Shown: positions 1-64,000, numbered from the stretch's first letter. The stretch is 64,000 nt of DNA from Octopus bimaculoides (GCF_001194135.2 NC_068998.1:49128510-49192509), one strand, 5' to 3'. The notes: generated by a model from the sequence alone, not told the origin. A program made the numbers and translations.

Positions 1-484
1 TCCATCTCAAGTATACTTGGAGAATCAAAATAGCATATAGAGAAACACTTGACACAAATAGTCTGGTTCAATTGCCACAACACCGTATTCTACTAAAGTG
101 CAAATAAATGTCTTGCGAAGGTAGATGCCTACTGAGCACAAGGAAATTAAACAGAATTGGAAAAGTACATTAACATTGTACCAATACGATTGTATTACAT
201 AGTTTCAAGTCTTGCCATGTTTTCGATAATATGAAAAATAGAAATGCATTTTTACCTGCTGTATTTGTTAATGTTTGGAATGGTTTTCTTAGTCGTAATA
301 TTTATTCGAAGTCTTAATATATATATTGCATTATGTATGTTCTGTTTTGTTTCCCAATATTGAAAATGTTTAGTTATACTGAGATGTTGCATATGAAAGC
401 ATATTTCGGTATATTTGCATATGGACGTATTTATAGTTATGTATCATTGCGAATTCTAAATATTTATTTTGCATACGTTTTTAC

Positions 485-488
485 ATAC

Positions 489-567
<79 letters not shown>

Positions 568-689
568 TGTGTGTGCGTGTTTATTTACATAGACACCAAT
601 ATGTGCATAGGTTGTTCTTTTTGTATGTATGCAAATGCATGCAGAAACGCTCGCTTATATACATGCGCTTTCATAATATGCATATATAT

Positions 690-720
<31 letters not shown>

Positions 721-727
721 CATACAT

Positions 728-758
<31 letters not shown>

Positions 759-805
759 CACGCACACACACACATATATATCTATATATGTCTGTTTTTA
801 TGCGT

Positions 806-887
<82 letters not shown>

Positions 888-1090
888 TTATATATACATA
901 CATATATATACATATATACATGCACATGTATTTAGATATATGTATGTGTGCGTATATGTATATATGAATACATAGATGTGCGTATATAAGTATATATATT
1001 CACTCCCACTCATACACACAGATGAACACTCACACACGCACATACATGTACATACATACAAACACAGACAACCACACACACACACATGCA
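485..1090. repeat. Compound (TA)n/(TG)n/(CA)n/(TACA)n microsatellite field
   Basis: Direct inspection. Confidence 0.95.
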
Positions 1091-1391
1091 TAATTGATAA
1101 TGCGTAGTGCTGACCTGTTACAATTGAAAAAAAATATCACCGGTTTACATTCTTAACTGTTTCCTATAAATATTTATCTCAATAAATCTCTCCTTAATTT
1201 TGTTAACTTCGCACATTTAGCATTTTTGCTTCCATCTGATTGAAATCAGCTGCCAGTTCGTACACACACACATCTCTAATGTTAGCAATAAAATTTTCGA
1301 TATATCCAAATCGTTACTCAAAAATATATATTTTTCTTCAATTACTTTAAATGATGATATTTTCAAATAACTTTCTTTCAACGAAGATATA

Positions 1392-1469
1392 CGTATGTTG
1401 GTGACAATCCGTATGTTGGTGACAATCCGTATGTTGGTGACAATCCGTATGTTGGTGACAATCCGTATG
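1392..1469. repeat. 18-bp minisatellite, 4.3 perfect units
   Basis: (CGTATGTTGGTGACAATC)x4 plus CGTATG. Confidence 0.95.
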
Positions 1470-4400
1470 AAATACAACAAGCGTTTTGTATAATATATAA
1501 ATTAACATAGAAATATTATTTTATGATAATATTATATAAACAGCTATATACAAAAATATTTTGCTGTAATTGACGCATATTTTTACTAAGTGCTTTATGT
1601 AGTCTTGAGTAGACAAAGACATCGTTCTGGTCTCCGTTGAGGGTATGAATCATGGAGGAATGTGAATGATGGAGAATCATGTCTGAACCAGTTATAAACT
1701 CGTCCAAATTTTCATAAAACTAGTTTAGAGCAACGGCATATGGTGTCTCGTTCAATGACAAAACGCTGCATTCAACGCAGATAGGAAACACTCTAATCAC
1801 AAGGTCACAAACCCTCAACATAAATGACAAAACAAATTACGATGTTATGACTTTAATTTTTAGTAACCGTATTGCTTGTGATACTAGAAGGACAAAGAGG
1901 TAACATGTACGCTGTAGATTATTTTCTTCTTATGCCTTGCATTCACGAAACAGGAAGTGAATCTCTCATAGTTAAATCCCATAATCCTATAAACGAAGTG
2001 AAAAATAGTCAGATTAATTCTTAATACAATGGGTTTCATTTAAACCACAGACTGGGACGGTAACCACCATAGGTTTTCTCCATCAGGACTGAACGAGATA
2101 TAAGCAAAACCTACAACAAAAAATATACACGAAACAACAACAACATGTTGCCTTAGAAAGGATTTGAACACACATATATGCTTAACGAGAATTCGCTTTT
2201 ATTTTCAAACTAAACATTTTATCATATAATTTATTTTGTTTAACCTACAACCCGCAGCATACATTGTTTGTACATTTATGTAAGCTTGATACTATGTAAA
2301 TGTGTGTGTGTATATGAGACGATATTTCGGCTTAGCTGAAAATATATATCTTTAATGTCTGAAAGAAATACTTCTTAATCGAAATCCATTTTGACTTGCT
2401 GCTAATACTTTCTTATCACATTCCTTTCGTGATCTCAATGAGTGTTTTAAGCATCTTTTTAAAACATTATCGATTATTCAGTAATATCGATATACCAAAA
2501 AAGGCCAGTTGGTGCTGCGCTTTCAAAGCTTCCTGTATGGGATGCTATTTTCCTCTTCGCAAATATTAAGTGCTTTTTCAATATATTGCCGTAAGCGTAA
2601 TAGCCAAATCTATTGGAAAGAAAAAGGTTAATAAATTTAAGTTTCTCTGTAAATGATAAAATTGTAATGAAAAGAATCATATATTTATATAAAAGTTGTT
2701 TGGCTGTTTGTTTACGTCTTCGTTTGTTTCTTTTTATTGTTCGTTTGTACGAGTAAAGTTGTTTGCTTCTAAGAAATGCAGACATTTTCAAGAATGTAGC
2801 TATTGTTGAATCTTATAAATAACTCTATTTTCTATTTGTGCAAGGAATTACTGCTGCTAATAAGAAAGAAAAGATCCATAATAGACCAACCAACACGATT
2901 AACGGCGAATCAGATTCTGTGGAGAACTTTGATTGGTTTTGGTTTTGAGAGACACAGAAAATAAAAAAGAAAAAGGGAGAGTGAAAGAGAAACAAAGTAG
3001 TTTAACTGCTGCTGCTGCTGCAGCAGCGATCGAAGGTAATAATTCTTGCATTCAATGGTGGCACTCTGCTATGTGTAATGGGTATGACAGAGTCATTAGT
3101 TCAACAACAGCTGATGTTATGACATACAATTGAAAAGTGGTAATCGTAGAAACAATTTGATACTACTACTACTACTACTACCACTACTACTACTATTTTT
3201 AGTTGGTGTACAGATTTCTTGGTGCATCGGACAAATGGGCTCGTGGTCTCTCTTACGGGTCAATATGCTCCCAGTTCAATTCCTGATGGTTTAGCTACGT
3301 CTTTCATCTTTTCAGGGTCAATAGTGTACTGGACAGGTCCTTTGATTATTGCATTCTACTTACGACTTTCTAAATTATTTTGCATAATTTCGTAACCTTT
3401 GTTCTATATTATATTTCCAGATGTCGGCTTTCAATCTGGTTGTCTATGTCTAGTTTTGGATGCCCCTTCTTATTATTTCTGTATGTGACAGCCTGGTCTT
3501 TCTTGTTTCGGTTTGTTTGTTTTATATTTAGTTTATTTACTTACTTGCCACCGAAAAAAAATATATCTCTTAATTTTTTTCTATAAACTACGAGGTTGTT
3601 TTCACAGTCTGCTATACATGATATTTCTGATACCGTGAATTTACGGGTACCCGTTTACAAGTTACTTCTTTATATCAGAGTATTGTGGTTTACGATAAAA
3701 TATTTTAGCTGCGGTTGTTTTGTCTTTGGATTTATCTTTCTTTTATCATTTATACTTTATTGGCTTCAGCTAGAGGCTGAAACAATGCAATCTAGAGTTT
3801 CGGCGTAGTTGTGTCTCTCTTCTGTATTAGTTCTGGTGAAGTAGCGAGTTGGATGGAGGTGTCCTTTATATCTCCTACCATGATGTATATATCTTTGCCT
3901 AACATATTTTCGAATTCAACAAACTGTGTACAATAAAATACTGAGATAAGTTTTCATTTTCTCTCATACAATATCCAGCTCCAAAATATGTTCCTGTAGC
4001 AATCTTAGAAATCTGTATTGTTACGAAAAAATGAAATTACTTTCAATTGTATAAAATTCATGAATAATTATCATCTAACACATATATACAATCCACAATT
4101 GTGGTAATTCTCGCTATTCTTTCCCAAAGAAATTCCATATACAATTAGAAATAAATATGCTCAGCCTAAAGGAAATTTAATTAGATCTTCAGAAATAATA
4201 TTTATTTAGAAGCGCACATAATTTCATAATGGAACGTATGTTTTCAGCTGGAAAACGTATACAATGAACTAAAATTAATTCTTCTTGTATGAAAGAAAAT
4301 TACATATGTGAGTAAAATGTTATATTTCTACACTACTAATTTACTAGTATATAACTGCCTGTCATTCTCACTCTATTGAAAGCAAACATATCAGAATATC

Positions 4401-5521
4401 TGTTTATAAGCATATTTTTTTTATATTGCTTAATAATTTTCTGTCATTAAATTCTTTCCATAAAGACGGAACGTGTCTCCAAACAAGAGGCAATGGCCTC
4501 ATCTCGGAATATAGCTAAAAACAATCATACAAAGTATCATCAAAAACGTCAGAATCATCGTATTGCATATTTTCATTATTCATAAGAAAATGAATTTTGC
4601 AGTATAGAATTTATACGGTCAGTTTCTTGTTTTAAAAGCCCAGACGTTTCAGATAAGTAATTAAGCTCTTAAATAGTAGAGATAAATTAATGAAACGGTA
4701 TAGTACCAATGTAAATGTATACCCCAAGTAGCACAATGGTACACCTGAAGATGGGTAGCTTTAAAACACACTTTCGTTTTAGAAATTTTTCAGAAAATTC
4801 TTTATGTTCACTGAAAGGATGAATCCAAGATTACATAGCTTTTCCGTTTGCTTATCAGCGCAGTGTAAAAGAACAGAAAACAACGTGGTCGCGAAGCGGT
4901 CTTCTTAACAACGACGTTTTGTCAAAGGGCCGCATAACATCAATTACAGAGAACTCTATCAATAACAGTTACGTTATAGGCTGGTGAAATATTATCATTG
5001 AGTTCCTTTTCTTCAATTTCCTAGTCTCTTAATAAGCCATTTGTTCTTGCTGCCCTTGCCTGGTCAACTAACAATTGCACATCTATTTTGAAGAATCCTA
5101 ATTCAGCCCCCTGTATATAACATCCCTTATTACACAGACACAGTCACACACACACGGACTCAGTCAGACACACTCATATACAGACATGCATATTAAGAAC
5201 ACATAAACGAGTTGCACATACAATTTAAATAGGGTACTTAAGTTTATTTACAAACTGTGTATGAATTTCCCTCGTCAGTTTGCTAAAAGAATCAAATTTT
5301 TGCAGCCAGCTGCATTATCCGAAACAGCTGTAAAGATGAAACTAAAATATGTCGTGTAAACAATATGAGTCTTTTGATGTAAATACATTCCTTAATTCTG
5401 ATTTTCATTTGTCTTTTCCACTCGACTAAGAGTGGATGTTCTCGCAATCGGCATTCTACCTCATCATTACCGATCCCTGGTGAAGAATTCGAATCTTAAC
5501 TTTCGGATTTTTCTGACTCAT

Positions 5522-5552
<31 letters not shown>

Positions 5553-6000
5553 CACGCACACACACATGTCTGTATATATGTATGCGTATGAGTTTCTAGG
5601 TTTGTGTGTGTACGTGCAAGTGTGTTTGTGTGACGGTGTATACACAAAACAAATCATTGCAGGAGAGTATCATAGCTTTTTCTCTCCCCAGACACAATAA
5701 CATATATTTGTAATATTTCAGACAGATTTCGTTAACAAACTATGGTTAAGAGCATTATTATTTATAGAGTGTAAATTACAAAATTCAAATTTACTTTTCA
5801 TCTTCAGAAACAAGTAATTTTAATGATTAATATCACGTTCAGTTTTAGATTAGTGATTGTGTTGCCACAAATAACGTGTATATATGCGCATGTGTGTGTA
5901 TGTATTTATATATGCATCTATACATACTACACTTAATGCTTTTGTGTGTCTGTATGCGTGTGTGGATGGGTGTGGGTGTCTGTATGTGTGTGAGTATGTG

Positions 6001-6345
6001 AAGGCGCATAGTTCAGTGGTTAGAGCGGTGGGCTCACAATCCTGAAGTAGTGTGTTTGTTTCCCTTACCAGACTGTGTGTTGTGTTCTGGAGCAAGGCAA
6101 TGTATTTCACGTTGCTCCGGTTCATTGAACAGTAGAAATGAGTTGCGACGTCACTGGCGCCATGCTGTATCGGTCTTTGCCTTTCCCTTGGAGGAGCATC
6201 GGTGACATGGAGTGGAGAGGCTGTTATGCATGGGTGACTGCTGGTCTTCCACAAACAACCCTTCCGCGATTTGTGCCTCAGAGAGGGAACTTTATGAATG
6301 CAATGTCATGGTCATTCATGACCGAAGGGGTTCTTTACTCTGTAC
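6001..6345 (+). mobile_element. tRNA-derived SINE
   Basis: A-box-like tagttcagtggttagagc head with a decayed B box; its 3' part recurs at 46915-47030. Confidence 0.65.
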
Positions 6346-7929
6346 ACATAAAAGTCAAGGTAGAAAATACCCCCACAAAAAGCGCTAGTTCATTATATAA
6401 GGATGTTATATAACGGCTTCAGTTTCATTAAATTTTCATCTACAAGAAAAGCAATTAGTTCAGTGATCAAGAGCGTTGATAAAAACAGAATAGAGCAATA
6501 TTTTAGTAAACGATCGCAAAAATACAAAGGAAACAACAACGGAAGCTAGAAATTCACAAGCCATCTCTGTTAACAATATCTCATTACAAAAGTAATTTTA
6601 TTTCAGATAAAACAAAATAATCAGTTGTAAATGAGGTGAGAATTATTCTCTTTTCTATAACGTAGAGTTAACGGCATAAATTTACAGCCTTTGTATCAAC
6701 GCTAAGTAAAAATAAACAACACTGAAAAACAGGGTTGAGTACTATTTCAGGGATAAGACCTAATGTAAGAAATACAACAGACGATGTTGTTGATATCTTA
6801 GTGATGGGCAGAATTTATTCAAATCATCAACAACTTACAAGCTGGTTGTAATAATAACTATTAAAGTGAATATGCAATCACACATGATTTACAGTAAGAA
6901 GTTAAAGGAATGTTGCGGTGTTCGCGTGTGCTCCTTATATATTTAGTTGACAAAAAGTCCGTTCGGTTTTTGTCGACTCTAGACTTAAAATACGGCTTGC
7001 AGATAAGCAACAGAGAAAAAAGCTCGATGTGCTTTTGAAACCGGACATCACTGAAATGCTAGATAAAAAAAAAAAAAAAATTAACACATACACCTTACTT
7101 CTTGTTACATCATAAACAAACATGTTCATGTATGATATTGATCTTTCTTCTACTTCAGTTATTACATAGTTTTCCATCCCCAAAATACAGACATACAGGA
7201 GGAGTAAATTATACGTATGATAATACATTCAATGTGGCTCCCGATAAACAGTAAAAAGTAATTTACCCGATCAACGACGGAATTTACTGGTAGTATACAT
7301 ACATACATACATACATACATGCATACATACATACATACGTACATATATNNNNNNNNNNNNNNTATATATATATATATTTATATATTTATGTATGTTTAAA
7401 TATATATACGCACATATACCTATTTATATATGTGTGTGTGTATGCGTGTGTGAATCTGCGTCTGTAACACGGTTTTCTGCACGTGTGAGTGTGTGTGTGA
7501 GCATGAATTTCTTGGAGACTTTATACGCTTGTGGCTATACATAGGCAAAAATGCGTGTTTCATTATATGATAATAATTCCCACGCATACCTACAATCGTA
7601 ATCGCTTACAATTTTGTGTGTTTGTATGTTGCTGTGATCCCTTTGTACGGATGATCAATAGTAGAATCTGTATTCCTTGGGAATAATTGGAAGCAACAAT
7701 GTAGGAAGGATATTGCAGCACCAAACAAATAATGGAATTTCTCTATGAAATATCTACAAGCTAATTCGAAACACTAGTGTGGGCGATAATTTGCTTCATT
7801 ATATTCATCCTATTGAAAATGTTGACAGGTGATAGATTTAGCATGCTGTGTCGCAATTTATACCTATTTACAAGTATTGGAAGAGGGAGATTAGCGAGAA
7901 ACCAATTTAAGGACGCAGAAGAAATAATA

Positions 7930-7931
7930 TG

Positions 7932-8017
<86 letters not shown>

Positions 8018-8137
8018 GTGTGTGTGTGTGTGTTTGTGTGTGTGCGTGTGTGTTCATATATGTATATATATTTATGCAAGTATATATGTATATATATATA
8101 TATATATATATAAATACATGCACATACCTGTATGTTC

Positions 8138-8200
<63 letters not shown>

Positions 8201-8320
8201 GTATGTGTGTATATGTGTCTGTATGTGTATGTATTATATATATGTGTGTATGTGTGCATATATATAGTACATACACACACCACATACGCACACTCACATG
8301 TGCACACACATATCCACGTA
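7930..8320. repeat. (TATC)n followed by TG/TA/CA microsatellites
   Basis: Direct inspection. Confidence 0.95.
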
Positions 8321-9503
8321 TACATATATATTGTAAATGTTGCTACGATGTTTTACACATAATATTTTTGCATTCTTCAATAAAACCTCTCCGAGAGAGA
8401 ATTCATCTCTGTTTGTTCCGATATTTTATCCAATCACGTCACATTTCTCAACAGAAACGTATGTGGTCTACAATTAATGTTAGAAATCATTACCTCTGTG
8501 GGTGAACGATGAGTGATGCTATTAATTTGACATTAAGGTCTTGCTGTACTTCGACGTTGTGCGCTGCAACGAGTGTTTACTTCTCGTACCGTTATATCGC
8601 GGTCACTGAATTGTTAATACAACCACCCCTACACACACGCACGCACACACACACACACAAACACTCATACACACACACAAATCCAATTCCATTTGAAAGA
8701 GATGAATTGTCTTTTGTTTTTCCGTTGCTCTAATACACTTCTTTCTTCTCACTTTGAGATTCTATCCCCCATTTAAATCATTGTCTCCCAGGTTTTTTCC
8801 TCTCTTTTTGTCTCTTACGATTTCTATATCAATCATATGTAGCATCAATCTCTTTCAAAACTCATATCATTCTTTACTTTGTATCCTCAAGGACAAAGAG
8901 AACAAAATAATAATATCTACTGTCTCTCTCTCAAACTAGGAAATTTCCTCCTAACTCCATATAACCCAAAGAAATGTTAAACATTACAGGTTAAACCGCT
9001 TATCTGCCATGCGATAGAACAGAAAAAAAAACAGCATCGTAGAATAAATCAATATTTATATCCTGGTTACAAAACCTCTCACTATTTCTGTCAAATATAC
9101 ATGTTGCAAATGCAACCTGCATGTACTGCGTTTTTTCCAAACTTATGAGAACAACGATAGTGTAAACGACATGTCTGAAAATAAGATGTATATACAAAGC
9201 AAATACCAGATGTAATTTAGATATTTTTGTAGTTTTAGAAAATAAAATATCAAGATATTAAATATCAAGATATTAAATATTCGAAACTTTAATATTTATT
9301 GTCTTTTGTAGTTGATTTTCCATACACGCATGGGTGTAAGTTTAAACGTCAATGTTTTCTGATTATATTCTGTAATGCTGAGTAAAGTTAGATGTTACTT
9401 TTGTTTCTCTGGCGATATAAAATTCTGTATCATAGAACTAATTTCACTCTCCGTAAAATGTGTGTGTGGTTTGTCAGATAAACAACCTTAAATACTGCTC
9501 GAA

Positions 9504-9547
<44 letters not shown>

Positions 9548-11106
9548 TATAAACATCTAAGTAATTGTACTCTGTCATTGGGATGAAATCGAATACATTG
9601 TGTCCTTATAAGAGGCAGATATCTATTTTATAACGATTAAAATACAGAAAGATAACTATATGAGGATTTGTAATTAGAACGTTGATCCTCCGTCAATACA
9701 ATGTGCTCAGTGCTACATCGATTCGGTCAGCTACCATGCCTGTAACTTGTTAAAATATACGGCTGACCTACTTAAAAATGCTATTGGATTTTGCTGTAGA
9801 TAACATTTGATACAATGTAACACGCTACTTGCCAAGAAATTCTTCCATAAAGCTGAGAAGTAGCAAAATCATTTCTTACTTCTCAGATGAAATGGCCATT
9901 CAATATTTCATCTTAATTTTGAATTTGAAACAGATACGTATGTTCTGTTGAATTACTGGGTAAATGTTCAAATCGATAACTGAAAATTTATAACTATACT
10001 CCTGCAATAAGTATATTTAGCTATTGTAGTATTATTAGCATTGGTATTCTGTCATAATACATTATTTTATGGATCTGAGTTTAATTACATATAAATATAT
10101 CTGCCAAAAATTCTGCGAATTTACGATAGCTCTACGACAGCGCTAACACTCAGGGATGAAACGAAATTGTAGTGTGCATTTCAATATTCTTGATGTGACA
10201 CAGTATGTTATTACTTCTGCTTGTATCGAACGTTATTTTTGGAATTTGCACACACAGAATTAAATACCGTACAGAGCATTTGAGATACTAGTATAAGTAG
10301 AGAACAACTGGCGATTGTAGCATTGACTGAAGAGGCATAACAAGGGCGAAGCACCAGTGTCTTAAGGTCTTGTCTCAAATCCCTCCACGTCACTGAATCG
10401 AATATGTTTTCAACATGCATTGATCGAATGGAGACGTTGTTTTTATAAGATTAAATAATATAAGAGCGAATAACTACGTTCAACCCTGATGGAACGCATT
10501 ACGAATGGATATAAATACCATTCTGTAGGTGTGTGTGTGTGCGTGCATGCATATATATATATATATACATACACACATACATACGTAATTGCATTGGAAC
10601 CCACTTATGCAAACTATTTGTATGTAAATAATGACTATCATTTTGAACATATTTCTCATCATGACTGTTATGGTAACGTCATTATCTTGAATTTTCTAAA
10701 CTCCCTTAATGTATTAGTCAAACATTGTGCTGTATACTGAATGTATGCAGCTTGTCATCATATTTTCGATAAAATATAATTAATACGAAGGTTTAATGAG
10801 TGTAGCTTTATATGAGCATGCTGAATTTTTTACGATTTTTGCCTTTCTTATTTTATGTTAAGAATTCATACTCTAGAAGCGTTGATATTACATTCTATTG
10901 AAAAGAATAACTGGCAAAATGTTCTGATATTTAGCCATTCCCTTTATGATACAAGTGCATGTCCCGCCAAGCTTATATTATGAATCTATAAAATATCAAC
11001 AATGCAAGTATTGGTGTCCATATATTATATCTGGACAATAATAATCCAAATAAAATATAAACAAGCCAACGTACGACACATATTAGTAAGTTGGTAGTAG
11101 TAGCTT

Positions 11107-11179
<73 letters not shown>
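11107..11179. repeat. (GTA)n microsatellite
   Basis: Direct inspection. Confidence 0.95.
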
Positions 11180-12089
11180 TAATTGTTATAGCAGCAGGAT
11201 TTGTTCGCTCTCATTGTACATAGTTTTATGAATATGGATTCAACTGGATATGAAGCATTTGTTATCAAAGTTTCTGCGAATTTTACTTGGAATGTTAAGA
11301 TGGCAGCACAAGAAGTAACAAAGCTGTGATCTGCATTTCAATATTCTTCTATGTTTCTTATTTCTAAAAAAAAAAAATCTATGTATGACTGTTTGTGGTT
11401 ATATCGTGCTTGGTAGGTTGATATACAAATGCAGCTCGTAAATGTCTATGCGATGAAGGAATATTTATGAACACACAATTGACACACACACACATAGAGG
11501 AGCGCGTGCATATACACTCTCTCTCACACACATATGTATCATATCTGGCTTCACATACACCTTCTTCAACACTTTTCTTTTCAAGAGGAAAACAGTGGAT
11601 AAATCAAAATGGTTTTGAAAGGAAAATGTGGTACATAATATCACTGTCTTCCAAACTATATATTTCTTATCAAAGATTTTATGATTCTAGGTCGATGTCA
11701 CTACTCTGTAGCCGCAATATTATTTATAACATTTTCTAATAGCATTAAACTATCATTTTTTATCGCCGTTTGGCCACGTAACGCTAATGTAATATCTTTA
11801 CAATAAGGACGATAGCTAATAGAACACACAAACTTTACTCTGAAATTTACTGTACGCGTTTACGTATTTTCCACTATTGACAGCGAGAATCTTGCACATC
11901 GTTTACCTAAATCCACCCTGCATACCCGAGATAAACTGTCTCCATTTATGTACTACTTCTCCTTCAACTAATACTTATCGCTACATATACATCTATGCTA
12001 ACTATGTATTCCCCGCTTGTTGCTGCAAACTAACAAGAGCGATATTGCAGTTTGTGCACGATGCATTACATGCAAACGCTGAACTACAG

Positions 12090-12400
12090 TGCTAATACCT
12101 ATCTTCGCCAAATTCTTCCCCCTCTCACTCTCATTGTGATCAGATTCTATTACTCAATTCTATTACCCAATTCTCAAGAATTTTTTAATAGCTTTGCGAA
12201 CCATCCACCTGCAAATCTCGCTCCCAACATGACAAAAGTGATGAACATAGCAATAAATAATAAGCGTCTCCAAAATCTTGAATTTCTCTCGAATCTTCGC
12301 TCACTTATTCTGCCGTAAGATATACTTGAGATCACCTCTTCGATATTACTCATTAACGGACCATGGTATTTGTTTCGTAAAAATGACAACGTACCTGATA
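12090..12400 (-). mobile_element. Decayed RTE-like LINE 3' fragment
   Basis: Minus-strand HFCHVGSEICRWMVRKA resembles the WFGHV.R.....W.RK motif at RT C-termini. Confidence 0.4.
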
Positions 12401-12419
12401 ATCATCCAGGTCGCCAACG

Positions 12420-12620
12420 ATTTCAAATTTTGGCACAAGGCAATTTCGGGGGAGGGGTAAGTCGATTTCATGGAGCTCAGTACTCAACTGGTACTTATTT
12501 TAACGATCTGGAATGGACGAAAATCAAAGTCGACCTCGGAGGATTTTGAAATCAAAACGTAAAGACCGATGAAATACTGCATACTGCCCGGTGTGCTAAC
12601 GATTCTATCAACTCGCCATC
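12420..12620 (-). mobile_element. tRNA-derived SINE (abundant family, copy 1)
   Basis: Shares the aagtcgacctcgg/atttga and actggtacttatt blocks with the copies at 20.6-21.0, 50.1-50.6 and 61.3-62.0 kb. Confidence 0.7.
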
Positions 12621-13859
12621 TTAATAATAATAATAATAATAGTGGTAGTAGTAGTAGTAGTAGTAGTGTCTGTCATGTAACATCGAAAAATTAGCATATT
12701 TGTGATCGTCGTAGATTATATGTAGTATATGCAGTGGAAATCTAGTGAGAAATATTCGCAAAGAAATAATGAATGGATTATAAACAGTCTTTAAACATTG
12801 TAATATTTGCCATTTACCGTCAAGTGAGCATAGCTTTGAAGGAATTTGAAAGCAATGTTTTTTTTATCATCAGATTGTTATTTCCTGAAGAGAATACAGA
12901 TTGCGTTACTTTGATGTATGCAGATTTTTTTTTATCAAAGCATTCCTTAATGCCACCATTTACCGGCCGTTATAATAGAAAGCTAAAATACACAATTCTC
13001 TGTTTAGAGTTTTCAGTATAGAATATCTAATGGAATTTTGATTACACAAAAATTGTTCGACGCATCCTTGAAATTGCCACCAGTCACCAGACATCAACAC
13101 TGCTGAAAACAGAACCAAGAACTTAGGGAGTTCAGTATGTGTGTTTCTGTCACGTCTTATAAACCGCCGCACAGTTATAAACTTTAGGATTTGTTTGACG
13201 TGGCTGAACTGTCAAAGCTGCCATAGAAAATCGTATTCAATCTAATGTGACGAGAGTGAATAAAGATTCAAGCAGTGATGTATATAAGTTACTCATCAAG
13301 AGAAAACTTGAATCTGAATAGGAATATTTACAGATCGGTAATGGAATTTTATTCCAAGGGTGAAAAAAGTGGCGAAATAATATTTCTAGTTCTTTCGAAG
13401 TAACCTTTGCAATAAAAGGGTTGATTATATATTTTTTATTTATTTATAAAACCTGAATACTGCTATATTTACTCCATACAAATGAAATTATTCAATTCAT
13501 CTCATAAATTGCTGATGTTTTGGAAAAAATGTTCTTGCATAGAAATAGGCATTTAAAATTGCAGAATCAATAATTTGTATGCGAATGTGCAACAAAATAT
13601 TGGAATGTAATAATATCACTCAAATTGTTTCGTTCAAGATATTGAAAAGGTTTCTTCAATTTACAATAGCTTTTATAAAATGATGAACAAATGTAATATA
13701 TATATAAATAAATATGTATGTATGTAGGGTGTATTGGTTTACTGTAAGTTTATTTAACGGTGTGGAAGTTATAAATACTTTCGTGAAGACTTGGTGAAGC
13801 GGTTGGTAAAAGTATTTCGATAGTGAGAGACGAACTGAAGAAGAGAGAATATTATACGT

Positions 13860-14135
13860 AAGTCTGTTTCGACTGAGAAACTTAGTAATTTTGACTCTAT
13901 CATGTTTTAGAAGCTCAGTACGGATGGAATCTAATCCAGAGGATTTGCTATTCTTCACGGTCTTGATTGCTTCGCGTACGTCTCCCGTCTCCCTCTATTA
14001 TATCGCTGACGAGTACCTCTCTTTTATTGCTCTCATTTCCTATTCTATCAAATTTTGAAGTTGATGTAGTTTCTTTTGCACGGCCAACCTGTTGGCTTCT
14101 ATGCATTGAAGTATTCATCGAAGCGCTTCTAAATT
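13860..14135 (-). mobile_element. LINE reverse-transcriptase fragment (RTE/CR1-like)
   Basis: VREAIKTVKNSKSSGLDSIRTELLKH matches the pre-RT motif EV..AI..LK..KAPG.D.I..ELLK; RFDEYFN upstream. Confidence 0.65.
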
Positions 14136-15369
14136 CCTACTGAAAGAGAAACAGAAAAAAAACATTGTAAGTTGTTTTATCATTTTGAATATAATGAATC
14201 TGACATTGTAAATTATCGCAGTTCTTGTGGATGGTCTCTCATGATAAATTAAGTAATTATCATAAGAAGAACAATTTTTTTATCTTGTCAACAAAGCTAG
14301 ACGTTAATTTGTACCTTTTGTTGATATTAGTGTTACATTACAAAAACAAAACAAAAAAAAAGCATAAAAAAGCAAACCAAATAACCGAAAATTGACAAAA
14401 AAAGTATTTTAGTTGTTTTTTTTTTTATATAGGATTGATTGTTTTGAATTTTTCAATGGTAAATTTATCGATATAATTAATTAATTATTTTTTTGCGTAG
14501 ACTATTTTCAGTATTATCCGATACGATGGAAAATATGACAATAAAGGTAGGTTATCTCTGTTGTAGACACCAACACTGCCATTTATTGATTCTTATACTA
14601 AACAAGCTTTGGATATTATAAATGTGTTTGTGTGTGTGATTGTGTGCGCTATATACTCATTTTAAATATCATACCATCATGACATTTAAAAATCTTATGA
14701 ATATCATCGGAAACGTTTAATAATATATGGCAGTAAATGACATTTATATTTAGCTGACGAATTCATTTAAGAGACTAGATATTAAAACGCTTTTCAGCAT
14801 GCATGTTATCTGAGATAACACACATCTCAATATCAGTTTAATATAATGACCAACGTCCCAGTAGTTCATGTGATGCACTGCAACAGTCTTTCATGTTGTA
14901 GTAGCGTTGGATCACTTTGAGCCCGCCAGTTAGTTTAACATTATGAAGTAACCCCATCCGAAAGAAATATCGCTGGTGACTGAGACCATTCTTCTTAATG
15001 TGCACATGAAATGGTGATCATTACACGTACTGATCCCGAAGTTTTTGACTGTCTCTGGAATACAGTGCCTTCGGTTCCTATATATGCAGGCTGTAGAGCG
15101 TTTGACATTGAAACCTCCAAGGATTGAACTACATGTTGCTTTGTCTCGTCGCGCTTGCATAGTGCATGTATATCCCGCTGTTAGCTTGCAACATCGTCAG
15201 GGCTCTTTATTTCCTATTAATCTTTTGTATTATAGTTGTAACTCTTCACATAGCTGTCTGTGTGTTCCTGGTCGAGTTTAAGAGAGCTACTTTAAGCAGT
15301 AATGTCTGGATGACATTTCCGACGTGGACACTAAGCCTAGGACACATTAACCTCGTAGGACACCGCGCA

Positions 15370-15580
15370 TCTTGGATACCATGCCTGTGGGATAGCACGC
15401 ATGGGGAACACCACTTAAAATCTGTGATTTCCCAAGAGTAGTCGCCATTGGTAGCAATTGCCTGGCTTCTATATTTTAAGAAGCCGTGTAGCAAATCTCC
15501 TTGTTTAACACCATTCTTAAAGGGCTTTGGAAAGACAAGATATACCACATCAGTATTTGAATAGTGAAGCAGCTGCATAC
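15370..15580 (-). mobile_element. CR1/L2-like RT fragment
   Basis: TDVVYLVFPKPF...FLKYRSQAIATNGDYSWE matches D.IYLDF.KAFD...FL..R.Q.V..NG..S.W. Confidence 0.65.
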
Positions 15581-16384
15581 GTGTATATGTTGTATATGAA
15601 TATTATACACGCACACACACACACACACATACAAACACACACACATATGTGTGTGTGTGCATGTAGGTGTGTATCTATTTATATGTATATGTGTGAAAGT
15701 ACATATATTTGTATATGTATATGTTTGTATAAGTATATATATATATACATATATACCTGTATTTTTCTATATGTAATGAATTTATGTATGTGTAAGTGCA
15801 TATACATATGCGTATACGCAGAATTCATGTTTCTCTTTGTCACAATTTTCTTGCATTGGAAGACATACTTTTATGATGTCGATACTAAAATATTTTCCCC
15901 GAGCTTTCATTATTATCACTTGCTCGGACAATGTCCAGTATCCAGTTAATGACATTTCCATGACTTTCCCCATTACAATTCGTAATCCATTTCTAAGCTC
16001 GTTCCGACCAGAGTACACCACTTTTTGATGTCTCTTACAAATTCACCATCACTCGTCTATTTTGAGTTTGATATTCCCACAATAACAATATTCAGTTTTC
16101 TGCTTTCTATGAAAAATTGTAATATCATTCTCTTTCATATATTGTTCTTAACTAAACTATTGCATCAAAATCATTGAATCCCGTTAGGAATAAAAGAAAG
16201 TAACACGTCAACTTGATTTTATGCTATTAATAAGGACATCTGAAGGAATAGTCTACCTAAGTACCAAACGTGAATGACCGCTAGACATAAACGAAAACAT
16301 TTACAAATGCTTTAAAGAACATAGCATCGCATTTGATAAGTAAAACACACAAAGGATCCGGCTATCGGCTGAGTCCATAGTGAA

Positions 16385-16736
16385 AATTAAAATATACGAA
16401 GCCCATTATAGCCATCCCGCTCAAAACGTCCCTGAATAAGGTTTGTTTAAGGATGCTGAGCAAAATACCCATGTTTCCAAAGGTGAATTCTTAAAACCCC
16501 AAAGAATTCCTGGCTATGATGCTCCCCCACTACTTCTGCTCGTAATCAAGTGATGCACATATCGTCAGCCACCAAGGGACATGCTCAACTAGTTAAGCTC
16601 AAACAACTGACAAGCAAATCTGTGGTATTGAGTAGAATATTTGCTGTAGCCCATCTTGTTATACCAAGACAAAACAATGTACATGATAACACTACCAGTC
16701 AAATAAGACCAGAAGCCATGAGAGCCACTGCCTGTC

Positions 16737-16737
<1 letters not shown>
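16385..16737. mobile_element. Interspersed repeat abutting (ATT)n
   Basis: aaatctgtggtatt...aatatttgctgtagc...aagccatgagagccactg recurs at 27128-27243; ccatcccgctcaaaacgtccctgaataa recurs at about 27833-27860. Confidence 0.7.
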
Positions 16738-16812
<75 letters not shown>

Positions 16813-16822
16813 TATTATTATT
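16738..16822. repeat. (ATT)n microsatellite
   Basis: Direct inspection. Confidence 0.95.
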
Positions 16823-17569
16823 TCATCGTTTTGTTGTTGGTGGTGATTGTATTGAATGTTATTTAAAATTGCCCTTTTTCAAATATATTTACAATATCTT
16901 TGTAATTATTGAGTCTCGTTTTAACAAATATGCTACTGGTGTAAATACTTCAAGTGTTGCAATTAAACGCTAAACTAAGGATTTACGACAAGTCTGTATC
17001 CGAGTCAAAACATGCCGAGTACAAAATAATAGCCATCAGTAGTCTAACTATTGTGAACTTCATTATGAACATCTTCAAGTGACACACAACTTCTTATTCA
17101 ATTACAAACTACAAAATAATATTTACTAATGGCATCAAAATCGTTATTCATATTTACATTTCTAACATAATGGTGACTGTAGTAAACAATATTTATTGGA
17201 ACAAGATCTGTAAGGAGAATGCAGATATGATCTTTCAAACTTTTAGGCTGATGGAAATTGGAAATTCGATTATTTATTGTTTGGCGGCATTATACATCAT
17301 TAAGAAAGATCATAAGATAAAAGTTATATAAGTTTAATGTAGAATAACATTTTTGGTCTTCTACACAGCAATAATTTTCGAAAGAATAAAAGTACGACAC
17401 ACCATGAACGCATGAATTTAATAAACAAAGCACACACATGCCCACGGGCGCATACACGCAAGTGTAGAATGTGGCAGACAAAATCTGGCGTAGATGATGG
17501 AGTCTATGTTGTTTTCAGTACACGCACAAACACACACACACAAACATACACACACAAACACACACACAC

Positions 17570-17631
<62 letters not shown>

Positions 17632-17633
17632 AC

Positions 17634-19520
17634 CAGGGATGTCCAACCGTTTTACTTAGTGGGCCAAATTATAAGTTTATGTTTATTCACAGGCACACGA
17701 ATGTACTTAGATATAAACTTTTAAAATATTCAAAATAAAGTGAATATATTTTTTTCATAACAAATAGAAATACAAAATAATGTGCTATTGACGGTAAAAA
17801 TCACACTTAGGCAAAATATCATCAACGTGATTTTTGGCATTACTTTCCTTTTATCATATTCTCAATATTTGCTTTTATAGTAGAATTCTTTACTCTCTGC
17901 TTATTTCTTTCAGCAATTTTCCTGTTTTTTTTATACATGAAAGAATTGTTCTCAGCAGTATGTATTACTCCACAAGCACAAGAGTTTTCTAGCTAGATTG
18001 GCAATTTTATCTAATTCATTGAAAGAATGAAATTTCTTGTAAAAGTCAAGAAAGGCATGTTGTCTATGACAAGTTTTCAAAGATTCTCTACTTGAAAGTT
18101 CAATGAGTTCTTGCAGGTATTTGGCTGGTGCTCCACATAAATAAATGGAAATGGATCACTCAACAATTTTAGTTCCGTTTCTATTTTTCTGAAGTCTGAA
18201 AATCTGGTTGTAAAATCTAACAATGCTTCACAGAATTTAACGTATTTTTCAAAGTTCACAGGAAATTCTTCTAGGTTTTTAGATAAATTCTGAAAACGTA
18301 CAATTTCTCCACTCTTCAATTGCATTATGTTTCAATTTCTTAGTAAAACTTGTTATTCGCTCAAACATTGAACAACATAACTGGTCTTTTCCGTATAAAT
18401 GCAAATTAAGTTCAGTTAATATTTCAGAGATATCTACTAAGAAAGACAGATCATTCAGCCATTCTTCTTTTGCTCAAAAATCTACATTTTGCTTTTTCTT
18501 TTGCATGAACTGTTTTATTTCAGGCAACAATAATTGAAATCTATTCAAAGTTGCTGTTTGACTGAACCATCTGACATTTGAATAATAAATAACGTTTTCA
18601 ACGCACTGACAACGTCTACCAAGTATGCTCTGAATGTACGATGGTTCAAGCCCCGAGATCTGATAAAATTAACAACATTCACAATATCTGACATCAACTC
18701 TTTCATATCTAATGTTTGCGTACATAATTACTGTTAATGAATCAAGCAATGATAGCAAAGTATATCATGGTCAACCATTTCTTTGAATAAAGTAATAAAC
18801 CCATTATTTTTAACCGTTAATGCGGGAGCACCATCAATTGTAATCGAACTAATTTTATTTCTTTCAACATTGAACTGTTCTAATGATAAATCAACATGCT
18901 CAATTATGTCCCTGCTAGTTGCTGTACACTTCATATGACACACGTTCAACATTTCTTCAGTGATATTAAAATTGACATCAATTCCTCTAATGAACATAAC
19001 CAATTGTGCAGTGTCACTTTGTTCAGTACTTTCATCCAATACTAAACTGTAATGAACACATTTCGATAACTATGTCTACAATGTATCCACAATACTGACA
19101 ACTAAGTCATCAATTCTTCTATGAGTTGTCTGATGCAACAGACTTGTTTCATTGAATAAGTTCACCTTCTCTGGACAATATTCATTAAAAGCAATTACAA
19201 TACATTCTTTTATTAATCTGCCATCTATCATTGGCTAACTTTTCTGAACCAATTTTTCAGCTTTTAAAGACCTAACTTTTATACATGTACTGGTTTTCCC
19301 AACATGATTTTTGAAATTCTTTTGTTGCGAACTAAGCTTCTTCAATTCATGTATTTTCCTTCTTTTTCCGTTTAATTCATTATATTGTAACTCATGTTTG
19401 GCAGCATAGTGACGCTTAATATTACATTCCTTGCACACAGCAATGTTATCATTACCTACGAGGCAGAGAATATTATTGCACGTTTCAATTACGAAATTGT
19501 GTATAGAAATAAAGAATACA
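17634..19520 (-). mobile_element. Degraded hAT DNA transposon (SPIN/Charlie/GTF2IRD2-like transposase fossil)
   Basis: Minus-strand fragments ...AVCKECNIKRHYAAKHE, DESTEQSDTAQLVMFIRG, ITIDGAPA, YHCLIH, LLSDPF match the hAT transposase motifs DESTD, TDGAP and HCxxH, with several stops and frameshifts. TIR-like CAGGGATGTCCAACC at 17634; the partner TIR was not found. Confidence 0.88.
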
Positions 19521-20641
19521 AAAACAAAATGAGGTATCTAATCATTTTGTCTTAACAATACTTTCTGCTGAACCATGGCTCATGTATCCACGCTAATAAC
19601 ACAGTCAAGCACTATAATGCCGTTAGTGTATGGAATAACACAAGTTGTTATGGATACGTTGGGCAAAGTCAGGTCAGCATGAATATATTATATTTACCAC
19701 AGAAATTATTAACAATAATAATATCTTTATGAATATTCAATCCTTATTGAATATTTTTCATTCAGGTAGTTCTGCTTTTGGCGCAAAATAAATCAGAATG
19801 CTGCCAGAGTTTCAGCGTGACGTGTTTTGAATGCTTAGTATATATATATATTTATATATATATATATATATAAAACGAAGAGAAGTAATAAGTATAATCA
19901 TCTCTTTATTTGCGCAATATTAGTGAACATCCACAATTCACAACAATTTTATTTGTTGTTTCCTTAATAGATTGGGATTCGCGAGAAATCTATTTCTAAT
20001 AGGAAACAAAATTGCACTTTCAGAATATAACACAGTCGATGTTAAAAGGTTAAAAGCACAATCATTATTTTACAATATCATCTTTCATGAACGGTCGTAT
20101 GTAATTATCATCTAAAATTAGAGTTTCGATGAAAGTCAAAATTGCGTCATTTTCAGAACTTTTTCATTACTCTCTTCATTCCAGCAATTTATTTTACTTC
20201 AAATGCTTCTGATGTAATGCGTATTAAATCCGTCATTTCTTATCGTTAAACGTAACCTAACACATGCTTGTATTTCCACGTATCTTCTTTTCTCTTATTA
20301 TTAAAACAGAATATTCTGTTACCGAATAAGTTACGCTTATGTATTCGTATCATGCTTGAATTTCCTGTGAAATTGCAGAAGTTAGTTTTATGGATAGTGC
20401 CTTCGTAGGATTCTTTGCCCTATGCTGTGAAGTGTGAGACATGTCTATGCATATCTACATTTGAATAATTGCATAATATATAAAACCATCAATACATTTT
20501 ATGTTTTAAATATAAATTGAATTACGAATATATAAATTTTAATCCTCTTTATAACACTCAGGTGAAATCATTAATTCTTACAGTAAAAAAATACTAAGCT
20601 GCCTCATCCTAGTTAATCCTTAAATTTTCAAAGCATTGATA

Positions 20642-21040
20642 TTGGTTTCAAATTTTTGGCACGAGGGTTAGCACTTTCCGTGGAGGTTGGGGAAGTCGAT
20701 TACATTGAACCCAAGGCTCAACTGGTAATTAATTTATCAACCTTGAAACGATTAAATGCAAATTCGATCTCATCAGAATTCCAAAGCATTAAATTTAAAG
20801 GAAATAAACAATATATATTTATTTAAAGTCCACAAGGGGCTAAATATAGAAGGGATAAACAAGGACAGACAAAGGGATTAAGTCGATTACATGGACCCCA
20901 GTGCGTAACTGGTACTTATTTAATCGACCCCGAAAAGATGAACGGTAAAGTCGACCTCGGCGGAATTTGAACTCAGAATGTAGAGACAGTCGAAATAACG
21001 CTAAGTATTTCGCACGGCGTACTAACGTTTCTGCCAGATC
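20642..21040 (-). mobile_element. Two adjacent copies of the same tRNA-derived SINE (about 20642-20790 and 20812-21040)
   Basis: The second copy reads on the minus strand ctggcagaaacgttagtacgccg...ctgagttcaaattccgccgaggtcgac (B-box-like gagttcaaattcc); about 200 bp upstream of gene A. Confidence 0.75.
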
Positions 21041-21166
21041 TTTTGTAAATAAAAATATATATGTATATATTCATGTAATAAATTGTTCATTGTGGTAAAT
21101 TATAAAAATGTCATTTTTATTACTTCTCATCATAAATATGTCAAATTTTATCACAATACCAATCCA

Positions 21167-21207
21167 TATAAATTAGGTTACATTACATGAAACAACCTAC
21201 GTCAGTT
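21167..21207 (+). promoter_or_regulatory. Candidate TATA box and initiator of gene A
   Basis: TATAAA at 21167-21172 and TCAGTT at 21202-21207 upstream of the ATG at 21252. Short motifs in AT-rich DNA, so weak alone. Confidence 0.35.
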
Positions 21208-21251
21208 GCGCATAGCCTCGAAAGAAAATGTGCTTAAGAGTGATATCCACG

Positions 21252-21288
21252 ATGAAAGGTCATATATGTGTTTTTCTTCTCATTTTTG
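21252..21288 (+). CDS. Gene A exon 1 (signal peptide)
   Basis: ATG...MKGHICVFLLIF+G|gtaaat, phase 1; same 37-nt size as gene D exon 1. Confidence 0.8.
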
Positions 21289-21408
21289 GTAAATTAATTT
21301 TATTTTAAATATTCTTAACTTTTATTGAAATCCATAGAATGTCACATTCTGTCTTCGATCGATCGATCGATCGATCCATCCATCCATCCGTCCATCCGTC
21401 CGCCTGAC

Positions 21409-21463
<55 letters not shown>

Positions 21464-21506
21464 ATGTATGTATGTATGTATGTATGTATGTATGTATGTA
21501 TGTATG

Positions 21507-21557
<51 letters not shown>

Positions 21558-23303
21558 GTACGTATTTACCTATCAAACGATCGATCGATCTATCTCAGTT
21601 TAGAGAAATAGCTACCTAGCTTTCTGTTTACCTACAAACACATATACGCTCACAGGCACACACCCACTCACATACATACATGCTTGTGAGCCTATATATA
21701 TCTACACATACATATATTCCCAGAACGCGATCTGTTTTCAAGTTTTAATCCACCCGTATGTAATTTTTATCAATGTCACCGTAGTCTAGATGTTTATCTA
21801 TATGAATATATAAATTTATTTAGCAGCATATATACATTTGCATATATTTCTAATCCGACTATCCATGATGAAAGGTTATATATGTATATCACAATATTTT
21901 CCTCATGATACTATTTACCGTGTGTGAAGCAATGATATTTTTGTTTCATTTATATAATTGTACGTTTAGAATCTCAAGTACTAACTATAATAATTACATA
22001 CGCATTCGCTCTCAGTCAAACATGTATGACGAAATAATAACTATATTTACAGAATCATGCTAAATATACACAAGTTCACCTTACTTGGTTAGACCCCAGT
22101 GCTCTTAGAATACAAGTGTAATATCGAGTCGAGAAACTGATTCGTGTTGGTTTTCCTAACAAAAATCATTGTTATTTGATTGTTTCCTCTCGTCTGTATG
22201 AATTCGTATGGAAACTACGTCATGTACGATATTAGCATAATGAGACAAAAATAGAAAAGGACAGTGGAACTGACAAACATAAATTCTCGCATGACAAGAC
22301 GGAGTCACTTCTTTAGAGGCGTTATCGTTAAATAGGCACAGTGTAGCGCCATACTGGAATCAGTGGAACATGAAACAGCTGCTACGAATGCATTATTTTG
22401 ACACCATGGAAGACATTATGCGAATGATAAGGAATGAAGGATACTGAAACACTTTCTCTTAGTACATATGCTATCCATCAGTAACACCAATCAATCCTCA
22501 AACCGCATTTATGTCTGCCAACAGCAGTAATCAAAGAAATATTTGTTTTACATTTCGTAGAAATATCGACAAGTATCATACGTTTATGCTGATAAAAGTA
22601 GGTCTGAAACAGTTTTCGTTTCAAACCTATTAAGCAATTTTTCTTCACAAACAGAATAGTCAGCAAAAAGCAAAACCGTCCCATAACTATACTGCTAGCA
22701 ATATTGCGAAATCTCTCAAACCTAAGTTTAACGAAAATGTGCCACACCAATCCAGTATCAAATTATATATAAATTTACATTGTTGGACGTTGGTTTCTTT
22801 TCTTCTTCGAAATAAAATCACCAATTGTTCTTTCAAATATGTTTTAAAAATTATAATTTATATTTCTTACTTTCTGTCTGTTGTTTTATCAATATTTAGG
22901 TATTGCAGAGGCCCAGAATTGTGATGAAATGCAAAGCAAACACTGTCCAATGGCCAAGCTAAATTTTACTAAAATCATGGATGGAAAAACATTCTGCAGG
23001 TAAAACTGCTTCTAATCATTTTATTAACATTACCTTCATATATACACACATAAGTGAGTATGTTCCTGTATGCGTGTGCGTGCACGCTTGTATGCGTGCT
23101 TATGCATTATACACACACATATAGAAAGAAATAGATACGACGAGCTTCGTTCAGTTATTGCTATTCCCCCGACCAAATCCAAATGAGAAACCTTTCGGCA
23201 GCCAATTGCAGAAATACATGCCGGAAGTGAGACTGTACACAAAATCATATGGTTGTGATTCAAACTGCTTACCACATACATTGTTAGCTTCCTCACATTC
23301 CCC

Positions 23304-23348
<45 letters not shown>

Positions 23349-26300
23349 NNNNNNNNNNNNNNNNNNNNNNNNNNNNNNNNNNNNNNNNNNNNNNNNNNNN
23401 NNNNNNNNNNNNNNNNNNNNNNNNNNNNNNNNNNNNNNNNNNNNNNNNNNNNNNNNNNNNNNNNNNNNNNNNNNNNNNNNNNNNNNNNNNNNNNNNNNNN
23501 NNNNNNNNNNNNNNNNNNNNNNNNNNNNNNNNNNNNNNNNNNNNNNNNNNNNNNNNNNNNNNNNNNNNNNNNNNNNNNNNNNNNNNNNNNNNNNNNNNNN
23601 NNNNNNNNNNNNNNNNNNNNNNNNNNNNNNNNNNNNNNNNNNNNNNNNNNNNNNNNNNNNNNNNNNNNNNNNNNNNNNNNNNNNNNNNNNNNNNNNNNNN
23701 NNNNNNNNNNNNNNNNNNNNNNNNNNNNNNNNNNNNNNNNNNNNNNNNNNNNNNNNNNNNNNNNNNNNNNNNNNNNNNNNNNNNNNNNNNTATATATATA
23801 TACATATATATGTATATATATATATATATATGTATGTATTTATGGGCGCATTGACGCATCCGTGTGAGCGTCGAACCGAATTCTTCGCAGTATTCGTATT
23901 CCAAATCATACCAGGACATTATTTTATGACTGATTTTACCAACCACTCTGTTTAAGACCACTGCTTGCTACACTCGGTTATTTTAGCGGCGTTTACTCTG
24001 TTGGAACAACTCGGGGCATATTTCCGTTTTAAAGACATCTATGATTCAGTAGAATATATATTTCGCTGAGGAAGATGGACGGTCGTTCACTTAGGTTTAC
24101 GCAACAATCACTTAAATATGCTTGTCTTGCTTACTACTTTTAGTTTTCATACGACAGGAATATAAGATGTAAATTTCACTTTGAATTGCTTACATTTCAG
24201 AACGAAATACGTTTATAAACATCAGGGTAATTGAAAATTTTCATTTTCTCCAATAATTTCTGATTTGTTTCTCAGGCGCTACAAACAGTTTCATCGTTGT
24301 CTTCATCATATAGACTACTGTTATAGATACTATGATTTCGCCTATGCCGAAACCTGTAAGGTAAGATATCCTTATTATTCTGGGCTCAGTTGTTACTACT
24401 ATTGTTTAGTGAATATCCTTGTTAACTGCACCAGTGTTAGTAGTAACAATATATGCTACAAAATTTTGTTACATATCACGTGGAAATTTTCTCAAGTTTT
24501 ATTGTGATTAAATAACCTAACTCATGGTGAATATTTGCGAAAAAAAAAAGCGTCAGTTTGAAAATAAAATGAATAATTATCTCCATAGTTTAGCTTCATA
24601 GAAAAGACAGCAGAACAAAAATTAACTTGTGCGGCATATTAAGTCTGCATTCATCGTGCTGTCGTACAGGATTTAGAAATTTGCCCGAATTAATTAGTCA
24701 TACATTCAATAAGCTAAGTACAAAATTTCTCATACTGACATGTACTAATAAATATTAAGGGAAGCCGTAAAGCCGCTGATTATGTGAGACTCACACACAC
24801 ACATGCTCTCTTTTGTCCGCGAGTATTTCTTTATGTTCATACCTTCCAGCAGTAACAGATAGATTTAAATTTTGCCCGTCACGTCGACTCCTTATGTCTT
24901 TGTCACTCATAGTAAATGTTGTGTTTAGAGAAAATATATTCCTTGATGCGTGTGTATGTGTGCGTGTGTGTTGTTTTCCTTTGTTTGGGTAACAATTTCG
25001 TATTTGAGATGCTTCTCTAGTTTTAGATTGCATTATATACGGCAACGTGCTAAGAGGTGATTGGTGTAGCTCTAGAGTGTTTTATATATGACTGCATATC
25101 TAGAGTTCATTTTTCCTTTTAGTGGTTTATATTTTGTTGTTCTGGCGTATTTTGTAAATATCTCAATATTCAGAGTTGATTGTTTTATGTAGTACAAAGA
25201 ATATGATCCTTAAAACTGTTCTATAAACAATGTGTGCCAGTGGCATGCTCAGTTGATCATTCATGCTTATTATAGCTCTTTCGGTTTCGAGCTGTTTCCT
25301 GGTTATGGCCCCTGTATAACTTGTAATGATAATATGTTTTTGTGTAGTCTTCGTACATAGATCTGATTGCTGCAGGGTTGTTGATGGACAGATAGGATAG
25401 CTCTATTTGCATTGCATGTATGGTATACCCAATGTGTCTATATCATCTGCATGAGATATGCCTAAATTCGTGGGTATTAGCGTTAGTTTTATGTTCTTTT
25501 AAGTTTCATTTAAAAAAAACTGGTGAATTTGTTAAGTAATACATATCTATTGATATAGACCCAGATATCAGCTCATATCGAATACTAGAAGAGGTTCCTA
25601 GGATGCTGAAGTCTCAGCACGATGTAGGTCTGTGTTACATCCGGATGATTATACATCATCTGATCATCACATTTTAACTTTAGAAATATTATGATATCAT
25701 CCAGGTTCGAAATTCGGAAGGACGACTGTGTTGATAGGAATCGATGTAAATATTGGGGAATGCAAACAACATTCGAATTATGTGTATCTTAGGTTATTGC
25801 TTTGTTTACACATGCTTTTCAGGCAGCTTCATGACATTTGCCACATTGAGAAAGTTCAGCTCATGTTCAGGCCTGAAATATCGCTTCTTATGACCGGATA
25901 AATATTCCGTTTATAGGGTATTGCTTCTAAAATATGCGGCTGAGATTTAAGACTAGTCAAAAGGTAGTTTTGATATTCCTTTAGTTGACATATCAGCCTC
26001 AGATAATACGGACAATACGTTCTAAATGACCTCTCCCCAATGTCATATCATGAGATAATGACATGAGGCCCTATATAATGTGGGAGTCCATGAAATGAAG
26101 TGCACAAATTATTACTGGACAAAGAAGTTCGAAGATACTATACGCGAAAGAAACAAAGCTGCGTCCTGCTTTACTGTGAACTTACCTTTTTGTCATCTCT
26201 GACCAAACATAGTGTATTACTGGTATTTACTCATCCGATCTGCATATGATGCAACACAAGTTCATCTAATAATATATCTAGCATGTGAATATTGAAGAAG

Positions 26301-26858
26301 AGATAATGAATATATAATTTGCCCTGAATGTTCAATTTCACAATATAACATCTCTTTCTTACAGTCCAATTCATTTCCGAGCGACACCAGCAGGCCTGAG
26401 GTACGTAACATACTTGTAACACGGCAGCATTAACGAAATATTGATATTTATATTACCGCTGTAATAAGAGTTTATTACACCTTCTTCACGCCAATATGAA
26501 TATTACTGTAATAATCAAACAATGTAATTTTGATATAACGGAGATATACTGGAAAGGCCGGTAAAATGCCGTTTCAGTAAGACTACAGTAATAGGGAAAG
26601 GACTGATAATAACACTAAAGACAGCTCGCAACAATAAAAGCGCGATATCGTTGTGGTAGTTCAATGTAAACGTAGTGATTTTATTAAAGGGAGATTGTAC
26701 TTGCATTACTAGTCAAGATATCTACACATTAATATATGTTTTGCAGGGATTACGAAGATACTAATTCTTTGCTAAGTTACACGGACATAACATATTGCAT
26801 GCCTTTCAAGTTTGCCAAATTTGGACATACGACAGTTTAACATAATAGCATCGATATA

Positions 26859-26908
<50 letters not shown>

Positions 26909-27261
26909 CATATGCTTTGTCTTTTTCCTGAATGCATATGAAATACCGAGCAAAAGTCTTCGGCCACTTTTGACTATTGCAAATTTCTACTAAGTGCCAA
27001 CTTATAGGTGGATGTTTCCAAACGTGAATTGTTCAAATCGCAAAGAATTCCTCTCAAAACATGGCTATGATTCTCCCCAAATACTCCTGCTTGTGATCAG
27101 AGGTGCACATCAAGAGACCTGATAACCAAATCTGTGGTATTAAGCAGAATATTTGCTGTAGCTCATTTTTTATGCGAAGACAAAACGATGTCCATGATAA
27201 TATTTCCAACAATTTAAGATCAAAAGCCATGAGAGCCACTGTCTGGTACTGCCTCAGCGTC

Positions 27262-27296
<35 letters not shown>

Positions 27297-27338
27297 CATC
27301 ATCATCAGTATTATCATTGTTATCATTATTGCTGTTGC

Positions 27339-27389
<51 letters not shown>

Positions 27390-28715
27390 CATTATTATTA
27401 TTATGTAATGAAAATTCAGAGCTTATTTTGCTGGGTATGATGGAAAGAGATAGCTGTCCACAGCCAGCAGACAAAAGTGACACTTGTTTACTAGTCATGC
27501 TTCAAGAACCCTGTGACGGGTAAACAAGTGTCCCTTTAGTCTGCTGGCTGTGGACAGCTGACACTTCCCATCATACCCAGCAGGCTAAGCTGTGAATTGT
27601 CATGACATATTACTATAATTATCATGAGAGAGCCGTGCATGCCATCCAAGTGAGACTGAGGTAAATTATATGAAGCCCAACATAGCCGTCATGACTACTC
27701 GTCTGATAAGGGTGCACCAGGCACATGCGTCACAACCATATGTACACGACATGGTGATCTCATATCAATATAAACAGTGCATGACCTCGCAGGTGGGGGC
27801 CCAGTTAGAATTTTATTCAGGATCGCGTATCCCATCCCGCTCAAAACGTCCCTGAATAATGGTTGTTTAAGGATGTTGAAACACACATGTGGCGAATGCG
27901 TACTTCTCTTCTTTTGTCAACTACCGGCTGGCCGTAGCTCCTTGCTTCATCGTTGACCTGTATAATGGTCATGTTCCACTCGTCAGATGGTCCAGCCGCT
28001 GTCAGCAGTCGCTGAGTGGAGGATTTGTCATACCGTGGCTAATGATGCGCAGACACCCGCTGCAGCATCTCCAGCACTTTCTTAACGGTGAACAGATGTC
28101 GAGCAGGAATTTCTGCAGCTCGTCTCATTGACAGATCTACAATCCTGGTTCAAGCGTAGAGTAAGAAAGGGCGCTTGGCACCTGGCGTGCCGGCAAGCGC
28201 TCAAAGCTTTCTGCCAGTCAACCAGCGCGGTCGGTGGAAGTTCCACCATTGAGTTCTATAGGGGATTAGTGGGAGGCATGAGCGATGACTTCTTCATGGA
28301 AACTCTGGACGTCGGAAGGGACCAATTAACTGGTTTTTTCAGGAGGACTTTCGTATATCTTCCAGAAATCCATCGCCTAGCAGTGCTACCGGAGAGATTT
28401 GACAGTTCGAGACAATCTCTACAGACACGGAGGTGCTGTCAGACGACCTGTCCGAGATGTGCACAGGGCGACAAAACCGTCCTCAGTTGAAAAGCAGAGA
28501 GGCGGCTACTGAGGTGCATCTGGCTGTCAGAATAACCAGAATGTATTGGGTTCCTCGGTTGTCCCTGTAAGAAACTTCCCTTTTTGCGAAATTTTATTGT
28601 TTAATTACGTTGTTAATTGTCATTGTTATATTATTGTTTACTCGAATTTTGTGTCCCGAGGTCTGTATTGTCTCTATTTGTTTTGTGTTCGGCCCTTGTG
28701 TCCACTAAAGAAACG

Positions 28716-28750
<35 letters not shown>

Positions 28751-28837
28751 CATTATTATTATTATTATTATTACTATTACTATTATTATTATTACTATTA
28801 CCATTATTATTATTGTCATTATTATTATTACTATGAC

Positions 28838-28921
<84 letters not shown>

Positions 28922-29184
28922 CATAACGTCTCCAAATAATTTCACTGAGCTGCATTATTATACCAACTGCAAATGCATTATTAGTGATACTCTACATAAA
29001 ACATAGAAAACCAATATCAAATTATCAGACACAATGATGTGGAATTACTGAAATCGTTACTTATTGAATGTACAGTTTTCATCAATGAAAATATTTGAAT
29101 AAACATATTTGCATTTTCTTTCAGGTCAGGTTCAAAACAGTCTTGTTTACCGCAATCGTCGTCATGTTACCAATGCATATATAA
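21252..29184 (+). CDS. Gene A: 105-aa secreted/putatively GPI-anchored six-cysteine protein (5 coding exons)
   Basis: join(21252..21288,22900..22999,24276..24360,26365..26400,29125..29184) = 318 nt, all GT-AG, phases 1,2,0,0. Translation MKGHICVFLLIFGIAEAQNCDEMQSKHCPMAKLNFTKIMDGKTFCRRYKQFHRCLHHIDYCYRYYDFAYAETCKSNSFPSDTSRPEVRFKTVLFTAIVVMLPMHI*. Exons 2-5 have same-sized counterparts in gene B. Product class is inferred from the N- and C-terminal hydrophobic segments. Confidence 0.88.
21355..21595. repeat. Compound tetranucleotide array (GATC/CATC/TGTC/TATG/TATC) in gene A intron 1
   Basis: Stepwise succession of 4-mer units. Confidence 0.95.
22900..22999 (+). CDS. Gene A exon 2 (Cys1-3)
   Basis: aatatttag|GT ATT GCA...TTC TGC AG|gtaaaa; 100 nt, 70% identical to 34932-35031. 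Confidence 0.9.
23349..23790. other. Assembly gap (N) in gene A intron 2
   Basis: N run. Other large gaps at 38831-39308, 48432-48762 and 59227-59479; smaller ones near 7349, 31703, 34026, 37270 and 57574. Confidence 1.
24276..24360 (+). CDS. Gene A exon 3 (Cys4-6)
   Basis: tttctcag|G CGC TAC...TGT AAG|gtaaga; 85 nt. Confidence 0.9.
25100..25490 (-). mobile_element. Decayed RT fragment in gene A intron 3
   Basis: Minus-strand LGISHADDIDTLG resembles the YADD catalytic motif; the segment is absent from gene B intron 3. Confidence 0.4.
26365..26400 (+). CDS. Gene A exon 4 (linker micro-exon)
   Basis: tctttcttacag|SNSFPSDTSRPE|gtacgt; 36 nt, phase 0-0. Confidence 0.85.
27010..27262. mobile_element. 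Second copy of the 16.4-16.7 kb repeat, in gene A intron 4
   Basis: Same blocks as 16385-16737, also followed by (ATC)n/(ATT)n. Confidence 0.7.
27263..27404. repeat. (ATC)n/(ATT)n microsatellite
   Basis: Direct inspection. Confidence 0.95.
27429..27582. repeat. Long inverted repeat (63-bp arms, 28-nt loop)
   Basis: 27429-27491 versus the reverse complement of 27520-27582: 57/63 identical. Confidence 0.9.
27886..28716 (+). mobile_element. 5'-truncated Tx1/L1-clade LINE (ORF2 C-terminus plus 3' UTR) in gene A intron 4
   Basis: GC-richer block. Frameshifted translation VPLVRWS...GGFVIPWLMMRRH...KGAWHLACRQAL...TCPRCAQGDKTV contains the C-x2-C knuckle typical of L1/Tx1 ORF2 ends. Followed by (ATT)n; absent from gene B intron 4. 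Confidence 0.75.
28717..28925. repeat. Long (ATT)n microsatellite after the Tx1-like LINE
   Basis: Direct inspection. Confidence 0.95.
29125..29184 (+). CDS. Gene A exon 5 (hydrophobic C-terminal tail)
   Basis: ttttctttcag|VRFKTVLFTAIVVMLPMHI*. Confidence 0.88.
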   Translation, partial: VRFKTVLFTAIVVMLPMHI

Positions 29185-29549
29185 ACAAGAGCACTCAGAG
29201 AGCGCAAACATCTCCCAAGGTAACACCAACGGGCGCTCAACGATTGGGTAGAAATGATTTTTAAAATGAGAATATCTGAAATTAAATCAACTGCTCTCAC
29301 AAACGAGAATACTAAAAAGAAAAAAATAGAAAATTAGGTAAAAAAAAAAAAACTGAAAAATAATCCAGAATCCTTGTCCGGTACCGGATCAATCCCAAAA
29401 TCGAATAAGTTCGTGCCATTTACGAGGCCAAACATCTCTGAAAGTTTCATCCGAATCCATCCAGCGGTTTGTGGTCCACGGATAAACAAATAAACAAACA
29501 AACAAACACGACTGAAAGCAATACCCCCGCCTTCGCTAAGGTGGAGGTA
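29185..29549 (-). mobile_element. Non-autonomous Helentron-type element (HINE/DINE-1-like)
   Basis: Minus strand begins tacctccaccttagcgaaggcgggggta (palindromic subterminal repeat), has (GTTT)n and a ggatggattcggatgaaacttt core, and ends gcgctctctgagtgctcttgt (hairpin). Inserted in an AA/TT site without TSD, as defined by comparison with gene B. Confidence 0.7.
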
Positions 29550-29554
29550 ATAAA
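29549..29554 (+). terminator. Displaced polyadenylation signal of gene A
   Basis: AATAAAGATTATGTTGCTGTA matches gene B AATAAAGATCATGTTGCTGTA, but lies after a 365-nt insertion. Confidence 0.55.
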
Positions 29555-30964
29555 GATTATGTTGCTGTAAGTTGGAGTGTGTGTTATTTTGTAAATAAAT
29601 CAGAAGTGCAGTTCGAATATTGATGGCAATGTTACATCGAATATTTTGAAGCAACATTTCAGGAAATTGTAAAGATGTTTCCATTGAGAAAAAGAGTATT
29701 CCATCCAATAAGAAATACATTTAATTTAACGTACACAGTATTTAATTAAGTGCTACTAATAGAGTTTAGTGCCATGGAGATACGATACTTCCGCAGATTT
29801 ATATACATTGTTTTGTTTTTTGAAGCAGTCTTTCAGGATCAAAGAACATAGGGCATGCTGTTTCAAATTAGGACTCCTTGAGAATTACGAGAAAAGAAAG
29901 AAGACTGATGCAAAATGAGGAGCGAGAGGACAATACTTGAATGAAAACGGGAAAAGAAGGGAAGGAAAAGAAGAACTCACAATAAGTCTGGTTGTTGAAG
30001 ATGCCAAAGTTTGTGAGACAGCTACAATTTAGTAGATTCTCTCAAACTTCGGTGAGGATTGTGTACTTTAGCACAACAGAACTTTTGTCCATGTGCTTGC
30101 ATTTGCTGAAAATGTCGGATCTGAAAAATTATGTAATGCGGTGGAATTTTTGTATCTAAAATGAATGAGCGATGTCTCAGCTACGCAAGCATGCATGGCG
30201 TATAATTCTTCAGGAATTTCCACTCTATTCTGTTCTCGTGTTTCTTTCGGTATCAGCTTGCCAGTTTTCAAATCGGATTATAATTTACGCTGTGCCCGAA
30301 AGATTGCTTGGAGATTCAAGGTATGTTATGTAAATCTGTCAAATTATCATGTCTCCATGGCCTGACATCATTAGTAGAAGTTCTCTTAATCTTGTTTATA
30401 TTGAGAAATATATCTATCCGTATGTATGCTTGTGTGCGCATGTGTGTATCTGTGTATGGTTTTATATGTTTATATAGCATTATATTAAATCGTGTATACT
30501 TAGTTCCGTGTAATGTATTACCCACCATATTGCTTCCGGTATACTATTGTCGTTAGCGTTGTATTTTGTAGTGACACTGGATCAGATATAAAATGCAAAT
30601 GTTGGAGAAATTATGTTCAACAAATTGTATATATTTTGTACCCTTGTGCGTGTGACAGTTGTGATTCTTTGCAACCACTTTGTTACTTATTCAAACTTCA
30701 TGTGGATATTGTAACCAAACAGAATCATTTGGTCTGTGTAACACAGTTCATGAAAATTTTCTCATGATGCTCACTTGTAGTTCATCATGGAATTGCTTTG
30801 AAACATTGCATGGAGGGGCTATAAAATGTAATACAATGTAAAACGTACGTAAGGAATAAAATTGAATTTATTGTAATTGCGTTAATATAATGTTTATATT
30901 TTTTTTATCTTTCATCTATTGTTCTTGCCATTAGACTACAACATTGCTTGGGCAACACTTTGAA

Positions 30965-31565
30965 TTTTACGTCGAAAGGATCGACCACAATACATATTTT
31001 TTATAAGCCTGGTACCTATTCTATCATTCGCTTTTGCCGAACCTCTGAGTTACGGGGTAGTAACCCACCAGCACGAGTTGTCCACCATTGCTGACACAAA
31101 GACCTCCATTTGCAGACAGAAATACATACATGCATATATGAATACATAAATACATACATACATACATACATACATGCTAATGATGACTAAGTTAGTGATA
31201 ATGTTACAATTTAATGACATCAGATGTTTCCCTACCATATTACAGGCTATTTTGCATATGTAACAGAACACAAATAAATTTCAAGGGAGGTAAGAAAAGT
31301 CGTTATTATTAGAAGCAGGAGAGTTACTTGCAATTTACTTTTGCAGATGAATTCCTGATTCTTTTATTCTTTTACTTGTTTCAGTAATTTGATTGCGGCC
31401 ATGCTGGAACACCGCATTTAGTCGATCAAATCGACCCCAGGACTTATTCTTTGTAAGCCTAGTACTTATATCGGTCTCTCTTACAGAACTACTAAGTTAC
31501 GGGGACGTAAACACACCAATATCGCTTGGCAAGCGATGGTGTCGGGGCAGACACACAAACACACA
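30965..31565 (+). mobile_element. Two copies of an interspersed repeat family (about 30965-31110 and 31368-31565)
   Basis: Shared gccatgctgg/atcgaccc/gacttattctttgt/aagttacgggga blocks, also present at 44965-45365. Confidence 0.7.
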
Positions 31566-31635
31566 CATTCTCACACGTGTTCCGCGTTAGTCTACTCACT
31601 CTATATACATATGTATGTGTATATAGGTATGCATG

Positions 31636-31702
<67 letters not shown>

Positions 31703-32047
31703 NNNNNNNNNNNNNNNNNNNNNNNNNNNNNNNNNNNNNNNNNNNNNNNNNNNNNNNNNNNNNNNNNNNNNNNNNNNNNNNNNNNNNNNNNNNNNNNNNN
31801 NNNNNNNNNNNNATATATATATATATATATAATGAAAATAGTTAACGCACGATTACTGAGAAATTCAGTGAATGTATAATTCGCACCAATTTGTTTTCCA
31901 AATTCCTATAAAACTTGTCATTTAAAACATCGACACACGAGTCTTTAATACAATCTTCGCCTAACAGACAATGAAAGACTTAAGTATAATGACATCACAT
32001 ACATCATATTTATATCTATTTTAGAAATAACATCTGTTGACAGCATT

Positions 32048-32053
32048 TATAAA
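32048..32053 (+). promoter_or_regulatory. Candidate TATA box of gene B
   Basis: TATAAA 68 nt before the ATG, inside the block cagcatttataaagaatttagaaaag that is conserved upstream of gene C. Confidence 0.5.
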
Positions 32054-32115
32054 GAATTTAGAAAAGATCACTGTATGTAGTTCTCTGTGAAGCCTTCTGT
32101 TTGACATAAATAAGT

Positions 32116-32155
32116 ATGATGAATTCTTGTATCTTTATCTTATTTTTCTTTGTTG
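32116..32155 (+). CDS. Gene B exon 1 (signal peptide)
   Basis: MMNSCIFILFFFV+G|gtaagt, phase 1. Confidence 0.85.
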
Positions 32156-33986
32156 GTAAGTTGCAATTTAATCATTATATTACTAACAAAATCTTATCTT
32201 TGATACACGCGCGCACACACATATCCATACACAAGCACATATGTATTTGTGTATGTATGTAAGTTTGATTGACTTGCTGCGTGTGGTAGTGGATGGGCTG
32301 TAGCTGTCTGGTTGGATGATTGTGTGTGAAATATGTGTGCTTTATTCTCCGTAAATGTTTACACATAACCACAAATCACATTCTACTGAAACAAAAAGTT
32401 TCATGCAATGCAAATTTGGAGGGTAGCCAACACGAGAATCAATAGCATTAAATCCGTCACATTATTCATTAACAAAGACAGAAGGAAGTATACGGACATA
32501 GAAATCATGCAAAGCATACACTGGAGCCGAATTCACTCCTTGGCCCCATCAGACCCTGCCTGTCAAGCCGTCCAACTCATGTCAGTTTGGAAGATGGATG
32601 TTAAAAGATGACGATTCAATTTCATGAAATAACAAAGTGACTATTCAGCTGAGAGTTAGACACTAGCTTTTGGTTTACTTATCGAACAATAGATTGTTTG
32701 CACTTTGTGTAATCTTGTTTATAACATAATCTGCAGGGCGTATTTTAACACATTGTCGAATTGCAGTAGGGTTTCAGTGATCTCCTAATATAAGTGTTAT
32801 CTTGAATATACAAATCGATTTGTGTCGGTTTTCCTTAGAAGAATCATTGCTATTTGATTATTTCATCTTGTCTCTGTGAAATCATATGAAAGCTACGTCA
32901 TGAGTGACGTTAGCGTAATGCGACAAGAATAGAAAAGGATGGTGGAAGTGACAAATATCAATTCTCCCATGGCAAGACAATGACCCTTCATCAGAAGCTG
33001 CACTAGAATCAGTGATACCTGAAACAGCTGCTACGAATATATTATCCACATCTGTGAAGAGGCTATGCAAACGTAGGTATTATATTGCTGGTTACGTACA
33101 TAATATCTCTTTACATGCCAGGAAATTTCCGCAGTTCTGTCCAGGTTTTAAGCTCAAGTATTGAATTTTAGTAACAAGTAGAAAAAGATTAAAACACACA
33201 CACACACACACACGAAAAGATATATGCGACGTGCGGTAAACAGCATGTCTTTCTGTATCATATAATGTACACAAACTAGCTAACAATTTATTACTGTCAT
33301 ATACATAGGATATGGAAGTACATAGCTTAGAGGTTATGGGCATTGGGCTACCGGGCTACCGATCGTAAATTCGTTAGTTCGATTCTCGGAGGGAAATTGT
33401 GTCTTTGAAAAAGACACCATATTTCTAGCTGCACCCGTTAACTCAGCTAGCGAAAATGAGTTAGTTGTAACTCTAATTCCAAAAACCAGCCTTTTGACAT
33501 CCTGTGCCACACTGAACCTCCCTGAAAACTACGTTAATGAATACGTATCTATGGAGTGCTTAGCCACATGCACGTTAATATTTCGACCAAGCTGTTCCGT
33601 TGATCGGATGAGATGACACACTTGCTGTTGTAACGGGCTCAATGCCAGTTTTACGTATAGGAACAAGACGATGGCATTCTCACTACTTGCTGCCGTAATT
33701 GTACTCTCGTCGGTTCTCTGTCATTGGACGTGAACGAGATTTGTGTAATATTAAACATGTTTCTTTTTTAACGTTGCAAATATGAATATTGCGAAGCAGA
33801 TTCTTGGAGACTTGTTTTTATCACGGATGCTAATTCTATGTTGCAAAGTCGAACAACCTGCTTAGCAAATTAAAAACAGGAGTTAACGGCTTGTTTCTTG
33901 GTATGACTTGATTAAATATAGGTAAAATATTTTCAGAAATGCGATTGAAGGCGTTTGAAGATATAATAGGATAATACAGATGCAAT

Positions 33987-34025
<39 letters not shown>

Positions 34026-37000
34026 NNNNNNNNNNAAAAAAAAAAAAAAAAAAAAAAAAAAGAAAAAAAAAAGGTTACGATTATTACTAAACGAATTTTT
34101 AAGAATCGGTTTTAGTGAGATTTCTTTTGTTGAAGCATTCTATGGAAAAATATTTTGTGACAACACAATTCTGTGCATGTCGTGTAATCTTATGTATTTG
34201 AGGTAGTAAGTAAATTAAGATAACATATAAGATTAATTACTGTTCAATATTTCTGTGTTTATTTCCTATCCAGTAGCAAATTGTATCGCAAATATTTATA
34301 CATATAAGAAGTATTCAATATTCAATACTGAAATTTCATTGTTAAACGTAATATATCATATTCTATGTTTTAGAATTTACCTGTTGATTCCCAGTAAGAA
34401 CGAATATGTTAGGTGTTATAGTAATATGGTTGGTTTCAGTTATTCTGGTTGTTAGTATCGATTGAAGTATTGTATTACTGAATATTGACACCCTAGCATA
34501 TCACAGTGTACGTTTTGGGGTCTGCGCCGGGTTGAGTGAGTAGCTAAGAAGCTTGCTTCCGAACCATATAGTCAGACACCATAGATTCGTCAATAAAAAA
34601 TAGATCTAACTTCCTTTTTAAAGTACTTTTCAAACGATTGTTTTTTTTTTCAAAACTACTAAGAACTTTCACTTCACAAACCGGAAAACAAAACCATCAC
34701 ACAGCAATATTCGTAGAAGTATTCTGATATCTCTCGAGCCTAAAGTTATACGAACAGGTATATCAGTCCAGAAGCAAATTATGTATAAATATACATTATT
34801 CAACATTGTTTTCTTCTGTTTCCGTATTGTATTTTGAGCATAATAAACTCACGAATTTTTCTTTCAACCACATGATTTAAAAACAAGGATTTAATTTCCT
34901 ACTTTGTCTTTGTCGTTTTATCAATATTTAGGTACAGCAGTGGCACAAGATTGTGATTTCTTGCAAAACAAATACTGTCCATATGCCATGATAGATTTTA
35001 GTGAAATTACGAACGAAAACGTTTTCTGCCGGTAAATATCCTCTAACTGCTTCTATTAATATTAATTTGATTAATGGGAGAGACGGAAGATGGAAAAGGC
35101 GAAAATCTTTCTATGTTGATCACTAAAATTGTTTTGAGCCGTCTAGCATCGATACCTTGTGGGTGTAGTTCTGAAAATCTGATTTAGGTGTGTCATTCGG
35201 TGTATATGTGCCTCTTCAATAGGTATCTCGTTAAAATAAACTCTGTTTCGAAAGATTCCTCGGTCTTCGTATATAGAGGTGGCAAATTAAAGCGTACACC
35301 TTCGTTCTTTTAGAAGATCCATAACAAATATCAGATACAATAAAAAAAAGAACAAAACAAAACAGAATACATCGAAACAAGTACTTTTGTAAAAACGTAT
35401 GTTTCATTTCGTTGAATTATCATGGAGCTTGAAAATATTTCTAAGAAAAATATGTGTGTGTGTCTATATACATGTACAAACACAGACAGGCACACAGACA
35501 CACACGTGCACACATATACACATATTTGTATATATATATTTATCGACCATACATATTCAATACGCAAACGCCACATACATGTCGATAGGCCGCGATTTAG
35601 CGCGGTAGTGGTTACTCCCTGAAATTGACGGTGGTTGAAGCGACTGAATGTCATAGAGAATCAAGACAACTCACCCCAGATGTCATTAAGGAAGATGAGA
35701 CATCAATTTTGCACCGTTTTTGTCACCTATATTCCCTTCTGAATAAAAGTAAAAAAAAGTAGCAGTATTTATTTTTCTTTTACTTACCCATTCTAGAAGC
35801 TGGATAGCTGAACTTAAAGCAATGTGCTTGTTTCAGTAGAATATATATATGAAGCTAATAACTCCGATTTTGGTGGAAAATACTGAATATTTGTTCTATT
35901 TTTGAGGAATATTTATGTTCGTTCACTTTGGTTGAACAGTAATCAATTAAATATGCCTCCATTGTTTACTACATATATTTTTCGTACTCCAGGAATATAA
36001 AACATAAATTTCGCTTGGAATCGCTTACGTCTCAGAACGAAATACCTTCCTAAAATGTCAGGATAATTCAACATTTTCTGTTTGCCAATAATTTATGATT
36101 TTTTCGCAGACGTTACAAAGATTTTGATTATTGTTTTCATACAATACTCCCCTGTCAAAAATACTATGATTTCGTGTATTTCGAAACCTGTGAGGTAAGA
36201 TATTTTTATTACTCTGGGCTCAGTTGCTACTACTATTGTTTAGTCAATTTTCTTGTTAGCTTCGCCAGTTTTAGTGGTAGAGATATCTGCTATAAAATTA
36301 TATTATATATAACGTAAAGATTTCCACAAGTTGTATTATATATCTTAGTTATTCTTTCATGCATACATGTTTTCTGGCAGTCACATGACGTCTGCCACGT
36401 TGGGGATGTTCAGCGCATATTCAGGCTTGAAATACCGCTTCTTATGATCCGATATACATTCCGATTATAGTGTAATATTTCCTGAAATATGTGACTGAAA
36501 TGATATACGCGAACGAAACAAAACTGCATCATACTTTACAATGGACTTCTTTTTTCTTCATCTCTGACATAGTGTATTACAGGTGTTTATTCTTCCGAGA
36601 TGGATATGATGCAACACAATTTCGTCTAATGATAACATTCTTAGTTTGGGAATATTGAATAAGAGATAATAGACGTATTATTTGTATTGAATTTTCAATT
36701 TCACAATACATAAGTTCTTTTTTACAGTACTCTAGCAAGGAGAACGACTCTAGCAGACCTGAGGTACGTAAAACTCTTATAACGCCACACTATGAACCTA
36801 ATATTGATATTTATATTACAACTGTAATAACACTATGTCACACCTACTTCACACCAGTATGAATATTACTGTAATAACCAAAGCCATATCATTTTCATAT
36901 TAATGAGATGTATTGGTAAGGCCGGTGAAAATTTCGTTCCAGTAAGACTACAATAATAAGGAATGGACTGATAGTAGCACTAAAGATATCTCAAAACAAA

Positions 37001-37203
37001 TAATATGCAATATCCCTGTGTCAGCTCAAAGTAAACGTAGTTTTCTTATTAAAAAGAGACTCTACTTGCATTACCAGTCAAGATATCTACATACTAATAT
37101 GCTGTTTTGGAGATATTACGATACGTTTCGGGTCATTACAGCGCGGAAAAATTTAGAGACACGGAGTGTATGTATGTATGTATGTAAATATGTATGTAGT
37201 ATG

Positions 37204-37269
<66 letters not shown>

Positions 37270-37351
37270 NNNNNNNNNNNNNNNNNNNNNNNNNNNNNNN
37301 NNNNNNNNNNNNNNNNNNNNNNNNNNNNNNNNNNNNNNNNNNNNNNNNNNN

Positions 37352-37432
<81 letters not shown>

Positions 37433-38173
37433 ATAGAGTATTGTAGTTCACTGGAAACATTGCGTATTGTTTATGAAATGTAACCTTTCTGGAATTGTAC
37501 AACAATGCAGAATGGACTATAATAACTGTTATTAATAATTTAGTTATTCATAGTCTGACATAATATTTCGGAATATAAAAATTCCTACTGATTTCAGTAA
37601 CCTCTATAACAGAGACACCGCTACTTCCTAGCAATATCTGAAGAAAGAATCTTAATATTCCGAAATATTGGACTGTAAATAATTAACTTGTTTCTAACAG
37701 TTATTATAGTTCACTCAGCGTTGTTGCACCAATCCAGACACATTACATTTTACACACACACACATATCTTCATATGTTTATTTAGTGAGACATAGGCACG
37801 CACATACACGCATACATACAACATACAATATCCTGTAACAGTCATTCACGTTTGGAAGACGTTGGAATAACTCACGGGCTTCAATCTCATATCTCTGCAA
37901 TTTTATCATTATGATTGCGAATGATAATTTTATTGAACCGTACTATATTATATCAATTACAAATGTGATATTAGTGTTACCCTACATTGGACTAAGAAAA
38001 CCAGTATGTATTGATTCTACAATGTTGTAAAATATTGAAATTGTACCTAATCGAATTTACAGTTTTCAATCAGTATCATTATTTGAATAAACGTGTTTGT
38101 CTTCTATTTGCAGATTAAGTTTAAAACAGTATTGTTTACTGCAATCACCATCATGTTACCAATGCATATATAA
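32116..38173 (+). CDS. Gene B: 106-aa paralog of gene A (5 coding exons)
   Basis: join(32116..32155,34932..35031,36110..36194,36728..36763,38114..38173) = 321 nt, GT-AG, phases 1,2,0,0. Translation MMNSCIFILFFFVGTAVAQDCDFLQNKYCPYAMIDFSEITNENVFCRRYKDFDYCFHTILPCQKYYDFVYFETCEYSSKENDSSRPEIKFKTVLFTAITIMLPMHI*. AATAAA at 38173-38178. Confidence 0.9.
33335..33650 (+). mobile_element. tRNA-headed SINE in gene B intron 1
   Basis: B-box-like agttcgattctc at about 33375 followed by a GC-richer body. Confidence 0.45.
33990..34072. repeat. Poly(A) run spanning a small N gap
   Basis: Direct inspection. Confidence 0.9.
34932..35031 (+). CDS. Gene B exon 2
   Basis: aatatttag|TAVAQDCDFLQNKYCPYAMIDFSEITNENVFC|gtaaat; 100 nt. 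Confidence 0.9.
36110..36194 (+). CDS. Gene B exon 3
   Basis: ttttcgcag|RYKDFDYCFHTILPCQKYYDFVYFETCE|gtaaga; 85 nt. Confidence 0.9.
36728..36763 (+). CDS. Gene B exon 4
   Basis: tttttacag|YSSKENDSSRPE|gtacgt; 36 nt. Confidence 0.85.
38114..38173 (+). CDS. Gene B exon 5
   Basis: ctatttgcag|IKFKTVLFTAITIMLPMHI*. Confidence 0.88.
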   Translation: MKFKTVLFTAITIMLPMHI

Positions 38174-38178
38174 ATAAA
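38173..38178 (+). terminator. Polyadenylation signal of gene B
   Basis: AATAAA overlapping the TAA stop, with GT-rich sequence downstream. Confidence 0.6.
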
Positions 38179-38288
38179 GATCATGTTGCTGTATTTAGGC
38201 GTATGTGTTATTTTGTCATAAGCAATTGAATCAGAAGTTTAGTTCATTACAAAGTCCAGTTCGAGTATTGATGTCAATTTTACATCTA

Positions 38289-38800
38289 TTGGGTTGGCAA
38301 GAAAGTGATTTCGGTTTTATTTAGAGTGAAATATAAGTAAATTTTCTCTGACAAAGAATAAACTTCAATCAATTATATATTTTCTCTTTTGTTCGATGAC
38401 CTTTGACCATCTTTCTGGAAACTTCAACATTCCGCGCTCACAGAACCTTTTGTGCTTATCAGCTGAAGCAAGTGCGGTTGCAGGTCATCATCATTATTGA
38501 AAGTTTCAGCATTCAAAGAATCTTGCAAGTGCCGAAATAAGTGGTAATCTGATGGTGCAGGGTCAGAGCTTTTCGGTGGATGTGACATCACTTCCCAAAC
38601 AAGCTCCAAAACGTTTTCACGAGTTAGCATAAACGTCTGTGGTCTAGCGTTGTCACGGTGGAACACGATTCCTTTACGATTTGCCAATTCCGACCGTTTT
38701 TCTTTGATTGCTTCCTCCGGTTTCATTAGTTATTGAAAGTAAACATCTGAATCGATCGTTTGGTTGCTTGGAAGCAGCTTAAAATACACCACACCTTTGT
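38289..38800 (-). mobile_element. Mariner transposon 3' part with TIR
   Basis: RKGIVFHRDNARP...HPPKSSDPAPSDYHLFRHLQ matches the mariner HDNARPH and YSPDLAPSDYHLF motifs. TA followed by TIR-like TTGGGTTGGCAAGAAAGTGATTTCGGTTTT at 38289. Ends close to an N gap. Confidence 0.88.
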
Positions 38801-39308
38801 AATCCCACTAATATATATAGTAAATATATANNNNNNNNNNNNNNNNNNNNNNNNNNNNNNNNNNNNNNNNNNNNNNNNNNNNNNNNNNNNNNNNNNNNNN
38901 NNNNNNNNNNNNNNNNNNNNNNNNNNNNNNNNNNNNNNNNNNNNNNNNNNNNNNNNNNNNNNNNNNNNNNNNNNNNNNNNNNNNNNNNNNNNNNNNNNNN
39001 NNNNNNNNNNNNNNNNNNNNNNNNNNNNNNNNNNNNNNNNNNNNNNNNNNNNNNNNNNNNNNNNNNNNNNNNNNNNNNNNNNNNNNNNNNNNNNNNNNNN
39101 NNNNNNNNNNNNNNNNNNNNNNNNNNNNNNNNNNNNNNNNNNNNNNNNNNNNNNNNNNNNNNNNNNNNNNNNNNNNNNNNNNNNNNNNNNNNNNNNNNNN
39201 NNNNNNNNNNNNNNNNNNNNNNNNNNNNNNNNNNNNNNNNNNNNNNNNNNNNNNNNNNNNNNNNNNNNNNNNNNNNNNNNNNNNNNNNNNNNNNNNNNNN
39301 NNNNNNNN

Positions 39309-39343
<35 letters not shown>

Positions 39344-40202
39344 ACAATACATTAGAATACAGAGACAGGTATATCAAAATTTTCTTCTAATTTTACCTAT
39401 GGTCATACAGCATAATTATTTGCTTACTGTGACCAACACGTGTTTCTACTGCACATTGTGTGTGCATTTGCCTATTCAACCCAGAATAACCTTCTGTGCA
39501 ACTTCATTTAGGCCCTTCCAGAAAGCATCGTTCAAAGCGAACAGAGTTAATATATTTGTAGCTAGTTTAAGATACCAATTGTAGTGATGGAGTATATGTT
39601 GAAATCCTATATAGCTATAAATGTCTAGGGTGACCGCTATTTAACACCAATGTAGATCGGAAAAGTGTGTTTTAATCTATGCTAAATTAAGTCAAATTAA
39701 GTTCTAACATGTAGTTTTCAAAGTTTTTGATAGGGAGAATGACAATTTTAGGTTGTGTTTGTTTATTATTTAGCCAGAGGCCTAAAATAATGTATTAGAA
39801 AATTCTCAGAATTGAAGAAGTATTTATAAATCATAGCCCACAAATTCTGACTCCATAGAGTACAAGAGTTAAAATGTCCACATACAATCCAATTTGCGTA
39901 TAAACCAAAGAACACAAACTAAAGAGATTTATACCCACCCACAATATTTTGTGAACATCAGAGAACTGTATAAGCACAATTCTATACTAACAACAAGAAG
40001 ACATGCTTGAGTAATAACCACACCTCCCAAATAAAAACAAATAAAACACAAGAACTAACAAGCTTAAACATAGCGCTTACATTCCTTTGTGGACTTTCTT
40101 AATATTCCACTAAAAAAAATAAGCGACACATCTAGTGACTGAATTTTCAAAAACTGGAACAAACTTTGAAACTCTGACCACATTGTCAAAGCAAACGATT
40201 AC

Positions 40203-40383
40203 ACACATACACGCTTACATATACAGAATGTGCTGTGAAGTTCCTGACATTACGGATGTCACGAAAAGCCTGGAGGGGGGGGGGAGCCCAACATTCCGAG
40301 TTCCTTCAGAAGGCTTAGAAGAAAAAAAAACCCCGAAGGATCACTGCAATAATTGTATGAATCTGATAAGGTATGATGAATAA
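40203..40383 (+). mobile_element. Possible mariner deletion derivative
   Basis: Starts TACAGAATGTGCTGTGAAGTTCC and ends HCNNCMNLIRYDE*, like mariner C-termini (C.KC....G.YVE). Confidence 0.3.
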
Positions 40384-40816
40384 GACAATAATGAAATGAT
40401 CCATCTGTGTTGTGTATTACGTAAAATTAGTAACTTTTCAGCACATGCTTTCGAGGACATGCTTTCGAGCGCATATATATATAAATATATATTACACAGA
40501 CACACGCAGACATACACTCAGACACAGAGACACGTACACTCAGGAGCACACACATATATATGCACATATGTATATTATCTATATATGAAATGAAAACAAT
40601 GGTTGCACGATGGATATAAAAGTCAATGAATATATTATAATTCTCACCGAATTAGTGTTCCAAAAACCTGAAAATGCTTGACATCTAAAACATCTGTATA
40701 AAGGTCTAATATATTCTTCGGCTTTTGGACAACGAAAAGACTTATGTGTAATAACATCACATACATCATATTTATATCTATTTTAGTGAGTCAAAATAAC
40801 ATCTGTTAGCAGCATT

Positions 40817-40822
40817 TATAAA
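40817..40822 (+). promoter_or_regulatory. Candidate TATA box of gene C
   Basis: TATAAA 68 nt before the ATG, same context as gene B. Confidence 0.5.
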
Positions 40823-40884
40823 GAATTTAGAAAAGGCCACTATATATAGTTCTCCATGTAACCTTCCATTTAACACAAATAAGT

Positions 40885-40924
40885 ATGATGAAATCTTGTA
40901 TCTTTATCTTATTTTTCGTTGTCG
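40885..40924 (+). CDS. Gene C exon 1 (signal peptide)
   Basis: Near-copy of gene B exon 1; MMKSCIFILFFVV+G|gtgagt. Confidence 0.8.
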
Positions 40925-41049
40925 GTGAGTAGCTATTTAATCATTATATTACAAAATAAAATGCTCTTTTATTCACACATACAAACACAGAAATACGTGC
41001 GCGCGCGCGCACACACACATGTTTATACAACTATATAGATAAGTAGCCC

Positions 41050-41210
41050 GTTGATTTCCTTTTCTGGAAAATGTAGCTATTCCAAATTGACATTTCGGAA
41101 TTTTAGTAGCAGAAACAAGTGCACCAATCATTTCTGGTATAAATGTGAATTTATAATCTGGGTATAGAAACTCTTGTTTTCGAAGTAATTGTACCGGAGC
41201 ATGTATCAAT
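41050..41210 (-). mobile_element. Non-LTR retrotransposon C-terminal fragment in gene C intron 1
   Basis: EFLYPDYKFTFIPEMIGALVSATK resembles the IP..IGALG motif at the end of RLE-type LINEs. Confidence 0.4.
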
Positions 41211-42674
41211 TCGTGTATGTAAGTATGGAATCACTAGAATATTTATCCGTTCAACAAATTGGGAGTGGGAAACACTTATTATTATGGCCGGGTGACACTC
41301 CGGGCCGAAACAACTATATCTAAAGAACGTAAGGCAATTTGTTTTATAAAAGGCTTTGAAACATCTATTATATCTACTTAGAAATCATTAGCATGTCATA
41401 TAAATTATTATATGACTGTCTTGTCTCCCTCTTATGCAGCAAATAAATATTATTTGTTGAGAACAGTAGAACATCTGGCACATAATATATGTCTATTATT
41501 ATACAGTTCGGAAGGCTGATAATATTTATAACGCTACAAGCTTACTTTATCTTCATCAATAAATAAAAAAAAGCATTCTCAAATATCCTTTATATTAAAG
41601 ACTAGATCCATTCATGTTTGATCGTGTTTGACACGGTTTCTAATGTACATGACAGCAAGAAGCAGATACAATGATGGGGATTAAAGCACCGCTGTTCCGA
41701 AAAGCATTCATTTACACGCACTTCTACTTTTATAACATAGAATGTCATCGACGACATGTCATCATCTTAGTTTCGTCTTTTTCATCACAAAGTGGCACAC
41801 CTATAATTGTATATAGAATAATCGCCAGTTAACACGTAGATTCACAACACCGTCGATATCTCAGATAATTTAGGTCTTTAAGTACAACTATTGATACAAA
41901 TTAAGGCACGTATACACAACTTCCAGATGTCGCGTTTGCTATGCTCTGAGGATGATATAGATTTTGTGCCTTTCTTGGTGCATTTTTGTACACTGAATTT
42001 GTGCAAATGTCTGTTAACGTTGCACTACTTATTATCAATACTTAAATACCTTCTTATTACTTCATTTTGATGACCTTCAAGAAGCTAAAATATGTCGCAC
42101 AGGCACTCAGTTCTCAATACACTGCTCATTATCGCAGAGGTAGCTTTAAACCAATTAATTTCATTAGTAAATCCTGTTTCCTTGTCATTTACTAATAAAC
42201 ATTACGCTCTGTAGTTGCTTCAAATGTTATTCTAATGCATATAAGTAGTTCTAACAAGAGATTATTAGTATTACACGCCCAATAAATTACAAAGGTACGT
42301 ATATGTAGATGTATTGTCAATTATAGACCTATCACTCTGCATGTGACTTGCAGTTAACAATATAATAAGTAGTGAAAACCCGTAAGTGTATCAAGCAATA
42401 AAGTAATTTTGAATGTTATGATCTGCTGTGCACAACGTATTCTTTTCTTAATTTGTAAAAAATATGGCCGACATCTAAGGCCCATGCCATGCATTTTGGC
42501 TGAGATATGCAATAAATTGAATACGCCGCTTAGTTGTACTTAATTTATAAGCCCATAAATCGAGTAAATCAAAATTGGTGTAGAGAGAATTTGACCCCAG
42601 AAAATAAGTAAAAATATTGACGAAATGTTTTGAATTTTATTGTGATTATACTTTCTCTTCAATTTAAATTTCAG

Positions 42675-42759
42675 ACGTTTCAGAATAGACGACCCGTGTG
42701 TTCAGGCAATAACTACTTGTTCTGCATTCTTCAATAAAATGTACGAGGAAAAGTGTGTG
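42675..42759 (+). CDS. Gene C exon 3
   Basis: aatttcag|85 nt, three Cys with family spacing|gtaaga. Confidence 0.8.
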
Positions 42760-43239
42760 GTAAGATATCCTTATTACTTCACTTACAATAAAAAAAATTG
42801 GTCACGCAACAGAATTCCATACGATATAAATAAATTTAACAATAGTTGAAATAGATTCGATTGATATTTAAACCCTAAAATATTTTTGCTAAAATGTATG
42901 AGGAAAAATTAATAATCGCTTACGACAAACTGTTAAAATATGATAAACGGTCAGCAGCACTTGTTATTGGACCAATGGATGCGTTTCAAACTCTAAGTTC
43001 TCTTCAGTTCTAGGTGCCATTAAAGGTGAATCACAGCCACAAAATAAGAGACACAAAACAAGCTTTATTTCTGCTTTTACAGTCTATTCCTTAGCCTTGT
43101 TATGTTGAACAAAACGTACTGGGATTGGATTTTATTGTTCTATTTATTTGTGCTAATATTTTCGGTTTTATGATGCATTAAATTTTCTTTCGGACTTAAA
43201 ATTCAAAATAAATATCAAGGTTTATGTTTTTGTTTTCAG

Positions 43240-43278
43240 TATGGCCATCGACCTAAAAACTTTAGAAGTGAATATAGG
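43240..43278 (+). CDS. Gene C exon 4
   Basis: tgttttcag|YGHRPKNFRSEYR|gtacgt, the same donor hexamer as A/B exon 4. Confidence 0.7.
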
Positions 43279-44302
43279 GTACGTAACTCCTTCACAATAT
43301 TTACAACTGCATTAGTGATTCAATGTGAATGATATCTCATATTTTAGTATGATACTACTGCAGCATTTGGCCGAATAATGGAAGTAAAATTACCATTCAA
43401 TAATAAATTAACATCCAACACTACAAACAACCATCATCTATAGGTTTCTAATATAGCAGCAGTGTTATAGTCCGTTATTCATCGTAGTTTATAATTTTAC
43501 GCGGGAACGTGAAATAATTCTTTTTAGGAACTGTAGGGCACATAAAGCTACATATAATAGCACGTAAATATTGGGTTGGAGAATTCTTTGGATAGAAAAC
43601 GTCGAAGGCCGGATATCTACATTCCATTATTCATAGAAGGATCAAGTGTGCATCGATATTTACTATCCAAAAATGGATATACTATTTAATTAAATACGCC
43701 ATATTGGAGCAACAATATGTTTGCATCGTTACAATAATTCGTACCATTAATAGGATATATTTGTGCTAAAATGTTAATAATAAGTTGGTTCACATGAATT
43801 TCAATGATGAATAATAAGTATGTTGACGATACAACACATCCTGTATTCACTACACTATATGTTCTCTATTATTGTAGTAACACATTGATATGAGTGTCTT
43901 CTGCAATTATGGGATTAATATCGGTTTATTACTTACATAGCAATAAAAATTCATACAAATTTAATACAAATTTATAAACGGGAAAGCTACATTAAAATTG
44001 CTTACGTATAAGTAGACTGACTAATTTGACAATGGATATTAATAAAATACTTCAATCATACTGGGAAAATCATTAGTCATTCCTGCGTTAATATTATGGG
44101 AGCATCGTAATATGTAAGATGCCACTGAAATAGCAAATGCGATGTCAACTTAGTGCACTTACATCAATATAGTTAGATGCAATGTCAATTGAAAAATAAT
44201 AATCAATACGAAAGTATATGGAGTAAAAATAGATTGTTTATTGTACATTAAAAACCTATAAATATCGATGTTTGAATAAATATATTTATTTTCTCTTTAC
44301 AG

Positions 44303-44368
44303 ATCAGTATCCAATCAATATTTGCGACAATAATTGTGCTGATGGTATTGCAAATATATAAATATTAA
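44303..44368 (+). CDS. Gene C exon 5
   Basis: ttctctttacag|ISIQSIFATIIVLMVLQIYKY*, followed by AATAAA. Confidence 0.75.
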   Translation: MSIQSIFATIIVLMVLQIYKY

Positions 44369-44374
44369 TGTTTA

Positions 44375-44380
44375 AATAAA
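44375..44380 (+). terminator. Polyadenylation signal of gene C
   Basis: AATAAA 7 nt after the stop. Confidence 0.5.
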
Positions 44381-44964
44381 TATATGTTATATACAATTAA
44401 TAGTTTTTTTTTGTTAAACAACTAATTTTATACGTCTTCCATTCCACATATTACTGATCATATCTCGAAAAGACTCCTATAAATTGATAGTTGATGGTAA
44501 CATCATTTCTTCGTTTATTGAAGTTTAGCAACGTCAAGTACGTATTTAAATGGGAAACCGATGCGTTATCCGTGAAACCTTTAGAGGTGCAAGGCCGACA
44601 GTGTGTTTTAAAAATTTGCTTCTCAGGCAGATGTTTCCGGTTCAATCTATAGCCAAAATACCACTGCACGGCATCTTGGCTGTAGATTTATACTATAATC
44701 CCAGGACGACTAAACCGTTTAAGTGTAATTAATATGGAAACTCACTACATCTCTCTCCCTTTCTCTCCCCTTCTCTCTCCCCCATATATATATATATATA
44801 TATATATATAATGCTATTTGCCAACGTAACATCATCCCTTCCAGCACAGTCACGTTATGTTGGCAAACAACCTTTACTTTAAAGAACTGTTATTGAATAT
44901 CTCCCTTTGAGAGATTTAGGAATAATAATGTTTCTACTTTATTAGATCAGTAACTGTGTGTCAC

Positions 44965-45365
44965 TCTGACTGTGGCCATGCTGGGACACTGCCACAACGG
45001 GTTTCTAATCGCAGAAATTGACCCAGGACTTATTCTTTGTTATTCTAGTACTTATTCCAGTATTTATTTTAGCGGTCTCTTAGACCGAACCGCTAAGTTA
45101 CTGGACATAAATACTTCACCATCGGTTGTCTTGTGATGGTAGGAGGGGCGGAAAGAGACACAGACACAAGGACACACACACATACATGAATATATATACG
45201 TATATATACGTATATTCAGTTTCCGTCTATCAAATCCAATCAGAAGGCTTTGGTCGGCCTGAGACCATAGTAGAAGGCAGTACCCAAGATGCCACGGAGG
45301 GGGATTGTACCCGGAACCATGTGGTCAAGAAGCAAGCTTCTTGACAAACAGCCACTCCTATAGTT
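44965..45365 (+). mobile_element. Interspersed repeat of the 31.4-kb family
   Basis: gccatgctgg...gacccaggacttattctttgt...gaaccgctaagttac...atcggttgtc matches 31398-31540. Confidence 0.7.
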
Positions 45366-46914
45366 ACGTATAAAACAGGAAGTAACAATCGGTGACTGTA
45401 AAGTGATTTCACCAATTTTATCCCTTTAAGTGCAAAATTAAATTCCATTGTTATTCCTGTAATGATATTATATATCTAGAAGAAAGCAGAATTAGTATTT
45501 CTGCGAGTTACGTTGCCAAAATAAACTTGACATATCTCAACTAAACATAGTTACAAATGACATTTGTCAGGAAAATGTAGATTGCTGTATAAAATTACTT
45601 TCTGCAGTTAAGATTGATAAAATTTCCAGTGAACAGATCTGATGTGATTTCCGCAGTAAAAGCGTTAATGCATCTGAACGTCTGGTGTTCAGAATAGTTG
45701 TGGATGGCAAATACAGGTGTATGTTGAGGAATGCGTCGACGTGTAGTGAATACGTTGACGTGTTCTACAACTACATGTTTTCTGTAAATCATTTTATTTC
45801 TTTGTATCTTCGACAACGAAACTGTATCACGACATTGTCAACCTAAGTTGAAAGCACAAATATTCACACAAATATTGCATACAATCGAAGCAAAACATTT
45901 CGAAAACTAATGTGTGACATTTTGCTGCTCTAAATTACCTTCATTATTTTTACAGGCGACAATCTGAGAGAATATCAATGAAAACTTCACGTGATATTTC
46001 ATTCTGAAACGGCAACCTTTTAGTTAATAATATAAGATGATTTATGGTTAAAGTACTGATCTCCATTGAAACAACTACGTATCCTAATAAATATGCTCTT
46101 GTCTAAATATGATAAATGTCTTTTGCAGTAGTTCATATGTTTCAATACCAAATCTTTAACTAGGAAATTTTAAAATAATTGCGTTGTATATTCAGACCCC
46201 GATTATTTACTGGTCCCAGTGAATTTAATTGTCGTATGAATTTATGTTTTAGAGAAGCATAAAATTAACTTTAATATAATTAAATTAATATCATCAAGTT
46301 TTGAAGGGTAATACACATGTAATTATACAGTAAACATTTTCTATGTTGTACATTGTTATAGAAGCATTCTAAACTTCATTGCATATTTCTTGTTATAAAA
46401 TGTTTAACACAAATCCCCAAATATAATGTATGATATTTCAACTTTTTGGCTGGGGAAGATTAGCAAGATTATTCTGGTGTGTACTTCAGATTTTACTTAA
46501 ATATTATTGGATGTAATTAATTAGGTGTTTTGCTTAGAGAGTAGCCATGTTTGAGATAAGGTTTAAGGTTTAGTACTGATGCTCTCTTATGTTATTCGTG
46601 TTCTCACCTTTCCCTTCTACTGAGACACATTGATATCAGTATATCTCTGTATTCTTTGCGGTTTTCACAGAAAAAAAACAAAAAAACTGTTGAATACTTT
46701 CCAGCTTTCGCGTAGCAGAAGTAAAGGTTTTTAGAATAAATTTGATATTGTACATGAGCGAAAGTTGATTTCTGCGCATGTAAAGGTTTCTTTAGCAGTG
46801 GCATATAAAATCATATTGCAGGTACTGACTTTGCTGCATTCATTTAAAACTAATCATAGAAATACGCGATATTAATAATAATGAAGATCTATCGGTGGTA
46901 ACATCACGCTTTTG

Positions 46915-47030
46915 CAATGCATGGGCGACTGCTGGTCCTCCATAAAAACCTTGCCCAGACATGTGCCTCGGAAGGTAACCTTCTAGGTGCAATCCCATGG
47001 TCATTCATGACCGCGGGGGTCTCCTCCTAT
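46915..47030 (+). mobile_element. 3' fragment of the SINE family seen at 6001-6345
   Basis: atgcatgggcgactgctggtc...atggtcattcatgaccg matches 6225-6330. Confidence 0.6.
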
Positions 47031-47688
47031 TTGTATATATATATATATATATATATATATGCGTTTGTGCGCATGTGTATGTGTGTGTATAGACATTGTC
47101 TCTGTTACTTACTGATGGCCTGTTATAACGTCTGGCTGTGCTAGAATATGTGAATCTAAATAATTGCTTCTCAGTCGTTCTACGTCGACGCAAAATAAAT
47201 TTATTCTGATCACATACATACATTGTTTAAGAAAAGCTTTTAAAATAATTGCACGATTCTAAGTCTCATGAAATATGTAATCACGTAATGTTTCTATTGC
47301 GCATCTAAAATTGTTTTAACTGAATTCTATTACTTGAATTTTTTAACCCAATCCTATGCCTAAATACGAAAGGGATGAAACGAAGAGCAAAACATAAATA
47401 AACGTTACGTAATCATAAAGTATGTCTGATTTATCGATCGTATTTTCATAGGGGTAAATTACTTCATATATATGCATACATGCATACAAATTTGAGTGAG
47501 CGTGTGTCTCCGTATCTGTGCGTGTGTCTGAATGATTCGTTTCGACTAGAGGATAAATTGCGGTAAATAATGGCGTTCAAATACTAGTCTGAAAAGCGTT
47601 TGTGATAGGAAAATTCAAAGGCAGCGTCTGTTGTCTTCCACGTATAGGGTTTGGGGTTAAACAGAATATCTATGCCATGTTAACAACT

Positions 47689-47776
47689 GGTTTATCTTCT
47701 TTGAGTTCAGCCATTAAACCGAAATATTCAAAGGTTTATCTTCTTTGAGTTCAGCCATTAAACCGAAATATTCAAA
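47689..47776. repeat. Perfect 44-bp tandem duplication
   Basis: GGTTTATCTTCTTTGAGTTCAGCCATTAAACCGAAATATTCAAA twice. Confidence 0.95.
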
Positions 47777-47961
47777 ATTTCTAATTTTTCATAACTTTAA
47801 ACTATATACATACATACATACACACATACATACATACATACATACATACATACATACATACATACATACATACATACATAAATACATACATATATACACA
47901 TATACACACATATATATATATATTTAATGAAAATAACAGCACCACCAACAACAGTAATAGC

Positions 47962-48008
<47 letters not shown>
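47962..48008. repeat. (AAT)n microsatellite 5' of the R4/Dong fragment
   Basis: Direct inspection. Confidence 0.95.
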
Positions 48009-48011
<3 letters not shown>

Positions 48012-48360
48012 CTCCCGCCGACGGGTATGAACATCATCGTGAGCCAGTCGCTGATGGTAAAAATGTCACTATCCTCTGGGATTTTTCAGTCAACCCCGAC
48101 AGAACATTCCAGGCTAATTGACATACAAAAGATGTGGCATCCTAAACCGAGAACTGTGGGTGTCCTAGGTATGATAAGAAAGGGATGTCAGGAACATCTA
48201 GATGATATCCCAGGAGAATCACGTCTCAGTACTGCCCACATCCTTAGTAAAAACCTACGAATTTACATATGTGTTGTACTACACAGAAATATTTTGCTAC
48301 TGCCCCTGACACTTGCCTTCCCCAAACTTTCAGTGGGACAGAACCCGGAACGATGTGGTT
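48009..48360 (+). mobile_element. R4/Dong-clade LINE 3' fragment (restriction-like endonuclease region, internally deleted)
   Basis: YEHHREPVADGKNVTILWDFSVNPDRTFQAN and VGVLGMIRKG...IPG...STAHILSKNL match the ILWDF..TD...ANRPD and GALG...GTAHILRK motifs. Directly abuts (AAT)n. Confidence 0.75.
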
Positions 48361-49050
48361 GATAAGCTAGTTATTTACCACACAACTACTCCTGCGCATA
48401 TAAGTATATATATATATATATATATATATATNNNNNNNNNNNNNNNNNNNNNNNNNNNNNNNNNNNNNNNNNNNNNNNNNNNNNNNNNNNNNNNNNNNNN
48501 NNNNNNNNNNNNNNNNNNNNNNNNNNNNNNNNNNNNNNNNNNNNNNNNNNNNNNNNNNNNNNNNNNNNNNNNNNNNNNNNNNNNNNNNNNNNNNNNNNNN
48601 NNNNNNNNNNNNNNNNNNNNNNNNNNNNNNNNNNNNNNNNNNNNNNNNNNNNNNNNNNNNNNNNNNNNNNNNNNNNNNNNNNNNNNNNNNNNNNNNNNNN
48701 NNNNNNNNNNNNNNNNNNNNNNNNNNNNNNNNNNNNNNNNNNNNNNNNNNNNNNNNNNNNNNCAAACATCCCCAGCCTCTCTCTTTCTCTCTCTCCCTCT
48801 CAGTTACATCCGTGTTTATATATACATTTATATATATATTCCACAGTTTATTATCTCATTATTTGTAAATGTTATCTGATAAATATTTTCTAATCTTTTA
48901 TAAAAAAAAACAATCTAACTTGATGATATGATACAACTTTTCATTCCAATATGTATTTATCTTGTTACTTATCTACTTGCAGTAAATCTCTACAGATGTT
49001 TATTTATCAATCTATTACTCTATCGATGATGTTGTCTTTAAAATATATAT

Positions 49051-49088
<38 letters not shown>

Positions 49089-50139
49089 ACGTACATATAT
49101 ATGTTTACGTACGTGCATATATGTGTGTGTTTACGTACGTACATATGTATACCATTACCTAGTTTCGTGTATATGGATAAATACATATGTATGTGTATGT
49201 TTATATACATAGACTCACACACACACATGTGCACACTCACAAATACATATATATGCATGATACATGCGTGAGTTATATCTATGCACATATGTCTAACTTT
49301 CATTACATTTTCCTCTTTATCTATGCAACTCAGAAAATTAAACCTGTACAGTATATCACTGCAAAACCCCATGAGATTAAGGTAAACATTTGGTTGATTT
49401 GACCAGGTTAAACCGCTTGTATTTGTTGTCAAACGTAATTTAATCTATTGTATTATTTGCATTTTTCATAGCTGTTGCCAGTAAGAAAGTGTCATGATTA
49501 CTTTGTAGATGATAATTTAATTTCTTTGGGGCGAGATTCATAGATGTTTGCAATATGATACCTTTTCTTGTGTGATTATGAAAGTGAATGACGTAAATAT
49601 CTATGTATTCGTATCTATGTATGCTGTATATCATATGGGATATATATACTTATATATCTCCACATCAGAGGTGGGATATCTAATACTATCGAATTTTACG
49701 TTTGCAATTATAGAAATGCATCTGTCGGAGATTATTTACTTTACAAACAATTCAAGAGTTATCCGGAAGGAAAATAATATGACCAGCGATTACCTGTAGC
49801 AACTTTTAGAAGTAGGAATAGTTTGGAACTACTTTTGTCTTTAACAATACCAGGTGAATGATCTCACATCACGATTAATGCATTTACCAAAAGTTTTTCC
49901 AAACATCATGTACCTTAATTATATATAGAACATGTCATCAGTCAGAAGGAGCAAGTTAACTACCTATCACTCCGATAGTGAGATACATAGAGAGAAAATC
50001 AGAAACGAAATCACCTCCTATCCTGAGATTATCAGTAAGAATCATGAAGGTAAATGTAGAGAGAAACACTAAACACATCGACATAGAGGACGATATAATG
50101 CACGCTGCATTATATAAATTAAAAAATATTGCTTTCAAT

Positions 50140-50560
50140 TTTTGGCGCAGACCCAGCAATTTTAGGGGAGGGATCAGTCGGTAACATCGAGCCAAGTATT
50201 CAACTGGTGCTTATTTTATCGAATCCAAAGGGAAGAATGATAAAGTCAACCTCGTCGGAATTTGAACTCAGAGCGAAAAGTTAGCGGCATTTAGATGACG
50301 CTAACTATCCTGCCAGCTCACACCTTAATATACACTAAAAATATCGGTTTCAAGTTTCGGCACAAGGCCAGAAATTTCACGAGTGGGGGTGAGTCAATTA
50401 GAGCAACCACAGTGAACATCTGGTACTTACTTTATCGACACCAAAGTGTCGAAAGCAATGTTAACCTCAATGGAATTTGAACTCAGAACGTAACGACGGG
50501 CGAAATGCTGCTAAGCATTCTTTCCGACGTGCTAACGTTTCAGCCAGCTCGCCGTCTTCT
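50140..50560 (-). mobile_element. Two adjacent copies of the same SINE (about 50140-50325 and 50345-50560)
   Basis: Both contain ggaatttgaactcaga and (c)tggt(g/a)ctta blocks. Confidence 0.7.
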
Positions 50561-51349
50561 ATGCATTAAAAGTACTGAAATGTCATACGTATGATTACAT
50601 GTCACTTCAACATGTTGTTCAAGTTATTAAAAATGTCAGAATAAAGCACAATAATATATCTTGTATACGTAATGTATATAAGCTTTTAGAAAAGGCAAAC
50701 ATTTACCACTGAATACTTGTTCAAACAAGTTTACATTAAGAAATTCATCAAAGCACCAGACGTTGAAATTAGCAATACTACATATGAAAGTAAAAGCAAT
50801 AAAATTATCTCTGTTTATTACAAAGCGGCAATATAATAATATGGAAATTATTTCTTTAGTTTCTTTAGAATTATTTTCTAAGATGTAGACTTGTTTAAGT
50901 TTTACGCATTATGACAATTTCTACATTAATTTTCTTTCTCTAAAGTGATCTAACTAAATAGCTGCCTCTTTTTCGAAAACTGTAACCACTCGGTTTACTA
51001 GAAATGTAGTTCTAAGGTTTCACGATCATTTCAAGTCATTGATACGTGATTCTATTTTTTGAGATTCAATTATTGATTGTATCAAAACTTGACAATGAAA
51101 TAATAGGTACCTATATTTACGCTAGATTTGCGTCATAAAGAATGTACTATAGAGAGTTTTTGGAGAATGTACTATAGGCAAAGTAAACAAAGATAAGTAG
51201 GTTCCTCGCCTTATATGGTGCGTGTAGATTTTCCCAATGTATTGCGCCAGTCTTCGGCAAGTTTCAAGATTTCATCTCTGATAGATGTTGTTGAACGTTA
51301 TTGGTGAGTGATACACATTTGAACAGTTAAACCATACTCTGTTAATATG

Positions 51350-51437
<88 letters not shown>

Positions 51438-51544
51438 AAAATCTATCTAAAAGTATATTATAGGTACACACGCGGATACATAAGTATACACACACACACA
51501 CATAAGTACACACACACACACACACACTGAAATTGTTACCACTC

Positions 51545-51867
51545 ATCTAGCATCGACCCGTCGCGGGTGGGACTCTGAACACCTGCTTTCGGTGTATCCC
51601 TCGGCATAGAAGTGTTTCTTCAGGCGGTTTCTACAGGTATCTCTTTAAAATCTGCATGATATTATTATACAGAAGTGGCAGATTAAGGTACATATCTCCA
51701 AACTCTTAGAAGAACCAAAACAAATAAGAGATTGAAAAAGAAAATACAAAATACAACGAAATCACAGAGCTTATTTTATTGAAATCACCCGAGAAGACAC
51801 ATCTACACCGAGGGATGCAGCTAAACCAGATGTGCAGAGTCTCACCCGCGATGGACTGATGCTAGAT
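51545..51867. repeat. Inverted repeat/MITE-like element (87-bp arms, 149-bp spacer)
   Basis: 51545-51631 versus the reverse complement of 51781-51867: 67/87 identical without gaps. Confidence 0.85.
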
Positions 51868-54003
51868 AGGTCGAAACAGTTGTAGTGATCAATAAAGATT
51901 CTTGCATTTCCCTGTCCCTTCTGTCTCACTAAGAGGGTAAACAATTTTACCAAGGAGGAGATATTCGCTCTTTGCTTTGTACGCTGCATAGGCTACGTGT
52001 ATAGTCTCTGGTAATATTAACTCTACATTTCAATTTTCTATATATATAAATCATTGTTTTATATATTTTATGATGTGCAGTAACATTAAAAACAGTTGCG
52101 TGTGCAAATTTATGGTGATCGATATTTTATTTTTATACGATCAAAATGAGCTATTATTGAAATTATTTATTCCATACTTTGAAGTTTCAAATAACTTGAT
52201 AAAGCTCGTCATATTTCCAATATATTTATATTAATAACAATGCTCTTTCATGTTGCTATTAACAAAGTTTATGGAAGATATGGCAAGTGCCTTCGCTAAA
52301 CAAATTCGTTCAGACTCCTATGTAAACAGCACCTCTATGTCGATAGCAATGTATTAGCGAAATGTTTAAAGACACTTCGAATGAAGATTGCGTTTTCTTT
52401 ATGAATTGACAACTTTTCCCTCGAAGCTAGAGAAAAAAATCTTGACTCTACATTCTCTATTGAAAGTTGCACACTGTTCCACGTTTTCATTTAATGTGAG
52501 TCTGACAAATCGTTTTCTTTGTAACGTTTTTAAGAATGTATCACACAGCTTTTACTTTTTCTTCATCTTATTTTAACTTTGCTATTTTCTTGCGGCTTCA
52601 TTTTTATTTTCACACATTTCCAACCTTTTTCTTTTCGCTTTTGCCTCCTTCAAAATTCGCGTTTTAACGTAAGAGACTTTTACGCTATGCCTCGGAGGGG
52701 TAAATACCTTTACGTCTGTATCTTCCTTATTAACATTCTGTTTTCTATTCTTCTTTCCATATTTCTATTAATGATATGTTTATTTCTATCGATATAGCTA
52801 CGTTTTTTTTTTAGCGATTCCCGAAAATGGAATTTCTTTATTCATTGTTGATTTGCAACTGCCTGGAAAATATTTTCGGAAGTTTTTTTTTTCATAGAAT
52901 ATACAATAAATTCTACATTATGTTTCAACTTTATCCATTCAATTTCCTGGAGTTGAAAAAGAATACTAGCGTTATTTTAGAGACCTCGAACTAATTGACA
53001 ATCTTAATGTAGCTTTGTAGATTTTAAGTTCCAATCCCAAGGGAGCCAGGTTTGTATCCAATTGGTACAAACGCTTGAGAAAAGACGTGACATTTTAGCA
53101 ATGCAATTAATGTGATTTACATAGTTGACATTGGAAACAAGAAAGAAGAACGATACCACGATGCGTTTAGTTATATATATATATTTGCGTTCTCAGTTCG
53201 TATCACTTCGAGGATAAAATGAATATAAATAGCTTCACATAACTTATTTAACTATGAGTAAGCGCCATAATCTATGCATGTCGTCTTGTACTAATGTAAT
53301 AAATATTTTTGCTGTAGAAGATACCCACTCTCACTTTCAGTACATGCAATTCTGTGCATCGCAATCTGATTAGATTTGGGAGGATGTGTATATGTTGCTT
53401 TCTACTAATATTACATGAAAACAATTTGAAGAATTTTGGTGTGTATCTGTATTACACCAGACAGATCAAAGCAATTAATTCTCAATATATTAAATGAAAT
53501 GTAACTAATCTCTATCAATCTTCCTCTATGGTCCACCGGTCGATCTGGGTGTCGTTTAAGATTTAATAGTCATCTCAGGACACTATGCAGCAGCATATAT
53601 AGCTCGATGAACGAATGAAGTTTTGGTCTGCATTCCAATTACCATTCCATTTTAATCATTGCTGATTTATCACTGCATTAATGTGACATAATATAGCCAC
53701 CTTCGTGCTATGGAATTCAAATTCAAGTGATAAAAACTTTATCATACAACTATATTTATGGAAATTTAATACACGTCTGTATGCAGTTATTTTCCTCTCT
53801 CAGAATATTTCGACTCTATCTCCATAGAGGAAAAGATGTTACCAAATTAGAGATTTTGATTACCAACAATAATACTCGAAATAATTATTATTGTGTTTTA
53901 TTGTCAATACATTTCCACCATACTAATGAACAATATCTATTCATTTTCATTGCACCAGAAATTTAAATACAATGTGATACTTTGGAAATGAATGTAAAAT
54001 ATC

Positions 54004-54300
54004 TACGAGGTCTGATCAGTAAGTATTCGGACTGTAACAAAGCTAAAGCATGCAGAGTGAAGTTGCTTGGCACATGTTGACCTTGAAGGCTGCTGTGCAT
54101 GTGCACTAAGGTTTCACGTTATAGCATACTTCCGCTGTTTACAGCAGTGGTTCTAAGTAACGTGTGTTACGTGTGATCGTCGCATTGACTATGACAAAAA
54201 GATTGTGTCGAGAACGGTGATAATTTTTGAAAACTTTGCGTAGGCCTTTGGGGAGGTAAGACTAAGCTTTTGGCAAATTTGATGCAGACTCTCTTCTCAG
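54004..54300 (+). mobile_element. Mariner-type 5' end fragment
   Basis: TA followed by CGAGGTCTGATCAGTAAGTATTCGGACTG, resembling mariner TIRs; no partner TIR or ORF seen. Confidence 0.5.
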
Positions 54301-55259
54301 CTTACTGTGTCACAGGCAATGCGACAAGCACACGCTACACACGTTACTTCCAAGCACTGTGTTCAAACTCTCCATTTTCCTTATATTATATTATCAAAAT
54401 TCTGTTCTCCCCTACAGCCTACAGGACGGATGAAAACATCTATAAAGACAACTGGAACTTGATAAGCGTAAGCACTAATACTATCACACATTAACGAATT
54501 GCAGGTATATTAATGGAGAATTAAACCGCTGTTCTGGTGTTCTAATAGTATCATTTTTTTTATAACGTTTCTTACGTTTTGATACTGGCCATACATTTCT
54601 GTCTTTAGCCCCTAACTCCTTTCGGATTTTGTAGACGAAGGATCTAGCGACTTTTCAAAATCGTGCTATTTCTAAATTGCTATGTTCAGCCTTTATAACC
54701 AGGATGACAGCGTGCCTCTTCATTTCTTGTGTAATCATAGGGTCTGCCATTGATAATTCTGAAATATAGAAAATATTAAGTTGATAATTATGCTGCTATA
54801 GTAAAATTAACATATTTCATCAAATACTTTACGCGCCCTGTATATCAATCCTCTTAATGACGAACGACTTTCGTAAGTAAATATACCACCACTTTTATTT
54901 CAGTTGCAGTGTAAGCCGGAGTTTTAGTAGTAAACAAAGCCGAGCACCTCTAGTACATGCATATTACATTACGTCATTTGACAGAATTTGAATGTGTATA
55001 TATGTTTGCATATATAATTACAGCTGTTCTGAAATTTTTCACCTTTTCCAAACAATCCGTGCTATTGCATGAGTAAAGTAAATGAAAAGAAGATTAATTA
55101 AGTACAAAAGAAAAGCTGGGATTACACTTCAATCTCAACTGGCTTCACTGTACGTGTGAATGAAGATACAAAGTGTAGCTTCTGCATCCATGCCAATACA
55201 ACTTAACCGCTTCGGCATTAGAAGGCAATACAAATGTCATTCACTGAAATGTTGTAAAT

Positions 55260-55390
55260 ATCGTCACCAATATTATAATACATATTCAAAGCTATCACAA
55301 AGCATCGTCACCAATATCATAATATCTATTCAAAGCTATCTCAAAGTATCGTCAGCAATAACATACTATCTATTCAAAACCATCTGAAAA
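55260..55390. repeat. Degenerate 44-bp tandem repeat, about 3 units
   Basis: Unit atcgtcaccaatat(t/c)ataata..tattcaaagctatc.caaag repeated three times. Confidence 0.8.
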
Positions 55391-57513
55391 GACTCTACGA
55401 AATGCCTTTTCTCTTCGATATTTACATTAAAGTCATCTCAAGTATCATCGACTGCAAGAGGAATCTTAGCTGAAGAATTCGTCTAAATAAGAGGATCGAT
55501 ATGAATAAAACCATGGGATTTTGAACTAAGAAGAGGCCGGTTAATATATACGTATATATCTGATAATTTCCTTTCGGGGTATTTACAGTATTAATTTCGT
55601 CTAATAGCAATGCTACTCTAAGTCTGACAATAATAATTTAGCAGACTCTTTTCAGTATAATTAAACTACAAAGAAATGTCAACACTGTCAAGCAAAATCT
55701 TCGTTTCAGAGTATTTCGGGAAAAATGAATGTAAGGTAAGGGAATGCCAGTAAACGATAAATTGATAACCAAATTGCATGTTGGGTGATAGCTTTATTTT
55801 ATTGTGACACACTTAGTACCATTGCTAATACACTTATGGTGTTACTCGTTGAAAACATCTGCCTAAATCTTAAGTTGATTGTGTTATGTTTTCAAAGTAA
55901 TCATTGAGATATAGAATATCAATTACGCCCGAGGTAAGCTATCTTTCGAATAATATTATAGTTTATATATATATAGTTTAAAAAAAAAATAATATTATAG
56001 TTTTTATTTTTTTCGATATATATCATACACGCATACATAGTTTATTGGGGATCTAGGATATATAACACACTGCCTAAATACCTATCTTGAAAAATTAGAC
56101 GTCTCAGTACCAGAAAAGAGAAAGCTGATTGGAAGACTTCAGATCCAAGGCACAACTGGAACTGAAAAATCTGTAAACCTTTCACGAGGTTTATCATTTG
56201 AGTATATATGAGCATGTCTATATATGAACATATATGCATGAGAAGGCATACATAGAACAAAACATGCAAATCTATACGTAAACATACATATATAAAAAAA
56301 AACTCTGTTGTTGAGGTTGAAATTCCAGTGAAGGAACATTTGACATCGGTTAGAAACTGGCTCTTTTTCTATTGGCAAGAAATCTTGAAATAAAACTGAA
56401 TAATGACATACATACATACATACATACATACATACATACATACATAAATGCGATGCTGTTTTACAGTCTGTCGTGTCGACGCCCCGAGGCGAAGAAGTAG
56501 GATCTCACAAGACATATAAATAGAGGTAGTCTGGCCGTGGTAAGTGTGTTGAGTAGCAGTTGAGTAGCAGTCGAGTAGCAGTTGTGCAGCAGTTGAGTAG
56601 AGATTATCCGAAGGTGCTAGATAGCAGTAGCTTGAGACATAAGACAGTCTGCATAAAAGTTTGCGATACACATAAATGAGATGCTAGAATTTTTGCGAAA
56701 CTTATGAGCAATGTTGTTGAGTAGATGAGCAAAACATATAGGATACTGCCTATTAATGAAATGAAAGAAAAAAAAACATTCTATTACCATTCATGCTTGT
56801 GTAATGGTCCTGTATCATATAGGAGAAAGATTTCTGTTTTTGAAAAAAGTAAAAATGAGTGTGTCTTGTTTTATTACATATTTCCTTCAATTCAAAATTA
56901 TTTTCCAGTATATTATAGGAATATGAAACAAATTTTATAAGGTAGTACAATGTACTTAATTCGTATATATATATATATAAATATGTGTGTGAGTACGTGT
57001 GTGTATATGTGTGTATGTGCGAGTATGTAATGAGGAGAATGAATAAAATGTACAGGCTCTAAACACTTCAGTTGCAGTGGTAACTCAACAGGAATATAAA
57101 AGAAACTATCTATTTTCTTTTAGATTATATAATTTATACATAGAAATTCTAACGCAAACAGAAGCCAAACAAAGATTTTAAATATGCTGTAAGCTCTTCA
57201 ACAACTAACCACAGATATATTTAACTGATAGTCTTCTATGAACTTCCAAAACAAAAGATCAACAAAAGTTTATACCTTGAGGATAAGACAAGTAAATCTC
57301 ATGTGGAATAGAGATGAATAGAAATACATTTATACAAATGAAAATTTGAAAAGAACGTCACCTATTAAAAAGAATATTTCTTGCCAGATGAACATAAAGC
57401 AAAGCAGCATCGAATCAGAAAACGGAAATGGGAAAACGAATTTGAAGGAGAAATCAAAGTCGGTGATATATTTAGAAATCCATTTGATATGAGGACTAAA
57501 CACGTAGCACCAA

Positions 57514-57573
<60 letters not shown>

Positions 57574-57583
57574 NNNNNNNNNN

Positions 57584-57625
<42 letters not shown>

Positions 57626-58367
57626 TCATCTATTAACATGCATATATAAACACACACGCACAAACTCGTATATTTCTATATATGTACACATACACACATA
57701 TATAAACAAACAAACTAGTATTTGTTTTTATATGCGTCGAAATGTGTATAGAACGATACAAATTAGATGACATATTATTTCGAAAGCAAAGCTGCTGTTA
57801 AAACAACAAAAATATTAGGTAAATTACCCTTACAAGGCAGCAATATTTGTCAATAGCTATCCAAGTACTCCAAACCATATCCCACATTTATTAATATATC
57901 TTACAAAGAAACCATTTTATAAAATATAGATCTAATGAATAATGAAATACTAATGTAAGCACTAATGCTATAAAACTAGCAAAATGAAATATTTTACTTA
58001 AATCACATTAGAGTTTGGTTGATATGAATTCTTGAATAACCGTCTTTATCTTCCCTTTACAAAAGAACAAACAGCACATGAGTATTCACAAATATTGCAC
58101 ATACATATTAAAATATATAAATATATATTATGCCGCTTCAACTATATATGTTAATGATTTTGAAGTGGTTATACGACGATGTGACCCGCAGCTATAAAAT
58201 AGCCTTCTTTTATTCTCTCGAGGGCTTCTATGCCCCTTTATTAGACTATGTTTCTTAGTCATTGCTCGGTGATCGCTAGAAGCTTTAAGCTTATATAAAA
58301 ATACCATTATTATTAGTTACAGGATTGTAAATACAGCGCCGTATAAAAATCTATTCGCATCAAAAGC

Positions 58368-58399
<32 letters not shown>

Positions 58400-58950
58400 T
58401 TGTTTAAAAGAGTTCCAACACTGTCTGTTTTTTATGTTTTATTTATATTCCTGCAGAACCAATGTGGGGTATAGAATATGGAATATACAATATATAATAT
58501 AAAATAAAATAAAATAAAATAAAAATGGATGGCACCATGAAAGAAAGTATTGAATGTAGATGAAATATTGAGTGTTCAATATAAAGGATCAAATATATAA
58601 ATATAAATATAAATATATCAAGGCGACTCGAGTTTCAGGGCTATTTCCCTTCGTCATGGCCGGTGTGACAGACTTTGTACTTTTTAAACGTAAAATTATT
58701 TTACATCGTGCGATTATGAGTGTAAAATGTTCAGTTATTTTCTAGGATCTTAAACACAAAATAAAGAGAAAAGGTGGTTTATTTCAATTCGCAAAAATAT
58801 ATATCAATAAAATAGACATCTCACATACATCAGCTGATAACGTACCACATCCTCTCCATAAAATAACAATGCAAGCACTATCACTTGTCATACATGAAAT
58901 TTATATATCGCGTTGTTCAGTTTAAACACGTGTTACACAATGCTTAATTA

Positions 58951-58957
58951 TATATAA
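58951..58957 (+). promoter_or_regulatory. Candidate TATA box of gene D
   Basis: TATATAA 70 nt before the ATG, matching the B/C spacing. Confidence 0.4.
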
Positions 58958-59020
58958 GTAAAAGATACGTGTAAGTTGTCACAATATGAAGAGGAGTTGA
59001 ATTAAAAGCCCCAAACCAAG

Positions 59021-59057
59021 ATGAAATATTCTATATTTATTTTGCTTCTCATTGTTG
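59021..59057 (+). CDS. Gene D exon 1 (signal peptide)
   Basis: MKYSIFILLLIV+G|gtaagt. Confidence 0.85.
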
Positions 59058-62000
59058 GTAAGTAGCTATACGATGGTTACGTCTGAATTTTCATCACTAT
59101 TTTTCAATTGTTGCATGGCATATCGAGGCAGTGACAGTAACAAATAAACTTTTTCCAATCTGTGACTTCTTTTTTATTTCTGGTTTCTATATACACACAC
59201 ACACGTATATATATATATATATATATNNNNNNNNNNNNNNNNNNNNNNNNNNNNNNNNNNNNNNNNNNNNNNNNNNNNNNNNNNNNNNNNNNNNNNNNNN
59301 NNNNNNNNNNNNNNNNNNNNNNNNNNNNNNNNNNNNNNNNNNNNNNNNNNNNNNNNNNNNNNNNNNNNNNNNNNNNNNNNNNNNNNNNNNNNNNNNNNNN
59401 NNNNNNNNNNNNNNNNNNNNNNNNNNNNNNNNNNNNNNNNNNNNNNNNNNNNNNNNNNNNNNNNNNNNNNNNNNNNNNNTATATGTTTGTGTATATGCAT
59501 ACATGTCTGTCTATCTATATATACATATACGAATATGTGCATATATATATACAAGTACATATATATATATATATTCTGAACTTTACTTTCATTTTATCAC
59601 AGCTAACCTGTGCAAATACATATTCAAAATGTTAAAGCTTTTAACATTTTTCTAAAAAATTAAGGAATAAATTAATCACAAATTAGAATTCAACGTGTAA
59701 AACTACATCAATATATCAAATCTGAAAAAAATTTCAATTTCAAAATTTCAAAATCTGTGACAGCAACAGCAAGATAATCTCTATTTGTCTATCACATTCA
59801 TTTTTTTGCTTTTGTCATGGTAAACATTTCCCTCTCTCAATACATCTTTAATACACTCTCTCATTCTCCATAAAAGTATATAGCTCAAGCACATTGTACG
59901 CTTGTCAGGATGTGTGTATACATGTGTGCAAAGTTTTTCATTAGGGTGACAGGGTGCTTTAAAAAAGTTATGTGAAAGATAATTTATTTTCATAGCATAC
60001 TGTTCTCATAGTAAATATGCTTTTTCTCACCGCCTCTCTCACGTACTCGCTCGGTGCAGGGTGGGCGATTAAAGATTTCAGTTACTTTTATTTATTTATG
60101 TTTGGGCTTTGCTGAAAACCCAACAATTGATCACCGCACCATCATTCCCTAATATGAGTATATGGGGCAAAATATAAAAAAAAAATATCAATACATATAA
60201 CAAAGAAATCAGAAAGGTATCAGGTGGTCGATATACTAGAAACAACATATAAATTGACCTTAAATCACACACTTATTCCTCTGAAATATATTTTTAAAAT
60301 TATGAGACACAAATTGCAGATTCCATCATTTTGAAATTCCCTGAAATAAAGTTCTACGCCACAAGAAACATTTTGAAACGTTACCATAATACGCGTAACT
60401 TCGCAAAATCAGACATACAACAGCCATATGCATTTCCTCTCTATAATATAAATTGAAACTAAACGGAGTTTATGGTTTTGTTTTGCAGCATAAATTCAGT
60501 GTTGTAAAAATAATTTCAGAATTTCAAATACAATTTCAAATTTTCAGATGTTGCGTTGTCAATTCAATGCACTCACGAGGCATCATCGAAGTGTGCGTCA
60601 ACTTATACAACAATTGATTCAACAGCGAGATTCTGCAAGTATATATGATCATACTGTTACTATTGATGTTACGGTTAGGATTGATATAGTTATTTAATGG
60701 CAGATATTTGTGGTTATAAAGCTTTATCGTTTTCAAGATGATCGATATAATTAAATAGAATTCAGTCGATGAAACTGACTATAACTGTTTATCCGTTTAC
60801 AATTGTGGAAACATTGTATTAGCATGATTTAAACTAAGCTAGTTTGAACAAAGTTTATTGGGCCAATCGAACGGTATTTTTGTTGTTTACTTACAGATGT
60901 CTAATAAGAGAAAAGACCCCACAGAATGTGTTAGGCAGTACTCAGTTAAATGTGAATCAAACACGTATTTTTGTATATATTGAAACGAAATTGGCTCAAT
61001 TTCACAGGGGTTGTTTTACACAACCTGAAAAGTGCAATCCCTGGATAATATATCTGACTGAAATAATGTTATTTCCTGCGGTGTTGCCTATTTGTACTGA
61101 ACTACGTGATTATCATTTTATTTTTTTTTAAATACCCGAGTATTGCATTTGATCATTCTACTTATGATTCACCCACAGAAAAAGCGAGTTTGAGACCGGA
61201 ATAGAGAAAATTAGAGGGTAGAATTATAATCAAAGCAAAAACTCTAAATGTATAATATTCAATCATGTTTTTTGAGTTCAAATTACGCTGAGGTCGACTT
61301 TGCCTTTCATCCTTTCGGGTTCGATAAATTAAGTTCCAGTTGCGTACTGGGGTCGAGCAAATCGACTGGCCTCCTCCCCCAAAATTTCAGGCCTTGTGCC
61401 TAGATCAGAACAGAACATTCAATCATATTTTTATCTTTCAGACAGTACAACAATTTTGCTAAATGTTCCCGAGAATTAGGCAAATATTGTAGAAGATTTT
61501 ATGACTTTGTGCATTTCCATAAGTGTGTGGTAAGATATTAAATGAATCATATTTGTTTACTTTCTTTAATTTACATTTCCCTTATCAACTTAAATAGAAT
61601 AATTTCATTGTAGAGAGATAAGAAACTATTAAACGTTCTAAAATACACCTTTGAATGAACAGTCGAGTAAGGAAAGTATAAGTTTATTAGTTTTCTTTTA
61701 TTTTTTTAAATAGAAAATAATACAAAATCGAACTTGCCGACAATGGCATAACAAAATCAAACATAAATGCAGCTACCATGCTTGCAGTATTTCCTCTAGT
61801 AGCATCTGTCCATCTAAAGTATATTACTGGTATGATCTTTTAATCGACAATAGTATAATCGTTTCAAATTTAGGCACACTCACAGCAGTTTTGAGGGGCG
61901 GAGGAAGTCGATCGCAACACTCCCAAAACTTGACTTTTATTTATTTTGCCGACACCAAAATGATGAATGCGAATGCAGCAGAATTTGAAATTGCATTCAG

Positions 62001-63713
62001 AAAATAAGTCATCTTGTCCGGTATTCTAATTGCTTTGCCAGCTTGCTGACAATTAAATGAGCGTAGAATAATGACTTGTATATTGGGCAGAGAACGAGCG
62101 AATTTTAATGATCGCTAATATCGTTTTATTTTATTTTAATCTTCAAGGCGTTTCCCATCGTTTTTAAGTGCGCAATGCAATAAGAATGATGGCCAAAATC
62201 GGTATTGTCTGTTGGGGGGAGATTTGAATAATTCATAAATTTTCAAAAATACTTTTACTTTGTTACCGAAAGTACAGGAGTCTCTCATTGTGTTTAATGG
62301 ACGAAATCAATCGGGATCTTGTGGGGCTCATAAAGTTTCAAACAATTTTTCATAGAAAGATCCCTCTATCATTTGCCAAGTTGTATTGGAAAAGTTTCTG
62401 ATGACGTATTATTCGTTTTCACAACATATCAACACTTTGTTTGCAGGCAGGTACGACGAAGAAACCAAAAGCTTCCAGTACCAGAATTGGGGTAAGCAAT
62501 ATGTTTCTACTGATGCTGAGACATCCATATATTATTACGATTATGTAAATTTGAGAGATATGTTTTGTACTTCATAGTAATACCGGCGAAATGTTTGTCT
62601 AATAACCGCATTTGAAGTACTATGTTAAGCCTTTGGAATAAGACTACAATTAAACTCAATTGACGATAAAACAAACAGCCTACCTTCCATGCCAAACCCG
62701 ATAACTTTTATTAGTATGCATTACAGCATACTTTGATTCCTATTATTCTTACCGTCAGCCAAATTAAGGTGCTGATACAGTGTGCATTACATGATTTCTC
62801 TCTCGTATTAATATGAAATTGCAATGCACTAAGGGGAATATTAGAGCGATTTACAGTGACTTTGATGCGATAGATATGTAATACATATCACTATTCCTTG
62901 AAATATAAAATCTACTCTATCGCGTTAAGAGAATGCTGCCTTATAAATGAAGTTCTCTAAACTGGTGTTGTTACATCAATACGATAGAAAGTTTAACATG
63001 CATTACATATAGCATATCGCAGTAATACATATATCCTACAATAATTATAACACACTGGTAATAGTATAAAAGAAAAGGAATAACGTATCAGTGTCATCAC
63101 TAGATTTTTGTAGCTAAATTTAAAAGCATCCACGTAACAACCAGCGTCTTCTCAATAAGAAAGCTGGTCTTGAAAACACTTGGTTCAGGGTGAAATCTCA
63201 TAATCTCGTACGTGGCAAATTACGCAAATCACACACAGTACAAGCTTGGACCGACCAAAGCCTCGTGAGCGAATTTTTTAGACAGACACTGAGTGAAATC
63301 CAGTCGTGCCTACCACCACATTGTAACAATTGTTCGATTGTTTATGTCCCCGTCAATAAGTGGTTCAGGAGAGAGAATCAACACATAAGTACTAATCGCA
63401 AATTTGAGCATTAAAAGTGACGTGTTGGAGTAAACGTTTTCATGTTGGTAGTCTTGTATAGCTGCAGTTTAATGATTGAAATAAGTAAAACATAGAAATG
63501 TATAATGAGATGTCGTTCGTTGATTTGCTAATACCATTTCTAATTGTGAAGCAATGAAATTACTAACAAAAAGAAAACAACTTCTTTCTATCTTTCTTTA
63601 TATTAAAAGTTCGTCAATATATATATATAAAATATTTTTTCTGCTCTTTACAGGGGAAGATCGAATCAGTATTCGTCACTGCGGTTGTATCTCTAATACT
63701 CATACAAATATAA
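59021..63713 (+). CDS. Gene D: 106-aa divergent paralog (5 coding exons)
   Basis: join(59021..59057,60548..60638,61442..61529,62447..62491,63654..63713) = 321 nt, GT-AG, phases 1,2,0,0. Translation MKYSIFILLLIVDVALSIQCTHEASSKCASTYTTIDSTARFCKQYNNFAKCSRELGKYCRRFYDFVHFHKCVAGTTKKPKASSTRIGGKIESVFVTAVVSLILIQI*. AATAAA at 63713-63718. Confidence 0.88.
60548..60638 (+). CDS. Gene D exon 2
   Basis: aattttcag|(D)VALSIQCTHEASSKCASTYTTIDSTARFC|gtatat; 91 nt, phase 1-2. Confidence 0.85.
61270..61415 (+). mobile_element. SINE copy in gene D intron 2
   Basis: gagttcaaattacgctgaggtcgactttgcctttcatcctttcggg..., same family in plus orientation. Confidence 0.7.
61442..61529 (+). CDS. Gene D exon 3
   Basis: tatctttcag|QYNNFAKCSRELGKYCRRFYDFVHFHKCV|gtaaga; 88 nt. 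Confidence 0.88.
61860..62045 (-). mobile_element. Decayed SINE copy in gene D intron 3
   Basis: tttcaaatttaggcac...aagtcgat...gcagaatttgaa...ttgccagct, a diverged minus-orientation copy. Confidence 0.5.
62447..62491 (+). CDS. Gene D exon 4
   Basis: ttgtttgcag|AGTTKKPKASSTRIG|gtaagc; 45 nt, phase 0-0. Confidence 0.75.
63654..63713 (+). CDS. Gene D exon 5
   Basis: ctctttacag|GKIESVFVTAVVSLILIQI*, stop overlapping AATAAA. Confidence 0.85.
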   Translation, partial: GKIESVFVTAVVSLILIQI

Positions 63714-63718
63714 ATAAA
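63713..63718 (+). terminator. Polyadenylation signal of gene D
   Basis: AATAAA overlapping the TAA stop. Confidence 0.55.
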
Positions 63719-63958
63719 TATTATGTAAATACAGCATATATTTGTATTGTTGTGAAACTATTTCCAACCACCAGTTCCGAAAATATCAAATACTTGTATT
63801 ACAAAAAGTCAGCTTCAGTTTGGATACTCAGTAACAGTTGCATAACGTTATAAAAAGTATGAAATGCATGGTACCTTTAGAGTAAAATCTGAGCATTCAT
63901 CGATTTGTTTCCATATCGAAGTTTTTAAGTTTCAATATATATATATATTGTTGTACGC

Positions 63959-64000
<42 letters not shown>

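What the first reader, a model, noticed from the sequence alone, without database searches (positions are those of the whole stretch)
21252..63713. Hidden tandem cluster of four micro-exon genes encoding ~105-aa secreted, probably GPI-anchored six-cysteine proteins
Seen: three complete and one near-complete plus-strand genes with 36-100 nt coding exons, GT-AG boundaries and intron phases 1-2-0-0, none recoverable as a gene from the ORF track. The shared cysteine frame is C-x7-C-x13/16-C-x8-C-x6/7-C-x11-C. Each has a 12-13 aa hydrophobic exon 1, a polar linker exon and a terminal hydrophobic exon with almost no cytoplasmic tail. The exon structure maps onto modules (signal / Cys1-3 / Cys4-6 / linker / anchor). 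Established: a signal peptide plus small-residue linker plus terminal hydrophobic stretch is the GPI-anchor signature. Inference: a lineage-expanded family of small cell-surface or shed disulfide proteins that I cannot assign to a named cephalopod family.
Basis: partly seen in the sequence, partly recalled or inferred. Interest (0 to 1): 0.92.

Follow-up and report, generated by a model that had tools for sequence, protein, structure and literature searches.

The report
Octopus tandem family of small surface proteins
The window holds three intact genes and one defective gene from a large Octopus-only tandem family of about 105-residue, six-cysteine, three-helix proteins that are probably lipid-anchored; RefSeq already lists them as "uncharacterized", and their domain faintly resembles the growth-factor-binding head of repulsive guidance molecules.

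Summary
Four plus-strand genes with short GT-AG exons and intron phases 1-2-0-0 lie at 21252-63713. Three are intact (105, 106 and 106 aa). Their spliced products are identical to Octopus bimaculoides RefSeq models LOC106877823, LOC128249874 and LOC128249827, all named "uncharacterized protein". The fourth gene, g3, has no exon 2 and is out of frame.

All N gaps lie in introns or between genes, and none hides an exon.

The genes belong to an array of at least 20 paralogues on chromosome CM046618.1. All 24 relatives whose source I could check are from the genus Octopus.

With a 29-sequence alignment, AlphaFold2 predicts a three-helix bundle holding the six cysteines, with pLDDT of about 90.

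The signal peptide and a 15-residue terminal tail preceded by small residues fit GPI-anchor rules. No GPI predictor could be run.

The closest known domain is the N-terminal domain of repulsive guidance molecules (Pfam RGM_N). That domain is also a three-helix, three-disulfide module on GPI-anchored proteins. The similarity is recurrent but below threshold, and the residues that contact BMP/GDF are not conserved.

The family is real and undescribed in the literature searched, but its genes are not "hidden". I rate it a new variant of a known kind, of moderate interest.

The parts
21252..21288 (+). g1 (LOC106877823) coding exon 1: signal-peptide h-region MKGHICVFLLIF, phase-1 donor. NCBI isoform X1 starts at the upstream in-frame ATG at 21228.
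22900..22999 (+). g1 exon 2: signal-peptide cleavage region (AEA|Q) and Cys1-3
24276..24360 (+). g1 exon 3: Cys4-6
26365..26400 (+). g1 exon 4: 36-nt polar linker SNSFPSDTSRPE with candidate omega site (DTS)
29125..29184 (+). g1 exon 5: VRFK plus the 15-residue hydrophobic tail and the stop codon
32116..32155 (+). g2 (LOC128249874) exon 1, MMNSCIFILFFFV. Its promoter and exon 1 are about 77% identical to those of g3.
34932..35031 (+). g2 exon 2: Cys1-3
36110..36194 (+). g2 exon 3: Cys4-6
36728..36763 (+). g2 exon 4: linker YSSKENDSSRPE
38114..38173 (+). g2 exon 5: hydrophobic tail and stop codon
40885..40924 (+). g3 exon 1 (MMKSCIFILFFVV), with an intact ATG and a GTGAGT donor
42675..42759 (+). 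g3 exon 3: Cys4-6. No exon 2 lies between 40925 and 42674, so the gene is out of frame as it stands. A weak substitute exon at 42082-42139 would restore the frame but is not homologous.
43240..43278 (+). g3 exon 4: 39-nt linker with a GTACGT donor, as in g1 and g2
44303..44368 (+). g3 exon 5: hydrophobic tail and stop codon, with AATAAA at 44375
59021..59057 (+). g4 (LOC128249827) exon 1, MKYSIFILLLIV
60548..60638 (+). g4 exon 2: Cys1-3 (C-x7-C-x13-C)
61442..61529 (+). g4 exon 3: Cys4-6 (C-x7-C-x11-C)
62447..62491 (+). g4 exon 4: 45-nt linker AGTTKKPKASSTRIG
63654..63713 (+). g4 exon 5: hydrophobic tail and stop codon
32221..32775 (+). Junction of the tandem duplication, inside g2 intron 1. 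Sequence upstream of it is homologous to g3, and sequence downstream of it to g1.
   Evidence: colinear blocks, all about 77% identical

Best explanation
The window holds four adjacent members (three intact, one defective) of an Octopus-restricted, tandemly amplified gene family.

Each intact gene encodes a precursor of about 105 aa with four modules:
1. A cleavable signal peptide (exon 1 and the start of exon 2) takes it into the ER.
2. A domain of about 55 residues (exons 2 and 3) folds into a three-helix bundle. Its six invariant cysteines presumably form three disulfides.
3. A polar Ser/Thr/Pro linker of 12-15 residues (exon 4) carries small residues that fit a GPI omega site.
4. A 15-residue terminal hydrophobic stretch (exon 5) would be exchanged for a GPI anchor. 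That would leave a helical module of about 60 residues on the outer face of the cell membrane, from which it could be shed.

The domain is best read as a very divergent, stand-alone relative of the RGM N-terminal domain. Its likely role is therefore a tethered ligand-binding or co-receptor module.

Its surface diverges fast (dN/dS about 1) while the cysteine and aromatic core stays fixed. The RGM residues that contact BMP/GDF are not kept, so the ligand is unknown.

The array grows by unequal crossing-over within intron 1, which re-pairs signal-peptide exons with domain exons. g2 is such a chimera.

Shown: the gene models, the family and its distribution, and the predicted fold. Inferred: disulfide pairing, GPI anchoring, homology to RGM_N, and the binding function.
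For: Gene models
- They are read directly from the sequence and are identical to the RefSeq proteins.
- The O. vulgaris orthologue P0005 independently spans the exon 2/3 and 3/4 junctions.

Family
- There are 34 representatives at E<=1e-3, and all those checked are from Octopus.
- Neighbouring paralogues are seen directly.

Fold
- AlphaFold2 with 29 sequences gives pLDDT 88-95 over residues 21-70, with helices at 5-28, 42-57 and 60-75.
- The six cysteines are invariant in 47 domain instances.

Tail
- All three intact genes have a 15-residue uncharged tail, no trailing residues, and small-residue triplets 10-11 residues upstream. The same pattern is recurrent in the family.

RGM_N link
- Multi-domain relatives pass the Pfam whole-protein cut-off of 24.2 bits: P0008 scores 37.9 and P0017 scores 29.1.
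- Nine of ten isolated domains hit RGM_N at 13.7-22.6 bits, and it is the top family in eight of them.
- It is the only recurrent Pfam family among single-domain members, in 6 of 29.
- With the domain profile A5, the top three of 177,635 PDB sequences are RGMB N-domain chains, at E 0.04-0.07.
- hhalign gives P = 2.3e-4.
- The hhalign score of 17.6 is not reached by any of 200 cysteine-preserving column shuffles (mean 8.2, maximum 14.4).
- The RGM N-domain is a three-helix bundle with three disulfides on GPI-anchored proteins (PMC7354924).

Evolution
- Colinear g1/g2 and g2/g3 blocks are all about 77% identical.
- Between g1 and g2, dN/dS is 0.78 overall and 1.0 in the domain.
Against: - No expression data could be examined.
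- No SignalP, NetGPI or PredGPI run was possible. The tail contains Pro and His, and the spacer is rather charged.
- g1 and g2 themselves give no Pfam RGM_N hit, and g4 gives only E 0.97.
- No single domain reaches the Pfam cut-off.
- The sequence match covers mainly C3-x8-C4-x7-C5. The C1-C2 spacing is 7 here against 4 in RGM, and the C5-C6 spacing is 11 against 22.
- Foldseek of either AlphaFold2 model against the PDB did not return RGM or anything significant.
- The RG[DN]-L-x-x-H contact motif is absent.
- The dN/dS estimate rests on only about 27 synonymous sites.
Confidence: 0.6

Rival explanations
1. The fold and cysteine frame arose independently, or are too diverged to say. On this view the RGM_N similarity is convergence of short disulfide-pinned helices, and the family is an orphan Octopus invention with no informative relatives.
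For: - No single domain passes the Pfam threshold.
- The window's own proteins barely register.
- Foldseek finds nothing.
- The outer cysteine spacings differ from RGM, and the functional RGD-loop motif is missing.
- Calcitonin-receptor ectodomains score nearly as well as RGMA in the PDB scan.
Against: - Nine of ten domains hit the same Pfam family out of 24,736, and it is the top family for eight of them.
- RGMB chains rank 1-3 of 177,635 PDB sequences.
- The hhalign score lies above all 200 cysteine-fixed shuffles.
- Helix number, disulfide number and predicted membrane anchor type are the same as in RGM.
Confidence: 0.35
2. The proteins are not GPI-anchored. The terminal hydrophobic stretch would act as a short transmembrane or tail anchor, or the products are simply secreted soluble peptides (venom, antimicrobial, pheromone-like or matrix) with a hydrophobic C-terminal propeptide.
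For: - No GPI predictor was run.
- Several annotated relatives or isoforms lack the tail altogether: P0025, P0033, P0034 and P0036.
- Fast evolution and tandem expansion are typical of secreted effectors.
Against: - A 15-residue uncharged segment containing Pro and His, with no residue after it, is short for a stable bilayer span.
- Small-residue triplets sit at the expected distance upstream in all three intact genes and in most tailed relatives.
- Some tail-less models are clearly annotation artefacts. For example, P0005 reads through the exon 4 donor.
Confidence: 0.2
3. The models are annotation or reader artefacts, or decaying pseudogenes with no function.
For: - g3 lacks an exon and is out of frame.
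- dN/dS is near 1 in the domain.
- No transcript data were examined here.
Against: - Three genes keep complete open frames across five exons with canonical splice sites.
- All six cysteines and the aromatic core are invariant across 47 domains in three species.
- AlphaFold2 is confident.
- Two independent annotations, NCBI Gnomon and the O. vulgaris project, call the same exons.
Confidence: 0.04

Closest known systems
Repulsive guidance molecule N-terminal domain (Pfam PF06535 RGM_N; human RGMA, RGMB and RGMC; PDB 4UHY, 4UHZ, 4UI1, 6Z3H)
   Same: - It is a small all-helical domain with three helices and six cysteines forming three disulfides.
- The central spacing C-x8-C-x7-C is shared, with F/L before C3 and conserved hydrophobic residues between C3 and C4.
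- It is carried by GPI-anchored cell-surface proteins.
- It is the top PDB and Pfam similarity (PMC7354924).
   Different: - The similarity is below threshold for any single domain.
- C1-C2 is x7 here against x4 in RGM, and C5-C6 is x11 against x22, so helix 3 is shorter.
- The RG[DN]-L-x-x-H BMP/GDF contact motif is absent.
- There is no RGM_C / partial vWD domain, no GDPH autocleavage site and no neogenin-binding part.
- The octopus proteins are about 105 aa, against about 430 aa for RGMs.
- The octopus genes form a tandem array of dozens, against one to three RGM genes per genome.
Ly6/uPAR (three-finger) small GPI-anchored proteins such as CD59 and Lynx1
   Same: - The precursor layout is the same: signal peptide, one small disulfide-rich domain, a short linker and a GPI signal.
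- The precursor size is about 100-130 aa.
- Coding exons are few and short, and the families are clustered and lineage-expanded (from my general knowledge).
   Different: Ly6/uPAR domains are beta-stranded three-finger folds with 8-10 cysteines and a C-terminal CN motif. The octopus domain has six cysteines and is predicted to be all-helical. There was no Pfam hit.
GDNF-receptor/GAS1-type helical cysteine-rich domain (Pfam PF02351). UniProt names the relative P0016 (A0A0L8GPX5) 'GDNF/GAS1 domain-containing protein'.
   Same: It is a helical, disulfide-rich extracellular domain on GPI-anchored co-receptors for cystine-knot ligands. One two-domain octopus relative carries this automatic name.
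   Different: Pfam PF02351 did not match P0016 or any of the other 44 sequences scanned at E<=1. GFR-alpha domains have about ten cysteines (from my general knowledge). No GFR-alpha or GAS1 chain appeared in the PDB profile scans.
Schistosome micro-exon genes (MEGs)
   Same: They encode small secreted products built from short exons, in lineage-specific, fast-evolving families.
   Different: MEGs are built mostly of many symmetric 6-36 nt exons (from my general knowledge). Here only exon 4 (36-45 nt) qualifies, and the main domain sits in exons of 85-100 nt with asymmetric phases.

Membership tests
RGM_N-like domain (Pfam PF06535) | Sequence match to the Pfam model at or above the gathering score of 24.2 bits | tested here: inconclusive
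   - Window proteins: g1 and g2 gave no hit, and g4 gave E 0.97.
- Multi-domain relatives P0008 (37.9 bits) and P0017 (29.1 bits) pass on summed repeats.
- Nine of ten single domains score 13.7-22.6 bits, so none passes alone.
RGM_N-like domain (Pfam PF06535) | Three-helix bundle stabilised by three disulfides | tested here: met
   The AlphaFold2 model has three helices over the six-cysteine region with pLDDT about 90. The six cysteines are invariant. The RGM description comes from PMC7354924. The fold is a prediction only, and disulfide connectivity was not compared.
RGM_N-like domain (Pfam PF06535) | Structural match to solved RGM N-domains | tested here: not met
   Foldseek of both full-length models against the PDB returned no RGM chain and nothing at E<1. 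Small helical bundles are hard for this method, and the model could not be trimmed.
RGM family proper (RGMA/B/C, DRAGON, hemojuvelin) | RG[DN] loop with Leu and His that contact BMP/GDF | tested here: not met
   In the alignment, C-[QYR]-[KR]-[YF]-Y-D-F takes the place of C-R-G-[DN]-L-x-[YF]-H.
RGM family proper (RGMA/B/C, DRAGON, hemojuvelin) | C-terminal RGM_C / partial vWD domain with GDPH autocleavage and neogenin binding | tested here: not met
   The proteins are 105-106 aa. After the domain, only a 12-15 residue linker and the tail follow.
GPI-anchored proteins | N-terminal signal peptide, plus a C-terminal signal made of small omega/omega+2 residues, a polar spacer and a terminal hydrophobic stretch with no cytoplasmic tail | tested here: inconclusive
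   A rule-based script gave the same result for g1, g2 and g4: a 15-residue uncharged tail, 0 trailing residues, and DTS/DSS/ASS-type triplets 10-11 residues upstream. No trained predictor was run and there is no experiment.
GDNF/GAS1 domain (PF02351) | Match to the Pfam GDNF model | tested here: not met
   No hit at E<=1 in 45 sequences scanned, including P0016, which carries that UniProt name.
Ly6/uPAR three-finger domain | 8-10 cysteines in a beta-strand three-finger fold, with a Pfam UPAR_LY6 match | tested here: not met
   The domain has six cysteines, the model is all-helical, and there is no Pfam hit.
Micro-exon genes in the schistosome sense | Most of the CDS made of several symmetric exons of 36 nt or less | tested here: not met
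   Coding exon lengths are 37-40, 91-100, 85-88, 36-45 and 60 nt, with phases 1-2-0-0.

The most novel reading that the evidence does not exclude
Octopuses have taken the growth-factor-binding head of an RGM-type co-receptor, freed it from the rest of the protein, put it directly on a GPI anchor and amplified it into dozens of fast-diverging tandem copies, alongside multi-domain forms with up to about nine repeats. The result would be a lineage-specific repertoire of tethered binders or decoys for secreted cystine-knot ligands or other surface receptors. Such a repertoire could tune signalling or recognition in octopus-specific tissues such as suckers, skin or the nervous system.
Probability: 0.15. 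Interest if true: 0.75.

Novelty: new variant of a known kind. Interest (0 to 1): 0.5.

Why it matters
Large lineage-specific gene expansions are one of the few genomic signatures tied to cephalopod novelty. Examples, from my general knowledge, are protocadherins, zinc fingers and chemotactile receptors.

This array adds an undescribed family of at least 20 small surface proteins that so far appears confined to Octopus. It gives the family a testable structural and functional handle: an RGM-N-like three-helix module on a probable GPI anchor.

It also shows a clean mechanism of family growth. Unequal crossing-over in intron 1 swaps signal-peptide exons between neighbouring genes.

The impact is limited for three reasons. 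The genes are already RefSeq loci, their function and expression are unknown, and the link to RGM is below threshold.

Tried and rejected
- **Pfam on the three window proteins:** nothing significant.
- **PDB sequence search with the 3-sequence profile and the 29-sequence full-length profile:** only noise, with RGMB at E 0.92.
- **phmmer of P0008 against the PDB:** nothing.
- **Foldseek of both AlphaFold2 models against the PDB:** no meaningful match.
- **GDNF/GAS1 assignment suggested by a UniProt name:** not reproduced with Pfam.
- **Calcitonin-receptor ectodomain hits (E 0.15-0.4):** no stretch passes on its own, so I treated them as chance resemblance of the 'YP..PD..YC.R' motif.
- **Search for g3 exon 2:** I used a cysteine regex, splice-aware enumeration, blastn against the exon-2 regions of g1, g2 and g4, a protein HMM on six frames, and nhmmer. 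All were negative. The in-frame candidate at 42082-42139 has the wrong cysteine spacing, so I did not adopt it.
- **Further family members elsewhere in the window:** none, on either strand.
- **Long ORFs in the window:** all are microsatellite translations or run through N runs.
- **tRNA and Rfam scans:** empty.
- **Literature searches on the LOC ids, RGM_N/PF06535, and octopus GPI/cysteine-rich families:** four of five searches found no description of this family. The fifth supplied the RGM structure paper.
- **The look-up of encoding contigs for P0035 and P0001:** not on record.

Full report
**What is there.** The window is AT-rich DNA (about 33% GC) with nine N runs.

- Three are complete five-exon genes. 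g1 runs from 21252 to 29184 (105 aa), g2 from 32116 to 38173 (106 aa), and g4 from 59021 to 63713 (106 aa).
- Their coding exons are 37-40, 91-100, 85-88, 36-45 and 60 nt long.
- Every intron is GT-AG with a pyrimidine-rich acceptor, and the phases are 1-2-0-0.
- No conventional ORF covers any of this. The long ORFs in the window are translations of microsatellites or run through N runs.

**More than chance, and independently supported.** A profile HMM of the family, run on all six reading frames, picks out exactly these exons at E 1e-9 to 1e-5. It also finds g3 exon 3 and exon 1, and nothing else in the 64 kb.

The spliced products match RefSeq proteins of Octopus bimaculoides.
- g2 equals XP product P0004 (LOC128249874).
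- g4 equals P0003 (LOC128249827).
- g1 equals isoform X1 of LOC106877823 (P0002), except that NCBI starts at an in-frame ATG 24 nt upstream, at 21228.

An exact spliced mapping of those proteins onto the chromosome recovers the same exon sizes. The NCBI CDS ranges coincide with mine after adding 49,128,509, on CM046618.1 of assembly GCA_001194135.2. An O. vulgaris protein (P0005, 76% identical in the domain) spans the exon 2/3 and 3/4 junctions of the g2 orthologue in a separate annotation.

The genes are therefore real and correctly read. They are not hidden from public annotation, where all are named "uncharacterized protein".

**Assembly gaps.**
- No exon is closer than 169 nt to an N run.
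- Four gaps fall in introns: g1 intron 2, g2 introns 1 and 4, and g4 intron 1.
- The other three gaps in the finding's span are between genes. One of them (31703-31812) ends about 300 nt upstream of the g2 start codon. The window's two remaining N runs, at 7349-7362 and 57574-57583, lie outside the genes.
- g1 and g2 are colinear through exons and introns at about 77% identity. Where one copy has a gap, the other has a gap-free intron of similar size with no extra exon.
- The proteins align without missing segments, so the gaps do not affect the models.
- The gap edges are microsatellites, as the ORF translations show.

**The fourth gene.** g3 has several intact parts:
- an exon 1 and promoter about 77% identical to those of g2;
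- a recognisable exon 3 (Cys4-6), a 39-nt linker exon with the same GTACGT donor as g1 and g2, and a hydrophobic terminal exon followed by AATAAA.

It has no exon 2. The regex, blastn, the protein HMM and nhmmer all fail to find one in the gap-free 1.75 kb between exons 1 and 3. Splicing exon 1 to exon 3 shifts the frame. NCBI lists no protein for g3 in loci that cover it. A 58-nt AG/GT segment at 42082-42139 would restore the frame, but its cysteine spacing is wrong. I regard g3 as defective or as an unresolved variant.

**A large, Octopus-only family.** A full HMMER scan of 1.84 billion representative proteins gave 34 hits at E<=1e-3.
- All 24 hits whose source I could read are from O. bimaculoides, O. 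vulgaris or O. sinensis.
- Twenty distinct O. bimaculoides loci lie on the same 55.6-Mb chromosome.
- The next paralogue (P0013) starts 2.6 kb beyond the window. Three more sit side by side at 49.87 Mb.
- The O. vulgaris members have nearly consecutive accession numbers on one chromosome.
- Most members are 100-125 aa with the same layout. A few carry two, four or about eight to nine tandem copies of the domain: P0016, P0008 and P0009. P0009 is on another chromosome.
- In the distant paralogue P0027 the first three coding exons are 37, 100 and 89 nt, and the linker and tail are fused into one exon. The signal / Cys1-3 / Cys4-6 exon design is therefore old.

**Structure and targeting.** With only three sequences AlphaFold2 was unsure (pLDDT 59). 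With the 29-sequence alignment it predicts a three-helix bundle, with pLDDT 88-95 over residues 21-70 of g2. The six cysteines are invariant in 47 domain instances.

The N-termini have a short basic start, 10-12 hydrophobic residues, and A-x-A or A-x-S just before the first cysteine.

Each intact gene ends in a 15-residue uncharged tail with nothing after it. A charged or polar spacer precedes the tail, and small-residue triplets (DTS, DSS, ASS) lie 10-11 residues upstream. My script found this pattern in 18 of 36 relatives, and some clear cases were missed by its thresholds.

These features fit the textbook GPI signal better than a transmembrane span. I could not run a trained predictor, so the anchor remains an inference.

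**Closest known domain.** The window proteins have no significant Pfam hit, but the family repeatedly points to one Pfam model, RGM_N.
- P0008 (37.9 bits) and P0017 (29.1 bits) exceed the 24.2-bit whole-protein cut-off through summed repeats.
- Six of 29 single-domain members hit it weakly, and no other Pfam family recurs.
- Nine of ten isolated domains hit it at 13.7-22.6 bits, often over model positions 4-55 of 70.
- A domain-only profile ranks RGMB N-domain chains first to third among 177,635 PDB sequences, at E 0.04-0.07.
- hhalign gives P = 2.3e-4 against RGMB.
- Against an RGMA/B/C alignment built from tool-verified PDB sequences, the hhalign score is 17.6. Two hundred cysteine-preserving column shuffles gave a mean of 8.2 and a maximum of 14.4.

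The RGM N-domain is described as a bundle of three helices held by three disulfides. It is the BMP/GDF-binding part of GPI-anchored RGMs (PMC7354924).

Several points weigh against homology.
- No single domain passes the Pfam threshold.
- The match is centred on C3-x8-C4-x7-C5, and the outer cysteine spacings differ.
- Foldseek did not recover RGM.
- The RG[DN]-L-x-x-H motif that contacts GDF5/BMP2 is replaced by an aromatic-rich C-x-x-[YF]-[YF]-D-F.

I therefore call the domain RGM_N-like (probability of homology about 0.5). I do not file these proteins in the RGM family, whose C-terminal domain, autocleavage site and contact motif they lack.

Pfam does not reproduce the UniProt label "GDNF/GAS1 domain" on P0016.

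**How the array evolves.** The colinear blocks show that g1 from mid-intron 1 through exon 5 matches g2 from mid-intron 1 through exon 5. The g2 promoter, exon 1 and first 66 nt of intron 1 match the same parts of g3. All blocks are about 77% identical.

One tandem duplication with breakpoints in intron 1 explains this. It makes g2 a chimera, with a g3-type signal exon and g1-type domain exons. The junction lies between 32221 and 32775.

Between g1 and g2, synonymous divergence (0.28-0.35) is similar to intron divergence (about 0.23). Non-synonymous divergence in the domain equals the synonymous value, so dN/dS is 1.0 there and 0.78 overall. Because the cysteines and the aromatic core are fixed, the remaining surface must be changing very fast. 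The number of sites is small, and relaxed constraint cannot be separated from positive selection.

**Verdict.** What changes is the context.
- The genes are annotated but uncharacterised RefSeq loci.
- They are a small sample of a much larger Octopus-restricted array.
- One copy is broken.
- "Micro-exon" overstates the case.
- The domain has a plausible, though weak, tie to the RGM N-terminal domain.

No paper in the searchable library describes the family. Function and expression remain untested.

Noticed in passing
window 21228-21262: NCBI isoform X1 of g1 starts at an in-frame ATG at 21228, which adds MCLRVIST. Isoform X2 (P0001, 103 aa) uses an alternative donor right after ATGAAAG (21258|GT). 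That removes the hydrophobic core of the signal peptide, so X2 would not be secreted.
   Followed up: partly
window 31814-32775 versus 40571-40989 and 22097-22424: g2 is a chimera created at a tandem-duplication junction inside intron 1. Its promoter and exon 1 match g3, and the rest matches g1, all at about 77% identity. Signal-peptide exons are thus reshuffled between neighbouring genes.
   Followed up: partly
window 40925-42674: g3 keeps a conserved promoter, exon 1, exons 3-5 and a poly(A) signal, but has lost exon 2 (Cys1-3) without any assembly gap. An unrelated in-frame AG/GT segment at 42082-42139 could substitute for it.
   Followed up: yes
window 12418-12632, 20639-21057, 50112-50558, 61237-61419 (minus strand): A dispersed repeat of about 150-400 bp occurs in several copies at 70-84% identity. 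One copy lies just upstream of g1. Another lies in g4 intron 2, about 25 nt before the exon 3 acceptor. It was not classified.
   Followed up: no
window 27258-27404, 28711-28990, 16729-16776: Long trinucleotide repeats translate as poly-Tyr, poly-His, poly-Leu or poly-Ile and give spurious exon-like candidates. They lie in g1 intron 4 and upstream of the genes and are not coding.
   Followed up: partly
edges of all N runs, e.g. 23349, 37270, 38831, 48432, 57574, 59227: Each gap is flanked by di- or tri-nucleotide microsatellites (TA, CA or GA types). The assembly therefore breaks at simple repeats rather than at structural rearrangements.
   Followed up: partly
relatives P0009/P0037 (LOC128248155, another chromosome), P0008, P0016, P0017, P0036: Multi-domain family members carry 2 to about 9 tandem copies of the domain and a conserved 'YP..PD..[YF]C.RL' motif. 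They score better against Pfam RGM_N than the single-domain genes do, and they may be closer to the ancestral form.
   Followed up: partly
locus L003 10001-13515 (P0027, CM046618.1 at about 49.87 Mb): This paralogue has four coding exons (37, 100, 89 and 95 nt), not five. The linker and tail are fused, and exon 3 ends in phase 1.
   Followed up: partly
PDB profile scan with alignment A5: Calcitonin and CGRP receptor ectodomains appear just below RGMB (E 0.15-0.4), through a 'P....YCNR' stretch. This is probably chance.
   Followed up: no
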